Shown piece after piece: positions 1 through 64,000 of a stretch of 64,000 nucleotides of DNA (positions are counted from its first letter, which is position 1; the number at the start of each line of letters is the position of its first letter). Where the stretch lies: the sequence record OR538032.1; one strand, written 5' to 3'. The position numbers were made by a program, and so were the translations under genes. The notes under the pieces are model-generated. The model saw nothing but the letters and a program-made list of their open reading frames with translations, did not search any database and had not been told where the DNA came from.

Positions 1-5
1 AAATT

Positions 6-887
6 ATGCAGGTAAGATGGACAGAAATGTTTTACAGCATTCAAGGCGAAGGGAAATACACTGGTCAAGCTAGTTTATTCTTTCGCTTCTGGGGTTGTAA
101 CTTAGAATGTCACGGCTTCGGGCAAGAAGATCCGACGAATAAAGATACATGGGTATTAGACTTCAAAGACTACGACCCGAAAGCTAACAACGTGACTTCA
201 GTCGAAGAACTGCCTGTATGGACTCGTGGATGTGACTCTTCTTACACGTGGGCTAAAAAGTATGCTCATCTTGCTTCAAAGTCTGAAGTTGCAGACGTAT
301 GCGAAGCAATGCTTGAGAAACTGCCTAATCGAGTTTGGGGAGATATTCATTGGGTAATTACAGGTGGTGAGCCGATGATGAATCAAGCTCAAATCATCGA
401 AATGATGAATTACTTCATCAAAATTGACAATTATCCAAAACATGTCACGATTGAAACTAATGGTACGCGAGAACTCAAGCCAGAATTTGCAGAGCGTTGG
501 GCGCTAATTCAGTGGAATACGCATCGTAATGTTCACTTGAGTTTCAGCGTGTCGGCTAAGTTGTACAACGTAACGGGCGAAGTGCATGAAAAAGCAATCA
601 AGCCAAAAGTTGTCAACAAGTATGCACGCATCGGAGAAGTCTGGCTCAAGCCAGTCGTCGTAGACAAGGAAGCGTGTTGGGACGAGCTTGATGCTGTGAT
701 CGCACAGTTCAAAGCAGAACGCAACTTACACAACGTTCCAGTGTATATCATGCCATGTGGTGCTACTCAAGAAGAGCAAGAGCAAGATGGTTATATGGCG
801 TCAATCGCAGGGAAAGCATTGGCGCGTGGTTACAACGTTTCTGTACGAACACACGTATGGATTTGGGGTAACGCGGTGGGCACGTAA
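6..887 (+). CDS. queE: 7-carboxy-7-deazaguanine synthase QueE (radical SAM)
   Basis: EMFYSIQGEG N-terminus, RFWGCNLEC...RGCDS Fe-S motif with insertion, ITGGEP, IETNGT, C-terminal RTHVWIWGN. Confidence 0.9.
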   Translation: MQVRWTEMFYSIQGEGKYTGQASLFFRFWGCNLECHGFGQEDPTNKDTWVLDFKDYDPKANNVTSVEELPVWTRGCDSSYTWAKKYAHLASKSEVADVCEAMLEKLPNRVWGDIHWVITGGEPMMNQAQIIEMMNYFIKIDNYPKHVTIETNGTRELKPEFAERWALIQWNTHRNVHLSFSVSAKLYNVTGEVHEKAIKPKVVNKYARIGEVWLKPVVVDKEACWDELDAVIAQFKAERNLHNVPVYIMPCGATQEEQEQDGYMASIAGKALARGYNVSVRTHVWIWGNAVGT

Positions 888-922
888 GTGCCCTTTTATT
901 CCCTTTGAAGTGAGAAATTATT

Positions 923-1177
923 ATGATTCTATTTGGTCACGTGGTTGGTACAATCGGTATGATTCTAATCTGTCTAGCATTCTGGATGGTGACGAGTGAA
1001 AAATATAAGCCTACCGATGATAAGTACTTGTGGACTAATATGTCGGGTGCTATACTGCTTACGATTAGCTTGCTAATCAACTTCAATCTCGGTAGCTTCA
1101 TGATTGAGCTATTCTGGATTTACATTAGCGGCACCGCGCTATACAAGAACTACAAATTGCGAAAAAACGCTAAATAG
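923..1177 (+). CDS. small membrane protein (about 3 TM segments)
   Basis: 84-aa hydrophobic ORF in ORF track. Confidence 0.6.
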   Translation: MILFGHVVGTIGMILICLAFWMVTSEKYKPTDDKYLWTNMSGAILLTISLLINFNLGSFMIELFWIYISGTALYKNYKLRKNAK

Positions 1178-1180
1178 TAG

Positions 1181-1208
1181 TTGATAAGCTTGTCGATTCG
1201 TGTATAAT
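1181..1208 (+). promoter_or_regulatory. sigma70-type early promoter
   Basis: TTGATA-N16-TATAAT with extended -10 TG. Confidence 0.65.
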
Positions 1209-1242
1209 CAACTGCGAATCGACAAACAAACTGGAGAATCTA

Positions 1243-1401
1243 ATGTCTAAAAATAAAAAGCCAAGCAATAAGCCACAAAACTTCGTTGCAAAGCACATGA
1301 ATACTTTCAATCATGCTTCAGTTGAAGAAGATAGAAAGAAGAAATCAAAGCGTTTAACTAAGCGCAAAATGAAACACAAAGGGAAAGCCTATGATGAATG
1401 A
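1243..1401 (+). CDS. small basic hypothetical protein (52 aa, MSKNKKPSNKPQNFVAKH...)
   Basis: GGAG RBS then ATG at 1243, TGA at 1399-1401; below ORF-track cutoff, translated by hand. Confidence 0.7.
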   Translation: MSKNKKPSNKPQNFVAKHMNTFNHASVEEDRKKKSKRLTKRKMKHKGKAYDE

Positions 1402-1690
1402 TGTTTTAGCTGGTATACCCATGCCGCCTCAGAAACCCAAGTTCATCCCAGAATCTGACGACCATCAATTCTTTCACGATTGTGCTGGGTTTGATTGGTT
1501 CTATCAATTCAGTGATGATCACAGCGTATATCTTCGCGGTGAACGTGAATTGTCTAAGCTAAAGTCGCGAATGACAAACGAACGCAGAAATAAAATCTAT
1601 GAAGCGTGGTGTCAGTATATGTTCAGCGGTCCCAATTTCGGGCTAGAGCAACACCCTGAACCAAAGTGGGAAGATTTTAAAGATGCATAA
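1391..1690 (+). CDS. hypothetical protein
   Basis: 99-aa ORF overlapping neighbours in operon fashion. Confidence 0.7.
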   Translation: MMNDVLAGIPMPPQKPKFIPESDDHQFFHDCAGFDWFYQFSDDHSVYLRGERELSKLKSRMTNERRNKIYEAWCQYMFSGPNFGLEQHPEPKWEDFKDA

Positions 1691-1952
1691 AGATGTACTC
1701 GGCAATGTAATCGAAATGAAAGATATTGTGTTTCGTCTTTCGAAAGAGAGATTATGCGTCGAACCGTGCATCGTAACCGGGTTTACACAGTACAAAGTGC
1801 TGTTAAATGATGGTCTTCAATGCGACCCAAATCGTGTCGTCGTTGTGACCGAACAAATTCAAAATAACGGTATCGACTTGTGGTCAAACACACTCGAATT
1901 CAAATATCGTGAGTATATCATCAAAGGCTATAAACGCCTGCAAAATAAGTGA
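1683..1952 (+). CDS. hypothetical protein
   Basis: 89-aa ORF, coupled to upstream stop. Confidence 0.7.
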   Translation: MHKDVLGNVIEMKDIVFRLSKERLCVEPCIVTGFTQYKVLLNDGLQCDPNRVVVVTEQIQNNGIDLWSNTLEFKYREYIIKGYKRLQNK

Positions 1953-1959
1953 GAAAAAC

Positions 1960-2232
1960 ATGACATTCTTTCAAAAACTAGTAGCAATCTTCACCAACAC
2001 TCCTCGTCCAACAGAAGACATTCTGGAAGACATGAATCAGAAAGCGAACGAACTTCGCGCACGTGCTCAATTTGACCAAGAACAAATTGAAGCAAACGAA
2101 GCTGAAGAGCGTCGCGCACGTGAAGAAGTAGAGCGTCGTGCGCAAGAACTAGCAGCGCGAAATGCCGTTCATGCGCAGTCTAAAGAGCGTGCAGAACGTG
2201 TTGCGAAGCGAGTTGAAGAATTCACTGCGTAA
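1960..2232 (+). CDS. coiled-coil hypothetical protein
   Basis: GAGA RBS before ATG 1960; Glu/Arg/Ala-rich helical sequence. Confidence 0.7.
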   Translation: MTFFQKLVAIFTNTPRPTEDILEDMNQKANELRARAQFDQEQIEANEAEERRAREEVERRAQELAARNAVHAQSKERAERVAKRVEEFTA

Positions 2233-2259
2233 TGTTCTAGAAACGTAACATAATCCCTA

Positions 2260-2310
2260 AAAAGCCCCGTTAATGTACTCATTCAGTAACATTATCACGG
2301 GGCTTTTTTG
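2260..2310 (+). terminator. rho-independent terminator with extended stem
   Basis: AAAAGCCCCGT-TAATGT...ACATTA-TC-ACGGGGC-TTTTTT. Confidence 0.8.
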
Positions 2311-2317
2311 TGTCTGT

Positions 2318-2325
2318 CATAAATA
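2318..2325 (+). promoter_or_regulatory. T4-type late promoter variant
   Basis: CATAAATA about 20 nt upstream of ATG 2347. Confidence 0.6.
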
Positions 2326-2346
2326 CAAATAAAATGTGAGGATGCA

Positions 2347-3465
2347 ATGAAAAATCTAAAATCTTTTATGGAAGAACTTCAATCATTGAACGAAGTCTTC
2401 ATTCGTGGCGGTCGACCACGAAACGGGTCTAAGGTTCTTGCGAACGGCAAGAACATTTGGGTATGGAATAGCGATAGAGAGTTCGAACGCCTAGCGCCAT
2501 TTATCAATCGCGAACTCGGAACCGACTTTGAAGAAGAGTACGATCTAGACTCTTGGTACGAAGAGGGCGCACAAGCGGTATACGCGACGATTGAAAACGG
2601 CAAGCTAGATATGCAAGGGCAATCATCTTATCGCCCGTCTGTAGCGTCTGACACGCTTCGCAAGACTATTAAAGCCCTTAACCTGAACGGCGTGACTCGT
2701 CGAACGCAATCATTTAACCCTGATTACGATGAAGTTGAGCACGATTTCGAGACCGACCGTCGAGAATTCAACAAGAAACTGTCTCAGAAGACGTTCTATC
2801 ACGGTACATCGACAACGTTCATCGAATCAATGTTGAAATTTGGTCTGAAACCGAATCCGAATGAAACTCAATTCGATAATATTGAACATGCTGATAAAGT
2901 CTTTATTACAACAGAACTTGACAAAGCAATGTTCCACGCGACACACTCAGCGAACCGAAACAACTCGTTCCCTGTGATTATCGAGCTACGCATTCCAGAC
3001 GAAAGCAAGCTTGTATCTGACTATGACGTTGTAATTGATGTTCTGGGCGCTAATTCAGAAGAAGCATCCGAGCTTGGGTATGCTGACATCTTCTATCAAA
3101 TGCCACATTCGCGTGGTGACGGTACGAAGTATCACCGAGACGACATCGAAAGTCGATTTGGTAAACGTCTAGGCGGATTGAGTACTCGCATCGGTATCTT
3201 CGGGTACAAAGGTCGAATCCCTGCAAGTCATTTCAATTTCATCTACGCTGACGGTGACGTGATCGAAGAGTCAATGCCAGAAATGTATTGGGAAATGGAC
3301 GGCGAATTCGACATGGCAGAAATGCGTACTGAATCAGTCAACCATCGTTCGTTCGACTACTGGGATCAATTCAAACCCACTAAATTCATTGCTCACTTCG
3401 AAGAACTTTGGGATGATCTCAAAGATGAATACGAAGACGAGGAAGAAGACGAAGATTGGGACTAA
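2347..3465 (+). CDS. ADP-ribosyltransferase-fold (Tpt1/PARP-like) protein with capsid-targeting-like N-terminus
   Basis: FYHGTS...KFGLKP, VFITT...A, PVIIELRIP motifs; N-terminus MKNLKSFMEELQSLNE; acidic tail. Confidence 0.6.
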   Translation: MKNLKSFMEELQSLNEVFIRGGRPRNGSKVLANGKNIWVWNSDREFERLAPFINRELGTDFEEEYDLDSWYEEGAQAVYATIENGKLDMQGQSSYRPSVASDTLRKTIKALNLNGVTRRTQSFNPDYDEVEHDFETDRREFNKKLSQKTFYHGTSTTFIESMLKFGLKPNPNETQFDNIEHADKVFITTELDKAMFHATHSANRNNSFPVIIELRIPDESKLVSDYDVVIDVLGANSEEASELGYADIFYQMPHSRGDGTKYHRDDIESRFGKRLGGLSTRIGIFGYKGRIPASHFNFIYADGDVIEESMPEMYWEMDGEFDMAEMRTESVNHRSFDYWDQFKPTKFIAHFEELWDDLKDEYEDEEEDEDWD

Positions 3466-3470
3466 ATACT

Positions 3471-3497
3471 AGGGAGCAATAACGCTCCCTTTTTTTA
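3471..3497 (+). terminator. rho-independent terminator
   Basis: AGGGAGC-AATAAC-GCTCCCT-TTTTTT. Confidence 0.8.
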
Positions 3498-3507
3498 GGA
3501 CTGAATC

Positions 3508-3993
3508 ATGTATAAATGTAAACATTTCAAAATCCAAGAGCTTGTAACTCCACAAATGCACGCTGCATGGGGTGAAAGATGTTGGTCACTTTTCGACGAC
3601 CGTCTATTACGCACGCTAGACGCGCTCAGAGAACGTTTCGGTCCCTGCACCATAAACGATTGGAGTTGGGGCGGATCGTTCAAATACAGCGGTTTCAGAG
3701 ACGAAAACTTCTACGGATCGACACAAAAGTACCTTGATAGCCGTTCTCAGCACAAATACGGTCGTGCAGCCGACTGCAAATTCAGAAATCACACCGCAGA
3801 TCAAGTGCGTAAATACATCTTAGAGAACCCAGAAGAATTCCCTTATGTGAAATTCATTGAATGTAGCCCGCTTGCAAACGGAACATCTATGTCATGGGTT
3901 CACATCGACGTACGTAACAGCGAAGATGTTCAATGTTGGTCTCCAAAAGAAGGCTTTATTGATGCTGGCGAAGTAATCCGCAGAAAACTTTAG
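3508..3993 (+). CDS. peptidase M15-family endolysin
   Basis: SQHKYGRAAD and WVHIDVR Zn-binding motifs. Confidence 0.85.
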   Translation: MYKCKHFKIQELVTPQMHAAWGERCWSLFDDRLLRTLDALRERFGPCTINDWSWGGSFKYSGFRDENFYGSTQKYLDSRSQHKYGRAADCKFRNHTADQVRKYILENPEEFPYVKFIECSPLANGTSMSWVHIDVRNSEDVQCWSPKEGFIDAGEVIRRKL

Positions 3994-4057
3994 TTTATCT
4001 GCCGATACATTGCCGTTACTATAAATCTGTCAAACAACACAACAAAAGGTCTACTAC

Positions 4058-4765
4058 ATGGGCAAAAAGAAGAACTCTGAAGAACGCACACTACAACGCA
4101 TTGAGTTACTGACCTTCAACCAAGAGCAATACGCGGCTGCATTGCAGGAAGAAGTCGGTGAAGACGGCTCAGGTGCATTTGTATTTGCGATTGGTTCTGC
4201 GGGTACAGGTAAGACATGGCTTGCAACGACTCTAGGTGCAGACATGTACTCAGCTTTTGACTACACCGAATTCATCATCTTGAAGCCGACGCTTTCATGC
4301 GGTGAAGAACTCGGTTACTTACCCGGTACTCTTGAAGAAAAGATGGAACCTTGGATTCAAACAGTAACGCAGCCATTGAAAGACCGACTAGGCGCAGATA
4401 AATTCAAATGCGACTGGAACAAACGCATTCACGCTGAACCTATTCAATTCGTTCGAGGCAAGACATTCGACAACTGTTTCATCGTCGTCGATGAAGCTCA
4501 GAACTTAACTAAAACTGAAATTCAGACCATCATGACTCGTATCGGCGAGAATACGAAAATGGTTTTCTGCGGCGACTTGAAACAAGACGACCATAAGATG
4601 ATCTATCGTACTGGTCAGAAAGAAATCAGTGGTCTAGCGTGGATGGTAAATGAAATTCGTAATCAGCAACGCTCAGGCATCGAGATTATTGAGTTCACAA
4701 ACAAGGACGTAGTTCGTTCTGGTGCTTGTAAGCTTGCTCTTGACATCATCGACAAGGCTCAATAA
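4058..4765 (+). CDS. phoH: PhoH-like ATPase
   Basis: GSAGTGKT, ELGYLPGTLEEKMEPW, FVRGKTF, VDEAQN, FCGD. Confidence 0.95.
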   Translation: MGKKKNSEERTLQRIELLTFNQEQYAAALQEEVGEDGSGAFVFAIGSAGTGKTWLATTLGADMYSAFDYTEFIILKPTLSCGEELGYLPGTLEEKMEPWIQTVTQPLKDRLGADKFKCDWNKRIHAEPIQFVRGKTFDNCFIVVDEAQNLTKTEIQTIMTRIGENTKMVFCGDLKQDDHKMIYRTGQKEISGLAWMVNEIRNQQRSGIEIIEFTNKDVVRSGACKLALDIIDKAQ

Positions 4766-5073
4766 TGGGAAAAATGATTGTAAATCAGACTGTGAAAATC
4801 ACTGATACAGGCAATTTCAATACACTAGTCAAGCACTGGTATTCAGTCGGCGGAACTAACGATTCGGTTGAGCTTCAATTAGAAGTCGGCGAAATCGTTA
4901 ACATCAAGTCGTTCCAAGACCCAACAGTTCCTGGTGGCGTGTATTCTCACATCACAAAAACTTCGAAACATTACACGAACGTGCTAGGCGTTTTAATTCA
5001 AGACCGTAATTCACCGGATTACGACATGAAGAAAGACCGACATAGAATTCAGGTAACTTCGAAACTCAATTAA
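4765..5073 (+). CDS. hypothetical protein
   Basis: TAATG coupling to phoH; terminator at 5075-5100. Confidence 0.7.
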   Translation: MGKMIVNQTVKITDTGNFNTLVKHWYSVGGTNDSVELQLEVGEIVNIKSFQDPTVPGGVYSHITKTSKHYTNVLGVLIQDRNSPDYDMKKDRHRIQVTSKLN

Positions 5074-5147
5074 CAAAGCGCCTCCGGGCGCTTTTTTTGT
5101 TTAGAACTCCCTAAACTTACATTAAAATATCTAGACGGGAGGTGTCG

Positions 5148-5363
5148 ATGAAAGACAAGCAACAATTGAAAGTTCGATGTTCTATTCATATCGCAGAACA
5201 ACTAATGCAGTTACCCGAATTTCGTGACATGTCGGTTACGAAAATCTTCCAAACACTATCTACAGATTATCTCAACAAGAGTGCGTTTCAGCACGTCGGG
5301 GCGATTAATGGAAAGAGCAGAAATCATCATTCCTACGAAAAGTGTAAGGAATGCGGGGTATGA
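5148..5363 (+). CDS. small hypothetical protein (possible DNA-binding)
   Basis: GGGAGG RBS before ATG 5148. Confidence 0.55.
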   Translation: MKDKQQLKVRCSIHIAEQLMQLPEFRDMSVTKIFQTLSTDYLNKSAFQHVGAINGKSRNHHSYEKCKECGV

Positions 5364-6039
5364 GTTCGAAGTGATCGATACTAGCAAACTCGATCACTAT
5401 CACGTGCGCTGTGTTACAAACACACTGTACGATAATAGAATCAAAGGGTCAAAACTAGATGGGTTCAGAGCAGAAATTACGCTAATGGACGCGGAATCAC
5501 TAGTTTTTTTAAACTCGATGAATCTATATGCTAACTTCACTGAATCTAACAGAGCAAACAACGGCATGAAGCGTATCAAATCGGCAAGATACGACTATCA
5601 TCATTATTATCAGCAACAAGAAGATTGGTTCAAATCAATATTACGTCAACACAAAATCAAAGTGAAATATCCAAACGGAGAGACTCGCGAGAAATTACCG
5701 ATGTTCTACACGTGCGGATTGCGACTTTCGAACGTTCGACGTTCAGCGGATAAAGCATGTGCAATGCTCGTTCTAGATGAGAATCAAAAGCCGAAGCTGT
5801 ATGCATTTGCAATAGGTAAACTTAGGTATGTTGTAGACGCTTATGACAAGACCGCTAACCTAAACTGTCCAGCGCAGATCGGGAAGAAGACGGTTGACGT
5901 TATTGAGTGTTTAGACTATAATGATGAAGACGATTGGAATGATGAAAATGAACTCGAAGAAGTTCACAAAAAGATTGTTATTCCAGATGTATCCGATTTA
6001 GATAAAGTATTAATGTCGTTAGACGAAGAAGAGTTTTAA
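5308..6039 (+). CDS. hypothetical protein, acidic C-terminus
   Basis: long ORF 5224-6039; ATG 5308 is the likely start. Confidence 0.7.
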   Translation: MERAEIIIPTKSVRNAGYEFEVIDTSKLDHYHVRCVTNTLYDNRIKGSKLDGFRAEITLMDAESLVFLNSMNLYANFTESNRANNGMKRIKSARYDYHHYYQQQEDWFKSILRQHKIKVKYPNGETREKLPMFYTCGLRLSNVRRSADKACAMLVLDENQKPKLYAFAIGKLRYVVDAYDKTANLNCPAQIGKKTVDVIECLDYNDEDDWNDENELEEVHKKIVIPDVSDLDKVLMSLDEEEF

Positions 6040-6042
6040 TTT

Positions 6043-6342
6043 ATGAAAGAAGTATCAACAACAACTTACAAAAGCACTCCAGAACTGGCTCTTGATATTG
6101 CAGCATATGCATCACTGTTAGTCAAGATGGGATATGATGAGTGTGTCACAAATCAGAAACTCTTTGTTGAAATGTGCAATGAAGCAGGATTTAGAACCAC
6201 AACGGGCAAAGAATTCACGCAGATGTCTTTTCGACAAATGTTTGCTCGTCTTCCGCAAGGGACTAAGCGCGAAGTTCGTGAATCGTTCTCGTGGGGTAAT
6301 GTCCCGCAAGGTGAATCAATTTTAGAAAGCATTTATGTTTAA
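6043..6342 (+). CDS. hypothetical protein; weak resemblance to serine-recombinase DNA-binding motif
   Basis: CNEAGFRTTTGKEFTQMSFRQMF resembles LN..G..T..G..W motif. Confidence 0.55.
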   Translation: MKEVSTTTYKSTPELALDIAAYASLLVKMGYDECVTNQKLFVEMCNEAGFRTTTGKEFTQMSFRQMFARLPQGTKREVRESFSWGNVPQGESILESIYV

Positions 6343-6350
6343 GGTAAATT

Positions 6351-6647
6351 ATGAATTTTGGAAATGCACTTGAATCTTTAAAAGCCGGTCGAAAAATATC
6401 ACGCGAAGGTTGGAATGGTAAGGGTATGTTTATCGTTCTTATGCCAGCACTTTACTTGCCGCCTTTTAGCACGCAAGACACAATGCGAAAAGTCAATGAT
6501 CGAACTGCAAAACACATCGGCGAAGATACGCCATTAGACAGTCAACCGTATATTGCAATGTTCACGGCTGAACAGAAATGGCAACCTGGGTGGGTAGCGT
6601 CTCAAGCTGATATTTTAGCTGAAGATTGGGTCGTTCACGACGAATAA
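6351..6647 (+). CDS. DUF2829 / Tad2-like anti-defence signal sponge
   Basis: MNFGNALESLKAGRKISREGWNGKGMFI...PYIAM...WVASQADILAEDW family signature. Confidence 0.85.
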   Translation: MNFGNALESLKAGRKISREGWNGKGMFIVLMPALYLPPFSTQDTMRKVNDRTAKHIGEDTPLDSQPYIAMFTAEQKWQPGWVASQADILAEDWVVHDE

Positions 6648-6649
6648 AG

Positions 6650-6686
6650 AAAAGGGAGAGTACAACTGTTACTCTCCCTTTTTTTG
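6650..6686. terminator. bidirectional terminator between convergent genes
   Basis: A-tract-GGGAGAG...CTCTCCC-T-tract. Confidence 0.75.
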
Positions 6687-6687
6687 G

Positions 6688-7263
6688 TCACTGTACTTTC
6701 TTAGTTCGCTTGTCAATCTCGTTAACTTTACTTTCAAGATTGTCAATACGAGTATTAAGCATTTCTCCATCTTTCCCCGTAAAGCGGTCAGTTGAATCAA
6801 TGTTAATCAATGTCTCGACTCTGGCTAAATCAGTCTCAATCTTAGAGTAACGTGAATGGGTACCGTCTATCTTAGTAATAATGGCGTTCTGAGTGTTTTT
6901 AATACTCTCCACTGAGTTTACTAGATTTTTGTCGCCCAACTCTGACGCACTCCTCAATGCTCTTACTTCGCTCTCAAGACTACCATAGTTTACAAGCACT
7001 TGATCTTGCTTTTTAACGATAAGAGCTTGCGCTCCTTCTAAGCCAATCAGTTGTTGTGCCTGCGTTGCGTTTGTTAGTTTGATGTCAGTTATTTCTTGCA
7101 TGATTTTAGCGTTTTGAGCAACTGCGGTTTTACCTTGTTCTTGGACAACTTGTAATGCTTCCTGCATACTACCGTAGTTTGTCGCCACGCTCATTGAGGT
7201 GATAGCCAGAGGGATAAGAATAGTACCTATAACAGCTAACAAAAATTGCGCCATTTTACTCAT
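6688..7263 (-). CDS. N-terminal TM plus coiled-coil late protein (holin- or spanin-like position)
   Basis: one hydrophobic segment then heptads; own TATAAATA; follows gene 37-like. Confidence 0.6.
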   Translation of the reverse strand: MSKMAQFLLAVIGTILIPLAITSMSVATNYGSMQEALQVVQEQGKTAVAQNAKIMQEITDIKLTNATQAQQLIGLEGAQALIVKKQDQVLVNYGSLESEVRALRSASELGDKNLVNSVESIKNTQNAIITKIDGTHSRYSKIETDLARVETLINIDSTDRFTGKDGEMLNTRIDNLESKVNEIDKRTKKVQ

Positions 7264-7310
7264 AGTATTGGTTCCTATGTTGGGTTATCTTATTCTCTGA
7301 CTGTCAGGTG

Positions 7311-7318
7311 TATTTATA
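7311..7318 (-). promoter_or_regulatory. T4 late promoter
   Basis: TATAAATA overlapping the upstream fibre stop codon. Confidence 0.75.
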
Positions 7319-10300
7319 AACGAAGCAACTTCTTCCACCATGGGCGTTTAAGCTCGTGTACTTCGTTCTGAAGCGTGTCTACTTTTGCATTAAGCTCTTT
7401 GATAGCTTCAATCAAAAGACCGTTCATATTGCCGTACGCGACTGATAGAATACGTTCTTCGTCGTCACTTTCCACCACTGCTTCTGGCAGTACTTTTTCC
7501 ACTTCTTGCGCAATCACACCCGTCTCACGAATATATTCGTCAGAATCGAATGAACTACGCTTGTCATATGTATACCCGTTTAATTCACCTACTTTATTGA
7601 GTGCATTATCAATAAGCTTGATGTTTTTCTTCAAACGTCGGTCTGAGTACGCTGTCACGTTACCCGGAGCAGTGAAGTTACCAGTTGAATACTGGAATGA
7701 CCATTGCTTAGTCGTTGAGCTATTCAGCGACGAAACGATCTGAGCCGTATGCGCGCCAGAAGAACTCAAAATAGCACCGAATGAGTGCTGATAACGACCA
7801 CCCGAGTGGTTAATATCACCTTTCATAAAAGCATGATATTCACTAGTACCCGAACTTGATTTGTAGTGATAAAATGGAGCTTGTGACGTGTAATGCGAAG
7901 CATATGCATAAGATGCCGCAGATCCGTAAGCCGTCATCCTACCCGTAGACAACAATGCACTTTGAACTGTTACATCAGTAAAGTCATTCCCATAGTTGAC
8001 AATCAAGTTTGACGTTGTACCTACTAATGCTCGCTTATCACGAATCTTGAAATCTTGACCGCCATTTGAGCTAATCAAAGAAGACCCGAGATAGGTTGCT
8101 GTGGTAGCAGTCGTAGCCGATGTCGCCGTCGTAGCGTTGCCACTCAGAGAACCCACGAATGTCGGCGCTGTTACACTATGCGCAAACACCGCAGTTCCGT
8201 TTTCGTTCAACCTGAAATCATCAGATGCACTACCGTTGTATCTAAACGCCATGACGCCGTTTTGATGGTCAAGCTGCCAGTAGTTATCGCTGTACGTACT
8301 GTCCATCAAGTTCAACTGAACGTTTGTGTGTCGAATCGTCAACTGTCCATTGATCGTATCCCCTGCTTTGCTAACCGCACCAATTTCAGCCAATGACCAT
8401 GCAACGTTAGCAGATCCGTTTACTGATTTGCCAGTATTACCGATTGTCAATGTACGAGCATTAGCCCACGTCGTCGCTGTACTTGCATTCCCACTCAGTG
8501 GGCCTACAAAGCTACCACTCATAGTCCCGCCGATAACTGATATATTACCAGACGAATTGCAGTCTAGGCGAATGTCATAATCAGCCGTGCTATTAGTCGT
8601 GTGGAAATCAATATATCTCGCAACTTCAAGCACACCAGCAGATGTAACTTTTGCTAGGTATTTGTTAACAATCCCTGCGAATGTTTGAGTTGTCGAGAAC
8701 TCGGAATTTTGTGCAAATCGAGCATCGGATTCAGATTCAGTGTAGTACCGACCATCGTGAGTATGAGAGTCATTTGCCACAGTAACTGTCATTGTCGCAT
8801 TTGAGCTACCGTCAAACGAAACTGCGCCACTTACATCGCCGTTTAGCGTCAGCGTACGAGCAGTAGTCCATTTGTCAGCATTTGGATGATAACCGTCATG
8901 AAACACATTGTTGCTTCCGTATTTCAAAACCCCATCAACTGAAGACAATACCCCGTCAATACCCCAGAAATTTGAGTGATAGTTGCCGCCCGTATTGACA
9001 AACTCATGGTAAACTTCAACAGTATAGTTCGATGTGTGCCATGTCGAAACAGCAGGATCGCCATCTACATCAATGAAGAAATTGATTCTATTACTACTTG
9101 CCGCAGATTGAGTAGTATTAACAACCGTCCATGCACCGTTGATATTAGTGAATGTCGCGCTAGATGCCGAGTCAGTAGTTCCAGTGCCCGTAATTACAGC
9201 TCGTACACGGATAGAACCTTGCGTAATCGCAGCCCCATTTTGGTCTAACAACTTAGCAGGAGCATTGATGTTTACTGCATAGTCTCGGCGATACTTGTAC
9301 ATCCCTCCGTAGAAATCACCCGTGATCTCTTTAGCTGTCCATGTTACATTACTCGTACCATCTACTGACTTACCAGTGTTACCGATTGTCAACGTCCTTG
9401 CAGTTGTCCATTTATCAGCATTCGGGTGATAAGCATCGTGAAACACACGTTGGTTTACTTTCGCGAAAATCTCACCTTCAACTTCAAGACCAGCAGGTGA
9501 AGCAACACCGCCATTCTGACGCAGAATCAATGCCTGACCATTACCACCAGCCGTGTTAATATCACCGTCAGTGATCTCGTGAATTAGCTCAAGGTTTTGA
9601 CCAGCACCTGTAATCCAGTTGATACCTGAATTGTTGTTTGCGTAATCAGTTTCATTGAAACTCAAACGCCCAGATGCTTTGCTGATTGCCACGTTACCAG
9701 TGAATGTGTCACCTGCCACGTTTGCAAATCGAGCATCAGATTCAGTCTCAGTGTAGTAACGCCCGTCGTGTGTATGTGAATCGTTCGCTACAGTAGCTGT
9801 AACGGTCACAGTTGCATTAGCCGACCCATCTATAGTCATAGACGCAGAACCGCTCACATCGCCCGTTAGAGTCGTTGTTAGAGTGCGTGCAGTTGTCCAC
9901 TTATCAGCATTTGGGTGATAGGCGTCGTGAAACACATTGTTATCTTTGTACTTGATCGCAGTTGTATTAACAACAAACCCACTTGCAGTCGCTGAACCGA
10001 CTTGCAACGTACCATCAGTACGAACTAGAGACGAGCCGAAGTATACGCCAGATGTAAATGCAGCTTGGTCATTGATTCTCAACCATGTATCGAACCCGCG
10101 AATTGCAGTTTTCGCGTTGATGTCAATGTTCTCAATGCCGAAGTTTGCTGCCGTTGCATCAATACGAAATCGAGTTGTCGCTGTATCATTTTCACGTAAA
10201 CTAAAATTGCCACCGTCGTTGATCAAATACCAACGTTTTGTACCGTCATTATCTTGAAGCAACAAACGAGGCGAAGCACCACGAATTTCAATTTCATTCG

Positions 10301-10571
10301 CCGTGTTTGTCAGTTTACCCGTCATCGTATCGCCGATCTTTTGAACGTAGCCACCGCCCGCAATCGGGGCAAATCGAGCATCAGATTCAGCTTTTGTAAA
10401 TGCAGAAGTCGTCCCACCGTTACCTAGTTCGCCTGGCAGTGGTGTGTCGTGTTCTGTGTAAATTTTGTAGCCTTGGTAGCGGATAGTCTCGCCTTGCGGG
10501 TCAAAGCGAAGATTTCCCCCGTGCCAGACTATATTACCACCAATTGCGGTAGTTGATCTTAGTTCTGCCAT
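7314..10571 (-). CDS. 37: long tail fibre distal subunit (gp37-like) with S74 intramolecular chaperone
   Basis: repeated YHPNADKWTTARTL and DSHTHDGRYYTE modules; YSDRRLKKNI...GYTY...GVIAQEV C-terminus. Confidence 0.85.
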   Translation of the reverse strand: MAELRSTTAIGGNIVWHGGNLRFDPQGETIRYQGYKIYTEHDTPLPGELGNGGTTSAFTKAESDARFAPIAGGGYVQKIGDTMTGKLTNTANEIEIRGASPRLLLQDNDGTKRWYLINDGGNFSLRENDTATTRFRIDATAANFGIENIDINAKTAIRGFDTWLRINDQAAFTSGVYFGSSLVRTDGTLQVGSATASGFVVNTTAIKYKDNNVFHDAYHPNADKWTTARTLTTTLTGDVSGSASMTIDGSANATVTVTATVANDSHTHDGRYYTETESDARFANVAGDTFTGNVAISKASGRLSFNETDYANNNSGINWITGAGQNLELIHEITDGDINTAGGNGQALILRQNGGVASPAGLEVEGEIFAKVNQRVFHDAYHPNADKWTTARTLTIGNTGKSVDGTSNVTWTAKEITGDFYGGMYKYRRDYAVNINAPAKLLDQNGAAITQGSIRVRAVITGTGTTDSASSATFTNINGAWTVVNTTQSAASSNRINFFIDVDGDPAVSTWHTSNYTVEVYHEFVNTGGNYHSNFWGIDGVLSSVDGVLKYGSNNVFHDGYHPNADKWTTARTLTLNGDVSGAVSFDGSSNATMTVTVANDSHTHDGRYYTESESDARFAQNSEFSTTQTFAGIVNKYLAKVTSAGVLEVARYIDFHTTNSTADYDIRLDCNSSGNISVIGGTMSGSFVGPLSGNASTATTWANARTLTIGNTGKSVNGSANVAWSLAEIGAVSKAGDTINGQLTIRHTNVQLNLMDSTYSDNYWQLDHQNGVMAFRYNGSASDDFRLNENGTAVFAHSVTAPTFVGSLSGNATTATSATTATTATYLGSSLISSNGGQDFKIRDKRALVGTTSNLIVNYGNDFTDVTVQSALLSTGRMTAYGSAASYAYASHYTSQAPFYHYKSSSGTSEYHAFMKGDINHSGGRYQHSFGAILSSSGAHTAQIVSSLNSSTTKQWSFQYSTGNFTAPGNVTAYSDRRLKKNIKLIDNALNKVGELNGYTYDKRSSFDSDEYIRETGVIAQEVEKVLPEAVVESDDEERILSVAYGNMNGLLIEAIKELNAKVDTLQNEVHELKRPWWKKLLRL

Positions 10572-10616
10572 GTTATTCTCTCATTGAGTACGTTTATCAT
10601 GTATTTATGAAGATAC

Positions 10617-10643
10617 AAAAAAAGCTCCCGAAGGAGCTTTTAT
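10617..10643 (-). terminator. terminator between the two fibre genes
   Basis: AAAAAAGCTCC-CGAA-GGAGCTTTT; late promoter variant CATAAATA at 10602-10609 follows. Confidence 0.8.
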
Positions 10644-13600
10644 TAACTTAGTAGTGCTTCTAGTCTAGCGATTCGTTCTTCAAGAGCTTCGCGTTTGCGC
10701 TTCTCTTCTTTAATACCCTCAATCAATAGACCAACCATGTTTCCATATGCAACTGCATAGTGACCGTCAGCATCGCCACCTGATTCAACAACAGCTTCTG
10801 GTAGAACTTCAAGAACTTCTTGAGCAATCACACCAGTTTGTCGTGGACATTCAACGTCTGTACGATCATATGTATAACCGTTCAGGCGGTCAATCTTCTC
10901 AAGCGGATTTGTGATTCGCTCAACGTTAGTCTTGACTCGCGCATCCGAGTATGCTGTAATATTACCAGCAGATTGAATGCTTTGGTAGTAGTAGAAACCA
11001 CTCGTCGCATCAGTTGAGTTATGAATCCATGATGTATTACGAGCACCGAAATGCCATGTCTTGCCGTTGTCAGAACGGAAAACCCAGCTTCCTTCGTTTG
11101 CCGAGTTTTGCATATAACGTGTCGTATCGCCACCCAATGCAATGACGTTCTTAACCATCAGGTTACCACCAGTCGTCAACGACATTGCACCATCAGTTGC
11201 TGCGTCACCCTCATCACGCCACAAGAATCCACGATCCGTATCGTTGTTCATTGTGAACGTCATTGCGTAGTCATTCAACCAACCAAAGGATTGTGCGCTT
11301 GCCATGCCGATTGTATATGAACCACTAGACCACACTCGAATCTTATCATAAGAAGAAACACCAGTTGAGATCAATGTCCCATTGACTGTGAAGCTCCCAT
11401 CAGAATGAGTATGATTATGTGAATCATCAGCAACCGCAACAGATAATGTAACGTTTGCACTACCGTCGATTGAAGCTGAACCACTTACATCACCATTCAG
11501 TGTCAGAGTACGAGCAGTAGTCCATTTATCAGCATTCGGGTGATAGTCATCCATGAAAATTCGCTGCGTACTTTCCCACGATGTCGAAAGACCACGTCGG
11601 AAATACAGTTCATTATCAGAAAGAGTATTACTACCACTTATCAATTGCCATACTTGATACGCATCACTCCAACCTTTAACAGTCAACGCAGAGTACCAAC
11701 TTGGAAGCCCACTCGGTCTGTCTAAGTTCGTGAATTGTGCCGATACTGTGCGATCCGGCAAATCATTCGGGACGACTGACGCTGCTCTAGTGTCTTGAAT
11801 TGAAATCGAATTATGTGTGTGCGAATCATTGATAACAGTAGCAACTAAAGTTACGTCCGAACTACCATTAATCGAAACCGAACCTGATAGATCCCCTGAT
11901 AGTGCCAATGTACGAGCATTAGCCCATGTCGTCGCTGTACTTGCATTACCACTCAATGCCCCGATGAATGTCGGTGCTGTGATATTGACAGTCGATGTAA
12001 TTGAAGTACTCTTAACTGAAAATTGTTTATTGTCAGCTAGTATACCACCGACGCCAAGAACAACCTCACCTGCCGCATTTGAGTTGTGCAAATACACCGC
12101 ACTGCGGTTACCAATCAAGCCAAATTTATCAACCTTAACCGTTTCAGATGCAGGAGCAGTATTACCAACAGAGTCAGTGATGAACAATGATGAACTCATC
12201 GTATCACCAGTTTTCTGCACGTAGCCACCACCCGCAATAGGCGCGAATCTTGCGTCGGCTTCAGTCTCGGTGTAGTAACGACCATCGTGCGTATGTGAGT
12301 CATTAGCAACCACAACAGACAAAGTAACGTTTGAGCTACCGTCGATTGAAGCTGAACCGCTCACGTCGCCATTCAATGTCAACGTTCTTGCAGTTGTCCA
12401 CTTATCAGCATTCGGGTGATATTCATCATCGAAAATCTTCATCCACGCTGAACTAACACCAGACTCTCGACGCTTCCACCATAGGCGATTACTATTCTGA
12501 CCCATTGCAAGAGTCATTGCATAACCGTTACCGTTGTTGTGCTCAGTATGAACGCCCCACATCCAACCAGTCTCTTCAGCAGGCGTACCAGTTATCGAAC
12601 TATTAACATCAATGAAGCCGCTTCGCTGATAATCATCAATGTCACCAGACGCCAATTGCATCGAGCCGATTTTACCCGCAGATGTCCCACCGAAGCCGTA
12701 AACAACGTTACTAGACTGAGCTTGAGTAGTAGGCACGTTCAAGTAACCAGTCATCGTATCGCCAGTCGCGTTTACGAAACGAGCATCAGATTCTGCTTCG
12801 GTGTAGTAACGACCATCGTGAGTATGAGAGTCGTCAGCAACTGTAACTGCGAGTGAAATATTCGAGCTACCATCAAACGAAACTGATCCACTAACATCAC
12901 CAGATAACGTTAACGTTCTTGCAGTTGTCCACTTATCGGCTTCTGGGTGATAGTCAGTATGGTACATGTAAACCCAGTCTTCCCACACGTCTGCGTATCT
13001 CGTACGAAGTGCAATTGTACCTGAGTTACCGCTTATACCATATGGATAAGCTACTTGAGTCGCGTTAGTAGTCGATCCATATGTCATTGTCTGAGCATAC
13101 CAGTAACCAGTAAACCCAACAGGTCGATTTAGACCTTGTGACAACTTGTTGTAAAATCCACCACGATAAAGAGTATCCCAGTCCACTGTAGTATCAACAC
13201 CCGATAGAGTACGCCCCGTAGCGATATACTCTGGGTTACTCGCGCTCAGACCGACTTCAGCGTATGTCGTATGATTCGGGACAACTGTACTAATCGTGAC
13301 GTTTGAACTACCATCAATTGAAACTGAACCAGTTACTTCGCCCGATAGAGTAAGCGTTCTTGCAGTCGTCCATTTATCGGCATTTGGGTGATAGTTGTCT
13401 GCAAAAATTCGCTGCGTTGTGTTTAGATACCCAATACCGTTGATAACAACGTTGTTGTTTGATCTAGAACCGTACATGACAACCGATTCAGAATTCGATT
13501 CACGTCTGATAATCTGCCATTGATTGACATCACCATCATAGTGATAACGCACACCGTGATTTCCGTTGTCTTCCGTTAGATATAGACTTGCATCGGTGTT

Positions 13601-13843
13601 TGCGGTACTGCTCAAATGCAATTGCGCAGTCGATTTAGCGATTTGCAAATCGCCACTCATGACATCACCAGCACGTTTAACAACAGACTCGGTTAAATCT
13701 GTATGAGGGTCTGGCTTGTCATTTTCTGTATAAAGTTTGTAGCCATTGTAAAGTACTGTTTCTCCTTGCGGATCGAAACGCAAATTACCGCCATGCCAAA
13801 CTATGTTACCGCCAATCGCGGTTGTTGAACGTAATTCTGCCAT
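10643..13843 (-). CDS. 37: second long tail fibre distal subunit paralog with S74 chaperone
   Basis: identical N-terminus MAELRSTTAIGGNIVWHGGNLRFDPQGET, same repeats, YSDARVKTNV S74 domain. Confidence 0.85.
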   Translation of the reverse strand: MAELRSTTAIGGNIVWHGGNLRFDPQGETVLYNGYKLYTENDKPDPHTDLTESVVKRAGDVMSGDLQIAKSTAQLHLSSTANTDASLYLTEDNGNHGVRYHYDGDVNQWQIIRRESNSESVVMYGSRSNNNVVINGIGYLNTTQRIFADNYHPNADKWTTARTLTLSGEVTGSVSIDGSSNVTISTVVPNHTTYAEVGLSASNPEYIATGRTLSGVDTTVDWDTLYRGGFYNKLSQGLNRPVGFTGYWYAQTMTYGSTTNATQVAYPYGISGNSGTIALRTRYADVWEDWVYMYHTDYHPEADKWTTARTLTLSGDVSGSVSFDGSSNISLAVTVADDSHTHDGRYYTEAESDARFVNATGDTMTGYLNVPTTQAQSSNVVYGFGGTSAGKIGSMQLASGDIDDYQRSGFIDVNSSITGTPAEETGWMWGVHTEHNNGNGYAMTLAMGQNSNRLWWKRRESGVSSAWMKIFDDEYHPNADKWTTARTLTLNGDVSGSASIDGSSNVTLSVVVANDSHTHDGRYYTETEADARFAPIAGGGYVQKTGDTMSSSLFITDSVGNTAPASETVKVDKFGLIGNRSAVYLHNSNAAGEVVLGVGGILADNKQFSVKSTSITSTVNITAPTFIGALSGNASTATTWANARTLALSGDLSGSVSINGSSDVTLVATVINDSHTHNSISIQDTRAASVVPNDLPDRTVSAQFTNLDRPSGLPSWYSALTVKGWSDAYQVWQLISGSNTLSDNELYFRRGLSTSWESTQRIFMDDYHPNADKWTTARTLTLNGDVSGSASIDGSANVTLSVAVADDSHNHTHSDGSFTVNGTLISTGVSSYDKIRVWSSGSYTIGMASAQSFGWLNDYAMTFTMNNDTDRGFLWRDEGDAATDGAMSLTTGGNLMVKNVIALGGDTTRYMQNSANEGSWVFRSDNGKTWHFGARNTSWIHNSTDATSGFYYYQSIQSAGNITAYSDARVKTNVERITNPLEKIDRLNGYTYDRTDVECPRQTGVIAQEVLEVLPEAVVESGGDADGHYAVAYGNMVGLLIEGIKEEKRKREALEERIARLEALLS

Positions 13844-13907
13844 TAGTTTCATTCCATTTATTGAAATTTTTCATATGACAGTATTTATTATGCCGTAAAA
13901 AAGGGCG

Positions 13908-14438
13908 CTATTTGCGCCCTTTACGATTTGCCTTATTTGCTTTTCTTTTTGCTCTACGCAACTCTTTGCGTTTTGCGATTTTGTCTGCACGTCTAACTGC
14001 ATCATAATCCGCAGCACACGACGCAGCAAACGCATCAGGCTTGAAAACGGGTTCTTGACCCACGTATCCCAAGATAGTGCCCTTAGCTTCGTTATACGCA
14101 ACGTGTGAACGATGGGATGGGTCTGGGTTGATGTCAACGTGAACTTCAAACCCACGAGTACCACACATTGGCTTAACACGCAGGGCGGTTTCACCTGCTT
14201 TATAGACTTCATTCATCAAACGACTACGAATACCATCTTTACAAGACATGTACGCTGGTTCAGTTTCGATAGATTTGAATACTTGAGCGCCTTTACTACC
14301 CTCAAGGTGAATGATGATTACAGTAGCGTAACTAATCATATCACTCTTACGCTTGCTATCACACCCAACATAAATCGTACTGTTCGGATGACTGTTATTG
14401 ATAGCTGTTTCAATTGCTTCCCAATCGAACATTTTCAC
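13908..14438 (-). CDS. RNase H-like protein, YkuK family
   Basis: YVGCDS, RLMNEV, EVHVDIN, FKPDAFAASCAAD. Confidence 0.8.
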   Translation of the reverse strand: MKMFDWEAIETAINNSHPNSTIYVGCDSKRKSDMISYATVIIIHLEGSKGAQVFKSIETEPAYMSCKDGIRSRLMNEVYKAGETALRVKPMCGTRGFEVHVDINPDPSHRSHVAYNEAKGTILGYVGQEPVFKPDAFAASCAADYDAVRRADKIAKRKELRRAKRKANKANRKGRK

Positions 14439-14482
14439 CTCTGTACAAAAAAGGGCAGCACAATGCCGCCCTTATCACTTAT

Positions 14483-15919
14483 TTAAAAGCTGTAGCGATC
14501 AACGCCTACAGTTTTCAGCATGATCTTGACTGGCTCAAGCTCACCACCTAACAGTGAAGTCAGGATAGATGGGCTACAACCCGATACCAGTGCAGTACCC
14601 GCTTCGCCAGCTTTAACCGGAACGTTGCCAAGACGACCACGAATGTTCCAGAAGACTAGTTGTGGCATTTCATAGCCAGCACGTGCGTACATAGCTTTGA
14701 TTGCGTCGAAGTTTGCACGTTCGCCGCGACCGTACCAGCCACCACCAGTATTTGCTTGGTCGAATTCCATGTCGCTCATGATAAGCAACTTAGTTGGCAT
14801 TTCTTCTTGTGAAAGATTTGCACGTTTTGCACGTTCTAACAGAACGTTGAAGCACTTACCGATGTTTGTGCTCATGTCTTCGCCTGAGCGATTCATGTTG
14901 TCAAGACGCTCTTTTAGTGAGCTACCGCGCAACTGGTGGAAGTGCGGATCGCTTGAGAACGAAATGAACTGATCTTTGAAGATGCCTTCATTGCGTTCAG
15001 CAACATAGATGCCAAGAGACATTGCAACTTGCTTACAAGTCACACCCGAACGATCTGTACCTGCGTTGATTGGCGTGCTCATAGAGCCAGATACGTCAAC
15101 AACAGGGATGATGCGCTCATCAGAGCCTTCCATGTAGTTCGGCAGAGCTTTCCATTGCTCGTTCGCTACAGACGCATTGCCATGACTAACGCTCTTAACG
15201 ACATCATATGGGAACAATGCACCAGCGTTGATCTTCGCTTCACCTTTTTGAAGTGACTCGATGTAGCTTGTGTAACGAGCAGAAGCGTTACGACCGAATG
15301 CTTGTTGATAACGAGCAGACGCTACAGATGGCAACTTACCAAAGTCGATTGCATCCCATTCTTGAGCACACATCTTCTGTTCAACAGTGTCAGACAAAAG
15401 TGCTAGAATCTTACGCCACTGCTTCGCAGTTACACCAAGAGACTTGATTGTGCGCTTGAACACATGACCGTTTTTGCTGTTTTCACGTGGGAACCACTTA
15501 GCAGCAAGACCGTTCTTGTCGTTTACAATCGCGTTTGACCACAATGTGATCGCGTCTTTCTCAAGACTTGTACCGAACGCAGAAATCAAGTCGTCGAAAC
15601 GACCTAGTTCTGGAATTTTCGACATTACAGCACGAGCTACGTCAGGCTGCTCATTACAAAGTTTAGTGAATAGAGTACGGAAAGTACCACGTTCACCCGC
15701 ACCACCGCGAACATCACGAGACCATAAAAGAATGCGTGTCGCTAGTTCGGGGTTTTCTGCAAACGCACGACCGAACAGTGTTTTAGACTGATCGTTACCA
15801 CGCATAGCAGCAATACCGAAGAACAAGTTTAGACACTCGTTACCTGAAGTGCTGTGAGTAACTGCACCGTTTGCTGTACGTGAATCGTTTGATTGCATAG
15901 CGTTCATAAATGCTGACAT
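14483..15919 (-). CDS. DUF2828 protein (TROVE/Ro60-like helical domain plus vWA)
   Basis: TANGAVTHSTSG, RDVRGGAGER, LAAKWFPRE; vWA MIDAS DVSGS, SDMEFD, VFWNI. Confidence 0.85.
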   Translation of the reverse strand: MSAFMNAMQSNDSRTANGAVTHSTSGNECLNLFFGIAAMRGNDQSKTLFGRAFAENPELATRILLWSRDVRGGAGERGTFRTLFTKLCNEQPDVARAVMSKIPELGRFDDLISAFGTSLEKDAITLWSNAIVNDKNGLAAKWFPRENSKNGHVFKRTIKSLGVTAKQWRKILALLSDTVEQKMCAQEWDAIDFGKLPSVASARYQQAFGRNASARYTSYIESLQKGEAKINAGALFPYDVVKSVSHGNASVANEQWKALPNYMEGSDERIIPVVDVSGSMSTPINAGTDRSGVTCKQVAMSLGIYVAERNEGIFKDQFISFSSDPHFHQLRGSSLKERLDNMNRSGEDMSTNIGKCFNVLLERAKRANLSQEEMPTKLLIMSDMEFDQANTGGGWYGRGERANFDAIKAMYARAGYEMPQLVFWNIRGRLGNVPVKAGEAGTALVSGCSPSILTSLLGGELEPVKIMLKTVGVDRYSF

Positions 15920-15967
15920 TGTTTATTCCTCATATTAAATTGCTGTAAAATGTCGTTTTGATGTGAT

Positions 15968-15996
15968 GATTATACACGGATTTGAACCCGTGTAAA
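15968..15996 (-). promoter_or_regulatory. T4-type early promoter for the DUF2828 gene
   Basis: GTTTAC-N17-TATAAT with TG and upstream A-tract. Confidence 0.8.
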
Positions 15997-16010
15997 CACT
16001 TTTTTCAATT

Positions 16011-16325
16011 TTATCGAAAATTCATTCGTGTGAGATTCGTACCGTTTTCGTAAATCTCAACGAGAACACGACCGCCCGTTTCGTAAGACGTGCGAAGAGA
16101 ACGATAACCATGCTCTTCGAAGAATGTACGAATAATAGTCGCACCACGCTTGTCTTTATCAGCAGCGTGAATAGGCACTTTCACGATGATAGGGAAACTA
16201 GACCCCGACTCAACTGCGTGCATGAATTCTTTCTCACATTCGCTCGTGTAATGCTCGGTAAGAATTCGTTTTTCTTCTGCTTCACGAGCGTGAATTTGTT
16301 GTTTGAGTTCATTATGATTAATCAT
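16011..16325 (-). CDS. hypothetical protein
   Basis: 104-aa ORF, coupled start/stop. Confidence 0.7.
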   Translation of the reverse strand: MINHNELKQQIHAREAEEKRILTEHYTSECEKEFMHAVESGSSFPIIVKVPIHAADKDKRGATIIRTFFEEHGYRSLRTSYETGGRVLVEIYENGTNLTRMNFR

Positions 16326-16657
16326 TGAAACCCCGCTTGTTTGTTTTCTCGAATTGTCAATTTGACAAAAGAATATGAGTAATCTCTCATATCACGCGGA
16401 TCGCCAGAGTAATGTCCGAACTGTGCGTCGAAGTTATGAAAACCCTCGCGTCGCATGACGCCTTTGATGAGAGACATCATTTCATCACAACATTCATTGC
16501 GGTCAACATTCACCTGAATCGTGATTGGAAACTGAAACCCAGCAACGCCACCGATTTTACGTTCGATTGCTTTGCGCATTTCAACTACGAAGAGTTCTTC
16601 ACGAGTTGAGCGATTCTGTTTGACTTTTTGAATTAATGTATCGTATAAATTACCCAT
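16322..16657 (-). CDS. hypothetical protein
   Basis: AGGA RBS before ATG 16657. Confidence 0.7.
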   Translation of the reverse strand: MGNLYDTLIQKVKQNRSTREELFVVEMRKAIERKIGGVAGFQFPITIQVNVDRNECCDEMMSLIKGVMRREGFHNFDAQFGHYSGDPRDMRDYSYSFVKLTIRENKQAGFQ

Positions 16658-17024
16658 CAATATATTCCTTAATCGGCTTAGAAAAGTGACGAATACAAGA
16701 ACTGTCAAGTCGTTTACGACCATCACCATCTATGTCTGGTAGCGTGTAATCGTCATTAAACGGCTGACCGCTTTCTTTCGCAATCTCATAGGAATCGGCT
16801 CGATTGAAGTATTCACCACAATAGTTGATAAAACCTTGACCGCGATCACCGAGTTCGTTTCGATGTTCATATGTACAACCTAGTTCTTTCAATAACTTAA
16901 AGACTGATTGCATGTTTCGACCGAAATGGCAGCTATCAGCAACAACAATGTCTCGCTGTTCGCCGTTCGGTAGCGTTACTCGAATTGCATTAGCAGCAGA
17001 CGATATTACATTGACGTGCGACAT
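16650..17024 (-). CDS. conserved phage hypothetical protein
   Basis: GFINYCGEYFNRADSYEIA motif. Confidence 0.7.
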   Translation of the reverse strand: MSHVNVISSAANAIRVTLPNGEQRDIVVADSCHFGRNMQSVFKLLKELGCTYEHRNELGDRGQGFINYCGEYFNRADSYEIAKESGQPFNDDYTLPDIDGDGRKRLDSSCIRHFSKPIKEYIDG

Positions 17025-17362
17025 GTATCGTACCTCATAAAAATTGAACCAACGCGCTTATACTGACCAGAGTGAGAAAGCAACAGAGCCATTTTACTAT
17101 GACCAACAGGATTGCTTGTCACTAGAACAACAGTGCGCGGAAAATTACGATGATCAATCGCATGAGAGAGAATATCGTATCCCTCTCTACCAACATCATC
17201 ACCTAGATCGTTATCCATGAATAGCGTGATGTCAGTTAGATTTGTGTGCTTGACGAAATTCATACCGTCTTCGAATGTTCGAAGTACGAGTTTTTCATCA
17301 TCACGTACGTAATCTGACGTGAACTTATTAATATCACGCAGATCATCAATCATAACGTACAT
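17006..17362 (-). CDS. cyclic-phosphate-processing receiver-like domain protein
   Basis: MIDDLR, LFMDNDLGD, EGYDIL, VTSNPVG. Confidence 0.7.
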   Translation of the reverse strand: MYVMIDDLRDINKFTSDYVRDDEKLVLRTFEDGMNFVKHTNLTDITLFMDNDLGDDVGREGYDILSHAIDHRNFPRTVVLVTSNPVGHSKMALLLSHSGQYKRVGSIFMRYDTCRTSM

Positions 17363-17424
17363 AATATTTCTCTTTCGTTAGTGTTGATAAATACATCATA
17401 CAGGTTCAACAAACGGAAGTCAAC

Positions 17425-17796
17425 ATGAACGACGAAAAAATTATTTCTTTTGATGAATATCTAAATGAAGGGTGGTTTGAAAGGCAATGGGCTAGATATA
17501 AGGCAGGTGAAGATGCACGCAGCATAAAGAAACTAGCTAAGATGCATACCAAGCTTCTGCACATCGAACAGAAAGCAAAGCAAAACAAATACCGATACGA
17601 AGCCGTACGGTTCAACTACGAACACATCAAAATGAATGTGCTCGATGCCAAGAAGATAATTAACAAGCTGCGATACAAGAAAGGAATTAGTCAAGAGCTA
17701 GTTCAGGCAATGGATAAACTAGACATTGAACTCGATAGACTCAACGACTTTGCCGTTGAGGGATTGCATGAGCTAATGATTCAACATAAGCTATAA
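17425..17796 (+). CDS. late protein, putative internal head protein
   Basis: GATAAATA at 17386-17393; N-terminus KIISFDEYLNE. Confidence 0.6.
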   Translation: MNDEKIISFDEYLNEGWFERQWARYKAGEDARSIKKLAKMHTKLLHIEQKAKQNKYRYEAVRFNYEHIKMNVLDAKKIINKLRYKKGISQELVQAMDKLDIELDRLNDFAVEGLHELMIQHKL

Positions 17797-17827
17797 AAGA
17801 AAAGCCCCGTTTTTGGGGCTTTTTTGT

Positions 17828-18040
17828 TTAATGTGAGTGGCGTAACTTCTTTTCGATCATTCGATCTACAATCGTGGAGTACATAAGATGCTCTTTGTAG
17901 TATTTCTCATCAACTCGGTTGCACTGGAATTGTCGAAAATCTTTGCGTAAGCGGGCAATGAATTTATTAAGTGCTTTGCGCACTTTGCAAACTTCAGACA
18001 GTTCCATGCTTTTTAGTGTATCTTCAGAAAGTATTTCCAT
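17828..18040 (-). CDS. hypothetical protein
   Basis: GAGG RBS, 70 aa. Confidence 0.65.
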   Translation of the reverse strand: MEILSEDTLKSMELSEVCKVRKALNKFIARLRKDFRQFQCNRVDEKYYKEHLMYSTIVDRMIEKKLRHSH

Positions 18041-18069
18041 GATTGTTCACCTCTTAGTTAATAGAATAC

Positions 18070-18114
18070 GGGAGACACGGGAATCGAACCCATTGCCTTG
18101 ACCACATATCTCCC
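18070..18114 (-). ncRNA. 45-nt anticodon-less tRNA-like element
   Basis: GGGAGAT/GTCTCCC acceptor plus ATGGG-TTCGATT-CCCGT T-arm with 14-nt linker. Confidence 0.6.
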
Positions 18115-18138
18115 ACTGAGAGTTACGCCAATCTGAGG

Positions 18139-18369
18139 TTAGTGTGCTAGACGCATCAAACGGCGCATACGTTCGCGTTCAGATAAATCTTCCAAATTTT
18201 CTTGTTTCACCTCTTTGATTTCTTCTTCGGGTTCTTCAGCTTCCTTTTTGATTTTTTCAGCATCGGGACCGATGTTTTTCCAAAGCGAAGCATTTCGCCA
18301 GTTATCGTTAAAACCATTACCTAAACCGCGCCCTTCACGCGCATGAGATTTTTGATGAATGTTTTTCAT
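18139..18369 (-). CDS. charged hypothetical late protein
   Basis: 76-aa ORF, TAATG coupling. Confidence 0.65.
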   Translation of the reverse strand: MKNIHQKSHAREGRGLGNGFNDNWRNASLWKNIGPDAEKIKKEAEEPEEEIKEVKQENLEDLSERERMRRLMRLAH

Positions 18370-18575
18370 TATTCGTTAGATTTCTTTGTTACTTGTCTTG
18401 CTATGCCAACAGCAGCAGCACCAGCAGCTACTTTAGCACCTGTTTTTGCCGCCTTACCGGCTTTTTTAGCGCCCGACTTGATACGATCTTTTACAGAACG
18501 TTTCTTTTTCTTTTTGTCTTCTGGGCGCGACTCTTCGATTTCTGACATGAATTTGTCAAAGGTTTTCTCACTCAT
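18369..18575 (-). CDS. Lys/Ala-rich small late protein, putative internal head protein
   Basis: CTAAATA at 18606-18612, GGAG RBS; N-terminus MSEKTFDKFMSEIEE. Confidence 0.65.
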   Translation of the reverse strand: MSEKTFDKFMSEIEESRPEDKKKKKRSVKDRIKSGAKKAGKAAKTGAKVAAGAAAVGIARQVTKKSNE

Positions 18576-18612
18576 GACCTATCTCCAGTTAATTGAGTTC
18601 ATTTGTATTTAG

Positions 18613-18990
18613 TCATGAGAAAATGTGTTTTCGGCTCAACTGCACATCAAATTCATTTTCGAAGCGACAGCGTTCAGTCCCGTAAAGTACATCATCAAGC
18701 GTGAATCGTTTTCGCTTTCGTGTGTGAAGGTTCATATAACGCTCTAGAGCAGTGTCTGAGTCGAATTCAATACGTTCACAACGTCTTTGTTCGGATGTCT
18801 GTGAATAATCGCTTACAGTGCGATACAGAAACAATCCGCGTACCACTACTGCGTTAAGTGTATTTGAACTTTTGATTGTCACGCCGTCAATATTTTCATA
18901 ACGACTCAAGGTAAAGATTATCTCTGAGTCTGGCATTTCAGCGACGCGCTTCATTTTGGATATTGATGTTCGTTTGTTTGATTTGTACAT
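18613..18990 (-). CDS. hypothetical protein
   Basis: GAGG RBS before ATG 18990; promoter TTTATA-N17-TACAGT upstream. Confidence 0.65.
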   Translation of the reverse strand: MYKSNKRTSISKMKRVAEMPDSEIIFTLSRYENIDGVTIKSSNTLNAVVVRGLFLYRTVSDYSQTSEQRRCERIEFDSDTALERYMNLHTRKRKRFTLDDVLYGTERCRFENEFDVQLSRKHIFS

Positions 18991-19038
18991 AGTTATCACC
19001 TCATAATGACTGTACATGATTTATCATGCGCTATAAAC

Positions 19039-19062
19039 AAAAAAACCTGCTCAAGGCAGGTT
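19039..19062 (-). terminator. terminator ending the tRNA/ncRNA operon
   Basis: AACCTGCC-TTGA-GCAGG-T7. Confidence 0.75.
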
Positions 19063-19074
19063 CTAATGTGCAAT

Positions 19075-19325
19075 ACACAGACATTCGAGAAGTGTTTTAT
19101 CGTCTTTGCTTAAATCTCAATTGACTATCTCGATGTTTCTCATCGAGAAAATACCCATGATTCGGCATGAGACCTATTTCGTTTTACAGTACGAACACCG
19201 TCTTAATGGTCATTTCCTACCACGAGAATGCGACAGGCTCACGTCATCACTGAGAAAGCAGCTAGTGCGCCTCATTACTATTAAAGTTTGCTTCTTTGAT
19301 TAGTAATATTGCTGTACAATGTCTT
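19075..19325 (-). ncRNA. about 250-nt structured ncRNA carrying the CWGCA motif (paralog 1)
   Basis: terminal stem AGACATT/AATGTCT; 3' block homologous to 21350-21566. Confidence 0.7.
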
Positions 19326-19335
19326 ATTGCGAATT

Positions 19336-19424
19336 TGGCGGAGATACTGGGAATCGAACCCAGAGAACGCTATTAACGTCCGACACCTTAGCAGGGTGCT
19401 GTCATACCTTTAGACCATATCTCC
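19336..19424 (-). tRNA. tRNA-Ser(GCT)
   Basis: cloverleaf, long variable arm, encoded CCA. Confidence 0.9.
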
Positions 19425-19429
19425 GTAGA

Positions 19430-19609
19430 TCATTTCTTACCACGCTCTGCTTTGCTAATCTCGACAGCAGCGATTTGCGCGTTGGCTTCTTTCTCAGTGT
19501 CATGAGTACCAAGTACTCGACCTTTAGATGAAAGAGCAACCCATTTGTCGCCACGCTTCTCGACTTTCTCAACAAGCTTGTGGTATTCATCAAACGTTTT
19601 AAGTTTCAT
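19430..19609 (-). CDS. 59-aa late protein MKLKTFDEYHKLVE..., putative internal head protein
   Basis: perfect TATAAATA at 19635-19642, GAGGGA RBS; translated by hand. Confidence 0.75.
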   Translation of the reverse strand: MKLKTFDEYHKLVEKVEKRGDKWVALSSKGRVLGTHDTEKEANAQIAAVEISKAERGKK

Positions 19610-19865
19610 TTGTCATCCCTCAGTTAGTTTATTGTATTTATAACTGAACGACTTTTAAACAGTGGCATGCTGCTCTCATGCTCAGACACATATTTGCTCT
19701 TATTGCAGGCGTGTGCCACGCGCAGCGCAGATCCCTTTTGATAATTTAATGACCAGCGGGACTCTTAGCAGGTCTTACACATAGCCTTTCAGCTATATCT
19801 TCTTTTAAGACCATAGTGTCGTACGGTCTAATCACTCTCTTTCGATTCGCGTTGCTAAGTGAATT

Positions 19866-19942
19866 TGGTGCCCAACCCGAGATTCGAACTCGGATCATCT
19901 AGTGTTTGAAACTAGCGCCTCTGCCAATTGGACTAGTTGGGC
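19866..19942 (-). tRNA. tRNA-Leu(CAA), short variable arm
   Basis: cloverleaf, CCA. Confidence 0.9.
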
Positions 19943-20057
19943 TTGAATGAGCTGCCGCAACTCTTTAATCCCTAACGCCTGTCAGCTTTCGCCCGGCTGA
20001 GACCGTTTTCAACGGCGGTAGTCTAGCTTCGTGTAGAACGCGGCTTATGCTAGAGTT

Positions 20058-20134
20058 TGGTACGCACGGGCGGATTCGAACCGCCATCCCTGAGATTTTA
20101 AGCCTCATGCCTCTGCCAATTGGACCACGTGCGC
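20058..20134 (-). tRNA. tRNA-Leu(TAA), short variable arm
   Basis: cloverleaf, CCA. Confidence 0.9.
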
Positions 20135-20136
20135 AG

Positions 20137-20210
20137 TGGAGCCCGAACAGAGAATCGAACTCTGACCGCGGGATTTGCAATCCCTCATACTTCCATTATA
20201 CGATTCGGGC
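20137..20210 (-). tRNA. tRNA-Cys(GCA)
   Basis: cloverleaf, U73, CCA. Confidence 0.9.
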
Positions 20211-20313
20211 AATTTGTTAGTGCATTGCATGGACTACTGGCGATCTTAATGGGTATCTCAAGCATTCAGAATTCCCATGCGCTACTACAATGCTTTTTTC
20301 GCTAAATGCACTT

Positions 20314-20390
20314 TGGGGTGACAGACGGGGATCGAACCCGCATCTTCCGGAATCACAACCCGGGGGTATTTCCACTTCACCCACTGCCAC
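20314..20390 (-). tRNA. tRNA-His(GTG)
   Basis: cloverleaf, C73, CCA. Confidence 0.9.
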
Positions 20391-20444
20391 ACCAAAGTAC
20401 ACTTTGGGATGTTTACGACATCAAACGAATGCGCTCCCTGTGCA

Positions 20445-20684
20445 TTAATCAGTTTTCTTTAAGTAGATACTATCAGGCGATAGCTCTCTCGTAAACATAT
20501 TTTTGAAATAAATTTCGATGTCATCAGAAGTTGTTGAAGACTCAATTTCAAGAGCACGTTCTAAAATCTTACCGCGTTTATAACCAGCGCGCCAACAGTC
20601 AAACATAAGTCTGTCCATGCGTTTCAGTTTTTCAATTTGGTTTTGATTTACGTATTCGTGAGTTTCAAGTAATACAGGCGTCAT
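20445..20684 (-). CDS. hypothetical protein in tRNA cluster
   Basis: 79-aa ORF filling the inter-tRNA gap. Confidence 0.6.
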   Translation of the reverse strand: MTPVLLETHEYVNQNQIEKLKRMDRLMFDCWRAGYKRGKILERALEIESSTTSDDIEIYFKNMFTRELSPDSIYLKKTD

Positions 20685-20707
20685 AATTTATTTCTCATCA
20701 TAAAGAA

Positions 20708-20781
20708 TGGTAGTCCCTAGTGGAATCGAGCCACTTCTTTCTCTGTGTAAAAGAGACGTACTGCCATTATACTAAGGGACC
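20708..20781 (-). tRNA. tRNA-Val(TAC)
   Basis: cloverleaf; C in place of T54. Confidence 0.85.
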
Positions 20782-20786
20782 AAAAT

Positions 20787-20860
20787 TGGAGCGGGTACAC
20801 GGACTCGAACCGAGACGAACGACTTGGAAGGACGTCATGCTACCATTACATCATACCCGC
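20787..20860 (-). tRNA. tRNA-Gly(TCC)
   Basis: cloverleaf, U73, CCA. Confidence 0.9.
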
Positions 20861-21047
20861 ATTGTTAATCTGAAGCGTCGAACAAATCACGTATTGCACG
20901 CAGATTCGTAAGCTCTACAGTAAGTGTTCTTATAAAGAACGGGTTGGTCTCTTTCGCGAGACGATTTTCAACACAGCGAATCTTATCGCGTATGTTGCCC
21001 TTGCTTAGTGTAAAGTAGTCATGCTTCTTATCCTCTTTGCTTGAATT

Positions 21048-21123
21048 TGGTGGAGACACCGATACTCGAAATCGGATCTAATGGCTTATGAGACCATTGC
21101 TCTACCACTTGAGCTACATCTCC
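21048..21123 (-). tRNA. tRNA-Met(CAT), elongator type
   Basis: cloverleaf, CCA. Confidence 0.85.
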
Positions 21124-21134
21124 AAAATCAGTAA

Positions 21135-21348
21135 TTAACTCATTTAATCGCACACGGGCTGACACCATATATTCATGGTCTGAGCGAGGAACCACATAGT
21201 GGGTACTGTCACCTCATCTTAGTTTTGATTGTTTTACATGACGATAACTAGAAACGTTCATAATAATGCCACGCGATACTTCCTGTATCACGGCTAACTG
21301 AGTTAGCAAACTTGCCTTGCGGCTGTAGTGTCGTTTCCGACGAATTAA
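21135..21348 (-). ncRNA. about 214-nt structured ncRNA with GNRA hairpins
   Basis: closing stem TTAATTCGT/ATGAGTTAA; GTCG-GAAA-CGAC, GCC-GCAA-GGC and other hairpins. Confidence 0.55.
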
Positions 21349-21349
21349 G

Positions 21350-21566
21350 TACAGACAATACCGAAGTGTTTTTCGTCTTTTGCATTAATCGGAGTTGACT
21401 AGCTTATTGATTCTCAACAAGCAAATATCGTCTGTTTCAGCGACGCGCCTATCTGACTATTTCTAGGCAGAGAGAATCTTTCCTTTCAAGCTGCGCCGAA
21501 GCACTGCCCAGGTTAAGATCATTACCATTTTTAAGTAATTTTCAATTGTTTGCTGTATATTGTCTC
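21350..21566 (-). ncRNA. about 215-nt structured ncRNA carrying the CWGCA motif (paralog 2)
   Basis: terminal stem AGACAATA/TATTGTCT; 3' block homologous to 19075-19325. Confidence 0.7.
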
Positions 21567-21626
21567 TCTACCATACTCATGATATGCCGAAGCAAAGTAT
21601 CATTCGCCGCATGATAGAGCTTAATT

Positions 21627-21702
21627 TGGCACGCCGTATGAGATTCGAACTCATAACCCCATCCTTAGAAGGGACGTGCTCTTCCAATTGAGCTAACAGC
21701 GC
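21627..21702 (-). tRNA. tRNA-Arg(TCT)
   Basis: cloverleaf, CCA. Confidence 0.9.
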
Positions 21703-21778
21703 ATTAAAAGAATTCGATCCATGAGCTATTGCGCAGACGATGGTAGTAAAGAGACTCTGCACTCATGTGATCGAAATT

Positions 21779-21853
21779 TGGTGGACACGCAGGGAGTCGA
21801 ACCCTATCTTCCTCATTGCAAGTGAGGCGCTTTCCCAATTAAGCTAACGGCCC
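21779..21853 (-). tRNA. tRNA-Ala(TGC)
   Basis: G3-U70, anticodon TGC; irregular acceptor stem. Confidence 0.8.
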
Positions 21854-21864
21854 AATGTTCGTTT

Positions 21865-22074
21865 TTACAACTGTGTGATTGAGATATGATCCCAGCCGTA
21901 TAAACCTTCAAGTTCTTCAATAGGCTCACAAACAATGTCAGAAATATATTCAGCAACTTTTGCTTCAATTTCTTCATCAGATAGCTTTTCATCAATTGCA
22001 AAAGCATCTTCATTATTGTTGCCACCGAAATAGCCACCAATGTCATATTCACACCATACTGAAATATAGTTCAT
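21865..22074 (-). CDS. acidic hypothetical protein (69 aa)
   Basis: GAGA RBS before ATG 22074. Confidence 0.6.
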   Translation of the reverse strand: MNYISVWCEYDIGGYFGGNNNEDAFAIDEKLSDEEIEAKVAEYISDIVCEPIEELEGLYGWDHISITQL

Positions 22075-22098
22075 GTTATTCTCACAGTTGTTTGAAAA

Positions 22099-22174
22099 TG
22101 GTGCCCTGACACGGATTTGAACCGCGAACCTGCTCATTACAAGTGAGCTGCACTGCCAATTGTGCTATCAGGGC
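22099..22174 (-). tRNA. tRNA-Thr(TGT)
   Basis: cloverleaf, CCA. Confidence 0.9.
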
Positions 22175-22180
22175 GTTACT

Positions 22181-22293
22181 GAGTGTTATTACTTGCGTCG
22201 TCCAGACCAGAGATACCAACTCTGAAAGGGAATCGAACCCCAAACATTTCTTTTCGTAAGAAGAATATTAGTAATTGTTTGCTGAAAACACTC
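22181..22293 (-). ncRNA. circularly permuted tRNA-like RNA (YrlA/Y-RNA-like architecture)
   Basis: terminal stems with bulged TTCAGCAAACA, internal T-arm GGGG-TTCGATT-CCC, loop-closed acceptor-like stem. Confidence 0.7.
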
Positions 22294-22302
22294 TTCGGTA
22301 TT

Positions 22303-22376
22303 TGGCAGGGGATAACGGATTCGAACCGGTACTGCGTGAGTCAAAGTCACGTATGCTGCCTTTACATCAATCCCCT
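22303..22376 (-). tRNA. tRNA-Gln(TTG)
   Basis: cloverleaf, G73, CCA. Confidence 0.9.
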
Positions 22377-22395
22377 ATTATTCTTAAATTATCTT

Positions 22396-22471
22396 TGGCG
22401 GAACCGACGGGTTTCGAACCCGCTACCTTCTCCGTGACAGGGAGACATGCAACCACTTACACCTCGGCTCC
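22396..22471 (-). tRNA. tRNA-Asp(GTC)
   Basis: cloverleaf, G73, CCA. Confidence 0.9.
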
Positions 22472-22694
22472 CCAAAGACAACTTAATAGTTGCTTTGTGC
22501 TCGTGCAAACCAAACACTAGCTGAACGACTTCTTGATTTCTTAGTTTTACTACACATTCCCTCGCTAAAGGGCATCATCGTTCTTGTTTTTAACAAATGC
22601 TATGAAAGTGAGATCTTGCTATGCAGGAGGTTTCAAATCTCTGCACACAAGCAGACATCGCAACCAACGCTCTCAAACATTGTCATGGTCAAAC

Positions 22695-22769
22695 TGGCGC
22701 TCCGTGTAGGACTCGAACCTACAGCCTTTCGGTTAACAGCCGATTGCTCCACCATTGAGCTAACGAAGC
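22695..22769 (-). tRNA. tRNA-Asn(GTT)
   Basis: cloverleaf, G73, CCA. Confidence 0.9.
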
Positions 22770-22772
22770 GTA

Positions 22773-23150
22773 TTATTTATTCGATGCGTGTTCTTCTCTG
22801 TGGCAATTCGCACATAACATGATGCATTTATCAAGCTCTGGGACAATTCTCTCCCATCGTTTGCAACCGCCACTAGCAATGCCAAAGTCTTTCCCATTCG
22901 GGTCTGTATGATGAAACTCTAATGCTTCAATGCACTTATCATACCCACATCGTTCACAGCAACCACCTTTATATTCAACCGCCCTCAATTTAGTACGGCG
23001 TCTATATGATACCACTGCTTCTTTATTCTTTTGTTTTCTCTCGTCATCTGTTCGAAATTTCAATTTCTTACCGTTGTATAAACCAGCACATCGACGACTA
23101 CAGAATTTATTGTTGTGTGTTTCTGCACCACACTCTAAGCATTTATTCAT
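22773..23150 (-). CDS. HNH endonuclease (homing-endonuclease-like)
   Basis: CLECG...FCSRRC zinc motif; CERCG...EFHH...LCANCHREEH. Confidence 0.85.
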   Translation of the reverse strand: MNKCLECGAETHNNKFCSRRCAGLYNGKKLKFRTDDERKQKNKEAVVSYRRRTKLRAVEYKGGCCERCGYDKCIEALEFHHTDPNGKDFGIASGGCKRWERIVPELDKCIMLCANCHREEHASNK

Positions 23151-23290
23151 CTGAATTACTCAATTAATAGTTAATAAAGTAACCCAAAGGAGAGTATAGC
23201 CCGCCACATTCGTAAGTGAATGACTCTATTACTACTTAGCAATTACATTCAAGCGTTACCAAGAACCATGCCACGTAGCTTTAAATTAAA

Positions 23291-23349
23291 CAGCAATCCT
23301 TTTCTCTTTTTCCAAATAAAAGTTTTGTATTGTTTGCTGAAAGATTGCT
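23291..23349 (-). ncRNA. short hairpin RNA carrying the CWGCA motif
   Basis: AGCAATCTTT/AAGGATTGCT stem, CAGCAAACAAT bulge. Confidence 0.55.
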
Positions 23350-23355
23350 TAATTC

Positions 23356-23429
23356 TGGCAGGGACATAGAGATTCGAACTCTAACGAACGGGTTTGGAAT
23401 CCGTCATGCTGCCGTTACATCATGTCCCT
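23356..23429 (-). tRNA. tRNA-Trp(CCA)
   Basis: cloverleaf, G73, CCA. Confidence 0.9.
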
Positions 23430-23435
23430 AAAATT

Positions 23436-23509
23436 TGGTAGCCCCAGACAGACTCGAACTGTCAACGTGCGATTATCGGTCGCGTGTTTTACCGTTAAAC
23501 TATGGAGCT
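23436..23509 (-). tRNA. tRNA-Ile(GAT)
   Basis: cloverleaf; C at position 33. Confidence 0.85.
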
Positions 23510-23573
23510 AAAGTGAGCACATTTCAGTGCTCGTGTTAATCGGTTAAGTGACTAAACTTCCCGGTTAACTAAT

Positions 23574-23672
23574 TGGCGGAAGACTAGGGATTCGAACCCT
23601 AACATCACCTCCCGGTGACCGACGGTTTTCAAGACCGTTGCCGCTACCCAGAATCTTTCGGCTAAGCCTTCC
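23574..23672 (-). tRNA. tRNA-Ser(TGA), enlarged D-loop
   Basis: long variable arm, G73, CCA; 99 nt. Confidence 0.85.
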
Positions 23673-23679
23673 ATTAATT

Positions 23680-23756
23680 TGGTTGCGTGGGGCTGGATTC
23701 GAACCAGCGTTCTCCGGCTTATGAGACCGACGAGATGACCACTTCTCTACCCCGCA
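23680..23756 (-). tRNA. tRNA-Met(CAT), initiator-like
   Basis: TGCGGGG acceptor with bulge, fMet-like D arm, CAT anticodon. Confidence 0.75.
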
Positions 23757-23764
23757 ATTATTCA

Positions 23765-23853
23765 ACAGCTTGCGTTCTTTGGTCTGTTTATCGCTGTCTG
23801 AACTGAGTTCGCCGAGCGATCAATAGATTAAGTTAAATTGCAGTATGCAAGCT
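23765..23853 (-). ncRNA. about 87-nt RNA carrying the CWGCA motif
   Basis: AGCTTGC/GCAAGCT stem followed by ATACTGCAA; inner ATCGCT/AGCGAT stem. Confidence 0.6.
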
Positions 23854-23858
23854 AAATT

Positions 23859-23944
23859 TGGTGGAGCGTAGAGGAATCGAACCTCTCTTCCCATTACGGG
23901 ACACGGATTTACAGTCCGCTGCGCCACCTTGGCGCATACGCTCC
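23859..23944 (-). tRNA. tRNA-Tyr(GTA)
   Basis: long variable arm, CCA. Confidence 0.9.
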
Positions 23945-23950
23945 GGAATT

Positions 23951-24024
23951 TGGTACTCGATACGGGAGTCGAACCCGTCCTACTTCCTTGAAAGGGAAGT
24001 GACCTACCGATAGTCGAATCGAGC
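23951..24024 (-). tRNA. tRNA-Glu(TTC)
   Basis: cloverleaf, CCA. Confidence 0.9.
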
Positions 24025-24087
24025 ATTAAATTGTATATTGATTTGCAAGCTAATCAACTCGCAAAGCGATACACAATGTATCTAATT

Positions 24088-24164
24088 TGGTACGCCGCCC
24101 TGGACTCGAACCAGACACCTGAGAGTTAAAAGCTCCCTGCTCTTCCATGATGAGCTACCGACGC
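24088..24164 (-). tRNA. tRNA-Lys(TTT)
   Basis: cloverleaf, CCA. Confidence 0.9.
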
Positions 24165-24175
24165 ATTATAAAATC

Positions 24176-24250
24176 TGGTGGGTCGCAAGAGATTCGAACT
24201 CTCACCGTTCTGGTTAAAAGCCAGATGTACTACCGTTATACGAACGACCC
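24176..24250 (-). tRNA. tRNA-Lys(TTT), second divergent copy
   Basis: cloverleaf, CCA. Confidence 0.9.
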
Positions 24251-24256
24251 AGAATG

Positions 24257-24331
24257 TGGTGCACCCCCTCGGAATCGAACCGAGCACTGCGGGACTTCAA
24301 TCCGCCGCTTTTCCTGATAAGCTAAGGGTGC
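24257..24331 (-). tRNA. tRNA-Phe(GAA)
   Basis: cloverleaf, CCA. Confidence 0.9.
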
Positions 24332-24341
24332 ATGGTACGCA

Positions 24342-24418
24342 TGGTACGCATGAAGAGATTCGAACTCTTAACTTCTGGCTTCTAAGACCAGTGCCTCTGC
24401 CAATTGGGCTACATGCGC
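24342..24418 (-). tRNA. tRNA-Leu(TAG), short variable arm
   Basis: cloverleaf, CCA. Confidence 0.9.
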
Positions 24419-24454
24419 ATTATTCGTTTTTGAACGTTACTTCGTTCTTCTTCA

Positions 24455-24650
24455 TTGTACATGATGTTTATATCGTTGTAAACATCGTTTTTGAAAAATT
24501 TTCATTCAGTTTTGAATGAGATTTCGCTTTTCTCTATTGTACATGATGTTTTCGTCATTGTAAACATCTTTCTGAATTTATTTTGAAGAACTTAACGTTT
24601 TCATTTTTCTATGTGTTAATCTTAACACTCGCTCAAGACATCTTAAACAC
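24455..24650 (-). promoter_or_regulatory. three tandem early promoters driving the downstream tRNA block
   Basis: two near-duplicate TTTACA-N17-TACAAT and one TTTAAG-N17-TAAGAT. Confidence 0.7.
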
Positions 24651-24728
24651 TAATTTGTGAAAAAGTTCGTTAAATTCTATCATCACGACAGTACTTAACG
24701 AGATACGGTCCTAAGCGTATCATATCAA

Positions 24729-24856
24729 TTCAGAATGGTGAGACTTGAACTCACTTCGAGTAATAGCGTAAACTAACAGTTGTTGCCAGAGGCTATCAAT
24801 TATTCTCTACCGAGTATGTTGCAACTCTGCATTTCCCCATTTCTAGGCATTCTGAA
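24729..24856 (-). ncRNA. 128-nt RNA with tRNA-like acceptor and T-arm and expanded interior
   Basis: TTCAGAATG/CATTCTGAA stem; GTGAG-TTCAAGT-CTCAC; no CCA. Confidence 0.6.
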
Positions 24857-24859
24857 ATA

Positions 24860-24935
24860 TGGCACCCAATACAAGATTCGAACTTGTAACCTTCGCCTTC
24901 GTAGGGCGCTGCTCTTCCAATTGAGCTAATCGGGC
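24860..24935 (-). tRNA. tRNA-Arg(ACG)
   Basis: cloverleaf, CCA. Confidence 0.9.
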
Positions 24936-24943
24936 ATTAAAAC

Positions 24944-25020
24944 TGGTCCGTGACAAGCGATTCGAACGCTTAACTTCTCCGCCCCAAACGGAGTACTCTA
25001 CCAGATTGAGCTAGTCACGG
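24944..25020 (-). tRNA. tRNA-Pro(TGG)
   Basis: C1-G72, G37, CCA. Confidence 0.9.
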
Positions 25021-25029
25021 ATTTTAAAT

Positions 25030-25103
25030 TGGTCGGGACGAAGAGACTCGAACTCTTACCACATGCTCCCAAAGCATGAACGCTGCCTTTACGCCACGTC
25101 CCG
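25030..25103 (-). tRNA. tRNA-Pro(TGG), second divergent copy
   Basis: C1-G72, CCA. Confidence 0.9.
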
Positions 25104-25471
25104 TTTGTTCTTTAACTTTGTTTATCATACTCTGCTTTCAAAGTACGTTAAACAAAATTTTTTGATTTCCTTCGCCCATAAAAAAGGACGCTACGTGCGT
25201 CCTCAAGTATACTTCTATGTTATACTATTGGACTACGTTTGTGGAGACCACTCTTGTTTCGCACACGGATTCGCTAGATACACGAATTCTGAGCGCAGAA
25301 AATCGCTGCGTAAAATCATATCAGAATGTGTATTCGAATGTGTCATGGAAACTCTCTAAACGTTAAAAATAAAAATGTTTTTGTTTGTATAATAGTACTT
25401 ATAACACCAAATTTGACGATTTGCGGTATTTTCGCAGAAAATTGAAAAAAATTCAACTTTCTGCGATTTTC

Positions 25472-25705
25472 TTATCGACCTAGGTGTTTTCGCTTGTTCA
25501 TTTCAACGAGAATTTCATCGTTGTAATGGCGGTTCAGTTCAACATACTTCTTGTGTTGTTCTGAAGTCAACTCGTTAGTGTCATTCAGATGCTTCAAGAA
25601 CCCAAGAGGCTTGCGAAACGACTTGCGATATTCGTTCAGACGCTCGTCCGTTAGATTATGCAGTTGTTTCGGAGTCAGTAACGTTTTATTGATGTCAAAA
25701 CTCAT
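25472..25705 (-). CDS. hypothetical protein
   Basis: GAGG RBS before ATG 25705. Confidence 0.65.
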   Translation of the reverse strand: MSFDINKTLLTPKQLHNLTDERLNEYRKSFRKPLGFLKHLNDTNELTSEQHKKYVELNRHYNDEILVEMNKRKHLGR

Positions 25706-25729
25706 GTTGTACCTCACTTGTTATTAAAA

Positions 25730-25845
25730 TGGTAGTCGGGGCTGGATTCGAACCAGCGACCACGTGCTTAACAGGCAATTGAAGGAGTGCTGGAGCGATA
25801 CTTGTCAGTATCATTCTTCGTGCTCTACCACTGAGCTACCCGACT
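25730..25845 (-). ncRNA. tRNA-Asn(GTT) scaffold with 41-nt motif insertion in the anticodon stem
   Basis: deleting 25778-25818 gives a regular 75-nt cloverleaf with CCA. Confidence 0.8.
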
Positions 25846-25850
25846 ATGAA

Positions 25851-26372
25851 TTATTTAACTTTGAACTTCAAATTACGCCAGTCAAAGTTTCGTTTGTTCT
25901 TTGTGTTGTAGAACGTGCCCCAATCAATAGCAATCGGACAGTTCTTACTACCTACACGAGCGATAAATACATCGTGAGTCTCGCTGTAACGCTCTCTAAG
26001 CTCCTTTAAACGCTTATCGTAGTTAGCGATATACTCAGCACACGCTTTGTTGTAAGCTGCTTTAGAGAAGCGTTCGTTACTCGAAAATACATTACCTAGA
26101 TAAGGTCGAATAACACGAACTCGTTCTTTAGACCAACCCATACTAAAGCTGTTTTCAATCTCACCTGAGATTTCACCAGTCTTCTTACATCTAGCAAGAA
26201 TGACCCAGCAACGTTCACGCCGAAAATCTTTTCGTACATACACGTTAACGTGCTTGTCAATGTACTCTTGATAACGAGCGTTATACTCAGCACGCAGTTT
26301 ATTGCGCACTTCAGGCGACATTGCAGCTCGTTCTTCTTTCGAAAACGCTTGTGCAAATTTCAATGGTTTCAT
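25851..26372 (-). CDS. basic hypothetical protein (173 aa)
   Basis: GAGGA RBS before ATG 26372. Confidence 0.7.
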   Translation of the reverse strand: MKPLKFAQAFSKEERAAMSPEVRNKLRAEYNARYQEYIDKHVNVYVRKDFRRERCWVILARCKKTGEISGEIENSFSMGWSKERVRVIRPYLGNVFSSNERFSKAAYNKACAEYIANYDKRLKELRERYSETHDVFIARVGSKNCPIAIDWGTFYNTKNKRNFDWRNLKFKVK

Positions 26373-26385
26373 TATAATTTCCTCT

Positions 26386-26625
26386 TGGCGCCGCTCGTGT
26401 GAATCGAACACACGTCAAACACAACACCTCGTCCACCCAATTAGAGTTTCGAAGTAAGAGCTAATCAGCATTTCGGAGCAATCGAGCGTTATTTCTACGA
26501 GTGAGCTTTCGACAACTCACACGCACTTTCTACTCGGTCCCAGTGATTCGGTACCAACGCAGGTTGCGAACCTACGTCTGCACTAATGTTGGGAAAACAC
26601 TGCGTATTGTACACCAGTTAGCGGC
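26386..26625 (-). ncRNA. 240-nt RNA with a tmRNA-like tRNA-like domain
   Basis: GCCGCT/AGCGGC acceptor, G73-CCA, GAC-GTGTG-TTCGATT-CACAC, P2-like ACAATAC/GTGTTGT. Confidence 0.7.
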
Positions 26626-26628
26626 ATT

Positions 26629-26859
26629 TTAAAGATAGCTATCAAAGACAGCATCATCAACTTCTTCAATATTGATGTCAGCGTAACATTCGTTCGCAAT
26701 TGCTTGAATCTCACCTATTGAAACTGTACCTGAGTACAAAACAACAGCATCATTCGGAATCACGACATCACACATGTATTTGTTAAACATTGCAGTTCTG
26801 AAATCAGAATCAACAGAGTAACCGTGCAACGACGTGATAACTAGCAATTTATGTGACAT
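26629..26859 (-). CDS. hypothetical protein
   Basis: GAGGA RBS; promoter TTGACA-N17-TAGTAT at 26890-26918. Confidence 0.7.
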   Translation of the reverse strand: MSHKLLVITSLHGYSVDSDFRTAMFNKYMCDVVIPNDAVVLYSGTVSIGEIQAIANECYADINIEEVDDAVFDSYL

Positions 26860-26938
26860 AATGTTTTCCTCGTGTAGTTGATAATGTGTATACTACACGT
26901 TGATGAAACGCATGTCAACAACTTTTTCAAATTATTTT

Positions 26939-27015
26939 TGGTAGCCCCTCTCGGATTCGAACCGAGAACCTGACGATTATGAGTCGTCTGCTACTACCGT
27001 TACAGCTAAGGGGCT
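26939..27015 (-). tRNA. tRNA-Ile2(CAT, lysidine type) or tRNA-Met
   Basis: AGCCCCT acceptor and GACGA-CTCATAA-TCGTC arm resemble ileX. Confidence 0.8.
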
Positions 27016-27382
27016 ATCGTTCTAGAAATCTACCAACTTTAGCAGCGAAGATGTTTGCTTCTTCGGCAATCAAAGCAGTTGATTTTATTTGATGAAAAGC
27101 GTCTTGTTGATGCAGAACATCTAGTTTACCAGCGCATTTCATCAGTTCTTTTACTGATTGCATAATCTCAATGTTATCAAGCTGACTAGCATCAGGGTGA
27201 TAATTGAGACTATCTAAGACAGGGAGTACTTGTTGATAGTAACCCATGCCGATGAAGTTTATCATAAGTCTGTATTGCATTTCAACAGCAAATGTACAAT
27301 ATTTTCGAAGATTGCGCTTTACAATCTCACAACGATGCAATATACAATCAAGCTCGTCATTTATGTCATCAAACTTATTCAT
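27014..27382 (-). CDS. hypothetical protein
   Basis: GAGG RBS before ATG 27382. Confidence 0.6.
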   Translation of the reverse strand: MNKFDDINDELDCILHRCEIVKRNLRKYCTFAVEMQYRLMINFIGMGYYQQVLPVLDSLNYHPDASQLDNIEIMQSVKELMKCAGKLDVLHQQDAFHQIKSTALIAEEANIFAAKVGRFLER

Positions 27383-27395
27383 AAAACCTCGAAAG

Positions 27396-27517
27396 TGGTG
27401 GAGAGTACGGGATTCGAACCACGTGACCAAAAGATTTACCTAGTTAGGGTTTGCAGCATGAATGCTTATCAGAATTCTTTAACATTCTTTTGCTCTACCA
27501 GACTGAGCTAACTCTCC
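27396..27517 (-). ncRNA. tRNA-scaffolded RNA A (motif module in place of anticodon loop)
   Basis: GGAGAGT/ACTCTCC-ACCA, D arm, T arm, about 50-nt insert. Confidence 0.75.
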
Positions 27518-27523
27518 AGAATT

Positions 27524-27641
27524 TGAGGGTGAAGTACAGGACTCGAACCTGCGACCTCCGGCGTGCATAAAATGCAGCATGAAATCTTAACAGACTTCTA
27601 TTGTTTAGACCGGCATTCTAACCAACTGAACTAACTTCACC
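27524..27641 (-). ncRNA. tRNA-Asp-like scaffolded RNA B
   Basis: GTTCAGTTGGTTAGAATGCCGG...CACGCCGGAGGTCGCAGGTTCGAGTCC with insert in the anticodon loop. Confidence 0.75.
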
Positions 27642-27649
27642 ATAAAAAC

Positions 27650-27782
27650 ATATTGAGCAGGGTGCAGGACTCGAACCTGCGTCACGATCTTGAAATGATA
27701 TGCGAATTGATTGCAGAATACAAACTTAACAGCTTGCGTTTATGCTACGTGTGCTAGCCACTACACCAACCCTGCTCAATAT
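27650..27782 (-). ncRNA. tRNA-scaffolded RNA C with 14-bp terminal stem
   Basis: ATATTGAGCAGGGT inverted repeat, D and T arms, motif insert. Confidence 0.75.
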
Positions 27783-28032
27783 GTTCTTGGGCGTGCTTAC
27801 GCAGATCGATTCTTCACTACGTAAGCACAAAATCCTCTAGTTTATATTTGCCTTAGCTAATCACAACACAATCTGGAATCGTGCGCTTTAATTACGGGAT
27901 GAATGACCCGTTCGCATGTGATTAGCGTAGAACAGCTACGCACCGTTTCTTCTTCAATGTCCAAGGCAAAGAGGACTATGAATACTAGTGCGAGAAGATA
28001 TACAATCAAATTGCTCACCTCGCTTAATAAGT

Positions 28033-28179
28033 GAGAGTACATTGGTCGAGTGTAACGGAATCGAACCGTTCCCACGATCTCCCTATGATATGCGTAAATT
28101 GGTTGCTGAATATAATCATGTCTGATTACAGTATGCTACGTGTGCTGCCACTACACCAACACTCGACCAATGTACTCTC
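28033..28179 (-). ncRNA. tRNA-scaffolded RNA D with 21-bp terminal stem, paralog of C
   Basis: GAGAGTACATTGGTCGAGTGT perfect inverted repeat, D and T arms, motif insert. Confidence 0.75.
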
Positions 28180-28180
28180 G

Positions 28181-28332
28181 ATATTTTAAATGTGCGCTAC
28201 TTGCACGCCGACTGAGCGAATTTTAACTCAGCTAGTTTTTGATTGAGACCTCGTCCGCTAAGACTATTCCCTACACGCCAGAACTTATACTGGCTCTATG
28301 TATTCATTGCGGCTAACGCACATTTAAAATAT
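28181..28332 (-). ncRNA. about 150-nt structured RNA with 16-bp terminal stem
   Basis: ATATTTTAAATGTGCG perfect inverted repeat plus two internal hairpins. Confidence 0.55.
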
Positions 28333-28334
28333 TA

Positions 28335-28438
28335 CTCATCTTCAGCGAAGAGACAGAAACGATGAGTCTAGTCTGTTTAATCAATGTTGTTCATCTTCAA
28401 GAAGAGGCGAGAACGATGAACTTAGCTCGCTTAATCAA
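28335..28438 (-). repeat. two 55-nt-period repeats, each a predicted H-type pseudoknot
   Basis: compensatory changes ACAGA/TCTGT vs GCGAG/CTCGC and CTCATC/GATGAG vs TTCATC/GATGAA. Confidence 0.75.
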
Positions 28439-28446
28439 CTGTGTTA

Positions 28447-28567
28447 ATCTTATCAGCTTCTCAGCGAAAGTCAACATCTTTTTCAAATATTTCATCGAGT
28501 TGAAAGTTTGTTTTCTGTCTCTCGACTCGATGAAATACATTCTACATCCTTTTCAGATGAAGTCAAC
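28447..28567 (-). promoter_or_regulatory. tandem promoters heading the RNA operon
   Basis: GTTGAC-N17-TAGAAT (28539-28567) and GTTGAC-N17-TAAGAT (28447-28475). Confidence 0.75.
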
Positions 28568-28582
28568 AACTATTTTAACTTT

Positions 28583-28837
28583 TTAAACGGAAATGATAAT
28601 GCCGCTTTCAGTCTCACCTCGTTCAAGCGCAGCGTGCTTGATCTGAAGTTGTGATACTGCTTGCTGAAGTTCAATAATAGCTTTGTCATAAAGCTTGTTG
28701 TTCTCTTTAAGCAAAGCAATTTGATCGGTCTGCATACCAATGATGTACGTTAGTAGAACAACGTTCTCATCAGTCGTCAGCGTTTCAGGCGCTTCATTGT
28801 ACTTCTTCAGCACCGCTTCGGTAGATAGATCAGTCAT
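28583..28837 (-). CDS. coiled-coil hypothetical protein
   Basis: TAATG coupling to 57B. Confidence 0.65.
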   Translation of the reverse strand: MTDLSTEAVLKKYNEAPETLTTDENVVLLTYIIGMQTDQIALLKENNKLYDKAIIELQQAVSQLQIKHAALERGETESGIIISV

Positions 28838-29285
28838 TATTAGCAACCCATTCTAGATCTAGTGGTTCGATATATTCATCGACAAGACGAACCTCTGTAT
28901 TGATGAACATAGGGGTGATTACGTCGTCATAAGACAATGTGACGTGCGGAGTATAGTCAGGGTAATCGTGAGTACCACCGATAGAGATAAGGTCTTCGTG
29001 ACGTTCTACAAGAGCAGGACATGACATCTTAGCAACGACCGCGTGTTTACCGTCTTGCGTTTTCCAACAGTCAACTTGTTCAACAGTGGCAACGAAAGTG
29101 GTATCTACAACAGGCACATCAATTTGCTTACGACTATAAAGCACAGTCACGTGAAATTTATCTGGATCTAACGGATTTTTTAGACGAAGCGTTTTTTGCA
29201 AGCGAACTAGCTCTTGCTTACTTGCTTCGTCTAATTTGATACCAACGTAAGTTCCCTGACTCTCAAGGAACTTAGATAGTTTCAT
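28830..29285 (-). CDS. 57B: gp57B / Acb1 2H-phosphoesterase (anti-CBASS nuclease)
   Basis: HVTVLYSR and YTPHVTLSY HxT motifs, WKTQDG, EYIEPLDLEW; synteny with 57A and 1. Confidence 0.9.
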   Translation of the reverse strand: MKLSKFLESQGTYVGIKLDEASKQELVRLQKTLRLKNPLDPDKFHVTVLYSRKQIDVPVVDTTFVATVEQVDCWKTQDGKHAVVAKMSCPALVERHEDLISIGGTHDYPDYTPHVTLSYDDVITPMFINTEVRLVDEYIEPLDLEWVANND

Positions 29286-29551
29286 TATTCAGCTTCTTTC
29301 TCTTTTTCGCCGTCGCCTTCTACAGGGCGTTCAGCTTTACCGGTTAGATAAGCGACTTCATCAACATAGTTCTGTAGAGAACTTGCTTTTTCTTGATCGA
29401 AGTCTAGCAGTTGAGCTAGTACACCAACGAATTGACCAAATGAATTGCGTTCAGCTTGAAGTGCTTCTTGCAAGTCAAATGTACGAACTTTCAGATCTTT
29501 GATTTGCGCTTCTTTCTGTTCGATTACTTGTTCTGGAGTTTGTTGTGACAT
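29285..29551 (-). CDS. 57A: gp57A tail fibre chaperone
   Basis: acidic coiled coil between genes 1 and 57B. Confidence 0.7.
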   Translation of the reverse strand: MSQQTPEQVIEQKEAQIKDLKVRTFDLQEALQAERNSFGQFVGVLAQLLDFDQEKASSLQNYVDEVAYLTGKAERPVEGDGEKEKEAE

Positions 29552-29560
29552 TTCTTCACC

Positions 29561-30199
29561 TTAAAATAATTTGTTGATTTGTTCATGTAGTTCTTCAAGA
29601 GAACCATTATTGTCTATTTGAATTGCGCCTTCAATAAAACCCAATTCAGTATCGCTAACGTGATTAGATGCAAGCGAACCTTCTCGGTTAACTTGAAGCA
29701 TCGTGCCACCAAGCTCTTGTACCAATTCTAATTCGTTTTGAAAACGAACATCAGTGATTATAAACACCAAATCCGGGTTTTTAAACACTAGCTCATTGTA
29801 TTTATTACGTGCGTAATTGATCCAATGTTGATCATCAAGCGAACGTGCAACGTCAGTTCCAGTCATTTGCAGTAAATCACGAATGCTGAACAGTTTCGTG
29901 TGAGGGAGCAACGTGTAGTAGACATAATCATAATCAGCGTCTACATTCGCGTACTCACAACAAGTCAAAACAAGTTCAATTGCTTCGTCGAGGGTAAATG
30001 TCGGGACTTCTCTATCAAAATTGTTTTGCCCGTCGATGTCTGCATACTCATAGCCATATTCTTTCAATCCAATGTACAAACCCTCTTTAATCGGGTCTGC
30101 AAACTTGTAAATGTAAGCATTATCACTATGAATATCTTGAATGGCTTGAGCTACAGTATCTTTGCCTGAGCGTTTTTGTCCATTTATTCCTATTATCAT
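29561..30199 (-). CDS. 1: dNMP kinase
   Basis: GQKRSGKDT, FADPIK, RDLLQMTGTD, ITDVRFQNE; promoter TTTAGA-N17-TATAAT upstream. Confidence 0.9.
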   Translation of the reverse strand: MIIGINGQKRSGKDTVAQAIQDIHSDNAYIYKFADPIKEGLYIGLKEYGYEYADIDGQNNFDREVPTFTLDEAIELVLTCCEYANVDADYDYVYYTLLPHTKLFSIRDLLQMTGTDVARSLDDQHWINYARNKYNELVFKNPDLVFIITDVRFQNELELVQELGGTMLQVNREGSLASNHVSDTELGFIEGAIQIDNNGSLEELHEQINKLF

Positions 30200-30297
30200 A
30201 ATGAGTTACCAGTCAATAGTGTGTTTCGTCTCTTGATTATACGACGAAAGTGCTATCTTCTAAACATGCACCAGCCATACTAGTTTCTCTAATATTT

Positions 30298-30385
30298 CTA
30301 ATATCCCTAACTTCACTAAAACTACTAATACTACTAAGATGATGCCCAATTTTTGGGCCTCAAATCCAAACCTGCCGCTTCGCTC
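30298..30385 (-). repeat. intergenic element copy 1 (second copy at 56300-56386)
   Basis: GAGCGAAGCGG...hairpin...TCATCTTAGTAGTATTAGT..TTTAGTGAAGTTAG. Confidence 0.8.
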
Positions 30386-30432
30386 TAGATTCAGATACAA
30401 AAAAAGCCCCGATAGGGGCTTATTGCTTGTGT

Positions 30433-30966
30433 CTAACCCATATAGGGTGTGATGACTTCTTCTTTGCCATCGACTTTATGGATCATTTCAAAGTATGAGT
30501 ATTCAAACTCAACATCACACGTTACAGTTTCAACATCACCTGCTTCAGTGTAGTTCCATTCAATAGCACTTAGAGACTTTGGAAACGCATTGACAAAGCG
30601 ATACGTTGCAACAATCTTGTCTTTGTTATTGTCTAAAACATGAAGCAACATAGTAACTGGAACAATCCCGTCACTTGTACTAGCACCAGTTGGGTTATTC
30701 ATAGTGATTAACCACTTGTATAACTCAGCATAAGTACGCATTTCTTCATCGACCAGAAACTGAATCGACAGGTCATCGTAAGATGTACCAGAACCTGCTA
30801 CATGGTTGTTAGCTAGTTTGGCATATTTGGGACCTCGTGTAATACTTGCAATTTCCATATTAACACCCGGGATAGTGGCAGTTTGAATCTGCCACTGAAA
30901 CGTTTGTGTTGCGTTGTTATCTGGGATGTCGATTCGGAAATTATTCTTCATCGTCAAGTTTTTCAT
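30433..30966 (-). CDS. 3: gp3 tail completion / tube terminator
   Basis: NNFRIDIP, TATIPGV, YDDLSIQFLVDEE, YKWL. Confidence 0.9.
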   Translation of the reverse strand: MKNLTMKNNFRIDIPDNNATQTFQWQIQTATIPGVNMEIASITRGPKYAKLANNHVAGSGTSYDDLSIQFLVDEEMRTYAELYKWLITMNNPTGASTSDGIVPVTMLLHVLDNNKDKIVATYRFVNAFPKSLSAIEWNYTEAGDVETVTCDVEFEYSYFEMIHKVDGKEEVITPYMG

Positions 30967-32936
30967 TAGTTCACGTTACCTCTTGTAGACGGAATCTTAG
31001 CTTCACCGCTTGTAGTCAATGGACGAGTGAAGTTGGTTGTATTTTGCACTGAGCTTACAGCGTTGTTGACGAAGTTCGTCCCAACTTCTTTTGTTTGCTG
31101 TGCTGCTCTGTATGCTGCTTCACGCGCTGCTACAGCTTCTAAGATTACTGAACGCTTAATCTCTTGGAATGGCTTAATCAACCCTTCTTCAATCATACGT
31201 TGTCTCTCAGCAGCAACGATAGCGTCTTCTTGCATTTGCTTCTTCTCAACTTCAGCCGCTAGGAACTTGTCTAGGGATTCAGTTGAACTTGCTAATGACT
31301 CGACAGGTCGTTTGATTGCATCGGCAGCGTTCTTAGCACCGTCTATAACCGCTTGTGCTGTATTCTTAGCACCGTCTACGATCATATCCCCTGCTTTCCC
31401 TAGATAGTCAGTTTGATAGCGTGCATTGAGTCTGTCCTTGACTTCAGCCTTGCTTGCGTCAATACGCGCTCGGTTGCCTTCGATGTCTGCGCCAGCAATG
31501 AACTTCTCCATGCCTTCTGACTTCAGAAAATCAGGTAGTGCATTTAATGCATTCACGACGAACTCTTTAACGTTTAACATTAGGTCATCTATTGCTAACA
31601 TAAGAAGTCTGAATGAGTCAGGAATTGATAGCCAACTTGCAATGATCTTATTAACCGCATTGACATACATTTGAAACGCACTTCTAACGAAAGAAGTTAC
31701 TTTCTCGAAGCCAGATACGATTCCCTCAACTGCGCCTTCTGGTACAGCGTCTTTGATGTTTTCACCAACGATTCCAAACCATTCACCAATCCCTCGAACC
31801 ATATCCGTGAACCAGTTCGAGATTATACTGAATAGCATTGCTCGTTTTTCGGGGTCGCTAAAAATGTTCTTCAGTGCGGCGAAGATTCTGTCTAGCTCTT
31901 CTTCGAAGATTTTGTAAATACCATAACCTGCAACCATTGCAACTAGAGCCGCTGGGTTTAGCATTATCGCAACCATTCTACCTAGACCTAAGAATAATTG
32001 ACGAACAACAGTCCACATCCACCCTTTTATAGTGCCGCTCATATCAGTAGCAAGAGCTTGAACTATATTACCTGTTCCTTTACTAAACTTACCGAACCCT
32101 AGAAGAATGTTAGATGCGATTTTACCGAGCGTTCCGAATTTCGTTGCAGTCGAAGCAGCCATTGCCATTGATGTACTGAATGTTACCAATTGACCGCCTA
32201 ACATTACTAACCCAACACCGACAAGTCTGAATAATTTAGCAATCCAGCCTAGTTTTTCACCAGCAAGGTGATTCGCGATACGTCGCAGATCACTAGCTTG
32301 ATTGCGCTGAACTTTCATATTCTCTTTGTAGCGTAGTTGTTCAGTCTTACGATTGCGAGTTTCGGTAACGACTTGATACGCGAAAATTTTCTTGTACAAT
32401 GCGCTTATAAAGCCCACAGTCAACGGAGCGTTGTTACCCGCACCGTTCTGTAGAAAACTGTTTAAATCGTCGGCAGCCGTCTTCTGAAGCCCTATAACGC
32501 GCTTCATGTCGTTGACTCTAAAGATCAGACGTTCAAACCAACGATTAAAGCCCTCCTGCATACGTGCGAACTGCATTTTTGCAGTTAAGCGCATTTCTTG
32601 AATGCCACGATCAATACGAGACAAATGTCCTTTAAAGTCAAGAGTAGTCTTGATAATATCCGTTAGTGATATAATCGAAGCACGAACTTTATTGGAAGTT
32701 TGCTCAAAGTTTTCGATAACGCGCTGAAACAGATTCTTTTGCTGCGCCACCGCCTTTTCGTTTGTTTTAAACACCGACTGCATAGTTTCGAGCATAGACG
32801 TGGTCGTAATATCAATGTTGTTGATATGACGAGCGACACGCTGCATCGTATAAACTTCAGGTCGGTCTTCTTGTTGGAGAATGATATGATCTAATCTTCC
32901 GATTATCTCATTCATTTTCTTGTCGTCAGCCGCCAT
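30966..32936 (-). CDS. tail length determinator / hub subunit (gp29-like)
   Basis: 656-aa helical protein with hydrophobic core, next to 51 and 26. Confidence 0.6.
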   Translation of the reverse strand: MAADDKKMNEIIGRLDHIILQQEDRPEVYTMQRVARHINNIDITTTSMLETMQSVFKTNEKAVAQQKNLFQRVIENFEQTSNKVRASIISLTDIIKTTLDFKGHLSRIDRGIQEMRLTAKMQFARMQEGFNRWFERLIFRVNDMKRVIGLQKTAADDLNSFLQNGAGNNAPLTVGFISALYKKIFAYQVVTETRNRKTEQLRYKENMKVQRNQASDLRRIANHLAGEKLGWIAKLFRLVGVGLVMLGGQLVTFSTSMAMAASTATKFGTLGKIASNILLGFGKFSKGTGNIVQALATDMSGTIKGWMWTVVRQLFLGLGRMVAIMLNPAALVAMVAGYGIYKIFEEELDRIFAALKNIFSDPEKRAMLFSIISNWFTDMVRGIGEWFGIVGENIKDAVPEGAVEGIVSGFEKVTSFVRSAFQMYVNAVNKIIASWLSIPDSFRLLMLAIDDLMLNVKEFVVNALNALPDFLKSEGMEKFIAGADIEGNRARIDASKAEVKDRLNARYQTDYLGKAGDMIVDGAKNTAQAVIDGAKNAADAIKRPVESLASSTESLDKFLAAEVEKKQMQEDAIVAAERQRMIEEGLIKPFQEIKRSVILEAVAAREAAYRAAQQTKEVGTNFVNNAVSSVQNTTNFTRPLTTSGEAKIPSTRGNVN

Positions 32937-33103
32937 TATTGTTGTTCCTTATTCTTTTCTTGAATGTAATGTATAAGCTGTGCGGCATAGATTTCACGCT
33001 CGAATAGAACCATCGTTTCTAAGTCGTGAAGAGAAAAATTGCCATGAGTGATCATGGCAAAGTTTTCCTTGTAATACTCTTCAAGTGAGTATCTACCGAG
33101 CAT
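32936..33103 (-). CDS. 51: gp51 baseplate hub assembly catalyst (55 aa)
   Basis: YSLEEYYKENFAM...FSLHDLETMVLFEREIY; TAATG overlaps; translated by hand. Confidence 0.8.
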   Translation of the reverse strand: MLGRYSLEEYYKENFAMITHGNFSLHDLETMVLFEREIYAAQLIHYIQEKNKEQQ

Positions 33104-33948
33104 TATACGAAAAAATCTTCGATGCCTCTTAGCGTAACTTTCTCGTGATTACCACACTTAGGACATTTCACGTCAACGTATGTCGTGATGCGTGGAACTG
33201 AATCGACGAATGTCTGAACTTTTTTGAATGCTGCCGTATCAAGTTCGCCCATGATGTTCACAAGCTGCCCTTGCTCTTCAAGTTCTTCTTTGGTGTAAAC
33301 AGTATCACCAACATGAACTTCTTTAATTGATTCAACCGCAATATTGAACAGACCTTGTGGTGTATTCGGGTCGTTGTTCTCATACACTCGAATTGTCGGG
33401 TGTTGGAGTTTGATAACAACTTTTGGGTTGACTCGAACTGTATCTTCACCTGTAAATTCAGGCACGAAAGCAGCTTTCAAGTCGATGTTGGTTCTGATAC
33501 GCTCACCGCATAAGTGCTTCTCAGGTGCAAACACTGCTTCAATCGCTTCTTCGTTTGATTGATTCATAATCTCGGCAAAAATATCATCAGCAGATTTAGC
33601 CAGTTCAGCCTCTTCTTCAGAAAGCTTTTGAAGTTCTTCTTCGGACTTCGGAGCACAGCAGTTGTATTCTGCTTGAATGTTAGTCACACCGTTACTGTTC
33701 ATATACATATGCAGAAACAGATACTCAGAGTCACCAACCGTCAGGTCATCCATTTTGATGTCAGATACAATGCAGTTTTCAAGACACTGTTCGATTGCGT
33801 CAATCTTCTCATCAGATTCATTTGCGATAAGCAATGCTTTATGCTCTTTTGCAAGCATTGCACGCAGTTTAATTTCTTCACCAGTTGATGGTAGTTTTAC
33901 AGTATATTGTGGCGCAGCAAGTACGCTAATATCAAATGCTTTAGTCAT
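33103..33948 (-). CDS. 26: gp26 baseplate hub subunit
   Basis: YTVKLPSTGEEIKLRAMLAKEHKALL, C-terminal CPKCG. Confidence 0.85.
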   Translation of the reverse strand: MTKAFDISVLAAPQYTVKLPSTGEEIKLRAMLAKEHKALLIANESDEKIDAIEQCLENCIVSDIKMDDLTVGDSEYLFLHMYMNSNGVTNIQAEYNCCAPKSEEELQKLSEEEAELAKSADDIFAEIMNQSNEEAIEAVFAPEKHLCGERIRTNIDLKAAFVPEFTGEDTVRVNPKVVIKLQHPTIRVYENNDPNTPQGLFNIAVESIKEVHVGDTVYTKEELEEQGQLVNIMGELDTAAFKKVQTFVDSVPRITTYVDVKCPKCGNHEKVTLRGIEDFFV

Positions 33949-33959
33949 GATGTTTTACC

Positions 33960-34706
33960 TTAGAATAGACCTGAAATGGCTTCAGCGCCTGTATTGAAAA
34001 AGCTGTTATATGTTTTCTCGAAGTTTTGAGTAATACCCAGTTTATCCGAGATTGTGCTTGATAGATCTTCAGTCATGTATGTTGCGCTTTCGTAAACAAA
34101 CTCGACTTCGAATTCAGCCACTGCGTTGTTATTCTCGTATCCTAACTGAACCCCACCTACTCGAATTGGATACGCATTCTTCAAGCTAGTCATCGTAACC
34201 ATTTCTGCGTTACGATTGTATGTGTAAATCTCAATTGTTCGAGCATAGTTCGAGAAGAAACCGACTTGAGCAGAATCATTCGAATAAATCTGCTTAAACC
34301 AACCAAGTAACATTTTACGTTCTGGGTGTGTTGGTGACAGATACAATGACATGGTCACTGTTTCGTCGGTTTTCGCTTTTACTACGTGATGTGGCTTACG
34401 TCGAGTTTTATCTACGTCAGTTTCGTATGACGACCCTGGGATATTAACTGATTTCACCATCATTCCGATGTTTCGTTCGAACTCAAACCCTGAGCCGAAA
34501 AGAGAAGCAGTTGACGCAAGGGCATCTTGTACCCCTACGCCTTTGATGTCTGAAAAGTCAGCATTCAAAAATGACTCGCCTGTATTCATCAACTGCTTTG
34601 CTGTATCTTGTAGCGATGCAAATCGCACCGCATACAAGTTTTGTCTGGCTAAGTCGTTCTTTGTAATTTGAGATAAGAACTTCTTAACATCTATTCCGAT
34701 TGCCAT
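33960..34706 (-). CDS. 54: gp54 baseplate tail tube initiator
   Basis: DLARQNLYAVRF, MVKSVNIPG, tube-like fold motifs. Confidence 0.75.
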   Translation of the reverse strand: MAIGIDVKKFLSQITKNDLARQNLYAVRFASLQDTAKQLMNTGESFLNADFSDIKGVGVQDALASTASLFGSGFEFERNIGMMVKSVNIPGSSYETDVDKTRRKPHHVVKAKTDETVTMSLYLSPTHPERKMLLGWFKQIYSNDSAQVGFFSNYARTIEIYTYNRNAEMVTMTSLKNAYPIRVGGVQLGYENNNAVAEFEVEFVYESATYMTEDLSSTISDKLGITQNFEKTYNSFFNTGAEAISGLF

Positions 34707-34709
34707 TCG

Positions 34710-35306
34710 TTATCTCCTTCTATAACGATCATCGTAAGCACGAACAGCAGAAATGTTGCGACCATTTTTAGCAACGAATTGTTGCAATGGCATGTGAATA
34801 ACGTTGTACCAGTCATGTGGCTTGACTTCTTCAAGCGACCCTTTAATTCGCTTGAGAATGTATAATTTCACCATATGTTTACTGAACTTGATGTTTTTCA
34901 CTCGACCCCAATCGATCATTAATCGTGTGGAGTTGCTCACTGTTTTCGTGTTAGCATATCTAAGTAATGTGGTTAAAAATTTCTCGCGATCTTTGGGTGG
35001 GATGTAATGCAAGTTCAAGCCTAGCATATAGCCTTTTTGTTGCCCCAAGCAGATGATGCACGGAAATTTATCCCAGTATGGTAACTGGTGTTTAGTTTTT
35101 GCGTCGTACGCGAAAACATACATGTTGCCTTTGTGAGGAACTTGCACTTTTCGACTACGAATTGCATCATGAACGCGCTTTTTGAACCACGCCAGTGATT
35201 TGCGCTGATTCTTTGCAATTGGAGTACGACCAAGCTCGTGTGTTTGAGCTTTGAAGCTGTCAAGAAGACTCTCTTTTTTCTTCTTTGCTCTTTCTGGTCT
35301 AGCCAT
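34710..35306 (-). CDS. 2: gp2 DNA end protector
   Basis: MYVFAYDAK, LPYWDKFP, LGLNLHYIPP. Confidence 0.9.
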   Translation of the reverse strand: MARPERAKKKKESLLDSFKAQTHELGRTPIAKNQRKSLAWFKKRVHDAIRSRKVQVPHKGNMYVFAYDAKTKHQLPYWDKFPCIICLGQQKGYMLGLNLHYIPPKDREKFLTTLLRYANTKTVSNSTRLMIDWGRVKNIKFSKHMVKLYILKRIKGSLEEVKPHDWYNVIHMPLQQFVAKNGRNISAVRAYDDRYRRR

Positions 35307-35761
35307 TACACTCTCAGTCCTATTAGTTTACGAAGTCCGACTTCAGTCAAGACTTTGAATTGCCATCCCTTCTGCTTTGCGAATTTAATCGCAGCAGCCC
35401 ACTTATCTTGGTTTACTTGATACGTATATATCTCTTTCAGTAAACGCTTCTTAGCTTTTTCAGTAAGTCTCTGTGGTTTCTCGGGTGGCAACGTTTCTTT
35501 GTTGGGTTTGATCTCGAATATGAATTCTCGACCGTCACTGAACTTCACGTAAAAGTCCATGAAATATCTACGTTTTTTCCCACCGTCAGCAGAACTAACA
35601 TAAGGGATAACGATTTCTTCAGAGTTCCAGCGAACTACATGCGGGTTGTTGTCACACCAGCGCATGAAAGACAATTCCCATGAGCTTCTGTACTCAATTT
35701 TCTGATAGTTGCCTTTGTATTTCGATTTGTTTGTTGGAACGTATTTGCCAGAATATGCCAT
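35306..35761 (-). CDS. 4: gp4 head completion protein
   Basis: MAYSGKY.P.NKSKYKG, YRSSWE, RYFMDF. Confidence 0.9.
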   Translation of the reverse strand: MAYSGKYVPTNKSKYKGNYQKIEYRSSWELSFMRWCDNNPHVVRWNSEEIVIPYVSSADGGKKRRYFMDFYVKFSDGREFIFEIKPNKETLPPEKPQRLTEKAKKRLLKEIYTYQVNQDKWAAAIKFAKQKGWQFKVLTEVGLRKLIGLRV

Positions 35762-35779
35762 AAAACGCCTCCTTTCATT

Positions 35780-35801
35780 TATTTAGTATCGAGTCTAAAT
35801 A
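35780..35801. promoter_or_regulatory. divergent late promoter variants (genes 4 and 48)
   Basis: CTAAATA on both strands. Confidence 0.6.
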
Positions 35802-35827
35802 CAGATATATTTTAAAGGAGATCTAAC

Positions 35828-36967
35828 ATGGGATTTTTAAGTTACGTCGGTCTTAACGGAAAACAAAGTGATACTCTTGATCGTGTACTGTCTTTTGATG
35901 GGGGCGTTGAAAGTAGCACAACTGAGATTACCCAAGACACAGATCAGGGCAGAGTTAGCACGTCTAATATAGTTGCACTGACATATCCGCCCAATCTTGG
36001 CGCGAGATCTGGACACTCGAACTTTTTTATTTTTCGAGCGTATGACTTGGCTAGCACAACAAAGCAACATTACACTGACATGCGGCAGTCATTCACAGCA
36101 TCATCGAAAGAATCTAAGCAGGCGTCTGAAATTCCTAGTGAGTTGATGGCAACTATGGCTCTTTACGCGCCAAACTTAGTTGAAGAAGTTTCGCATGAAT
36201 ATGACAAAACACCGACTTCAGTTTTAAATGACTTCTTAGCCGCAGCCGCTACAGCAGCCGGTGCAGATACTGTTTCTCAGGGTGTGGAAGCGGGTAAGAA
36301 AGCCGTAGCAACCGCAGCCGGTGCTACGTTAGCACAGATCAAGCGTTCATTCATTCAATCAAATGCTGCCGGTCAGCTTGAGAAGAACAGCAGCGTAGTT
36401 ACGGATAACGTTACTGTAACTGCATACAAAGGGACCGCTCAACGTCAGCAAACATTGATGTATCAATTTCACCCGAAATCACTAGATGAACTGAAGATCG
36501 TCGGTGAGGTCATTAAAACATTCTATCGACTTTCTCTACCAGTGAAAGGTCAGATTAGTTCTGATTTGCTAGATACTGGTAATGCTGCATTAGGTTCAGG
36601 GTTTTCAAATGGCTTTGCGAAGTATGCAACGCTATTGAAAACGCCGCCAGTGTGGATGATTGAAGAAGTTTCAGATGTTGACGCGACACGATACACCCCG
36701 CGATTCGTTTTCGGACCTGCGGGTATCACGTCAGTGAAATTAAACAGAACACCAGATCAGTATTGGCGCACATTTCGCGGTACAGCAGGCGACCCAGCAG
36801 GTATTGAACTTGAAGTAACGTTCACTGAGCTTATCCCTATGGATCGTGCAATGTACGAGCGAGATCAAGCAAGTAGCATTCGTGGTTACGACAATGGTAC
36901 CACTACTGCAAGTGGTAACCGTAATGATTCTGGTTCATTCTTTGGTGATATTGGGAGTTTATTCTAA
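35828..36967 (+). CDS. 48: gp48 baseplate tail tube cap
   Basis: LTYPPNL, YQFHPKS..E, ELEVTFTEL; synteny. Confidence 0.75.
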   Translation: MGFLSYVGLNGKQSDTLDRVLSFDGGVESSTTEITQDTDQGRVSTSNIVALTYPPNLGARSGHSNFFIFRAYDLASTTKQHYTDMRQSFTASSKESKQASEIPSELMATMALYAPNLVEEVSHEYDKTPTSVLNDFLAAAATAAGADTVSQGVEAGKKAVATAAGATLAQIKRSFIQSNAAGQLEKNSSVVTDNVTVTAYKGTAQRQQTLMYQFHPKSLDELKIVGEVIKTFYRLSLPVKGQISSDLLDTGNAALGSGFSNGFAKYATLLKTPPVWMIEEVSDVDATRYTPRFVFGPAGITSVKLNRTPDQYWRTFRGTAGDPAGIELEVTFTELIPMDRAMYERDQASSIRGYDNGTTTASGNRNDSGSFFGDIGSLF

Positions 36968-37545
36968 TGATTTTCGCGATATTTGACAAGACTGAATATC
37001 TTGGTGTTGAAACTGCGAATATTTTCAAGAATTTGAATTATTATCATAAGCAGATCATCCCATCATTCACGACTATTCAGTACAAAATCAGGGGCGACTA
37101 TCGCCCTGAACAGATTGCATATGAACTGTATGGCGATACGTCGTTATACTGGTTGATTATGCTTCTAAACGAACGAGTTGACCCTTTTTATGATTGGGTT
37201 CAGCCCAACGAATCGGTTTCTGAGAACGCTATTTATCGTTATCAGTTTATTGGCGGCAACGAGCAAGTTCATCATCACGTAGATGAGCAAGGTCGATGGT
37301 GGTATGACGTGGTCGAAGACCCAGAAAATCCTCGAAATTGGTACAATAAATTCGATTGGGAAAACAACGCGCCTGAAGAAGGGCAGGAAGATTATCGTGA
37401 GCTTCTATATCACGGCGTGATGATCCCTGTTTCCGTTGACGAATATGAATTCAACCGAAACGAAGAAAATCGCGTAATCAATGTACTATCGAGGGATGAT
37501 GTTAGTACTTACATTAGCACATTCATGAAATTAGCAGGGGTATAA
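36967..37545 (+). CDS. 53: gp53 baseplate wedge subunit
   Basis: RPEQIAYELYGDTSLYWLIMLLN LysM-like motif. Confidence 0.9.
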   Translation: MIFAIFDKTEYLGVETANIFKNLNYYHKQIIPSFTTIQYKIRGDYRPEQIAYELYGDTSLYWLIMLLNERVDPFYDWVQPNESVSENAIYRYQFIGGNEQVHHHVDEQGRWWYDVVEDPENPRNWYNKFDWENNAPEEGQEDYRELLYHGVMIPVSVDEYEFNRNEENRVINVLSRDDVSTYISTFMKLAGV

Positions 37546-37546
37546 C

Positions 37547-38818
37547 ATGTTTGAAATGCGCTCCGCTAACCCAATTGAGAACTTTGTGGTTAGCAAGATT
37601 CACATACGCGGTCTTGATTTTGCAGCGTCGGTGGAGAATGAAATCACACACATGGAAATTTATGAATCGCTTAACGGGTTGGTTTCTGGCATGTTCATGT
37701 TCAAGGATTCGATTGGCGTCGTTGACACAATTCGAATGACTGGGTTTGAAGCAATTGACGTTGAATTTGCGTCGTATGTCGGGGAGCAAGCAAACCGAGT
37801 CTATCAAAAATCATTTCGTGCAACGGGTATTTCTAGAATGCCCGCACGTACTGGTGGGTTTGAGACTGTATTGGTGCGTTTCACAAATAACTTACTGACT
37901 CTTAACGATTACGTTAAACGACCTTATGTATTCAAGAAGACTAGTATTTCGAATATCATAAAAGCGATTTTGGATAATCTGGGCGATGAGAAGCCAGAAT
38001 ATGAAATTGAAACGTCTTTATATCAACGTGATTTTGTGACGAAGATTGGTAAACCGTACGACATTATTAAAAGTATCGTCGATCATGCTAGTACAGACGT
38101 GAATAACAGTTGTAAATTCATGTTCTATGAAGACCGCGACTCAGTTAAATTCGCATCACTTGGGTCAATTCGTGACAAAGAATATGAATACATCATCCGT
38201 AAGGGTGCTGATACGGGCGATGGTAAATGGACTTCTGGCAACACGAATACAATTACAGCATTGCGGGTTGTGGTGAAGGAACAATCTAATATGCACGAGA
38301 TTTCTAGTGGTTTATTCGGATCTAGAACATATTCGCATAGTTTAATTCGGAAGAAATTGACTACAAAAGATGTTCGTAGAAATGATTATATTGCTCAAGT
38401 TGGAATTTTGAATGACCGCGCTCATATGTACACTAATGAACTTGAGTTTGCAAGCGAAGTTCCTGAAACTGAGCAGCCATTAAACAGCATTCAGCTACTC
38501 CCGAACGATGGTTTTTACGAACATGACAACAAACACCCACTGGGGTCTATTCACGGCGTATCTCTTATGGAGGAGACGTATTTGAAAGCTAAACAGATCA
38601 TCGTTGAAATACCCGGGAACACTAACATCACGGTTGGTGACGTTGTATTTCTTGATTATCACGCGGTGACTGGTGAGAATCATTCTAGTTTAGACGCATC
38701 GGGTCGTTGGATTGTTCATGAGTTGAAGCACCGTGTTGAACCCAACTCATTTATAACTACTCTTGAATTGTCTAGTGATTCATCGGTTAATATCGCAATT
38801 GCGGGGAGCAAGAAATAA
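37547..38818 (+). CDS. baseplate hub subunit (gp27-like)
   Basis: 423 aa between 53 and 5; IPGNTNITVGD motif. Confidence 0.6.
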   Translation: MFEMRSANPIENFVVSKIHIRGLDFAASVENEITHMEIYESLNGLVSGMFMFKDSIGVVDTIRMTGFEAIDVEFASYVGEQANRVYQKSFRATGISRMPARTGGFETVLVRFTNNLLTLNDYVKRPYVFKKTSISNIIKAILDNLGDEKPEYEIETSLYQRDFVTKIGKPYDIIKSIVDHASTDVNNSCKFMFYEDRDSVKFASLGSIRDKEYEYIIRKGADTGDGKWTSGNTNTITALRVVVKEQSNMHEISSGLFGSRTYSHSLIRKKLTTKDVRRNDYIAQVGILNDRAHMYTNELEFASEVPETEQPLNSIQLLPNDGFYEHDNKHPLGSIHGVSLMEETYLKAKQIIVEIPGNTNITVGDVVFLDYHAVTGENHSSLDASGRWIVHELKHRVEPNSFITTLELSSDSSVNIAIAGSKK

Positions 38819-40083
38819 TGTTTATGGGATTAGATGGGTTTGAGTGGTGGACTGGCGTTGTCGAAGATCGAACAACCGACCCACTCAAACTTGGTAGAAT
38901 TAAAGTTCGAATGATTGGTCTGCACCCAGATAAGAAAAGTTCAGAACAAGGTATTCGAACTGAAGAACTGCTTTGGGTTCATCCCATGCAGTCTCTTGAT
39001 AATGCAGCAATGAACGGAATCGGGAATGCTCCTATAGGCGTCGTTGAGGGAACGTGGGTTTTTGGTTTCTTCAGAGACAAGTTGCGTCAAGATGCAGTCG
39101 CCATGGGTGTATTGCCCGGGATTCCCGAAGATTTGCCGAACGGTAGCGTTGGGTTTAATGACCCGAATGAGAAATATCCGTTAGCAGATAAGCTTAATGA
39201 GCCAGATACAAACCGTCTAGCTCGTAATGACGTTGATCCTGACGTATATGACGAAAGTCAATCTCAGACTGCGTTTGATAACGGTGAAGCGCCTTATGTA
39301 TATCGACCGCACCCGATCATTGCAAGTAAAAGAGCGGCTGAAGAGAAAGAAATCCCACTTGCTGGTTACAATGCAGAGGGTCCGAAGTACGATGAGAAAG
39401 GCACGCCGTATGCAGCACAGTATCCGTACAATCATGTTCGTGAATCAGAATCAGGACACATTCATGAGATTGATGACACAGAGGGAGCAGAGCGTCTTCA
39501 TACGTATCACAGAACTGGAACGTTTGAAGAAATTCACCCAGATGGTAGTCGAGTGACAAAGATTATAGGCGATGATTTTGAGATTGTACATAAGAATCAA
39601 AATGTGTACATCAAAGGCAACTTGAATATCACCGTTGTTGGCGACGCGACTTTTTACTGTCAGCAAAACGTTACTCAACAGATTGACGGGGACTTGAAAC
39701 AGCACGTCAAGGGTAATGTTGATCAGCACGTCGAAATGAACGTGACTCAAACAGTTGACAAAGACGTTACGCAAGTCGTTCATCAGAACGTTACACAAAC
39801 CGTCGATATGAATGTCACTCAGACAGTGCATCAGAACGTTACACAGACGGTTGACGGGGATGTTAATCAAACTGTGGGCGGTAACGTTCAAAGTAACGTC
39901 ACGGGCGATTACACGCAGAATATCAGCGGTAATTACACAATCACAGTGGGCGGTTCTATGTCTGAAAGTGTTAGTTCATCGTATACTCGTTCAGCAGCAT
40001 CAATAAGTGATGATGGTGGTGGCGCAACTTTGAATTTAGCAGGTTCAGCAGCATTGGACGGCACAACAGTAAGTCTAGGTTAA
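38818..40083 (+). CDS. 5: gp5 baseplate spike without lysozyme domain
   Basis: WWTGVVEDR.DP..LGR OB fold, YPYNHV.ESESGH, 8-aa VxxxVTQT beta-helix repeats. Confidence 0.9.
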   Translation: MFMGLDGFEWWTGVVEDRTTDPLKLGRIKVRMIGLHPDKKSSEQGIRTEELLWVHPMQSLDNAAMNGIGNAPIGVVEGTWVFGFFRDKLRQDAVAMGVLPGIPEDLPNGSVGFNDPNEKYPLADKLNEPDTNRLARNDVDPDVYDESQSQTAFDNGEAPYVYRPHPIIASKRAAEEKEIPLAGYNAEGPKYDEKGTPYAAQYPYNHVRESESGHIHEIDDTEGAERLHTYHRTGTFEEIHPDGSRVTKIIGDDFEIVHKNQNVYIKGNLNITVVGDATFYCQQNVTQQIDGDLKQHVKGNVDQHVEMNVTQTVDKDVTQVVHQNVTQTVDMNVTQTVHQNVTQTVDGDVNQTVGGNVQSNVTGDYTQNISGNYTITVGGSMSESVSSSYTRSAASISDDGGGATLNLAGSAALDGTTVSLG

Positions 40084-40087
40084 TTGA

Positions 40088-40573
40088 ATGGCTAGTATTA
40101 CACCAACAACATTGCCAATCATTGCAGAGGGTGAGAACGTCGATGTGACGTTCTTCGCTGTTATGGATGAAGGCGAAACATTGGTTGACATAAACATCAC
40201 GAATTTTATACCAAATACGGGCATCACGATTGAGGGTGCTCGTTATTACGGTCAGTATCAGGATTCGTTTGATTTGGGACCAAGTGGCTTGAAGTATCGC
40301 GACACGCGAGACAATAGCTATCATGAAGTGAGTAAATTCAGTGATTTGCCAGCGAATCCGGCTCATGGTCACGTGTATCGCTTCGAAGCGCCTAGTCCGC
40401 TGTCAACTGATTACACATACGAAGTCACAGTCAATTACGAGTATGAAGATCCACTTGTGCCTGGTGTTATCGAAGAGCGTCAGCTAATCGAAACGTTCAG
40501 TCAGACCGTAAAGGGTAAATGGGATAATTGGGCACAGCAACTTAGAGATTATATAGCAGCGGGAGGTAATTAA
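40088..40573 (+). CDS. gp5.1-like protein
   Basis: position between 5 and PAAR gene. Confidence 0.6.
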   Translation: MASITPTTLPIIAEGENVDVTFFAVMDEGETLVDINITNFIPNTGITIEGARYYGQYQDSFDLGPSGLKYRDTRDNSYHEVSKFSDLPANPAHGHVYRFEAPSPLSTDYTYEVTVNYEYEDPLVPGVIEERQLIETFSQTVKGKWDNWAQQLRDYIAAGGN

Positions 40574-40869
40574 TGCCAGCTTTAGCAGGGGCAGACGAAC
40601 CGACTACTGGTCACGGAACATATCCACCGACAGTAGTAACAGGGGGTAGCGGGAGAGTTACAGTACAAGGCAAACCTGCGTTATCAAAAGATAACATGGT
40701 TCATGTTACGCATTGTAACACAGTTCCGAATCATGATTGTCACGCCGGTAGTGCAGCAACGTTTAGTCCGAAAGTGTTTATTGAGGGGAGTAATGCAATC
40801 CGTATCGGCGACACATTGACGTGCGGCGATACGGTAGCAGGTGGTGCGGGGAAGGTTACTAGTTCGTAG
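40573..40869 (+). CDS. 5.4: PAAR spike-tip protein gp5.4
   Basis: TTGHGTYPP, HTHC..., KVFIEG, RIGD.L.CG. Confidence 0.85.
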   Translation: MPALAGADEPTTGHGTYPPTVVTGGSGRVTVQGKPALSKDNMVHVTHCNTVPNHDCHAGSAATFSPKVFIEGSNAIRIGDTLTCGDTVAGGAGKVTSS

Positions 40870-41218
40870 CGTTGTGCGATTTGATTCGCTCTTCACTATT
40901 CAGAGTCGTAACGTCAACTTCTTCAGCTTTGAATGAATTATCGACCATTTTTGGTGCTTCGACAGTCGTCATTGGATCGACTTTGTATTTTGCAGTGTCG
41001 TTTACGACTTCGGTCGCTGTAGGGCGTGTGATTGGTGATGTGAACACTTTAAACGCACCAGCAGCAAGTGTCAGAACTAGAGCTACTGCAATGATTTTGC
41101 CGTAAGGTAGTTTCAAATCAAACTTGAAGATCTTTGACAAGATGAACGCAACAAGCAAGATTAGCAGTAATGAAACGAATACGCCAACGACTGGTGCGAG
41201 AACTAATAAAAATTCCAT
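40859..41218 (-). CDS. two-TM membrane protein
   Basis: hydrophobic N-terminal half. Confidence 0.7.
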   Translation of the reverse strand: MEFLLVLAPVVGVFVSLLLILLVAFILSKIFKFDLKLPYGKIIAVALVLTLAAGAFKVFTSPITRPTATEVVNDTAKYKVDPMTTVEAPKMVDNSFKAEEVDVTTLNSEERIKSHNATN

Positions 41219-41272
41219 TGTATTTTCCTATTTCGTGTGAAACAAAGGGGCGACATAGCCGCCCCGTTTTGA

Positions 41273-42148
41273 TTATTTAATCGGAGTTTGCACTGCGATT
41301 TTGTCAAGCATTTCGGTAGGTACGAATACCTTGTTGTTTGATTTCGCAAGCTCACGTAGAGTTTTTTGCTCTTCTAGGAAGCGTACGTTGTTGTTCATCA
41401 GCTTGTCAGCAACCAGTTTCTTGGTTTCTGCTTCGTACAGTTCGATTTCGCGTTGACGTTTTGAAACTTCTTCACGAGTCGCAATCTGTAGCAGGTCAAG
41501 TTTACGTTGTGCTTTTACAGTATCTTCTTGCTGACGACGTTCAGCCGATGCTTCTTGCGCAGCAGTAATCGTTTTAGGGTAAACTACGTCAGTAACACCC
41601 ACGACTTTAAGAACGAATGGCGTATCTTTCAGTTCTTGATTAAGACGCTGTTTCACGAACTGGTTAAGCTTTTCACGGTTAGATGCGACTTCCGAAATGC
41701 TGTATTCAGCAATGATTGACGGAATAATCGTGTTCAGTTTAGCTCGTGCATAACGAACGAACACATCTTGCTGTGAAATCACACCTAATTGATCAGTCTG
41801 CGATTTGAACGGCACCTTCGCAAAAACGAAGTTGTATTTCGCAGGATCGACCGCCATGGTCATTTCAACGTCGTACTTCAGCATTAGTTCGTCTTTCGGC
41901 ATGAAAGTGTCAAACTTCATTTCGTAGAAGCTGTCAGATACATCAAGCAGTACTAGACGATCTGGGTAGCGCCATGCCCAATCAAGACGGAACTTAGATG
42001 GTTGACGTGGCTCTTGAGTCAAATCGAAGCCGTCTTTAGTCTGAATCTTACCAACGAAGCCGGTTGGGATTTCAGCAGGAGTACCACAGCCAGTTAGTGC
42101 GAAGCCCAGTGCTGCTACTGAAAGAAGTTTAGCGATATTTTTAAACAT
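41273..42148 (-). CDS. SPFH/band-7 family lipoprotein
   Basis: lipobox LTGC, IPTGFVG, coiled-coil tail; TTGACA-N17 promoters upstream. Confidence 0.75.
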   Translation of the reverse strand: MFKNIAKLLSVAALGFALTGCGTPAEIPTGFVGKIQTKDGFDLTQEPRQPSKFRLDWAWRYPDRLVLLDVSDSFYEMKFDTFMPKDELMLKYDVEMTMAVDPAKYNFVFAKVPFKSQTDQLGVISQQDVFVRYARAKLNTIIPSIIAEYSISEVASNREKLNQFVKQRLNQELKDTPFVLKVVGVTDVVYPKTITAAQEASAERRQQEDTVKAQRKLDLLQIATREEVSKRQREIELYEAETKKLVADKLMNNNVRFLEEQKTLRELAKSNNKVFVPTEMLDKIAVQTPIK

Positions 42149-42302
42149 GTTTTGCTCTCTTAGTTAAGTTGACGATGTGAATGATACGTTGTGTAGTTCA
42201 GCATGTCAAGTTGTTTTTCACAAATTTCTCATTTTGTTTGTGCGCTTCGTTGCGCTGAGGAGTACATAGTAGGCAAAACAAATACCCCTGTCAACACTTT
42301 TC

Positions 42303-42310
42303 TATAAATA
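42303..42310 (+). promoter_or_regulatory. T4 late promoter
   Basis: TATAAATA. Confidence 0.8.
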
Positions 42311-42333
42311 AATTTAAAATTCGGAGAAAATCT

Positions 42334-42753
42334 ATGGCAATTGCAGAGTTGAACACTCTAAAGCCAGGGAGTTACTACTTCAGTGACATCCCAGCAAATT
42401 TCGGCAAGAGTGTTGTAAACAATGACTTGAGCGCATCATATGACTTGAAAGCAATACAAGAATCAATCATCGGAATCGTGAGTACAAAGAAAGGCGAGCG
42501 ACCTTTCAATCCCGAATTCGGATGTGACATCAGCAATCAGCTATTTGAAAATATTTCGCCTGCAAGTGCGTTTGCAATCAAATACAGTATTGAGAACGCG
42601 ATTTCTAAATGGGAACCGCGTGTGGTGATTCAAAAGATTGAAGTTCTACCGCTTTATGACAAGAACACATACGAAATTGTGGTTCAGTATCATCTACGCA
42701 CCAACTTTGATCGACTGTTTGCGCTTAAAACAAGACTTGTGAATCGTCTTTAA
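42334..42753 (+). CDS. 25: gp25 baseplate wedge subunit
   Basis: KGERPFNPEFGC, WEPRV. Confidence 0.9.
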   Translation: MAIAELNTLKPGSYYFSDIPANFGKSVVNNDLSASYDLKAIQESIIGIVSTKKGERPFNPEFGCDISNQLFENISPASAFAIKYSIENAISKWEPRVVIQKIEVLPLYDKNTYEIVVQYHLRTNFDRLFALKTRLVNRL

Positions 42754-42837
42754 TGAACAGCCCGCCATTGTGCGGGCTTTTTTGTGCATTAAATATAAGA
42801 AACGAAATTTACATAATTTTACCAACAGGGGAATAAC

Positions 42838-44796
42838 ATGACAACTAACTCGAATTTGCCTGTTAGTTCTGGCTCGTTTGAGACAATCAAACAAGACCTT
42901 ATTCAATATCTGAAAGGTCAAGACGAGTTCAAGGATTACGACTTTAAAGGTAGTCGCCTGAACGTACTAACAGATTTGCTTGCATACAACACAATGTATC
43001 TTCAGCACTACTCGAATGCAGCACTATTCGAGGGATTTATTCGCACTGCACAGAAACACAGCAGTGTGGTTCAGCACGCTCAAGATATGGGTTATGCTCC
43101 AAGCTCTTTGTCGGCAGCAACACATACTATCGGTATCAAAGCGTATCACGCTGAAAACCCAGTTGAGATCACATTAGGTACAGGTACTCGATTCAGCGCA
43201 GATGTTGATGGTGTTGATTACTACAGCTACATCGTATGGGAACCTCATATTCTAATCGGTGCGAAACAAGACCCGCTTGATCCTGCGAGTCCCTTAGTGT
43301 ATCAAGACCAGATTGATTTGGTTCAAGGAACACTAGGTCGCTATGAAACGATTTTCAGTGAAAGTGAGTCGATTACGATCAAAGACCCGGATTTAGACAG
43401 AAATTATGTTCGTGTGTTCGTAGATAATGCAGAATGGACTAACTGGACTGACAAATCAATCGTGAACGTAACTGGTGGCTCGAATGTATTCTATCTTCGC
43501 GAAACAGTAGACGGGTACACTGAGGTTTACTTCGGCGAGGGTGTTCTGACTGATTTTACCGAGAACGCAGGTGCATACAATCCCGGTTATATCGGTGGTT
43601 TGCGACCAATTGAAGGTCAGCGCATTCGTGTTCAATACGTGAAAACATCGGGACCGCTTGCGAACGGTTCACAACGTTTCACATGGGCAGATGACATCCC
43701 GAATTTCCAATTGGATGACAAGAACATCGACGACAATCCGAATAACGATGAGAACTTCGTGGGATCTATCGGCGGTGGCTATGCTGAAGGCACAGAACGT
43801 ATTAGAGAACTCGCACCGATTTTCCGCGAGTCGCAACGTCGATGCGTGACTAAACTTGACTATGAAACGTTCGTTTCTCAGAAGTTCGGTAATATCGTTC
43901 AGGCTGTTCAAGCGTTCGGTAGCTCAGACAAGCCGGGATATGTGTTCATTTCGATTAAACCGAAAAGCGGATTGACTCTGCCTCAAGTTGCTCGTAATGA
44001 CATCGAAGAATATCTGAAAGAATTTAATATTGTAACAGTAACACCTAAAGTTGTTGACCCAGATTACTTGTACATCAAGCACAATCTGAGAATCAACTAC
44101 CGTACCGGTTCATTGGCTGAGGGTGCTGACTATCTGAAAGCTCAGATCATCAATGCGATTTCAGATTACTACTACAATGAAGTGGAGATTTTCAACGCAT
44201 CGTTTCACGTGTCAAAGATGTTGAGCTACGTAGATGACGCGCACCCGTCTATTCTAGGTTCACGCTGTGACATCAGCTTGATTCGCGAATTGACCAACTT
44301 TGCACAAACTCCTATGAGTGGCTACAGTTTCTTGAACCCAATTACACCAGCAACTGTGAAGTCCGAAGACATCACGTTTACCCCGGGTAATTACAAAGTT
44401 CAAATGAGAACAACTGAAGCTCGTACTGCGCCGACACAAGAAGATATTGGTACAATTCTATTGGGTCCATTTGCAGCAGGTGACATCACAGCGCCAGTTG
44501 ACCCAGAGACTGGCTTGCCAACTGGCGCATACACAGACAACGACTTTGATCGCGAAGTAATTGGCGGTCGCAGTCTATATTACCGTGTAGGTACAATTAA
44601 CTACGCATCAGGCATGATGGACTATGACTTCATCAACTTGGGTATCAACTCATCAGATTGGGATGTTACTGGCAACCTGATCGTGTCAGCAACGCCAACA
44701 CGTGTGAATATATACACAGATGACGGTAGCTTGATTGTATATGAGAACGAGCTGCGTCCTCAATACACAGACATCGTCCTAGAGGGTATTTCTTAA
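42838..44796 (+). CDS. 6: gp6 baseplate wedge subunit
   Basis: FKDYDFKGS.LNVL.D.LAYNT, RCVTKLDYE. Confidence 0.9.
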   Translation: MTTNSNLPVSSGSFETIKQDLIQYLKGQDEFKDYDFKGSRLNVLTDLLAYNTMYLQHYSNAALFEGFIRTAQKHSSVVQHAQDMGYAPSSLSAATHTIGIKAYHAENPVEITLGTGTRFSADVDGVDYYSYIVWEPHILIGAKQDPLDPASPLVYQDQIDLVQGTLGRYETIFSESESITIKDPDLDRNYVRVFVDNAEWTNWTDKSIVNVTGGSNVFYLRETVDGYTEVYFGEGVLTDFTENAGAYNPGYIGGLRPIEGQRIRVQYVKTSGPLANGSQRFTWADDIPNFQLDDKNIDDNPNNDENFVGSIGGGYAEGTERIRELAPIFRESQRRCVTKLDYETFVSQKFGNIVQAVQAFGSSDKPGYVFISIKPKSGLTLPQVARNDIEEYLKEFNIVTVTPKVVDPDYLYIKHNLRINYRTGSLAEGADYLKAQIINAISDYYYNEVEIFNASFHVSKMLSYVDDAHPSILGSRCDISLIRELTNFAQTPMSGYSFLNPITPATVKSEDITFTPGNYKVQMRTTEARTAPTQEDIGTILLGPFAAGDITAPVDPETGLPTGAYTDNDFDREVIGGRSLYYRVGTINYASGMMDYDFINLGINSSDWDVTGNLIVSATPTRVNIYTDDGSLIVYENELRPQYTDIVLEGIS

Positions 44797-47700
44797 TGGC
44801 AAATGTATTACAGGCACCGCCAATTATGGAAGTGTCGATTAACAAATTGACACGAAACTATGCTGAACTTTCGTGGACAACCGTGGGTGAGAATTTCCGT
44901 TATGAAATTCACGTGCGCTCGGCGGTCAGTGCTGAACTGCTTTTAACGCAGCCTTTCGCGCCGTTATACCCAAACCCGTTCACGGCTGAAACACGTCTGT
45001 TTACAAACATTAACGAATCAGTGCGCTACTATCAGTGGCGCATTCGTTCAGTTTATCAAGGATTTAATCCGAGTGAATGGATTCAGTCAGACATCGGTTA
45101 CACGTCTGAAACAAACGATTACGATATTGTCACGCAAGACGAATTCACGCCTGCTAGTTCATTTATAGAAGCGCGTCTTAACAACGATAACGATCAGTAT
45201 CTTAACAGCCGCAACCAGTTGCAAGCAACCTTAGTAAGACCAGGGTTTGAATTTGACCCAAATATGTTCAATGCTGATTCAGCCGCGTATTGGTTCGTTA
45301 CTAACCCAGGATTTAGCGCAAATTACGGGAAAGTGCCGTCAGTTTGTCAGAGCAATAGTCGAGTGATCCCGTCGGTGATCGACGATGTGATATATGCATT
45401 CGAGCGTTGGCAACAAGTTTGTAAAGTATCAAACGACGGTGGGAAAACATGGCAGACATACAAGGCAACCAACTCGCGTCTAGGTAGCCCTGTGTACGAC
45501 TGTATCTGTAAGCAGTCTAACACGTTTAGTTATCTTCTAGGGTACGATTACCTTATTCAGGGCGTTTCGTCTACTGACGTTGATTACTCGCATGATAACG
45601 GACTGGAATACTCACACGCTTCGGTTGATCTTACGTTCGATAAACTAGACTTTGACTTGGGTTTTGGTTTTGATGTTGAGCGTTTCAAAGATCTTGCTAT
45701 TTTACCACCACAAGTGCGTCATAAAGCAGATGCGTTCGGGGTTGATGATGTAATGACCGTTGTAACATACGGAAACACATACGTATGGCACAACAATAGA
45801 ATCCCGCGTATTTTCGACAACGTTCAATCTGACCTATACGGTGAACGTATTTTCGAAACAGTAGGTGAGCTTGACAATGAGCCGGTCTATTTCGAAGCTC
45901 GTATTGTTCAGAACGATATTAGTCGCCCAGATTTCGACGAAAATACTGCCGATGTTTGCGTGAAAAAGATTCAGTACTTTGATGATCCTGAGCAAGGTCT
46001 TGATTATCAAGATGGTCACATGTATGCGCTGGTTATAGGTGAGTGGGAGCATGATAGTAACGGCAAACGAATCGGAACTTCTGATCCAAATGAGATTCGC
46101 GGCGTATATCGTCTGAATCGCACCGCTATCATGAACGGCGACATCGTTGTAGGCTATTCAGGTCTATCTTGGGAGCGCGTATACGGTAATATTGCTGAAG
46201 AGCGTTTGCTGCTAAACGAACGTTCGGTTATTTCTCGCGATAACACTCATCTAATCGTTGGGCATGACTTGACAAAGAACTATGGTGAAGAAGGCAACCC
46301 TGCTTATGATAATCGTCAAGAATCTAGCGGCGCGCCTGGCAACTATCACTCAACTCTCGGTAGCAATTACGGCACAGTCGATGACCCGTACCTAGTTGCA
46401 GACAACGATGAAGTTGACGAAGCAGTTCGCATGTTTACTAAGCCGTTCTTTACGACTTATGTTAAGCCGATGACTCAGATTATCGCAACGAAAGACGGGA
46501 ATACGTGGGATTATAAGCCACAAGATTACTACGGTTCAGCGCACTTTAACTGGATGCAGCGTGCAGAAACGCGAGATTGGAAATCGTGGGCAAACGAAAT
46601 CATGTACTACAAGAAAGAGTCTATCTTCCGCCATGATTTTGCTGATCTTGATGATGTTCGTTGGAAAGAAACGTTTAACGAAGGCGAATACACATTTGAA
46701 GCACCGAACTTATCTATTTTCGGTTTCAATGGGTATGCGGCAGGTGCAATCATTCACTCAAAGAATGATAACAAAGTGATTGGTTACTACAAGTTCCCTT
46801 ATCGCGTTGACATCACCGCACCGATTCGTTGGTCGCCAGAGCGTCGTGTGATAACTGCTAGTCTGTCAAATTACACACCTGTAATCATCGAGCCGCCAGC
46901 AGAAGATCCAACGACTATGCTCGATCCTACGTTGACGCCACTGATTTACAAAATGATGCCAGAAAACTACTTAGATGCAGACGGATTTTACAAGCAATTC
47001 GCGAAGCACTACTTGGATTTCATCAGTAAAGGCGACGGAACAGCGTATAATAACGTGTACAACTTGCTGAACAGCAAAAACCCGTTAGATGACCATTACA
47101 CTGAATACTTGCACAAGCTTGTATATGAGCGAAATCGTATCTTAGAGCCAGAGAAGCGCGACGCAGTTGTTAAGTTCTTCTTAGCACGCAGAGCAGACTT
47201 TTACAGCACGAAGGGTATTTTGGACTCATACAAGTTTCTGTTCAAGTTACTGTACAACGAAGATGTTGAAGTTGAGATTGAATCGCTTAACACATTTGAG
47301 TATGCAATTGTGGTGAATTCAAATGATGTAACAGATGATATTGTCGGTCGACGTATCTACTCAGGTACAGGCAATGCGGATGTTACGTATATCTCTAGAC
47401 ATTACATTGAGGGTAAACGTTACTGGAAATTGACGTTGAACAACTTAATCGGTGAATTGAACATCGGTGATGTTTTGTCAATTGACGGTCTGGATTTTAC
47501 CGCTACCGCGATCACTCGCGTACAAGGTGAACGAATCGACTACGACTCAAACGAGTTCTTAGATCGAAGCAAGTCATACTACGTGATGAAATTGCGTTCT
47601 GAAATGCAATTGAGTCAGTACAAAGATGATGTAATTCGATTTGTGCATCCAATTGGATTTGGGTTTTTGGGTATTACGCTACTAACCGTACTGATCAATC

Positions 47701-48293
47701 ATGGTATCTCAGTAGAGCACCATGAAACAATCGTTGATTCGTATCGTTTGATTAGATACGACAATGGTATCGGTCTAAACTTCACAGAAGAAACGTCATT
47801 ACTTGACATGTATGAAGAGCGTGTTTACAACTCGTTCGGTGAGCTTCAAGTGAAGCCGCATCCGTTAGCTCTTGAAAATCCGTTAGACCATGTGATTCAT
47901 GATCGTATTCTGAACACGCAAGGCGTGACAATCACAGAATACAACGACTACTGGCGTAATGATCGCGTAATCGCCCTTGACGAATCGGTTGCGATTGATG
48001 AGCAACGATATATAGAGACAGATACGGGTGATATTAATGACATTTGGGGTGGGAAACAGCGCGTTCTTAACCCGAATTACAACCCAACTGCGAAAATTCA
48101 ACCAGCAGACGCGAACAACTCAGAGCAATGGGGAATGACGCCGTACGAACGTGCGCCTGCATTCATGTTTGACTGGTCGACAGGGGCAACGAGTATTTCA
48201 GATATGTACGAGGATACTGACTACAGACTGAAAGACAACGTAGGTAACCCATACGACCCAGAAACGCCGACTCAAAAACAAATAGGTGAATAA
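44796..48293 (+). CDS. 7: gp7 baseplate wedge initiator
   Basis: FYSTKG..SYKFLFKLLYNE, FVHPIGFG; synteny. Confidence 0.85.
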   Translation: MANVLQAPPIMEVSINKLTRNYAELSWTTVGENFRYEIHVRSAVSAELLLTQPFAPLYPNPFTAETRLFTNINESVRYYQWRIRSVYQGFNPSEWIQSDIGYTSETNDYDIVTQDEFTPASSFIEARLNNDNDQYLNSRNQLQATLVRPGFEFDPNMFNADSAAYWFVTNPGFSANYGKVPSVCQSNSRVIPSVIDDVIYAFERWQQVCKVSNDGGKTWQTYKATNSRLGSPVYDCICKQSNTFSYLLGYDYLIQGVSSTDVDYSHDNGLEYSHASVDLTFDKLDFDLGFGFDVERFKDLAILPPQVRHKADAFGVDDVMTVVTYGNTYVWHNNRIPRIFDNVQSDLYGERIFETVGELDNEPVYFEARIVQNDISRPDFDENTADVCVKKIQYFDDPEQGLDYQDGHMYALVIGEWEHDSNGKRIGTSDPNEIRGVYRLNRTAIMNGDIVVGYSGLSWERVYGNIAEERLLLNERSVISRDNTHLIVGHDLTKNYGEEGNPAYDNRQESSGAPGNYHSTLGSNYGTVDDPYLVADNDEVDEAVRMFTKPFFTTYVKPMTQIIATKDGNTWDYKPQDYYGSAHFNWMQRAETRDWKSWANEIMYYKKESIFRHDFADLDDVRWKETFNEGEYTFEAPNLSIFGFNGYAAGAIIHSKNDNKVIGYYKFPYRVDITAPIRWSPERRVITASLSNYTPVIIEPPAEDPTTMLDPTLTPLIYKMMPENYLDADGFYKQFAKHYLDFISKGDGTAYNNVYNLLNSKNPLDDHYTEYLHKLVYERNRILEPEKRDAVVKFFLARRADFYSTKGILDSYKFLFKLLYNEDVEVEIESLNTFEYAIVVNSNDVTDDIVGRRIYSGTGNADVTYISRHYIEGKRYWKLTLNNLIGELNIGDVLSIDGLDFTATAITRVQGERIDYDSNEFLDRSKSYYVMKLRSEMQLSQYKDDVIRFVHPIGFGFLGITLLTVLINHGISVEHHETIVDSYRLIRYDNGIGLNFTEETSLLDMYEERVYNSFGELQVKPHPLALENPLDHVIHDRILNTQGVTITEYNDYWRNDRVIALDESVAIDEQRYIETDTGDINDIWGGKQRVLNPNYNPTAKIQPADANNSEQWGMTPYERAPAFMFDWSTGATSISDMYEDTDYRLKDNVGNPYDPETPTQKQIGE

Positions 48294-49317
48294 AGTGGCA
48301 AAAATTTACAGATCAACAATCACAACAGAATATCGAGTTAACAACTTGATGAACTTCTACGAAAACGTAGGTGATGAAGACGACAAGAACACAATTTACC
48401 TTATGTTCGGTCGTAATGAGCCTTGGTCAGATCGCGAAGATGAAATAAACTTCGCGCCACCTTACCCGAACGACAGCCCAGACGGAAAAGCCGACGTTTG
48501 GGCGCGTGCGCTCGGTCTGATCAAGATTCCAAAATCACAGCTTCGCCCTGTTCTTCCTCGTAAGGACTGGGGCGACCCTGATTTGAATAACTCGCTTCGA
48601 TTCACATTCGGTGATATTGTAACAGTTAACACTATGCCGATCAATAGTCACCCAAGTGCATTGAACGGCTACATGGTTTATCGTTGCATAGACATCCCAG
48701 AAACAGACCCGAACAACACAAACATTCGCGGTACGTGTTCGATTGCGACAGTAACGAACAAAAATGACTGTGTAGCAGTCGGCGGTGAATGGAATGCACC
48801 GTCATCACCAGGTAACCAAGAAAACATCCCACACGGCACAGGGAATGCAATCGAAACAGGTGATGGGTACGTATGGGAATATCTTTACACTATTCCACCG
48901 AGTGAAGTTCTTACGAACGTAACTCAAGAATACATCGTTTGCCCGTTCCCTGAAGACATTATCGCTGATCGTGTTGCATGGGGTCTAGATCAGAACATCG
49001 TTTTCAATGAAAACTACGATGAGACGATTTACAGTGTAGGCGCAGTGCAGTTGCGTTTTCGAGCTAAACTAGCAGGTGCAGACTTCATTCACTTGTTTGG
49101 TCCCGGCAATCAGGGCTATCGCCAGATTTCGCTGGTTCAAAACCCGTTGCTAGTTCGAGAAGAAGGCGCAACGTCGGATACGAAAGCGACTGAAACACGT
49201 TATGACCCACACGAGATTCAAGCAGGGACTGGTCAGATAATTTACATGGAAAATCGCCAGCCGATTCGTAAAACACTTGACCAAGTAGAAGAGTTCAACT
49301 TGATCTACAACTTCTAA
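48286..49317 (+). CDS. 8: gp8 baseplate wedge subunit
   Basis: GDGYVWEYLYTIP, ENRQPI.K..DQ.EE. Confidence 0.9.
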   Translation: MNKVAKIYRSTITTEYRVNNLMNFYENVGDEDDKNTIYLMFGRNEPWSDREDEINFAPPYPNDSPDGKADVWARALGLIKIPKSQLRPVLPRKDWGDPDLNNSLRFTFGDIVTVNTMPINSHPSALNGYMVYRCIDIPETDPNNTNIRGTCSIATVTNKNDCVAVGGEWNAPSSPGNQENIPHGTGNAIETGDGYVWEYLYTIPPSEVLTNVTQEYIVCPFPEDIIADRVAWGLDQNIVFNENYDETIYSVGAVQLRFRAKLAGADFIHLFGPGNQGYRQISLVQNPLLVREEGATSDTKATETRYDPHEIQAGTGQIIYMENRQPIRKTLDQVEEFNLIYNF

Positions 49318-49372
49318 TAAATAAAGTAAACAACTCATTAGGCGCGTGTTCGCGCCTTTCTTGGAGATTAAG

Positions 49373-50329
49373 ATGGGACGACAAAGATTAGAAACTGGTA
49401 CTGCGGGTTCGGTTGGTACTGGTGATACAATTCACAACGGTGGTAATAAGCTGCGTGACAACTCTGACGAGTTCTACCACATTAACGCAGACTTTGAACT
49501 AACTGAAGCAGGTGAAAACTATATCCCTGCTTACAATGACACGTCGCCACGCCCTTTTGCAGGTGGCTATTGGCAGAGAATTCCGCCAAGCTCAACTGCG
49601 GGTGGTTCAGGTGGTCCGAACAACACTAACTTGCTAACATCAATCATTACTGGTGGTAAGTATGACATTGACACGTCAGCACTAGGCGGCGGGGCATCAA
49701 TGACATTAAACTTGCCGAAAATCGGTACAACAGCGGGTATGGCAAAGCGCGGTGAGAGAATTGAATTTCAAAACACGACTGCGACTCTAGACACAAACCC
49801 GATTGTTATCGCACCATCAGCAGGTGATGCAATTGTTGGTGCGACTGAACTAAACGGCACACAAATCGTTCGTAACAATTACTGCCACATAATCTGTACA
49901 GTAATTGATGATGGTACTGGTCTAGCAGGCACACCTCAGTGGGGTATTAAAATCATCCCAATTTTAGGTGACTTCGGTGCGCCAGTTAACGACACGATTT
50001 ACACAATCCCAGAGACAGTGACAGTCACAATGCCGCTATTTGATACTTTATCGTATGCAGCGTGTAAGTTGATGGTTTACGCAGAAAACAGCGACCCAGC
50101 TCAGGGTGGTGCGGTTACTCGTCGTATGTCATCAGAATTGTTGCTGCTAAATAATGTAACAGACGTTTATATTGATGAATACTCAGTAATCAATACAGAC
50201 AAAGATTTCGGTAACTTGGTTCTAATTGAACCGCGAGTTGATAACGGAACAATCGTTCTCGATATTACATCAAATGACGATAACGTGTCAATTTCAATCA
50301 AATCTATCGAAACAATCAGACTATCGTAA
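49373..50329 (+). CDS. 9: gp9 long tail fibre connector
   Basis: GTGDTIHNGGNKL N-terminus; GGAG RBS. Confidence 0.8.
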   Translation: MGRQRLETGTAGSVGTGDTIHNGGNKLRDNSDEFYHINADFELTEAGENYIPAYNDTSPRPFAGGYWQRIPPSSTAGGSGGPNNTNLLTSIITGGKYDIDTSALGGGASMTLNLPKIGTTAGMAKRGERIEFQNTTATLDTNPIVIAPSAGDAIVGATELNGTQIVRNNYCHIICTVIDDGTGLAGTPQWGIKIIPILGDFGAPVNDTIYTIPETVTVTMPLFDTLSYAACKLMVYAENSDPAQGGAVTRRMSSELLLLNNVTDVYIDEYSVINTDKDFGNLVLIEPRVDNGTIVLDITSNDDNVSISIKSIETIRLS

Positions 50330-50338
50330 GGGACAATA

Positions 50339-52585
50339 ATGAAACAGACGATCAACGTCGGGCAAATTGTTGATGACGGTACTGGTGATTACCTACGACA
50401 AGGTGGCATTAAGACCCGTGACAATTTCGACGAAATATACAGTCACTTAGGCGACGGTAGCAGACTCTATGCTGCCGGTGCTTGGCGCAATTGGAAATTT
50501 GCTTCTACATATCTAAACGGTGATACATCGTACAACCCTGCTAACGCTGAACTGTATTTCGACGAGAACGGCGATGGTCAGGGTCCTGAACTACATACGA
50601 ATTTCGGCGAGTCATGGACAGTCGATACGTCGCTTGGTGCAGTCGATGTGTATCTCCCAAGTGGTGTTGAAGAAGCAGACTACGGTAAAGCGATTCGCGT
50701 TCGTGATGTTAAGGGTACATGGGACAAACAGCTTGTAACAATATACCCAGATTCGAAAGACTCAATCAAACGTGTTGCAGGTTCAACTCAGAACGAACTA
50801 GGCTCAGGTGCTGAATTCAGCAACGCATATCAAGATCTTGAGCTAGTGTTTACGCCACCCCGCCATTGGGAATATGTTGCTCAGAAATACGTAAACGGGC
50901 TGACATTTGGCGATGTTCCGAGCGTATTACGTCGTGCAATTATTGCACGTCAAGATCAGCGTGATTTCAACATGTCACTTGAATTGAATGGTGGCGTGTA
51001 CAACCAAGCTGCGGTTGAAGTATATCGCCGCGGTAACTTGCTGTACTTCGGAAACGACCTGAATGACTTCAGTGACTACGGCTCAGTTCCGCTTCACACA
51101 GTCGAACCGTGGGTTGCTAATAACCCTGAAACGTATTACGTAGGTGACTTAGTTCGAGGGGACGTGGTTACAGGTCGTGATGACCGAGTATGGCAGTGTA
51201 TTGTTGAACACAACAGCATCGGTACGTGGGAAGAGAACAACTGGGCAGAATTTGCAGATTTTCCTGATTATCAACCACATGCAGGTTCAACTGCATATTC
51301 AGTAGGTGATGTGGTTACTCAAGTTGTAGGCGGTTTTGTTCAAACATTTGAATGCTTGATTTCACACACATCAGCGGCGGGTACAACTGACTTAACTACT
51401 GATAATCGCTGGAAGCAATTGACAAATGACGACTTAGCACCACTTGATGGTCGTACAATCCGTCTTCGATTGCCTGCAAATGAAGCAGACCCGGTCGCAA
51501 TGGTCACTTATTTGAGTGACGTATCGAGCTTCCGTAGCAGTTATGTTCTGAAGTCAATCAAAGTGATTGATGAAAATAACTATGGCGTTCAAGAATCACC
51601 GGGCGCGGTTGTTAAAAAAGATTTCGTACCGGGAATGCAAGTTACACTATCAGATTTTGGTCTTCCTGAATATACTCAGTTCAATACAGAAACTCTTGAA
51701 GTTCTCCTGAACGGTACTCAGTTGACAAAATCAAACACTGCGGGTAATGGTGACAGTCAGAACGGCGGTGATTATGATTATGACTACATTCAAGATGCTG
51801 AAGGGCGCTGGAATACAATCGTGTTTGCAGAAGCATTAGCTGATAGTGATGTAATCACAGTCAGATGGTACGATAACGTAATCGGAACGCTTTTGACGTG
51901 GGATGAAGGCGATGACAACTTGCAAGAGCGTACACGTGAGATTTTCGTTTCTCGTGACGACTGGGCAGACGTTCGTCGATTCAACAAGATCATTTACACT
52001 GATCCACAAAACCCGTCTGCGGCTGTTACTGAAGTTCTACCGGACCCAGAGACATTTGCACCGGGCGGAACGCTAGTTTCGTTATTTGAAAGTATCTTCC
52101 CGATTGGCTCAGTGTATACGAATGCAAACAACCCGAACAACCCCGCCGATTACATGGGATTCGGTACTTGGGTTCGCTATGCGCCAGGTCGTACAATCGT
52201 GGGATGGAACCCAAATGATGATGGGAAATTCCATCGAAACAATAACAACGAAAACATTGTTCAAGCAGGTGGTACAGGCGGTTCGATTGGTGTGACTCTT
52301 ACTAAAGAGAACATCCCTGAGCTAATAAGTACAACAAACCCTGACTACAACAGTGAAGGCGAACGCGACATTGGAAATGTCAACGAGCAATATAGCTTAG
52401 TTGCGCGTTCAGCAACATCGGGTGGTGACATTAACTTGAACGGCTGTCTTGGTGATCCAGAGAACACAGTTCCTCTAGCTTACTACAAAGAAGAGCCAAT
52501 CAAAGTCAACCACGGTCAAATCGCACAAGCAGTTGACGTAACTCAGCCATACATCACTGCATACACTTGGTTAAGGACTGCATAA
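50339..52585 (+). CDS. 10: gp10 baseplate wedge / tail pin
   Basis: DDGTGDYLRQGG.K; FPIGSVY...QPYITAYTWLRTA. Confidence 0.9.
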   Translation: MKQTINVGQIVDDGTGDYLRQGGIKTRDNFDEIYSHLGDGSRLYAAGAWRNWKFASTYLNGDTSYNPANAELYFDENGDGQGPELHTNFGESWTVDTSLGAVDVYLPSGVEEADYGKAIRVRDVKGTWDKQLVTIYPDSKDSIKRVAGSTQNELGSGAEFSNAYQDLELVFTPPRHWEYVAQKYVNGLTFGDVPSVLRRAIIARQDQRDFNMSLELNGGVYNQAAVEVYRRGNLLYFGNDLNDFSDYGSVPLHTVEPWVANNPETYYVGDLVRGDVVTGRDDRVWQCIVEHNSIGTWEENNWAEFADFPDYQPHAGSTAYSVGDVVTQVVGGFVQTFECLISHTSAAGTTDLTTDNRWKQLTNDDLAPLDGRTIRLRLPANEADPVAMVTYLSDVSSFRSSYVLKSIKVIDENNYGVQESPGAVVKKDFVPGMQVTLSDFGLPEYTQFNTETLEVLLNGTQLTKSNTAGNGDSQNGGDYDYDYIQDAEGRWNTIVFAEALADSDVITVRWYDNVIGTLLTWDEGDDNLQERTREIFVSRDDWADVRRFNKIIYTDPQNPSAAVTEVLPDPETFAPGGTLVSLFESIFPIGSVYTNANNPNNPADYMGFGTWVRYAPGRTIVGWNPNDDGKFHRNNNNENIVQAGGTGGSIGVTLTKENIPELISTTNPDYNSEGERDIGNVNEQYSLVARSATSGGDINLNGCLGDPENTVPLAYYKEEPIKVNHGQIAQAVDVTQPYITAYTWLRTA

Positions 52586-53271
52586 TGACAACTAAAGCAA
52601 GACATGCGTCACGAGTGTGGAGCAATGACTCGCGCATGAAGATTTTCGATCAAACAGCAATTGACGACTCGGGTTTATTCCCGGGTGGTCGCTTCAATTT
52701 CCGCGGTGCGGTATTAGGCGATTCAACAATTGACGAAATTCAAGAAGGCGCGTGGGACCCGAACGTTCAAGCTGCGATCATGCAGCTTGCAATGGCAGCA
52801 ATTTTGCCAGTCGGTACTATTATCTCGTCAACAGACGCAACGAACCCGTTTAACACGAACCAGTTCAACGAAACAATTACATTCACTGGGACTTCGGCAG
52901 TTGATAACATCAGCTTATATGGCGTTTCAGTGCAGTTGACTGTAGGCGATTCGGATAATGACATTGCAGAAAAAGTTTTCACGGCTCTGCACGCATCGAA
53001 TCTGTTTGACACTGTTCCGACAGATCACGTCGCACCGTCAAACACGTTTCTATTGAAGCACCGCAGTTCTAGACCGCACAATCCTGCGTACTCAACGACG
53101 TTTGAAGACATTTTAGACCCAGAAGGTAGTCCAACTGGGATTCAAGCTAAAAGCGTCGTCACGGGTTCGTCAGACGGTCAGAAGAGCTTAGGTTACGGGG
53201 AATGGGAATTGTATCACACTGATACAACAACATTCACTGATACTGTATATTACTACAGAAGGATTGCATAA
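52585..53271 (+). CDS. 11: gp11 short tail fibre connector
   Basis: synteny 10-11-12; TAATG coupling. Confidence 0.75.
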   Translation: MTTKARHASRVWSNDSRMKIFDQTAIDDSGLFPGGRFNFRGAVLGDSTIDEIQEGAWDPNVQAAIMQLAMAAILPVGTIISSTDATNPFNTNQFNETITFTGTSAVDNISLYGVSVQLTVGDSDNDIAEKVFTALHASNLFDTVPTDHVAPSNTFLLKHRSSRPHNPAYSTTFEDILDPEGSPTGIQAKSVVTGSSDGQKSLGYGEWELYHTDTTTFTDTVYYYRRIA

Positions 53272-54809
53272 TGTCAGGAACAAACATATTCACGCACGCG
53301 AGTGACGAGGCAAAATATGTTTACCTGCAACCGTTCACTTCTCCCGGTTCAGCTTTTGAAGCGGGAGGAGATGTTCAGAGTATTTTGGAGCAAATTGATC
53401 CAAGCGCATTGCTACCACTGCCGCCGTTACCTTATGCAACTCCGACTGAGGACGGTGCAGTTGAGTACTCGACTCAAGCAGAAGCTAATGCACTTGATGA
53501 TTTATTGACTGTTCTTACACCCGAAACATTAGACGGTGTTGATCAGTTTGTATCACCAGCAACCGATACTCAGCTAGGTAACTTACTTGAATTACGTTCA
53601 AGTGATTTGACTCGAACATATGCATCGTCAGATGCTAGTCGTTTGCTTTCATATCGTCGTCTTGAAGAAATGATGACGACTAGAAATGCACTTGCCGATG
53701 ACACAACTAATGAATCTCAGGGGTTTGCTCAGTTTGCAACTCTAGCTGAATCATTAGCATACAACCCATCACGCATAATCTCGCCTATGCGAACGTGGAA
53801 CTTGATTAAAAAAGAAATTCCAAACCCGTGGGCGCAAGCAACCGAGACATCAACCGGTGTCGTTAGAACAGTAGCACCGAGTGATTCATTGAAATCAGAT
53901 GCTTCTATCGCGATTAGTGTCAAAGGGTTGAATCATGTATCAGCAACAACTTCAAAGCGAGGTGCGTTTAAGTTAACACAAAACAACTATGATCGCAATG
54001 CAAGTGATGCAAACGAATATGCAATAACTCCCGGTACAATTGATAATTTATTGGCTACGAGTGATAAGGTCGGATTCTTTCAACTCCCTGCTACGTTCAC
54101 AAACGACTCAACTCAAGCAACTAGTGCGGCATTAGGCTACGAACTTGCAAATAAACTGGGTCCAGATGGTGGTACGATTACAGGTACGCTTCAATGTGAC
54201 AACATTTACAGTAATATTGTTACGAGACAAAAGCAATACAGCTATGGCGGCTCATATTACGTTAATGTAAGAGAAACGCGAGAAGTATTCCCGAACAATC
54301 AACTTGACGCTAAAATCGGCTTAGCAGGTCGACCAGTCGGGAGCATTTTCCATTGTACCGAAAATGTAGACCCGAATGTTGTATTTGGGGGCGTGTGGTA
54401 TAGAATCAGAGCAGGTCAAACAATGATTGGTCAAGGCACGGGCGACGATGGCGTGCGTCGTCGTTACTTCTCGGCAGGGACATATCGCGATGACGACCGA
54501 GTTACATTGTACGAGCGCCATTTGCCTAGTCATAGTCACAAAAGCTGGGGTGAAACATACTCGGGTTCTAAATCTGCATGTGTTAAGTACGGTACATATC
54601 GAAACCCGTATGGCGTGACGTATTACTGTAAAGAATACAGCTACGTTGATTATTGGAGATTTGGTAAATCTGGCTCTCGCAATAATATAGGCATGGGTTC
54701 TACTGACCGAGATAATTACATGTATTACACATCACCGGTAGGTGGCGGTCAAGCTCATGAAAACATGATGCCATTCTATCCCGTTTATATTTGGAGACGA
54801 GTTAAATGA
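53271..54809 (+). CDS. 12: short tail fibre (gp12-like) paralog 1
   Basis: ATxxxxG repeats, RPVGSIF, LPSHSH, HENMMPF. Confidence 0.75.
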   Translation: MSGTNIFTHASDEAKYVYLQPFTSPGSAFEAGGDVQSILEQIDPSALLPLPPLPYATPTEDGAVEYSTQAEANALDDLLTVLTPETLDGVDQFVSPATDTQLGNLLELRSSDLTRTYASSDASRLLSYRRLEEMMTTRNALADDTTNESQGFAQFATLAESLAYNPSRIISPMRTWNLIKKEIPNPWAQATETSTGVVRTVAPSDSLKSDASIAISVKGLNHVSATTSKRGAFKLTQNNYDRNASDANEYAITPGTIDNLLATSDKVGFFQLPATFTNDSTQATSAALGYELANKLGPDGGTITGTLQCDNIYSNIVTRQKQYSYGGSYYVNVRETREVFPNNQLDAKIGLAGRPVGSIFHCTENVDPNVVFGGVWYRIRAGQTMIGQGTGDDGVRRRYFSAGTYRDDDRVTLYERHLPSHSHKSWGETYSGSKSACVKYGTYRNPYGVTYYCKEYSYVDYWRFGKSGSRNNIGMGSTDRDNYMYYTSPVGGGQAHENMMPFYPVYIWRRVK

Positions 54810-56227
54810 GTAAAGGAACTCAAATTTTCAATCACGTGATTGATGATGCGGGTACGGTTACAGTTGAAGTCGCTGGTACTGCCTTTGACGGGCAGACTGG
54901 CGGCAACGATGATCTTCAGACGTGCCTTGAATTGATTCAAGATCACGCTGTTCAGCCGTTACCTGATTATCCAGTCGCGTCAACGACTGTGGCTGGTATT
55001 ACGAAATTAAGTGATGAAGCCGCTGTAGTTGACCCGCTAAACACAGATAGCGCGGTTACGCCAAGTTCGCTTGATTATTGGATGCAAAATCACGCAACTG
55101 CGACTGAATTGCAGTATGGTTTCGTAAAGCTGATAACCGAAAGCACAATCGACACAGTAGCACCGTCAGACCCCGTAGAAGCTGCACAAAAGCACGCATT
55201 CACGTTAAAAACGCTGAACTACGCCCTTAACACTCGATTTTACGCGACTGAATCTGATCCGGGTGCTGTGCGTCTCGCGACGAATGCGCAAGCAACGACA
55301 ACAGGCACACTTTCAACGACTGTAGCAATGACGCCGCAGCGAGTTAAAGAAATGCTTGATGTATGGGCAAACACAACTGCATCAGACGCATCCGAAACTA
55401 CAAAGGGGTTGATTCGACTAGCGAATGGGACTGAAGTCAACAGTACATTAGCGACTGAAGATAACTTGGCAATTTCGCCATATCGCTTTAACTTTAGAAC
55501 AGCAACTACGACTCGTAAGGCAGGGTTTTATCTACCCGACGCTACAGTTGCCAACGCTCGTGCGTCGAACGAACATGCAGTTACAGTGGGCACATTGAAT
55601 CTATTCAGTGCAAATAGTTCTCGTGTGGGTGTTGCTAAAATAGCAAACAATCTGACGACGAATGATCCGTTACAAGCTCTAAGCGCAGCAATGGGTTATA
55701 AGTTGAACAACGAGAAGATTGGCGATGCAGGCGGTACAGTCACGGGTACTCTGAAGATCAACAATGTTCAGTCAGTTGGCGGAACTCAGTTGATGACTAA
55801 TGGTCTAATTGAATCACAAGCAATGCTTAATATGTATCCAGTCGGTTCAGTTTACATGTCGTTAGTATCAACATCACCTGCTACACTTTTCGGTGGTACA
55901 TGGGCTAGATTGGCACAAGGTCGTGTTCTTGTTTCAGAGGGTTCATATGGCGGGAGAACTTTTGCAGTTCGTCAGACTGGCGGTGAGTATGAGGTTCAGC
56001 TAACTGAAGCAACAATACCAGCTCATAAACACGCTGGTTGGGGTGAACATTACGACGGTAACGGTATCGGGTTTGGCGTTGCGAAGCAATACGGGCGTAA
56101 TAACCCAGGTTCTCGTAGAACAGACAGTGACAACTATCTATACTACACGTCACCGGTCGGTGGTAACCAAGCACACAACAACGTACAGCCATACTATACT
56201 GTTTACATGTGGGAAAGAACTGCATAA
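54806..56227 (+). CDS. 12: short tail fibre (gp12-like) paralog 2
   Basis: ASETTKGLIRLA repeats, YPVGSVY, IPAHKH, HNNVQPY. Confidence 0.8.
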   Translation: MSKGTQIFNHVIDDAGTVTVEVAGTAFDGQTGGNDDLQTCLELIQDHAVQPLPDYPVASTTVAGITKLSDEAAVVDPLNTDSAVTPSSLDYWMQNHATATELQYGFVKLITESTIDTVAPSDPVEAAQKHAFTLKTLNYALNTRFYATESDPGAVRLATNAQATTTGTLSTTVAMTPQRVKEMLDVWANTTASDASETTKGLIRLANGTEVNSTLATEDNLAISPYRFNFRTATTTRKAGFYLPDATVANARASNEHAVTVGTLNLFSANSSRVGVAKIANNLTTNDPLQALSAAMGYKLNNEKIGDAGGTVTGTLKINNVQSVGGTQLMTNGLIESQAMLNMYPVGSVYMSLVSTSPATLFGGTWARLAQGRVLVSEGSYGGRTFAVRQTGGEYEVQLTEATIPAHKHAGWGEHYDGNGIGFGVAKQYGRNNPGSRRTDSDNYLYYTSPVGGNQAHNNVQPYYTVYMWERTA

Positions 56228-56299
56228 AGACAAGCATAGTATAACGCATATGTCAATGTGAATAAACGGGTGAGATTGATTTCTCACCCTTTTTTGTAT

Positions 56300-56386
56300 G
56301 AGCGAAGCGGTAGAAACGGATCGAGGCGGAAAAATTCCGTCTCATCTTAGTAGTATTAGTGGTTTTAGTGAAGTTAGAGATATTAG
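56300..56386 (+). repeat. intergenic element copy 2
   Basis: homologous to reverse complement of 30298-30385. Confidence 0.8.
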
Positions 56387-56478
56387 TATGATTAGTATTA
56401 AATACTTGTTTAAACCCATGAATGTGCCTGCTATTATAAACGCATAAAGACATCTCCCTCCTTGATCCTTTGTATTGC

Positions 56479-56486
56479 TATAAATA
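56479..56486 (+). promoter_or_regulatory. T4 late promoter
   Basis: TATAAATA. Confidence 0.8.
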
Positions 56487-56525
56487 GTAGTAAGCTATGT
56501 TCATTTACAATACAAGGGAACAAAA

Positions 56526-58205
56526 ATGACAATTCAAAAGCCTATCATTACAGAGCTTAGATATGTAAATGGTCAACCAGATCCTTCTCAACGTCCCGAT
56601 CAAACTCGAATTAACTGGGCTAAGAATGGTGAAAGCATCAATGGTGCTTCTGGTGACACGGTTTCTGACGGTGTGCTAAACCGCGCAGGAGTACAGATCC
56701 AAGAAAACGTTCTGAACACACATTATAATACAAAAGCACAGCAAACGACAATCGAAGAACTTGTCGATACCGTAAACGAACTGACGGGTGGTGGCGACGC
56801 AAACCTTGGTGCTCGTGTTTCTCAGACTGAATTCGATATTGATGTTCTTGAAAATCAAGTAGATGATCTTCAAGACAATGTTGGTGTACCGTCTACTATT
56901 GATGTTATGGCAACCGGTTTATATCGTCGCGCTGAAGACATCGAAGCTGATATTGGTGTTCGTAACCCAAATGACATCCCAAATGACGTTGAGAATAATG
57001 ACACGATTCGTAAAGACTTGTATTTCATCAAACGTCGTATCGGTAACGACCGTAACTACGATGTCAACGGGAATTCATCTCCGAGTACAAACCCAACTGG
57101 TATGAAATATCAGATTGAAGATTTGTACAACAAAACTGCAACGATCAATGCTGAAATTGGTGAAAACACAATCCCGTTGACAATCAATGGTCGTCTGTAT
57201 GAGTTGGAGCAAAACTCACAAGTTGGTGACGTTGCTGAACTTCGTAGCGAAATCGGCGATTCTCAAGATGCAGATCCTGCTCGTACGATTTATTTGCGCC
57301 TTGACGACGCAGAGAGTGCGATTAGTGACAACTCATCAGACATAAATTTGTTGCAACAAGAAATCGAAACTCCAACAACTGGTCTAATTGATCGCGTTTC
57401 GGCTAATGAAACTGCAATTTCAGACGGTCAGACTCAAATCACGGCTAATGCTCAGTCAATTAATGACATTACAACTGACCTTGGCTCGTACTCAGTAGGT
57501 GACGTGTATGCAGGTACGGTTAAAGCTCGTCTATCGACGTTTAACGACGACATTTCTAATCTATGGAGCCGTTTAGGGGCTACTGACGCAGAGACTGGCA
57601 CAGTGTCGTACAGAGTGGCAGGATTAGAGGCTAGTCTAGGGGATCGCGATAGTCCGGTTGAATTCACAGCGTGGTACACTATTCAAGAAAACCGTGGTCT
57701 GATTGACTCAGCTCAGTCGGATGTTGATGGTCTATTGACTGTAGTCGGTCAGAGTGATACTGAAGTGGGTACTTTGCGTGCTCGTGTTCTTGAGCTTGAA
57801 GCCAACTTGGATTATGCAATGTTGACTTCAGACACGCCAAACACGGCATCGTTGACAACAACACCGACAGACATGTTCAGTTTATTCAACGTTGAATCAG
57901 ACGTAAGTGGTTTCACATACACAGGTGGTGTTTTGACTAGAACTGGTCTTGGTATTAAAAAGCCGATCATGTTGAACTGGGTAGTTGTTTCGCCAACTAC
58001 AACAACACTTACGATTAAGATTGATATTGTCAATCCGTCTGGTAGTGTTACTATTGAAAAAACACGTACGCTTCGTGCAGGTGCAGTTACGCCGATCAAT
58101 ATTGTTCACGTTGCTGACATTGAAGACACTGGTGACATTAGTATTCTTGCTAGTACTGCGGCAAACGTTACGATTGAACACGAATCGTTCTTCATGCAAC
58201 TATAA
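56526..58205 (+). CDS. wac: fibritin (whisker)
   Basis: RINWAKNGE.INGA, LNRAGVQIQEN, segmented coiled coil. Confidence 0.85.
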   Translation: MTIQKPIITELRYVNGQPDPSQRPDQTRINWAKNGESINGASGDTVSDGVLNRAGVQIQENVLNTHYNTKAQQTTIEELVDTVNELTGGGDANLGARVSQTEFDIDVLENQVDDLQDNVGVPSTIDVMATGLYRRAEDIEADIGVRNPNDIPNDVENNDTIRKDLYFIKRRIGNDRNYDVNGNSSPSTNPTGMKYQIEDLYNKTATINAEIGENTIPLTINGRLYELEQNSQVGDVAELRSEIGDSQDADPARTIYLRLDDAESAISDNSSDINLLQQEIETPTTGLIDRVSANETAISDGQTQITANAQSINDITTDLGSYSVGDVYAGTVKARLSTFNDDISNLWSRLGATDAETGTVSYRVAGLEASLGDRDSPVEFTAWYTIQENRGLIDSAQSDVDGLLTVVGQSDTEVGTLRARVLELEANLDYAMLTSDTPNTASLTTTPTDMFSLFNVESDVSGFTYTGGVLTRTGLGIKKPIMLNWVVVSPTTTTLTIKIDIVNPSGSVTIEKTRTLRAGAVTPINIVHVADIEDTGDISILASTAANVTIEHESFFMQL

Positions 58206-58215
58206 GGGGTAATTT

Positions 58216-59139
58216 ATGCAAGCGTATAACGCCACATCGCCTCGTGAAATGAAAGATTTGATTTTAAGGCGCCTAGGTGCGCCTATTGTCAACGTCGAAG
58301 TATCTGAAGATCAGGTATACGACTGTATTTCTCGTGCGCTTGAATTATACATTGAGTATCACCCAGACGGTGTTAATAAAACGTATTCTATCATTTCATT
58401 ATCTGAAGAGCAAGCTCAGACAGGCATCATCGACTTGGATATCCCTGCGACTGCTATCACTAAGATTTTGCGTGCAGAAAGTTCGTTTTTCACTATGGAT
58501 GGTAATGCTACTTACTCATGGTTTAGTGATTTTCTACAAGGTCTAGCTGGCGGTCCCGGTGCGGGGTCGTGTAACTCATATCATCAGGGGATGTTAGGTC
58601 AAGGTAGTCTAAGTGACTACTGGAACTTGATGTCATACAAAAATATGTTGACTGACTTGTTATCACCTGAATACGATTATTGGTATAATGGCGTAAACAA
58701 GCAGCTTCGTATCAATGCAAACTTGAGTGCAGGTGAGCTTATTGTAGTTGAAGCATTTGTTCCTAGTGCGTTGTTGGTTTCTGAATCGGCAACTGGTATT
58801 ATTGGTAACAAAGCAGCTACTATCGGCTCATATGAAGATACGACTGCACAAGAGCGTTGGGATGACCCATACAGCATTCTTCGTCAGAACAACACAATCG
58901 GTAACCCGAACCAATTCGCTGAACAAAATGCTTATTCAGTTCGCTGGGTTAAAGACATGGCAACCGCTATGACTAAGCAAATGAACGGCATTATCTTGAA
59001 GAAACATCAAGGGTTGCAATTGCCAGGTGGAATTACAATTGATGGTAAGGAAATTTACGATGAGGCAACTCAAGAGATTGAGAGGCTACGTGAAGAGCTA
59101 ATGTCATTGACTGTTCCACTAGGCGTATTCATGGGGTGA
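58216..59139 (+). CDS. 13: gp13 neck protein
   Basis: LRRLGAPIVNVEV, LPGGITIDG. Confidence 0.9.
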   Translation: MQAYNATSPREMKDLILRRLGAPIVNVEVSEDQVYDCISRALELYIEYHPDGVNKTYSIISLSEEQAQTGIIDLDIPATAITKILRAESSFFTMDGNATYSWFSDFLQGLAGGPGAGSCNSYHQGMLGQGSLSDYWNLMSYKNMLTDLLSPEYDYWYNGVNKQLRINANLSAGELIVVEAFVPSALLVSESATGIIGNKAATIGSYEDTTAQERWDDPYSILRQNNTIGNPNQFAEQNAYSVRWVKDMATAMTKQMNGIILKKHQGLQLPGGITIDGKEIYDEATQEIERLREELMSLTVPLGVFMG

Positions 59140-59142
59140 TTT

Positions 59143-59979
59143 ATGGGAGCATACGACACTAATACGGGTGGTATGTTCGCTAAGTTAGAAAGTCAAAAAG
59201 GGTATGATCAGATTTACAACAATCACTTGGTCAACCCTTATTTTAACTGGGTGAATCATACTAATGAGCAGAATCTAACGGACATGCTCGTAGCAGAATC
59301 AATCATCAACCGAGGGGTTGAATGTGTGTATCTGCGAAGAGAAATGGAAAAGGTCGATCTTGTGTTCGGCGAAGACCCAATGAGTAAATTCACTCAGAAC
59401 TTTCGAATGTCTCTTTACGTCGAATCATTTGAAGGGTGGGATGGTGACGGCGATTGGTACAGTAAATTCGGATTTCAAGTGAATGATGAAATGAACGTCT
59501 GTATCAACCCGAAATTGTTCGCTCAACAAGGCGACGGTAAGCAGCCGTTAATGGGTGATTTAATTTACTTCCCTCTTGCAAATAGTCTTTTTGAGATTAG
59601 TTGGATTGAGCGCGAAGACCCTTGGTATATGAACGGTGTTCTACCTATGCGCAAGATGAAAATGACTAAATTCGTTTACTCCGGTGAAGAAATTAATCTT
59701 GAGAAGCCAGAGGCAGTCATTGATTCAATTGACGATATTCTAAACTTTGGAGAAGATACTGACGAAATGATTGACATTGACAAAATCAATGCACTTGACG
59801 GGCGTTGGGATATTGGTATCGAACAAGGTGCTGAAATTACTCAAATCGAAGATGAAGTTGACAAGTTCTATGAGTCTGAGCAAGTCGTGCCTAGCGGCAG
59901 TGACGTTCAGCCTACAGACCCGCGCAACGCAACGATTGGTTTCAATGTAAATAACAGTAATCCATTCGACAGTTTTTAA
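59143..59979 (+). CDS. 14: gp14 neck protein
   Basis: LVAESI...G, VFGED, GDLIYFP. Confidence 0.9.
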   Translation: MGAYDTNTGGMFAKLESQKGYDQIYNNHLVNPYFNWVNHTNEQNLTDMLVAESIINRGVECVYLRREMEKVDLVFGEDPMSKFTQNFRMSLYVESFEGWDGDGDWYSKFGFQVNDEMNVCINPKLFAQQGDGKQPLMGDLIYFPLANSLFEISWIEREDPWYMNGVLPMRKMKMTKFVYSGEEINLEKPEAVIDSIDDILNFGEDTDEMIDIDKINALDGRWDIGIEQGAEITQIEDEVDKFYESEQVVPSGSDVQPTDPRNATIGFNVNNSNPFDSF

Positions 59980-59988
59980 GGGGGCATC

Positions 59989-61341
59989 GTGAAAGGGTAT
60001 TTCTATCACAGATCGATACGAAAATACGTTCTCTTGATGGGAAACTTGTTCTCTAACATATACGTGTCTCGCGGAGACGGGTATAGAAAGGTGCCAATTA
60101 CAGTTTCATCAAAGGAGCACTTTGTTGCATCTTTGAACAGTCAAGAGCTTAACGGCGACGGTAGCGTGGCAAATGTAGCTACGCTGCTACCAAGAATTGG
60201 CTTGGACATGGTTTCGTGTACGTATGACGCTACTCGAAAGACAAACATTGCAAATCGTAAGCTGACACGTGACTTTACGGGAGACCGACCTAAGTCGAAC
60301 AAGTTGTTTAACCCTGTCCCTTACGACTTCGAATTTGAAGTGAGCGTTTATACGCGACATCAGGATGATGCATTTCAGATTATAGAACAAATACTACCAT
60401 ACTTTCAACCTCAGTTCAATACAATGATCAAAGAGCTTGATGAAAATGAAGTTGTGGTAGACCAGCGTGATATTCCGATCATCTTAGAATCGGCTGTTCC
60501 TGAGACAACGTTCGAGGGTGCGGCTGGTGATATGAGACACATCGAATGGACGCTTAACTTGCGAATGAAAGGTTGGCTATATCCGCCTACAAACGCACAG
60601 TTTGGTGAAATCAGAACGATTTACCTAAACTTTCAAGATGAAGAACAAACGATCATTCACGCAGAGCGCGAAGCGGTTACAAGCTCTTACGACATTCTTT
60701 GGAAAGTTCGCTCAGAGGTTGAAGCACTTACTACGTTCGGATGGCGTCATAGCGTTGATAGTCTATACGGTCTTGTATGGAACACACGTGGCGATATTGT
60801 CAGCGATCTTGAAATTGACTGGAATCGTCGATTCAGCATCACAGATGCATTGCAAATTGATTGGTCAACACGTTCAAGCGCGAGTTCTGAGCTATTGGTT
60901 GATTGGAATATTCGTGATGTCGTCGGTCGAGACTACGATGTTGACTGGTACAACCGTCAGATCATTGAAAGCACATACGACTCGCCTTGGGGCGTATCAC
61001 CAATTGCTTCTAATGAACTGGCAATCGACTGGGATACACGTGAGTTTGTTGAACTCAACACCGACATTCAGTGGTCAGAGGGTGCAATTGCTGAAAGTAG
61101 CTTAGATGTTGATTGGAATCGTTCTCAATATGTTGAAGCAGTGTCAGACATAGATTGGTCGACTCGCGCAGTCGTAACATCGGTCAATGACATAGATTGG
61201 TCAACACGTTCTGAACTATCGGCATCTACTGATATTAACTACAACATGTCTTCACAAGTAACAAGCAGCTACGAAATGTACTACCTACCGGGTGAACTTG
61301 CTTGGAACTTCACTGACGTGACGTACAACATTGAAAACTAA
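59989..61341 (+). CDS. 15: gp15 tail sheath stabilizer with C-terminal repeat extension
   Basis: YFYHRSIRKY, PVPYDF, EQILPYFQP; 14-aa IDWxTR repeats. Confidence 0.9.
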   Translation: MKGYFYHRSIRKYVLLMGNLFSNIYVSRGDGYRKVPITVSSKEHFVASLNSQELNGDGSVANVATLLPRIGLDMVSCTYDATRKTNIANRKLTRDFTGDRPKSNKLFNPVPYDFEFEVSVYTRHQDDAFQIIEQILPYFQPQFNTMIKELDENEVVVDQRDIPIILESAVPETTFEGAAGDMRHIEWTLNLRMKGWLYPPTNAQFGEIRTIYLNFQDEEQTIIHAEREAVTSSYDILWKVRSEVEALTTFGWRHSVDSLYGLVWNTRGDIVSDLEIDWNRRFSITDALQIDWSTRSSASSELLVDWNIRDVVGRDYDVDWYNRQIIESTYDSPWGVSPIASNELAIDWDTREFVELNTDIQWSEGAIAESSLDVDWNRSQYVEAVSDIDWSTRAVVTSVNDIDWSTRSELSASTDINYNMSSQVTSSYEMYYLPGELAWNFTDVTYNIEN

Positions 61342-61395
61342 TACGTATGGTCTTCTAAATATGAAGACCATCCTTATCTTTTTGGAGAGCTAACA

Positions 61396-61944
61396 ATGCC
61401 TATCGTAACAGGTGATTTGAAATTTAAGAAAAGTCTGCACGTAGTTGCAGCGGGACCGGGTAACGGCAATACGCATGATCTAGAAATTGATTCACTTGGT
61501 GGCGGTATTAGTGCTACTGAATTAGTGTCTGGTGAATTGCACGGTCTTTTTGATGCTGTGCCGTCAGCGGAAGCAGCATCAGGACGTGTTGAGTATCGTT
61601 TGATTTACGTACAGAACACACACGCTACATTGACACTGTATGATGCGAAAGTATTCATCTTTGCAAATACAGCATCGCCAGATTCAACAATCGAAATCGG
61701 TCTGGACCCTGTAGCAGGCAATGGCGTTGACTCGCTGATCTTGCTAGATGATGAAGTTGACTCAGGTAATGAATTGTCTGCGGTAGTATTCGGTGAACAT
61801 TCTGATTTCGCATCAGGTCTAGACATCGGTAATCTACAAGCAGGTGAACAACGCGCCGTTTGGGTTCGTCGTACAATCAGTCCGGGTGCAGCGGCAGCGG
61901 CAGAAACTGCAACAATATCATTGCGCGGTGACACTGACGCTTAA
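61396..61944 (+). CDS. beta-rich virion-associated hypothetical protein
   Basis: LFDAV...EA..G.VEYR.IYV.N, VWVRRTI motifs; between 15 and 16. Confidence 0.7.
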   Translation: MPIVTGDLKFKKSLHVVAAGPGNGNTHDLEIDSLGGGISATELVSGELHGLFDAVPSAEAASGRVEYRLIYVQNTHATLTLYDAKVFIFANTASPDSTIEIGLDPVAGNGVDSLILLDDEVDSGNELSAVVFGEHSDFASGLDIGNLQAGEQRAVWVRRTISPGAAAAAETATISLRGDTDA

Positions 61945-62055
61945 ATGCTTATTTTAACGCTGTGTGCAGCTCGTACGCAGCGTTTGTCTATTTTATTGAG
62001 TGTTTGTACTCATATTATTGAAAAGACGCTCACAGAGCGTTTTAGAGAGGAACGT

Positions 62056-64000
<1,945 letters not shown>

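Follow-up and report, generated by a model that had tools for sequence, protein, structure and literature searches.

A putative head-packaged ADP-ribosyltransferase of the H-type, distinct from Alt, in the vibriophage KVP40 lineage

The locus and its transcription unit

The DNA analysed here (the window) is a stretch of 64,000 nt from sequence record OR538032.1, which across the part under consideration is 98.5% identical to the genome of Vibrio phage KVP40, KVP40 base 153727 corresponding to window base 1. Positions 2347-3465 of its plus strand hold an intact open reading frame (ORF) of 372 codons, which starts with ATG and is preceded, 4 nt 5' of the start codon, by a Shine-Dalgarno motif read from the sequence (GAGGA, 2338..2342, + strand). 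The encoded protein is 100% identical over the aligned residues 1-351 to KVP40.0290 (NP_899537.1), a "hypothetical protein". Orthologues occur in 51 records of Vibrio schizo-T4 phages and in Salicola phage SCTP-2; one of them bears the automatically assigned name "poly(ADP-ribose) polymerase catalytic domain protein", one is unannotated, and the others listed are termed hypothetical.

From end to end, the 43-kDa protein comprises a capsid-targeting-like leader (residues 1-16; 2347..2394, + strand), an alpha/beta N-terminal domain specific to the family, with conserved S101 and K106 (residues 17-140; 2395..2766, + strand), an ADP-ribosyltransferase (ART) core with an insert of about 56 residues at 228-283 (residues ~141-302; 2767..3252, + strand), and a set of C-terminal helices followed by a poly-Asp/Glu tail with an aromatic last residue (residues 303-372; 3253..3462, + strand). 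Asp or Glu occupies 14 of the 20 positions of the tail (residues 353-372), an acidic tail is present family-wide, and the pI of the whole protein is 4.67. The elements on which the first-pass annotation of this DNA had built its proposal, namely a 372-aa frame with YHGT, GL and VFIT motifs (residues 151-154, 166-167 and 185-188) and the N-terminal string KSFMEELQSLNE (residues 5-16), are all found in the translated sequence. KVP40 encodes other NAD-related genes, among them NadV and NatV of NAD+ salvage, a sirtuin and a macro-domain protein. The downstream gene for an M15 peptidase was considered as a functional partner and set aside, the linkage being confined to close relatives (KVP40-like phages and L018) and absent in distant ones.

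The gene appears to form a transcription unit of its own. Upstream of it, an early-type operon ends in an intrinsic terminator (2259..2312, + strand) made of a long hairpin and a U-run (-23.6 kcal/mol, z -6.8 versus shuffles), the 3' arm and T-run of which are kept in five phages. Directly 3' of this terminator, and 21 nt 5' of the ATG, lies a late-promoter-like element, CATAAATA (2318..2325, + strand), a variant of the T4 gp55 consensus TATAAATA. On the other side, a second intrinsic terminator identified by a terminator scan (3471..3496, + strand; hairpin then U-run, -12.7 kcal/mol, z -3.8) closes the one-gene unit, and a promoter scan found no sigma-70-like promoter on the gene's strand.

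The proposal that CATAAATA is a late promoter variant gains from a survey of the KVP40 genome, in which 13 of 13 occurrences of TATAAATA and 53 of 91 of xxTAAATA fall within 66 nt upstream of an ORF; the genes behind such elements include gp23, gp22, gp18, gp24, gp25 and wac, and the CATAAATA variant also precedes the Alt-like gene of KVP40 and a tail-fibre gene, so that it is shared with virion genes of the same genome. Conservation at position -13 is loose in the late promoters of KVP40-type phages (PMC1524935). In the orthologous spacers of phages VH7D, nt-1, K571 and 1.081.O, neither the terminator nor TAAATA varies, while the flanking bases do; xxTAAATA is likewise found close upstream of seven distant homologues, and another homologue (P0012) is located within a structural operon, amid neck, gp15, terminase and sheath genes. 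By its promoter and terminator signals, the gene is predicted to be a late one, transcribed from a gp55-type promoter as a single-gene unit between two terminators.

A leader resembling those of T4 internal proteins

The leader of the 372-aa protein reads MKNLKSF...LNE, and its final L-N-E is a predicted prohead protease site. In the T4 record, the internal proteins IPII and IPIII start with MKTYQEFIAE and IPI with MKTFKEF...ITE. T4 internal-protein propeptides, 10-19 residues long, direct proteins into the prohead core; residues 4 and 7 are important to this targeting, and residues 8 and 10 to the cut made by gp21 (PMC9026906). The similarity extends to the relatives: the N-terminus of homologue P0010 is MKKFQDFLAE, near-identical to the T4 10-mer, and its last residue is the family-invariant Glu.

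Conservation was assessed in 142 representatives of the family, drawn from as many different clusters at 50% identity. The peptide ahead of the conserved domain spans 4-56 residues in these relatives, with modes at 9 and at 14-16, and its end is strongly constrained, with Leu, Ile, Val or Met at P3 in 96%, Glu at P1 in 99%, and Met, Leu or Val at P1' in 96%. A predicted site in KVP40 gp23, G-L-N-E|A, aligns with the known T4 cleavage at Glu65|Ala66 and has the same LNE as the leader, and thus the N-terminus suggested earlier to resemble the T4 capsid-targeting and gp21-cleavage sequence both looks like the IPI, IPII and IPIII leaders and ends as the predicted gp23 site of its own phage does.

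A strict version of the leader pattern is matched by only two of the 464 KVP40 ORFs, KVP40.0290 and KVP40.0066, and KVP40.0097 has a looser version of it. In more distant relatives, leader-type N-termini are carried by consecutive unrelated genes: L008 has a run of five, and L012 one of seven that includes two ART-PolyVal proteins. Such sharing of leaders by runs of unrelated genes is what a portable capsid-loading tag would be expected to show. The AlphaFold model has low confidence over residues 1-16. Fusion proteins that carry the family domain internally retain the [LI]-x-E motif as well, and for this reason the invariant Glu could alternatively be structural, or mark an inter-domain processing site.

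An ADP-ribosyltransferase fold

An AlphaFold model computed from 23 homologues (pLDDT 83.9, pTM 0.84) places an ART core in the second half of the protein. In structural comparison with VIA, the matches include TkoKptA (Z 10.9, rmsd 2.2, 86 residues aligned), Arr and TreX (both Z 9.0), mouse Tpt1 (Z 8.7) and pertussis toxin S1 (Z 8.0), and nearly all of the best 40 are ARTs. Foldseek returns pertussis S1, PltA, cholera A1, Tpt1 and DarT, with probabilities of 0.99-1.0 for the top ARTs, and lower-ranked fold matches also comprise LT, Scabin and PARPs. At the sequence level the signal is faint. Pfam PARP (PF00644) aligns residues 129-225 with profile positions 30-127 at 22 bits (E 1.3e-4), below its cut-off of 26.7, and no Pfam family reaches its cut-off for the 372-aa protein; the sole significant match of the family profile in the PDB is to the YHGT...GL.P region of Tpt1 chains (E 0.003). 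A feature-based protein search returns an Arr cluster as a weak neighbour, PHROGs assigns the protein to phrog_11974, of unknown function, and PADLOC gives no match. A match to an NADH dehydrogenase subunit in a single-sequence PDB search was dismissed as due to chance. The ART fold postulated in the first-pass annotation is therefore clear in the model and in the fold searches, and weak in sequence, by way of PARP and Tpt1 profiles.

The N-terminal domain, modelled separately, is predicted with similar confidence (pLDDT 85.8), and its comparison with solved structures gives no convincing match (at best an E of 0.15 in Foldseek and a Z of 4.2 in VIA).

Given this pattern of matches, the protein might be a Tpt1/KptA-type RNA 2'-phosphotransferase, engaged in tRNA repair together with phage RNA ligases and polynucleotide kinase. 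Tpt1 supplies both the best structural match and the only significant PDB sequence match mentioned above, and KVP40 encodes RnlA, RnlB and PseT. On the other hand, the Tpt1 family model PF01885 has no match at E<=10 in the whole KVP40 record, and the NCBIfam Tpt1 model NF002013 reaches only 13 bits, its cut-off being 231. The N-terminal lobe of Tpt1 bears catalytic Arg and His residues, whereas the N-terminal domain of the phage protein resembles no solved fold, those of Tpt1 chains included. Moreover, a late promoter and a capsid leader are ill-suited to a repair enzyme needed early. I regard a tRNA repair role as very improbable.

Conserved residues and the active site

H152, G153, D225, D227 and Y287 are conserved in 100% of the 142 representatives; T154, G166, F186 (replaced by Tyr in 2 of 142) and G289 in 99%; H197 in 98%; K106, in the N-terminal domain, and Gly283 in 96%; and R290 in 88%. 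The family motifs can thus be written as H152-G-T, D225-x-D227 and Y287-x-G-R. The motifs noted at first sight go beyond chance, because E16, H152, G153, T154, G166, F186 and H197 are retained in 98-100% of the representatives and because xxTAAATA is invariant upstream of the orthologues in four other phages with differing spacers.

The signature of an NAD site, a His (or Arg) on beta-1 together with an aromatic residue on beta-2, is present as H152-G-T and F186; in hhalign, F186 falls on the canonical Tyr (GIYFT) of ART-PolyVal. By motif comparison only, the position of the canonical catalytic Glu on beta-5 appears to be occupied by Gly283. With that Glu apparently replaced, catalysis would have to rely on D225 and D227, and the D225-x-D227 motif, which follows beta-4, is the likely catalytic element as judged from its conservation.

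The same observations could be taken to mean that the ART fold is dead, and that the protein is a packaged structural or internal protein, or a sponge for signals derived from NAD+ or ADP-ribose. No acidic residue is evident at beta-5 in the motif comparison, where Gly283 is found in nearly all relatives; the Pfam score is below threshold; and recurrent fusions to NUDIX domains suggest the handling of ADP-ribose or NAD metabolites. Yet D225, D227, Y287, R290 and K106 lie outside the core of the NAD pocket and, as is typical of an active site, persist among relatives with only 20-40% identity, and Tpt1 and Arr are active enzymes that lack the canonical Glu. A catalytically dead protein is thus highly unlikely in my estimation.

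A large family, provisionally phage-only

A profile search of 1.84 billion representatives retrieved 1369 clusters at E<=1e-3, 348 of them at E<=1e-30, most with the same full-length architecture, and the members come from phage and viral contigs only. No relatives were found in the genomes of 185,579 prokaryote species with the one narrow peptide pattern used for that scan, which makes the label "phage-only" provisional. Among 101 members, profile matches are to PARP (14, weakly, at E<=0.01), Tpt1 (12) and DarT (1), and no meaningful match lies beyond the ART clan; two large fusion proteins of the family pass the PARP cut-off. Because the members match ART-clan profiles only, and weakly, the family is best regarded as a separate, unnamed ART family. 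The literature searched contains no experimental study of it.

The fusions are informative as to the company that the domain keeps. It stands behind an ART-PolyVal domain in P0126, and behind three copies of ART-PolyVal in L034, a protein of 1160 aa with a leader-like N-terminus. The fusion proteins are of the polyvalent type. Large proteins with a NUDIX domain beside it number at least four (P0106, P0122, L029 with 1868 aa, and L030/L031); an attempt to assign these NUDIX partners to a substrate class led to no assignment. Iyer et al. argue that head packaging and injection are frequent among the ARTs and Nudix proteins of myoviruses, and predict that polyvalent proteins are embedded in the virion and injected; the present family is not discussed by name in what was seen of the main text (PMC9503650).

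Virion proteomics of a sister phage

Virion proteomics had been put forward as a check on packaging, and the only virion proteome available is that of the sister phage 6E351A, given in a preprint on Schizotequatroviruses; its PEG-precipitated particles yielded 94 of the 444 proteins (bioRxiv 10.1101/2024.12.24.630238). All three leader-bearing proteins of KVP40 have orthologues among the 6E351A particle proteins: VP6E351A_0357 (371 aa, phrog_11974, core in 18/18 genomes), the counterpart of KVP40.0290, with 18 and 4 spectra in replicates 1 and 2, respectively; VP6E351A_0103, that of KVP40.0066, with 31 and 79; and VP6E351A_0134, that of KVP40.0097, with 58 and 109. The Alt-like protein VP6E351A_0095, corresponding to KVP40.0059, has 122 and 233 spectra. 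Scaled to the portal protein, VP6E351A_0357 amounts to about one copy per virion, the Alt-like protein being about 16 times more abundant in virions. Its abundance is no higher than that of NadV or dUTPase, which are probable contaminants, and its count dropped in the replicate in which structural proteins rose. In other words, the orthologue is not absent from the particles, but its counts are inconsistent and resemble those of contaminants, and the dataset lends weak support to the packaging of the KVP40.0290-type protein.

These counts bear directly on a reading in which the protein is a late cytoplasmic enzyme of the producing cell that is never packaged and modifies, for instance, host or phage factors at a late stage of infection, LNE being the start of the first beta-strand and the mass spectrometry signal a carry-over. 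Low and unstable spectral counts, which do not exceed those of enzymes from this PEG preparation that are evidently non-structural, agree with it, as does the retention of [LI]-x-E at internal domain junctions. Against it speak the T4-like leader, which in P0010 comes close to the T4 10-mer itself; the leaders of the same type that head arrays of unrelated neighbours; the homologue lying inside a head-tail operon (P0012); and the fusion to ART-PolyVal, a Pfam domain of those polyvalent proteins predicted to be embedded in the virion and injected (PMC9503650). Weighing both sides, I consider an unpackaged enzyme rather unlikely.

As a separate observation, the acidity of the protein (pI 4.67) sets it apart from the basic internal proteins of T4, a point that counts against a packaged enzyme and in favour of an unpackaged one.

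Proposed role

The reading that I favour, with a probability of about 60%, is that the KVP40.0290-type protein belongs to a large, unnamed, phage-only family of H-type ARTs (PARP/Tpt1/Arr-like rather than Alt-like), and that it is made late, packaged in the head and injected. Because it combines a late promoter with a T4-style capsid leader, the protein probably serves as a second injected enzyme of host modification, in addition to the Alt of the phage.

According to this scheme, a gp55-type promoter belonging to the gene would drive its late transcription, with the two terminators confining the unit to this single gene, and the 16-residue leader would, like those of the T4 internal proteins, bring the product into the core of the prohead. 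Cleavage after Leu-Asn-Glu16 by a gp21-type prohead protease would then yield an enzyme of 41.5 kDa, present in the head in few copies, which would enter the next host cell together with the DNA. There, host NAD+ may serve it for the mono-ADP-ribosylation of a conserved host target, in parallel with the separate Alt-like enzyme, and the NAD+ salvage genes of the phage would keep the substrate available.

As to the nature of the target, a protein has roughly an even chance, a nucleic acid about three chances in ten, and a small molecule about one in five. A basic protein is favoured over a nucleic acid because the enzyme itself is strongly negatively charged; its structural neighbours Tpt1, Arr and DarT modify non-protein acceptors.

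A bolder variant of injection can be envisaged, in which a Tpt1-like chemistry that operates without the canonical Glu would ADP-ribosylate a phosphate or a base of nucleic acids, for instance capping the ends of incoming phage DNA or disabling host RNA. D-x-D would here be a new catalytic or metal-binding element, and the domain a module that, in jumbo phages, the prohead protease would release from giant ART-NUDIX polyproteins by cutting at the conserved [LI]-x-E. Taken as a whole, this extension is quite unlikely.

For decades, no virion-carried phage ADP-ribosyltransferase other than T4 Alt is known to have been studied. Head-packaged phage ARTs are known as a kind from Alt and have been predicted more widely; new in the present case are a different ART clade, a new N-terminal domain and the D-x-D signature. 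The significance of the finding lies in a second class of ARTs, unrelated to Alt, which bears the same packaging signals, in the very large and uncharacterised family that it represents in T4-like and jumbo phages, and in the occurrence of this family in KVP40, a cultivable model phage that makes its own NAD+. If the proposed role is true, the protein offers a tractable route to a new injected activity of host takeover or anti-defence, a test of the T4 capsid-targeting leader as a general, portable loading tag far beyond the T-even phages, and the definition of an ART active site founded on D-x-D in place of the canonical Glu.

Comparison with known systems

Among known enzymes, Tpt1/KptA is the closest in structure for the NAD-binding lobe and has the YHGT...GL.P motif in common with the phage protein, and probably neither has a Glu at the canonical beta-5 position. 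The N-terminal lobe, the D-x-D and Y-x-G-R motifs and the 56-residue insert distinguish the phage protein from it. Arr is similar as a minimal H-type ART (Z 9.0), and the spacing of His, aromatic residue and Asp in its H-Y-D triad probably resembles that of residues 152, 186 and 225; it differs from the phage protein, which has additional N- and C-terminal domains and a phage context, and the Arr-ms Pfam model has no sequence match with it.

ART-PolyVal belongs to the same superfamily, as indicated by an hhalign alignment of the H, Y and H motifs at E 3.9e-4, and is fused or adjacent to the family in P0126, L034 and L012. It possesses, however, a canonical beta-5 motif with Glu, which by inspection the family does not, and its Pfam model, PF18760, gives no match with KVP40.0290 itself.

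With IPI, IPII and IPIII of T4 the likeness resides in the leader, M-K-x-hydrophobic-x-x-F ... [LI]-x-E, 10-19 residues long in T4 and 16 here, and in the use of one type of leader by unrelated neighbours, as at the IP loci of T-even phages. The T4 internal proteins are small and basic, of about 8-20 kDa (PMC9026906), whereas the present one is an acidic predicted enzyme of 43 kDa.

The relation to Alt is of a different sort. The suggestion that the protein is not an Alt agrees with the lack of any sequence relation between the two (hhalign probability 0.05% with the KVP40 Alt-like protein, BLASTP E 10 with T4 Alt) and with the presence of a separate Alt-like gene in the phage, KVP40.0059 (phrog_802, E 1e-88). 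Alt is an ART of the R-S-E type and 682 aa long in T4, as compared with the H-G-T signature of the H-type clade and the 372 aa found here. What the two have in common is an ART-fold enzyme, a gene standing alone behind a terminator and a late promoter (hairpin, TATAAATA and gene at T4 alt; terminator, CATAAATA and gene here) and a short propeptide, putative in the phage protein, ending in [LI]-x-E (MELITE in T4 Alt). By analogy with Alt, the 372-aa protein may likewise be carried in the head and act at the very start of the next infection.

Probable virion proteins and putative late promoters of KVP40

KVP40 encodes an Alt homologue of its own that carries no annotation, namely KVP40.0059 (L003:32600-34264 of the KVP40 record, minus strand; phrog_802, E 1e-88); it is preceded by a CATAAATA promoter and its leader ends in L-T-E, and with 122/233 spectra (replicates 1/2) its orthologue is among the more abundant virion proteins of the sister phage 6E351A. 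Leaders resembling the capsid-targeting sequences of T4 are also found at the N-termini of two further uncharacterised proteins, KVP40.0066 (L003:39187-39834; MKQFCNFLAE) and KVP40.0097 (L004:8233-9687; MKLFTEFYQE). Both are candidate internal head proteins, and 6E351A virions clearly contain the orthologues of each, with 31/79 spectra for the former and 58/109 for the latter.

In the KVP40 whole-genome record (loci L001 and L003-L007), all 13 copies of the TATAAATA octamer lie at most 66 nt upstream of an ORF, and most structural genes are marked by T(A/C)TAAATA and CATAAATA variants; the positions of these three elements thus amount to a usable late-promoter map for the KVP40 phage group. 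Within the window, the CATAAATA late-promoter variant (10602-10609, minus strand) stands ahead of a tail-fibre-like ORF of 1085 aa with internal repeats (7314-10571, minus strand), and a ACTAAATA element that overlaps the ART stop codon lies ahead of the next gene, the KVP40.0291 equivalent (3508-3993, plus strand). The latter encodes an endolysin-like M15/LAS peptidase of 161 aa (phrog_894, E 1e-33; matches to Pfam Peptidase_M15 are weak), the 6E351A orthologue of which yielded 2/0 spectra in virions; its linkage to the ART gene is confined to close relatives.

Related loci in other phages

In a related schizo-T4-like contig (L018), which shares synteny with KVP40 in the region of the ART gene, a Tad2-like protein of the anti-Thoeris sponge family is encoded about 9 kb downstream (14996-15256). 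Giant multi-domain proteins of 1064-1868 aa occur in jumbo-phage contigs (L029:381-5987, L034:2316-5798 and L030:3621-6815), where the ART family of KVP40.0290 is joined to NUDIX or to three ART-PolyVal copies; the domain junctions carry [LI]-x-E motifs, which may be protease processing sites. In two metagenomic phages, runs of seven (L012:5391-12173) and five (L008:5985-9614) consecutive genes each share one common capsid-targeting-like leader, beyond which the genes are unrelated. Two ART-PolyVal proteins are among the L012 run, and both runs look like arsenals of internal proteins or effectors.

What the first reader, a model, noticed from the sequence alone, without database searches (positions are those of the whole stretch)
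14483..28179. Candidate new system: Ro60/TROVE-like DUF2828 protein plus 12 copies of a covarying bipartite RNA motif in the tRNA operon
Seen on the - strand: the motif G-N5-NTN-CWGCA, whose G-N5 pairs with a partner N5-C followed by WG. Copies (strand 1 / partner): 15.94 kb GACATT-TTA-CAGCA/AATGTC-AG; 19.32 GACATT-GTA-CAGCA/AATGTC-TG; 19.70 GGCACA-CGC-CTGCA/TGTGTC-TG; 21.56 GACAAT-ATA-CAGCA/ATTGTC-TG; 22.29 GAGTGT-TTT-CAGCA/ACACTC-AG; 23.34 GCAATC-TTT-CAGCA/GATTGC-TG; 23.85 GCTTGC-ATA-CTGCA/GCAAGC-TG; 25.79 GTATCG-CTC-CAGCA/TGATAC-TG; 27.46 GCATTC-ATG-CTGCA/GAATTC-TG (one mismatch); 27.58 GATTTC-ATG-CTGCA/GAAGTC-TG; 27.72 GTTTGT-ATT-CTGCA/GCAAGC-TG; 28.11 GATTAT-ATT-CAGCA/GTAATC-AG. The helix sequence varies freely while pairing is kept, and the flanking bases are nearly invariant, which is typical of a protein-binding site. 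Eleven copies are non-coding; one overlaps the start of the DUF2828 gene. Established: Ro60/Rsr (TROVE plus vWA) binds a stem in Y RNAs, and bacterial YrlA RNAs mimic tRNA and are linked to RtcB repair. Inference: DUF2828 is the cognate binder and these RNAs are a phage Y-RNA-like family with a different recognition motif.
Basis: partly seen in the sequence, partly recalled or inferred. Interest (0 to 1): 0.95.

Follow-up and report, generated by a model that had tools for sequence, protein, structure and literature searches.

The report
Phage Ro60-like protein's partner RNAs
The repeated motif is real. It marks an apparently undescribed, very widespread family of small phage RNAs, some tRNA-shaped, that sit beside the gene for a Ro60-like (DUF2828) protein in phages of many bacterial groups and are most likely that protein's binding partners.

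Summary
Observation confirmed and extended. The window is a KVP40-like Vibrio phage.

- **Copies:** eleven strict copies of the bipartite motif lie on the minus strand between 15.9 and 28.2 kb. Shuffles give about 1.8 for both strands. A twelfth copy has one mismatch that relatives repair.
- **Helices:** they covary in orthologues.
five copies are capped hairpins inserted in the anticodon region of tRNA-like RNAs (KVP40 'pseudo-tRNAs'). Seven are long-range stems closing RNAs of 35-246 nt. One of these encloses the ribosome-binding site and start codon of the DUF2828 gene.
- **Protein:** it models as a full-length Ro60 fold (HEAT ring plus vWA, intact MIDAS).
- **Linkage:** the same module is a 6-bp variable helix, then N-U-A-CAGCAA, with the 3' strand followed by N-G. 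It sits on the gene strand, usually within a few hundred nt of DUF2828 genes. This holds in about 100 independent loci, from Felixounavirus, Campylobacter, Listeria, Staphylococcus, Bacillus and Mycobacterium phages and from MAGs. Long forms are permuted tRNAs like YrlA.
- **Prior art:** no Rfam family reaches threshold, and the canonical GNCGAA Ro site is absent. The protein's Ro60 likeness was already noted (Bas63 gp130, a Ppl counter-defence factor). I found no description of the RNA module.

Direct binding is inferred, not shown. Verdict: a new variant of the Ro60/Y-RNA kind.

The parts
14483..15919 (-). Gene for the Ro60-like protein (478 aa; Pfam DUF2828 + DUF7788; KVP40.0300 homologue)
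   Evidence: Pfam hits. AlphaFold model with pLDDT 78.8. The top 8 Foldseek PDB hits are all Ro60/TROVE over the full length (TM 0.46-0.58, E 2e-7 to 1e-4). MIDAS residues D275, S277, S279, T351 and D383 are invariant.
15913..15954 (-). Copy 15.94: GACATT-TTA-CAGCA...AATGTC-AG. The stem encloses the Shine-Dalgarno sequence (GAGGA), and the AUG lies in the 3' strand. Candidate autoregulatory operator.
   Evidence: Sequence. A promoter (TTTACA, 16-nt spacer, TATAAT; 11 of 12 matches) lies at 15996-15969. The copy is conserved in VH7D and 1.081.O. The hairpin alone is weak (-3.5 kcal/mol, z 0.1).
19078..19323 (-). Copy 19.32: a 246-nt RNA closed by GACATT/AATGTC. It is the last element of the tRNA operon and a paralogue of copy 21.56.
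   Evidence: An intrinsic terminator lies at 19064-19042. Orthologue alignment.
19683..19717 (-). Copy 19.70: a 35-nt hairpin, GGCACA-CGC-CTGCA...TGTGTC-TG. Doubtful member of the family.
   Evidence: The helix covaries (GGCATA/TATGTC in nt-1, ACTACA/TGTAGT in D480). There is no U at position 8 and the pentamer is not conserved.
21352..21564 (-). Copy 21.56: a 213-nt RNA closed by GACAAT/ATTGTC
   Evidence: There is a compensatory change to GATAAT/ATTATC in 1.081.O.
22179..22293 (-). Copy 22.29: a 115-nt RNA closed by GAGTGT/ACACTC. It contains a T-arm-like hairpin and a D-loop-like hairpin, so it is a permuted tRNA-like RNA.
   Evidence: RNAalifold on 6 orthologues shows covarying T-like and D-like hairpins.
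23291..23348 (-). Copy 23.34: a minimal 58-nt form, with a 6-bp stem and an A/U-rich loop
   Evidence: GCAATC/GATTGC here becomes GTAATC/GATTAC in four relatives (compensatory).
23766..23852 (-). Copy 23.85: an 87-nt RNA closed by GCTTGC/GCAAGC
25733..25845 (-). In-line tRNA-like RNA (KVP40 Pseudo-3) with the module hairpin at 25788-25813. The hairpin is inserted in the 5' strand of the anticodon stem. An intact Asn-type anticodon hairpin (TGC-CTGTTAA-GCA) is retained.
   Evidence: Rfam tRNA hit of 49.8 bits with an insert. Sequence. The anticodon hairpin is identical in D480 while its flanks differ.
27399..27517 (-). In-line tRNA-like RNA (Pseudo-4) with the module hairpin at 27452-27477, inserted after anticodon-loop position 38. 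GUU is retained.
   Evidence: tRNAscan-type annotation calls the orthologue in phage 1.081.O tRNA-Asn(GTT).
27528..27640 (-). In-line tRNA-like RNA (Pseudo-5) with the module hairpin at 27573-27598
27647..27785 (-). In-line tRNA-like RNA with a 17-bp terminal stem, a D-arm (GUGUAGUGGCUAGCAC), the module hairpin at 27712-27737, and a T-arm
   Evidence: Fold z-score -5.7. Orthologues show compensatory changes.
28033..28179 (-). In-line tRNA-like RNA with a 20-bp terminal stem, a D-arm, the module hairpin at 28104-28129, and a T-arm
   Evidence: Fold z-score -7.2. GTAATC/GATTAT here becomes GCTTAC/GTAAGT in D480.

Best explanation
The motif is the protein-binding module of a family of phage non-coding RNAs that partner the DUF2828/DUF7788 protein. 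That protein is a divergent Ro60 (TROVE-like HEAT ring plus vWA domain).

**The module.** It is a helix of exactly 6 bp with free sequence. The 5' strand runs on into single-stranded N-U-A-C-A-G-C-A-A. The 3' strand is followed by N-G, usually U-G. The fixed helix length would act as a ruler between the two single-stranded contacts.

**The RNA bodies that carry it:**
- minimal stem-loops of about 55-60 nt (YrlB-like);
- permuted tRNAs (T-arm, closed acceptor hairpin, D-arm) with the RNA ends at the module (YrlA-like);
- in this phage and a few other lineages, 'in-line' tRNA-like RNAs in which the module is a capped hairpin in the anticodon region;
- larger RNAs of about 210-250 nt.

**The copy at the gene's own start.** It encloses the ribosome-binding site and AUG. 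It would let excess protein repress its own translation.

**Function.** By analogy with Ro60/Y RNA, the RNP would present a tRNA-shaped handle to tRNA- or RNA-processing and repair factors, or to host nucleases, during infection. The one functional datum for the protein family is counter-defence: Bas63 gp130 counters the Ppl system.

**Status of each step.**
- Shown here: the motif, its covariation, its gene linkage, the protein fold, and the tRNA-like bodies.
- Inferred: direct binding, autoregulation, and the cellular role.
For: **Motif reality**
- Window: 11 strict copies against 1.8 in shuffles.
- Orthologue covariation.

**Gene linkage, in three independent sets**
1. In 46 non-redundant phage loci, 81 of 1214 one-sided anchors on the gene strand have a perfect 6-nt partner followed by WG. 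Seven controls (opposite strand, reversed partner, complemented partner, shifted hexamer) give 5-13. 36 of 46 loci carry at least one element, and 38 of 89 elements lie within 300 nt of the gene. Three more loci have a CG 3' flank.
2. In 56 loci from bacterial genome assemblies and MAGs there are 103 hits on the gene strand against 9 on the opposite strand; 42 of 56 loci are positive.
3. A motif-first scan of IMG/VR left two helix positions unconstrained. They are Watson-Crick paired in 101 of 124 matches, where chance gives 1 in 16. A DUF2828 homologue lies in the fetched stretch (15 kb or less) for 39 matches, always on the same strand, at a median distance of 315 nt. For comparison, only 711 of 50,697 phage records hold a homologue at all.

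**Named phages.** EC6, CP81, Listeria AG20, Mycobacterium MsGreen, a Staphylococcus phage, Bacillus Thrax2 and Bas63 each carry 2-5 elements beside the gene.

**Protein.** The top eight fold matches are Ro60/TROVE over the full length, and the MIDAS site is intact.

**RNA bodies.** The permuted tRNA bodies align to the tRNA-like part of Rfam YrlA (39.3 bits in MsGreen) but not to its Rsr-binding stems.

**Leader copies.** In several lineages the last element ends 2-10 nt before the Shine-Dalgarno sequence of the gene.

**Negative control.** In 50 kb of T4 that includes its tRNA cluster, rnaC and rnaD, there are 3 scattered hits and none in the RNA region.
Against: - No binding, expression or processing data exist for any of these RNAs.
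- In PhageMaP, gp130 expressed alone from a plasmid rescued T7 on the Ppl strain (PMC11482910). At least that activity therefore does not need the phage's own RNAs.
- Seven of the 46 loci showed no element with my descriptor.
- 65 of the 101 fully paired motif-first matches had no homologue in the partial stretch fetched. In this window, though, elements lie up to 12 kb from the gene.
- The operator hairpin is thermodynamically marginal on its own.
- Absence of the motif from genomes without the protein was tested on only part of T4.
Confidence: 0.72

Rival explanations
1. The module is a processing or binding signal for a different factor, and DUF2828 is linked only indirectly. The factor could be a host or phage endoribonuclease that matures the tRNA/sRNA transcripts, or the PF04308 RNase H-like protein encoded next door. 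DUF2828 might, for example, recognise the tRNA-like bodies or the 3' ends instead.
For: - Many copies sit in polycistronic tRNA operons, 8-12 nt after a tRNA 3' end.
- In closing-stem copies the RNA ends would coincide with the module.
- A PF04308 gene directly follows the DUF2828 gene in Schizotequatroviruses.
- Ro60 proteins also bind RNA 3' tails non-specifically (established knowledge of Ro60).
Against: - The module tracks the DUF2828 gene even where few or no tRNA genes are nearby (MsGreen, the Staphylococcus phage).
- The hosts range from Mycobacterium to Campylobacter, so no single host RNase is expected to share such a specific site.
- PF04308 is not seen next to the gene in the other annotated loci.
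- The capped-hairpin version keeps the UG inside a closed loop, which does not fit a simple end-processing signal.
Confidence: 0.15
2. The five in-line copies are introns of real tRNAs (two would give tRNA-Asn GUU). The motif is then the recognition element of a phage-encoded, protein-dependent tRNA splicing system, using enzymes such as a nuclease, the cREC or 2H phosphoesterase, and an RNA ligase.
For: - Removing 41 nt from copy 25.79, or 46 nt from copy 27.46, leaves a perfect Asn anticodon arm.
- The anticodon hairpin is conserved in D480 while its flanks drift.
- tRNA-finding annotation calls the 1.081.O orthologue tRNA-Asn(GTT).
- RNA-end-processing genes are nearby.
Against: - The same module closes RNAs with no exons to join: minimal stem-loops, permuted tRNAs, an mRNA leader.
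- The insertion point differs in each in-line copy (28/29, after 38, inside the loop).
- Copies 27.72 and 28.11 have 17-20-bp terminal stems and no anticodon arm to restore.
- Copy 25.79 has discriminator A, unlike the phage's ordinary tRNA-Asn.
- A normal tRNA-Asn is already present.
Confidence: 0.07
3. The copies are decaying tRNA fragments, or a chance cluster, with no function.
For: - Positions 1-15 of the module (G1...U8 A9 CAGC A14 A15) mimic the numbering of a tRNA 5' end.
- The region is full of tRNA-like debris.
Against: - Shuffle tests.
- Compensatory changes.
- Conservation of the same module next to the same gene in phages of at least six bacterial phyla.
Confidence: 0.02

Closest known systems
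Bacterial Rsr (Ro60) with YrlA/YrlB Y RNAs (Rfam RF02553; Chen et al. 2014, PMC4201824)
   Same: - A ring-shaped Ro60-fold protein with a vWA/MIDAS domain is encoded next to several small RNAs on the same strand.
- One RNA class is a permuted tRNA (T-arm, closed acceptor hairpin, D-arm) whose 5' and 3' ends form the protein-binding stem. A second class is a short RNA without the tRNA part.
- There is a 6-bp basal stem followed by a 5-nt internal loop on the 5' strand. YrlA's AUGCU fits the N-U-N-C-W pattern.
- Some members are linked to RtcB/RNA-ligase genes, for example Listeria phage AG20.
   Different: - The protein shares only 12-15% identity with solved Ro60 proteins. It is filed under DUF2828/DUF7788, not TROVE.
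- Conserved letters lie outside the helix (UACAGCAA and a 3' N-G), whereas canonical Y RNAs have them inside it (GNCGAA(N)G).
- There is no second helix equivalent to YrlA's P2.
- No element reaches the RF02553 gathering score: the best scores are 31 and 39.3 bits against 69.
- In-line (non-permuted) tRNA chimeras and an mRNA-leader copy are not described for YrlA.
Thermus phage phiLo Ro60 with Yrl1/Yrl2 (PMC12135203; PDB 9kop, 9l5y)
   Same: It is a phage-encoded Ro60 with adjacent Y-like RNAs, and it is the best structural match to the model of the window's protein. Binding of its RNAs was shown by EMSA and cryo-EM, together with a complex with host PNPase.
   Different: phiLo Ro60 is a sequence-recognisable TROVE protein, and its RNAs carry the canonical CGAA motif. 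The RNAs here do not.
Bas63 (Felixounavirus) gp130, a counter to the Ppl defence system (PhageMaP preprint, PMC11482910)
   Same: It belongs to the same protein family: 46% identity over the full length. It has the same position upstream of a tRNA array. The authors noted Ro60-like structure and guessed that some neighbouring tRNA genes are Y RNAs.
   Different: The RNAs were not identified. The four candidates found here lie between the annotated tRNAs, not among them. gp130 alone was sufficient in their T7 rescue assay.
Autogenous translational operators of T4-type phages (gp32, gp43, RegA)
   Same: In both cases the binding site for an RNA-binding protein overlaps the ribosome-binding site and start codon of that protein's own mRNA.
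   Different: This is only an analogy of logic. The proteins and sites are unrelated, and repression has not been tested here.

Membership tests
Ro60/TROVE proteins | Ring of HEAT-like helical repeats followed by a vWA domain, seen over the full length | tested here: met
   AlphaFold2 model (pLDDT 78.8, pTM 0.74). The Foldseek PDB top 8 are all Ro60/TROVE, with 510-565 aligned columns, TM 0.46-0.58 and probability 1.0.
Ro60/TROVE proteins | MIDAS metal site (DxSxS...T...D) in the vWA domain | tested here: met
   D275, S277, S279, T351 and D383 are invariant in 24 diverse homologues.
Ro60/TROVE proteins | Sequence-level match to the TROVE domain | tested here: not met
   Pfam reports only DUF2828 and DUF7788. 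A profile search against PDB sequences reaches phiLo TROVE only at E 0.17, over the MIDAS stretch.
Ro60/TROVE proteins | Binds Y RNA on the outer surface and RNA 3' ends in the central cavity | not testable with these tools
   Needs biochemistry or a structure of the complex.
YrlA (Rfam RF02553) Y RNA-like | Score at or above the curated gathering threshold (69 bits) | tested here: not met
   The best score in the window is 31 bits, from a hit spanning two adjacent in-line elements. The MsGreen permuted element scores 39.3 bits. Nothing reaches the gathering threshold in 13 loci.
YrlA (Rfam RF02553) Y RNA-like | Permuted tRNA-like domain (T-arm, acceptor hairpin, D-arm) closed by a stem formed by the 5' and 3' ends | tested here: met
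   Met by relatives: L046 9424-9554 and 9798-9926, L068 9287-9399, L082 11398-11523, L085 10546-10673, L087 6898-7019. In the window only copy 22.29 is of this type. Five other copies are non-permuted.
YrlA (Rfam RF02553) Y RNA-like | Conserved GNCGAA(N)G in the 5' strand (the proposed Rsr contact) | tested here: not met
   The helix sequence is free, with more than 45 different hexamers. The conserved letters are UACAGCAA after the helix.
YrlA (Rfam RF02553) Y RNA-like | Encoded next to, and on the same strand as, the Ro60-type gene | tested here: met
Intron-containing tRNA | Removing the insert restores a canonical cloverleaf, and spliced product exists | tested here: inconclusive
   The cloverleaf is restored on paper for copies 25.79 and 27.46 only. 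No expression data are available. The module also occurs in RNAs with nothing to splice.

The most novel reading that the evidence does not exclude
The DUF2828 branch is a second, larger Ro-type RNP system with its own RNA code (a 6-bp ruler helix plus UACAGCAA plus a 3' N-G). The in-line forms would be working tRNA look-alikes carrying a protein handle. One example is a complete tRNA-Asn-type anticodon arm with the Ro-like protein docked beside it. The phage would use these as shielded decoys or sensors for host nucleases that cut tRNA anticodon loops, or as conditionally released spare tRNAs. Because DUF2828 proteins also occur in plants and other eukaryotes, the same kind of RNA partner might exist there.
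Probability: 0.15. Interest if true: 0.92.

Novelty: new variant of a known kind. Interest (0 to 1): 0.8.

Why it matters
- **Size of the protein family.** It is very large: more than 7,700 clusters at 90% identity and 711 sequenced phages. It includes model and therapy-relevant phages such as Felix O1-like, Listeria P100/A511-like and KVP40-like phages, and mycobacteriophages. It had no known RNA ligand.
- **What the module offers.** A simple sequence-structure rule now predicts 2-12 partner RNAs per genome. It explains the long-standing 'pseudo-tRNAs with inserts' of KVP40-type phages.
- **A testable lead on counter-defence.** A member of the family counters the Ppl defence system (Bas63 gp130), and this work gives a concrete handle on how.
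- **A comparison for Ro60 biology.** It offers a natural contrast: the same fold and the same tRNA mimicry, but a different recognition code.
- **Annotation.** These elements are currently unannotated, called tRNA, or overprinted by spurious small ORFs.

Tried and rejected
- **Known ribozymes or intron types.** I considered hammerhead, twister, HDV-like and group I introns, and archaeal bulge-helix-bulge introns. The conserved letters and the sizes do not fit. No Rfam model matches, even at E up to 5.
- **D-arm reading.** I considered that the motif is simply a tRNA 5' end (acceptor, U8, D-stem, A14). No complementary D-stem strand follows, and the permuted forms already have their own D-arm. 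I kept this only as a possible evolutionary origin.
- **Anticodon-loop mimicry by the hexaloop.** CUGUUAA appears in two copies, but it is not conserved in orthologues (UGUUAA, UGAUAA, UGACAA, UGUAUA).
- **A second helix between CAGCA and a payload box 'UGCUAAUG'.** The box recurs in some elements, but it is not general and RNAalifold does not support the pairing.
- **Covariance model of the whole family.** Not built. The body between the two halves varies from 6 to about 240 nt and comes in two topologies, so a single CM would miss most members. I used a descriptor-type scan instead.
- **Literature searches.** Searches for DUF2828, DUF7788 and their Pfam accessions, YrlA plus phage, Ro-like plus tRNA-like, and Ro60 plus anti-defence found no description of the RNA module.
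- **Wrong accession.** A guessed accession for Bas63 was wrong. The correct one came from the paper.

Full report
**What the window is.** The sequence is 100% identical to Vibrio phage PG216 and about 97% identical to KVP40 over 19.2-28.2 kb. This is a Schizotequatrovirus, a T4-like phage. Everything discussed lies on the minus strand. ARAGORN finds 27 tRNAs. Rfam adds four more tRNA hits. Three of them are 113-119 nt long with an insert in the anticodon region, at 25733-25845, 27399-27517 and 27528-27640. KVP40's record annotates these three as tRNA-Pseudo-3, -4 and -5. ORF 14483-15919 carries Pfam DUF2828 plus DUF7788 and is called 'RNA-binding protein' in RefSeq KVP40.

**Checking the observation.** The one-sided pattern is not enriched: 24 matches against 15.8 expected. 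The bipartite pattern with pairing is enriched. There are 11 hits on the minus strand, all within 15954-28117, against a mean of 1.8 (maximum 6) for both strands in 200 dinucleotide shuffles.

- **Capped hairpins.** In copies 25.79, 27.46, 27.58, 27.72 and 28.11 the partner lies exactly 12 nt upstream: partner, then UGNNAA, then strand 1, then NUN, then CWGCA.
- **Closing stems.** In copies 15.94, 19.32, 19.70, 21.56, 22.29, 23.34 and 23.85 the partner lies downstream and closes an RNA of 35-246 nt.

I collected orthologues from ValKK3, nt-1, VS2, VH7D, D480 and 1.081.O by sequence homology of the whole element, not by pairing. They show compensatory changes in copies 28.11, 27.72, 27.46, 23.34, 21.56 and 19.70. 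On the hairpin set, 95.4% of cells pair and 5 of 6 pairs change on both sides. The covariation score is 0.82 against 0.23 in shuffles (0 of 500 reach it), and slid controls score 0.18 or less.

Copy 19.70 has a covarying helix. It lacks the conserved U, and its pentamer drifts. I count it as doubtful.

**What carries the motif in this window.**
- **Copies 25.79, 27.46 and 27.58** are tRNA-like RNAs with normal acceptor, D and T arms and the module in the anticodon region.
  - In 25.79 the module is an extra arm in the 5' strand of the anticodon stem. A complete Asn-type anticodon hairpin remains, and it is identical in D480 while its flanks differ.
  - In 27.46 the module follows loop position 38, and GUU is kept in all relatives.
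- **Copies 27.72 and 28.11** have 17-bp and 20-bp terminal stems, a D-arm, the module hairpin and a T-arm. Their fold z-scores are -5.7 and -7.2.
- **Copy 22.29** contains covarying T-arm-like and D-loop-like hairpins.
- **Copy 23.34** is a bare 6-bp stem with an A/U-rich loop.
- **Copies 19.32 and 21.56** are paralogous RNAs of 246 and 213 nt. Copy 19.32 is followed by the operon's terminator.
- **Copy 15.94** lies just downstream of a near-consensus promoter. Its loop holds the Shine-Dalgarno sequence and its 3' strand holds the AUG of the DUF2828 gene. This arrangement is conserved in VH7D and 1.081.O.

**The protein.** Homologues are abundant: at least 7,785 clusters and 711 of 50,697 phage records. 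They occur in Felixounavirus, Campylobacter, Listeria, Staphylococcus, Enterococcus, Bacillus, Mycobacterium and other phages. In some mycobacteriophages the gene is already annotated 'Ro-like RNA binding protein'.

An AlphaFold2 model built from a 24-sequence alignment has pLDDT 78.8 and pTM 0.74. Its eight best PDB matches are all Ro60/TROVE proteins over the full length: Thermus phage phiLo Ro60, Xenopus and human Ro60, and Deinococcus Rsr. TM scores are 0.46-0.58 and E-values run from 2e-7 to 1e-4. The next matches are isolated vWA domains. The MIDAS residues are invariant. At sequence level the link to TROVE is not detectable.

**Linkage of RNA and gene.**
- *IMG/VR loci.* I fetched 80 IMG/VR loci around homologues that are 41-54% identical. 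They gave 125 strict motif hits against 10-14 in shuffles. Nearly all hits lie on the gene strand, and many lie directly beside the gene.
- *Test free of selection on pairing.* I used 46 non-redundant loci (805 kb). On the gene strand, 81 of 1214 one-sided anchors have a perfect 6-nt partner followed by WG within 10-150 nt. On the other strand the count is 12. Reversed, complemented or shifted controls give 5-13. 36 of the 46 loci have at least one element, and 38 of 89 elements lie within 300 nt of the gene. Three further loci use a CG 3' flank.
- *Named phages.* EC6, CP81, Listeria AG20, MsGreen, a Staphylococcus phage and Bacillus Thrax2 each have 2-5 elements next to the gene.
- *Independent genome and MAG set.* 56 loci gave 103 hits on the gene strand against 9 on the opposite strand.
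- *Converse direction.* A motif-first scan of IMG/VR left two helix positions free. It returned 124 matches, of which 101 have both free positions Watson-Crick paired (chance is 1 in 16). 39 have a DUF2828 homologue in the fetched piece of 15 kb or less, always on the same strand, at a median distance of 315 nt.
- *Negative control.* T4's syntenic 50 kb holds its tRNA cluster and the stable RNAs C and D but no DUF2828 gene. It has only three scattered background hits.

**The family consensus and architectures.** From 146 distinct elements the consensus is G1 R2 W3 U4 N5 N6 N7 U8 (85%) A9 (65%) C A (86%) G C A A15 (89%). An A-rich, G-poor stretch precedes the 3' strand, which is followed by U, A or C and then G. 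In Firmicutes phages the helix starts A-G.

Most elements are 50-63 nt with an essentially unstructured loop. Longer elements are permuted tRNAs: T-arm, acceptor hairpin, U8-A9, D-arm. The MsGreen example aligns to the tRNA-like part of Rfam YrlA at 39.3 bits, but not to YrlA's two Rsr-module helices.

Capped-hairpin, in-line forms also occur outside Schizotequatroviruses, in an Aeromonas-type phage contig and in two Lachnospiraceae-associated loci. There are five such hits on the gene strand and none on the opposite strand.

No Rfam 15 family other than tRNA and tmRNA reaches threshold in the window or in 13 other loci.

**Comparison with what is known.** Canonical bacterial Y RNAs (YrlA) were found next to TROVE-annotated genes. 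They carry GNCGAA(N)G in the 5' strand of the stem (PMC4201824). The phiLo phage Ro60 binds Yrl RNAs with the same CGAA motif (PMC12135203).

Here the helix sequence is free and the conserved letters lie beside it. The recognition code therefore differs, while the overall logic is the same: a Ro-fold protein, an adjacent same-strand RNA, tRNA mimicry, and short plus long RNA classes.

The jumbo-phage survey by Iyer et al. mentions ROT/TROVE proteins in some phages, with 'a tRNA-like partner' in cellular systems (PMC7824862). The PhageMaP preprint shows that Bas63 gp130 counters the Ppl defence, resembles Ro60, and lies upstream of tRNA genes. It speculates that some of those tRNAs are Y RNAs.

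I confirmed that gp130 is a 46% identical homologue. Bas63 carries four motif elements between its annotated tRNAs, one of them a permuted tRNA. In that preprint, gp130 alone rescued T7 on Ppl. The RNAs may therefore not be needed for that particular effect.

I found no paper describing the RNA module. The searchable library does not cover subscription journals.

**Mechanism: shown and inferred.**
- *Shown:* a covarying 6-bp helix with conserved single-stranded flanks; its physical linkage to DUF2828 genes across very distant phages; the Ro60 fold of the protein; and tRNA-like bodies on many of the RNAs.
- *Inferred, confidence about 0.7:* the protein binds the module, with the invariant helix length acting as a spacer between two sequence-specific contacts.
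- *Inferred, about 0.5:* the leader copy represses translation of the protein's own mRNA. In KVP40-type phages it encloses the Shine-Dalgarno sequence and AUG. In several other lineages an element ends 2-10 nt before the Shine-Dalgarno sequence. On its own the hairpin is weak, which fits protein-dependent closure but is not independent support.
- *Inferred, about 0.4:* the RNP acts in RNA or tRNA surveillance, or in counter-defence. This rests on the Ro60 analogy, on the RtcB and RNA-ligase genes nearby in Listeria phages, and on the Bas63 phenotype.

**Rivals.** The alternatives are an unrelated processing factor, a protein-dependent tRNA intron system, and functionless debris. They are set out separately with the evidence for and against each.

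**Verdict.** The protein's kinship to Ro60 is not new. The RNA module, its three architectures (including the in-line tRNA chimeras that explain KVP40's 'pseudo-tRNAs') and its breadth appear to be new. I classify it as a new variant of the Ro60/Y-RNA kind, of high interest, and ready for direct tests in E. coli K-12 with phage Bas63.

Noticed in passing
window 28830-29285 (-): This ORF matches Pfam Acb1, the anti-CBASS 2H phosphodiesterase (E 1.7e-46). It is the homologue of T4 57B, which several records annotate as 'RNA ligase'.
   Followed up: no
window 17006-17362 (-) and 13908-14438 (-): The first is a cREC (cyclic-phosphate-processing receiver) domain protein. The second is a PF04308 RNase H-like protein directly downstream of the DUF2828 gene. 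That gene pair is conserved in phages 1.081.O and D480.
   Followed up: partly
window 22773-23150 (-): An HNH-type endonuclease ORF is inserted in the middle of the tRNA array. It is absent from KVP40 at this position.
   Followed up: no
window ~26385-26610 (-), 24738-24860 (-), 18060-18112 (-): These are unannotated tRNA-like pieces without the motif. One is a T-arm followed by GAGCGGCGCCA at the end of a non-coding stretch of about 200 nt. One is a stem CAGAATG/CATTCTG enclosing a T-arm. One is an acceptor-plus-T-arm minihelix. Nothing in Rfam matches them.
   Followed up: partly
window 21782-21853 (-): This is a tRNA-Ala(UGC)-like gene (Rfam 44.9 bits) that ARAGORN does not call. KVP40 annotates it as 'tRNA-Pseudo-1'.
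   Followed up: no
window 28033-28179 and 27647-27785 (-): The two largest in-line RNAs end in perfect 20-bp and 17-bp duplexes. Duplexes of this length are typical RNase III substrates, which suggests how these RNAs are cut out of the transcript.
   Followed up: no
window 15969-15996 (-): The promoter of the DUF2828 gene is built into a T-arm-like hairpin (TACACGGGTTCAAATCCGTGTA), as if recruited from a tRNA remnant.
   Followed up: no
motif positions 1-15, all copies: The conserved letters fall on tRNA numbering: a 7-nt acceptor strand, U8, A9, four nucleotides, then A14 and R15. This hints that the module itself descends from a tRNA 5' half.
   Followed up: partly
L029 8605-9054: A distant DUF2828-encoding phage contig carries a tmRNA gene (Rfam 75 bits) in the same RNA gene cluster.
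   Followed up: no
L027 8557-8659 and L057 9629-9736: Two jumbo-phage contigs share a distinct motif-closed RNA body with a conserved core, GAACCUUUCUGG(U/A)GGGGAAAGCAAAAACUCGCC. Its nature is unknown.
   Followed up: no
L151 (Bas63) 12749-12901 and 12913-13023: Small opposite-strand 'hypothetical protein' ORFs (bas63_0137 and bas63_0138) overlie the motif RNAs at 12696-12763 and 12783-12908. They are probably annotation artefacts.
   Followed up: partly

What the first reader, a model, noticed from the sequence alone, without database searches (positions are those of the whole stretch)
15911..15957. Motif copy sequesters the DUF2828 start codon: predicted translational autoregulation
The leader from the gene's own early promoter reads GACATT-TTA-CAGCA-ATTTAATAT-GAGGA-ATAAAC-AATGTC-AG. 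The partner strand AATGTC contains the AUG, the conserved C-AG is supplied by codons 2-3, and the Shine-Dalgarno lies in the loop. Protein binding would lock the RBS and AUG, tying protein level to free motif-RNA. This is the strongest internal link between this protein and the RNA motif.
Basis: partly seen in the sequence, partly recalled or inferred. Interest (0 to 1): 0.87.

Follow-up and report, generated by a model that had tools for sequence, protein, structure and literature searches.

The report
RNA motif copy over start codon
The mRNA of a phage Ro60-like RNA-binding protein carries, over its own ribosome-binding site, a small copy of a stem-plus-CAGCAA signature that also marks ten other RNAs of this phage and lies beside this protein's relatives in many other phages, so the protein probably shuts off its own synthesis.

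Summary
On the minus strand, 15954-15913 reads GACAUU-UUA-CAGCAA-(20 nt, GAGGA inside)-AAUGUC-AG, and the AUG of the DUF2828/DUF7788 gene lies in the 3' strand. The hairpin is weak (-3.5 kcal/mol, no better than shuffles).

It is nevertheless a complete copy of a real motif. The motif is a 6-bp helix whose 5' strand starts with G and runs into N-U-N-CNGCAA. Its 3' strand ends in C followed by (U/A)G. The window has six "open" copies and five hairpin-closed copies inside pseudo-tRNAs, all on the minus strand. Shuffles give 0.3.

Helix covariation is seen at syntenic sites in related phages. The strict motif flanks DUF2828 genes in distant phages (57 sense, 1 antisense) and in bacterial assemblies (42 vs 4). 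In five distant lineages it ends 13-16 nt before the DUF2828 AUG.

The protein's predicted fold matches Ro60. Some motif-enclosed RNAs score weakly as YrlA. The signature matches Dictyostelium Class I RNAs.

Translational autorepression by mimicry is the best reading, but protein binding and repression are inferred, not shown.

The parts
15969..15996 (-). Sigma-70-type early promoter TTTACA-16-TATAAT, with an inverted repeat between the hexamers (PeSL type). The predicted transcript start is near 15962.
   Evidence: 11 of 12 matches. The promoter is conserved in relatives. PeSL elements are described in PMC4122927. The transcript start is inferred.
15949..15954 (-). 5' helix strand GACAUU. Its first G is the conserved 5' G of the motif.
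   Evidence: The same hexamer occurs at syntenic copies in 7 phages.
15940..15948 (-). Spacer UUA (middle U invariant) followed by core CAGCAA.
   Evidence: (invariant T22, C24, G26, C27, A28 in 27 closed copies).
15927..15931 (-). Shine-Dalgarno GAGGA, inside the 20-nt enclosed loop.
   Evidence: It lies 7 nt before the AUG.
15913..15920 (-). 3' helix strand AAUGUC (AUG at 15919-15917) followed by the conserved AG.
14483..15919 (-). DUF2828/DUF7788 gene (478 aa). It is a Ro60-like RNA-binding protein with a vWA/MIDAS domain (phrog_850).
19078..19323 (-). Open motif copy closing a 246-nt ncRNA: GACAUU-GUA-CAGCAA...AAUGUC-UG. It starts 12 nt after tRNA-Ser(gct).
21352..21564 (-). Open motif copy closing a 213-nt ncRNA: GACAAU-AUA-CAGCAA...AUUGUC-UG.
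   Evidence: (compensatory changes in F86 and 1.081.O).
22179..22293 (-). Open motif copy (115 nt) after tRNA-Gln: GAGUGU-UUU-CAGCAA...ACACUC-AG.
23291..23348 (-). Open motif copy (58 nt) after tRNA-Trp: GCAAUC-UUU-CAGCAA...GAUUGC-UG. Its best Rfam match is Dicty_Class_I_RNA.
   Evidence: 27.4 bits, below the gathering score of 41.5.
23766..23852 (-). Open motif copy (87 nt) after tRNA-Tyr: GCUUGC-AUA-CUGCAA...GCAAGC-UG.
25733..25846 (-). Pseudo-tRNA E, with a closed (hairpin) motif copy at 25815-25782.
   Evidence: It corresponds to KVP40 tRNA-Pseudo-3.
27397..27641 (-). Pseudo-tRNAs C and D, with closed motif copies at 27600-27567 and 27479-27446.
   Evidence: They correspond to KVP40 tRNA-Pseudo-5 and -4. 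A sub-threshold YrlA hit spans their junction.
27650..28172 (-). tRNA-like RNAs A and B, with closed motif copies at 28131-28098 and 27739-27706.

Best explanation
The 5' leader of the DUF2828 mRNA is a miniature, loop-open copy of the RNA module that this Ro60-like protein most likely recognises on its other RNAs. The module is a 6-bp helix. One strand begins with G and continues into N-U-N-CNGCAA. The other strand ends in C followed by (U/A)G.

Ten other copies are transcribed from the tRNA cluster of the same phage. Five close ncRNAs of 58-246 nt and five sit in the anticodon arms of pseudo-tRNAs.

On its own the leader helix is too weak to block ribosomes. When free protein exceeds the available motif RNAs, it binds the leader and clamps the helix. 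The AUG is then held in the stem and the SD in a 20-nt enclosed loop, so initiation is blocked. This is negative feedback by molecular mimicry.

Shown: the motif, its copies, the helix covariation, its association with the gene family, and the Ro60-like predicted fold. Inferred: that DUF2828 is the binding protein, and that binding represses translation.
For: Motif and copies:
- The leader matches every conserved position of the motif.
- There are 6 strict open copies on the minus strand against 0.305 expected by shuffling.
- 27 closed copies align without gaps, with a covarying stem.

Helix:
- Compensatory changes occur at syntenic ncRNA ends: GACAAU/AUUGUC, GGCAAU/AUUGCC, GAUAAU/AUUAUC.
- RNAalifold predicts the same topology for an RNA just downstream of distant DUF2828 genes. 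4 of its 7 pairs show compensatory changes.

Link to the protein:
- Strict motif hits number 57 sense against 1 antisense in IMG/VR DUF2828 loci, in 45 of 77 loci.
- Control loci give 5 hits in 947 kb on both strands.
- DUF2828 loci in bacterial and archaeal assemblies give 42 sense against 4 antisense.
- Neighbouring genes are not conserved in the distant loci.
- The predicted structure (pLDDT 82) matches Ro60 at E = 1e-8, TM 0.5-0.62.
- Sub-threshold YrlA hits lie inside motif helices.

Position at the ribosome-binding site:
- The helix overlaps the AUG in 9 Vibrio-phage lineages.
- It lies over the SD in D479, with a compensatory change.
- It ends 13-16 nt before the AUG in L045, L056, L074, L226 and L222.
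- The helix is weak (-3.5 kcal/mol), which suits a protein-dependent switch.
Against: - There are no binding or expression data.
- Within the nine lineages whose helix overlaps the AUG, neither strand varies, so there is no covariation there.
- AAUGUC partly follows from a conserved Met-Ser N-terminus. L040 has AAUGUCUG without any upstream box.
- The D479 minimum-energy fold uses other pairings.
- D482 and CZ01 keep only UUACAGCAA next to the AUG and have no helix.
- The closed-form covariance model scores the leader at only 10.6 bits, E = 3.
- Most distant homologs have no motif in their leader.
- Sequence similarity of the protein to TROVE proteins is marginal (E = 0.11).
Confidence: 0.5

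Rival explanations
1. The motif is a processing or decay signal. The nuclease that cuts motif-bounded ncRNAs out of the long tRNA-cluster transcripts recognises the helix and its flanks. In the leader it cuts at the motif borders, which removes the 5' end or severs the start codon. Expression would then be set by cleavage, not by occlusion. The Ro60-like protein could recruit the nuclease, or play no part.
For: Five open copies sit exactly where RNAs must be excised, starting 8-18 nt after tRNA 3' ends. In Dictyostelium the same G...CUG signature marks the mature RNA ends. An RNaseH-like gene (PF04308) follows DUF2828 in this phage.
Against: The RNaseH-like gene is not conserved next to distant DUF2828 genes. 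The closed copies inside pseudo-tRNAs have no ends to process. The strand-specific association is with DUF2828, not with any nuclease.
Confidence: 0.2
2. The leader copy is a loading or stabilising site rather than a repressor. A protein-bound helix 8 nt from the 5' end would protect the mRNA from 5'-end-dependent decay, or would nucleate RNP assembly in cis. The effect on expression would be neutral or positive.
For: The motif starts about 8 nt from the predicted transcript start. In several distant lineages the motif RNA is simply co-transcribed upstream of the gene.
Against: In this phage the enclosed loop holds nothing but the SD, and the 3' strand is the start codon itself. That geometry is hard to reconcile with unimpeded initiation when the helix is clamped.
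Confidence: 0.15
3. Only the 5' box GACAUU-UUA-CAGCAA is functional in the leader. Its complementarity to AAUGUC-AG is coincidental, because the 3' half is dictated by the coding sequence Met-Ser-Ala.
For: L040 has AAUGUCUG at its start codon with no upstream box. D482 and CZ01 keep UUACAGCAA without a helix. There is no covariation in the AUG-overlapping helix. The folding energy is unremarkable.
Against: A complete short-range copy is expected 0.035 times per window, and this one falls on the RBS of the one gene family linked to the motif. Every other box in the window has a perfect partner followed by WG. D479 changed both box and partner, and uses AGC for Ser-2.
Confidence: 0.1

Closest known systems
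Dictyostelium Class I RNAs (Rfam RF01414; Kjellin et al. 2021, PMC7919456)
   Same: A short stem joins the 5' and 3' ends. The 5'-most G is invariant. A conserved single-stranded ...CUUACAGCAA follows the 5' strand directly. The 3' end is ...C-UG, and the interior is variable and A/U-rich. The Rfam consensus is GaUcuC-CUUA-CAGCAA-UuaAA...GagAuC-UG. RF01414 is the top Rfam match for the 58-nt window copy (27.4 bits) and for the RNA downstream of a distant DUF2828 gene (24.9 bits).
   Different: The phage spacer is one base shorter. Scores are below the gathering threshold of 41.5 bits, and the leader itself gives no hit. The phage copies enclose 20-225 nt, also occur in a hairpin-closed form, and one lies in an mRNA leader. 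Class I RNAs were reported as unique to Dictyostelia, with Rnp1A/CIBP as the direct binder.
Ro60 with Y RNA / bacterial Rsr with YrlA (Chen et al. 2014, PMC4201824)
   Same: A ring-plus-vWA protein is encoded beside small RNAs whose ends form a terminal stem carrying a conserved motif on the 5' strand. tRNA-like modules accompany the stem. The DUF2828 model matches Ro60 structures. YrlA gives sub-threshold hits inside motif helices. Phage TROVE proteins with tRNA-like partners are already known.
   Different: The protein has no Pfam TROVE hit and only marginal sequence similarity to TROVE proteins. The RNA motif (CNGCAA) differs from GNCGAAN0-1G and from GGUCCGA. YrlA scores are 31-39 bits against a gathering score of 69. 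To my knowledge (not searched here), no operator in its own mRNA has been described for Ro60.
Translational operators that mimic the protein's main RNA ligand (MS2 coat protein/replicase hairpin, ribosomal-protein operons, ThrRS, T4 gp32 and RegA)
   Same: A copy of the protein's RNA target lies on its own (or a target) RBS. The start codon is inside the bound helix, as in the MS2 operator. Repression would be titrated by the primary RNA ligands. This comparison rests on established knowledge, not on tests done here.
   Different: Nothing has been tested experimentally here. The helix closes a loop that contains the SD, rather than being a simple hairpin.

Membership tests
Dicty_Class_I_RNA (RF01414) | A short stem joins the 5' and 3' ends, with an invariant 5'-most G. 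| tested here: met
   The leader has G15954 and the 6-bp helix GACAUU/AAUGUC. The other five open copies have the same features.
Dicty_Class_I_RNA (RF01414) | The conserved 11-nt motif CCUUACAGCAA lies next to the 5' strand, and the 3' end is C-UG. | tested here: inconclusive
   The leader has UUACAGCAA (9 of 11) with a spacer one base shorter, and C-AG instead of C-UG.
Dicty_Class_I_RNA (RF01414) | The sequence reaches the Rfam gathering score of 41.5 bits. | tested here: not met
   The leader gives no hit at E <= 10. The best phage copies score 27.4 and 24.9 bits.
Dicty_Class_I_RNA (RF01414) | It is a free 42-65 nt RNA made from its own gene in dictyostelids. | tested here: not met
   This element is the 5' leader of a phage mRNA.
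Y RNA / YrlA | A terminal stem formed by the RNA ends carries the Ro60-binding motif (GGUCCGA or GNCGAAN0-1G). | tested here: not met
   A terminal stem is present, but the conserved sequence is N-U-N-CNGCAA. The YrlA motif is taken from PMC4201824.
Y RNA / YrlA | The RNA has a tRNA-like module and reaches the Rfam gathering score of 69 bits. | tested here: not met
   The leader has no such module. Other copies score 31-39 bits.
Y RNA / YrlA | The RNA is encoded next to a Ro60-type protein gene. | tested here: met
   The motif flanks DUF2828 genes: 57 sense against 1 antisense, and 42 against 4. The protein fold matches Ro60.
Ro60 / TROVE proteins (for the DUF2828 product) | The protein has a helical-repeat ring plus a vWA domain with a MIDAS motif. 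| tested here: met
   The AlphaFold model (pLDDT 82.4) matches 2i91, 1yvr and 9l5y at E = 1e-8 to 4e-8, TM 0.5-0.62. The DVSGS motif is present.
Ro60 / TROVE proteins (for the DUF2828 product) | The sequence belongs to the TROVE domain family. | tested here: not met
   Pfam gives only DUF2828 and DUF7788. A family profile against PDB TROVE chains gives E = 0.11.
Autoregulatory operator by mimicry | The RBS of the protein's own mRNA carries the same RNA module as its primary RNA ligands. | tested here: met
   The identity of the ligands is inferred from genomic association.
Autoregulatory operator by mimicry | The protein binds the operator and represses its own translation. | not testable with these tools
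   This needs binding assays, reporter fusions and toeprinting.

The most novel reading that the evidence does not exclude
The stem-plus-CNGCAA module is the recognition element of a second, widespread Ro60/Y-RNA-like ribonucleoprotein family. Its protein is DUF2828/DUF7788. Its RNAs take several forms: free small RNAs, tRNA-like RNAs and mRNA leaders. It is the same module as in Dictyostelium Class I RNAs. Class I RNAs would then not be a dictyostelid invention. Their unknown function would become testable through a DUF2828-type partner, and the phage leader copy would be its autoregulatory operator.
Probability: 0.3. Interest if true: 0.9.

Novelty: new variant of a known kind. Interest (0 to 1): 0.8.

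Why it matters
- **A candidate RNA partner for an uncharacterised protein.** DUF2828/DUF7788 is a large family found in phages, bacteria and plants. This work gives it a likely RNA partner and a likely Ro60-like mode of action.
- **An explanation for the KVP40 pseudo-tRNAs.** It also covers several unannotated ncRNAs in the tRNA cluster.
- **A directly testable feedback loop.** The prediction is that the protein represses its own translation through the leader copy.
- **A link to Dictyostelium Class I RNAs.** The same stem-plus-CUUACAGCAA signature defines these abundant developmental RNAs. They were reported as unique to social amoebas and their mechanism is unknown. A shared protein partner would open that question to experiment.

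Tried and rejected
- **Folding energy as evidence.** The leader hairpins of five phages fold no better than shuffles.
- **A local hairpin upstream of the box (AAAA/UUUU).** It is not kept across phages (by eye).
- **The box as a DNA element.** The opposite strand reads TTGCTGTAA, which resembles a MotA box. No -10 hexamer lies at the right distance, and all copies are on the transcribed strand (by eye).
- **The box as a general tRNA 3'-trailer signal.** Only 4 of about 15 long trailers have it.
- **Simple CNGCAA counts upstream of homologs.** They show no enrichment: 1.05 against 0.87 per kb. Only the full motif is enriched.
- **An exact 15-mer scan of IMG/VR.** It returned mostly chance matches. 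I reused these loci as controls.
- **The closed-form covariance model R1.** It ranks the leader at only E = 3.
- **The KVP40 genome paper.** It is not held in the library.
- **Whether DDB_G0281243 or any dictyostelid protein is DUF2828-like.** This could not be established.
- **NCBIfam.** It gave no name for the protein.

Full report
**What is there.** The window is identical to Vibrio phage PG216, a KVP40-like T4-type phage. On the minus strand the ORF 15919-14483 encodes a 478-aa protein. It hits Pfam DUF7788 (1.2e-45) and DUF2828 (5.9e-29), and PHROG 850 "RNA-binding protein".

A near-consensus sigma-70 promoter, TTTACA-16-TATAAT, lies at 15996-15969.

By energy alone it is nothing special. 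The MFE is -3.5 kcal/mol, z = +0.38, and 130 of 200 shuffles fold as well. Leaders of related phages behave the same way.

**What the motif is.** Five tRNA-like RNAs at 25.7-28.2 kb carry 45-60 nt inserts in the anticodon arm. KVP40 annotates three of them as pseudo-tRNAs.

Twenty-seven such inserts from eight phages align without a single gap over 34 columns. They show:
- a 5-6 bp stem
- a loop Y-(U/A)-G-N-N-A-A-R
- exactly 8 nt
- then C-N-G-C-A-(A), with an invariant U two bases before the C

All six stem pairs show changes on both sides. The copies were picked for at least 4 of 5 pairs, so the percentage paired is biased. The variety of pair types is not.

A second, "open" form has the same helix and the same flanks but a different connectivity. 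It runs G-N5, N-U-N, CNGCAA, an interior of 20-225 nt, the complementary N5-C, then (U/A)G.

A strict scan finds six open copies, all on the minus strand:
- 23852-23766
- 23348-23291
- 22293-22179
- 21564-21352
- 19323-19078
- 15954-15913 (the leader)

None is found on the plus strand. Dinucleotide shuffles give 0.305 per window on both strands, and 0.035 for interiors of 40 nt or less. The leader therefore matches every conserved position of the motif. Only the apical N-N-A-A of the closed form is replaced by the open ends.

**Is the helix real?** The box GACAWU-NU-ACNGCAA sits at three syntenic places in seven phages, with A, U or C at the variable core position.

At the two ncRNA sites the partner lies 170-250 nt downstream, in a homologous context. 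It co-varies with the box:
- GACAAU/AUUGUC in four phages
- GGCAAU/AUUGCC in F86
- GAUAAU/AUUAUC in 1.081.O
- GACAUU/AAUGUC at the other site

Every partner is followed by UG. Minimum-energy folds of both long RNAs pair their ends (z = -3.0 and -2.7).

In a distant phage group, RNAalifold on its own predicts the same topology. That RNA starts about 15 nt after the DUF2828 stop codon and reads GGUUCC-UUA-CAGCAA...GGAACC-AG. Four of its seven pairs show compensatory changes.

For the leader itself the evidence is thinner. Nine sampled lineages keep both strands unchanged. D479 has GAAAUU...GAUUUC-UG, with the partner over its SD and AGC for Ser-2. However, its MFE uses other pairs. D482 and CZ01 have a homing endonuclease inserted upstream. 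They keep only UUACAGCAA, placed directly before the AUG.

**Link to the protein.**
- In 77 IMG/VR loci with DUF2828 homologs (40-54% identity), the strict motif gives 57 distinct sense-strand hits and 1 antisense hit. 45 loci have at least one.
- 118 unrelated viral loci, each chosen to contain the 5' box, give 5 hits in 947 kb on both strands. Two of those look genuine.
- In 73 DUF2828 loci from bacterial and archaeal assemblies the count is 42 sense against 4 antisense.
- The neighbouring protein genes of this phage are not conserved in those distant loci.

The predicted structure (pLDDT 82.4) matches Ro60 crystal and cryo-EM structures, and a Thermus phage Ro60, at E about 1e-8 and TM 0.5-0.62. 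Sequence similarity to TROVE proteins is marginal.

Some RNAs enclosed by the motif helix give sub-threshold YrlA hits (38-39 bits). In L056 the enclosed element is a circularly permuted tRNA-like fold.

Binding of the motif by DUF2828 is an inference from these associations.

**Leaders elsewhere.** Most distant homologs have the motif RNA downstream of the gene and no motif in the leader. In L045, L056, L074, L226 and L222 a motif copy ends 13-16 nt before the DUF2828 AUG, directly against the SD. In L077 and L066 it ends 25 and 31 nt before the AUG (the first five printed gaps are one too small because of an indexing slip, corrected here by reading the sequences).

**Mechanism.** The best reading is autorepression by mimicry. 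The weak helix lets ribosomes in. Free protein clamps it, which holds the AUG in the stem and the SD in a 20-nt closed loop. The ten other copies compete for the protein. I put this at 0.5.

The rivals are:
- a processing or decay signal (0.2)
- a stabilising or loading site (0.15)
- a functional 5' box whose complement is a by-product of Met-Ser-Ala coding, as in L040 (0.1)

**Comparison with known systems.** The Rfam consensus of Dictyostelium Class I RNAs is GaUcuC-CUUA-CAGCAA-...-GagAuC-UG. This is the same signature with a spacer one base longer. RF01414 is the top Rfam match for two phage copies (27.4 and 24.9 bits, against a gathering score of 41.5). The leader itself gives no hit.

Class I RNAs were reported as unique to Dictyostelia. 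Their pull-down partners are Rnp1A/CIBP, GuaB, NdkC and the uncharacterised DDB_G0281243. I could not determine whether dictyostelids have a DUF2828 protein.

The Ro60/YrlA system is the closest in logic, but the RNA motif and the protein sequence family differ. No Rfam family reaches its gathering score on any of these elements.

Noticed in passing
window 25733-28172 (-): Five tRNA-like RNAs carry 45-60 nt inserts in the anticodon arm. Each insert holds the closed form of the motif. The loop, C-UG-NN-AA-G, looks like an anticodon loop one base short. KVP40 lists three of these RNAs as pseudo-tRNAs.
   Followed up: yes
window 19078-19323 and 21352-21564 (-): Two paralogous, unannotated ncRNAs (246 and 213 nt) lie in the tRNA cluster. 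Their ends pair to form the motif helix. They share a conserved 3' block, ...AAAGACGAUAAAACACUUC..., before the 3' strand.
   Followed up: partly
window 28830-29285 (-): A 57B-like gene is annotated 'RNA ligase' in relatives. It matches Pfam Acb1, the anti-CBASS 2H phosphodiesterase, at 1.7e-46.
   Followed up: partly
window 13908-14438 (-): The gene directly downstream of DUF2828 is RNaseH_like (PF04308, 5.9e-17). It is not conserved next to distant DUF2828 genes.
   Followed up: partly
window 15969-15996 (-): The DUF2828 promoter has an inverted repeat (ACACGG...CCGUGU) between its -35 and -10 hexamers. This is the PeSL arrangement described for T4-like phages.
   Followed up: partly
window 27468-27587 (-): A sub-threshold YrlA (Y RNA-like) hit of 31 bits spans the junction of two tandem pseudo-tRNAs.
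   Followed up: no
window 24422-24584: Two tandem 81-nt direct repeats (74% identical) lie between tRNA genes. Their purpose is unknown.
   Followed up: no
window 8679-13417: The tail-fibre genes contain four to seven diverged internal repeats of 65-200 nt. The Pfam hits are Phage_T4_gp36 and the Peptidase_S74 chaperone domain.
   Followed up: no
L086 (CZ01) 63-656; L088 (D482) 63-653: A GIY-YIG homing endonuclease gene is inserted right upstream of DUF2828. It replaces the promoter and the 5' half of the leader motif.
   Followed up: partly
L056 2872-2986: In a 369-kb phage contig, a circularly permuted tRNA-like element (T arm, closed acceptor stem, D arm) is enclosed by the motif helix. It ends 15 nt before the DUF2828 start codon.
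   Followed up: partly
L074 782-1124; L044 5125-5333: A permuted tmRNA lies 2 kb upstream of one distant DUF2828 gene, and a group I intron lies downstream of another.
   Followed up: no
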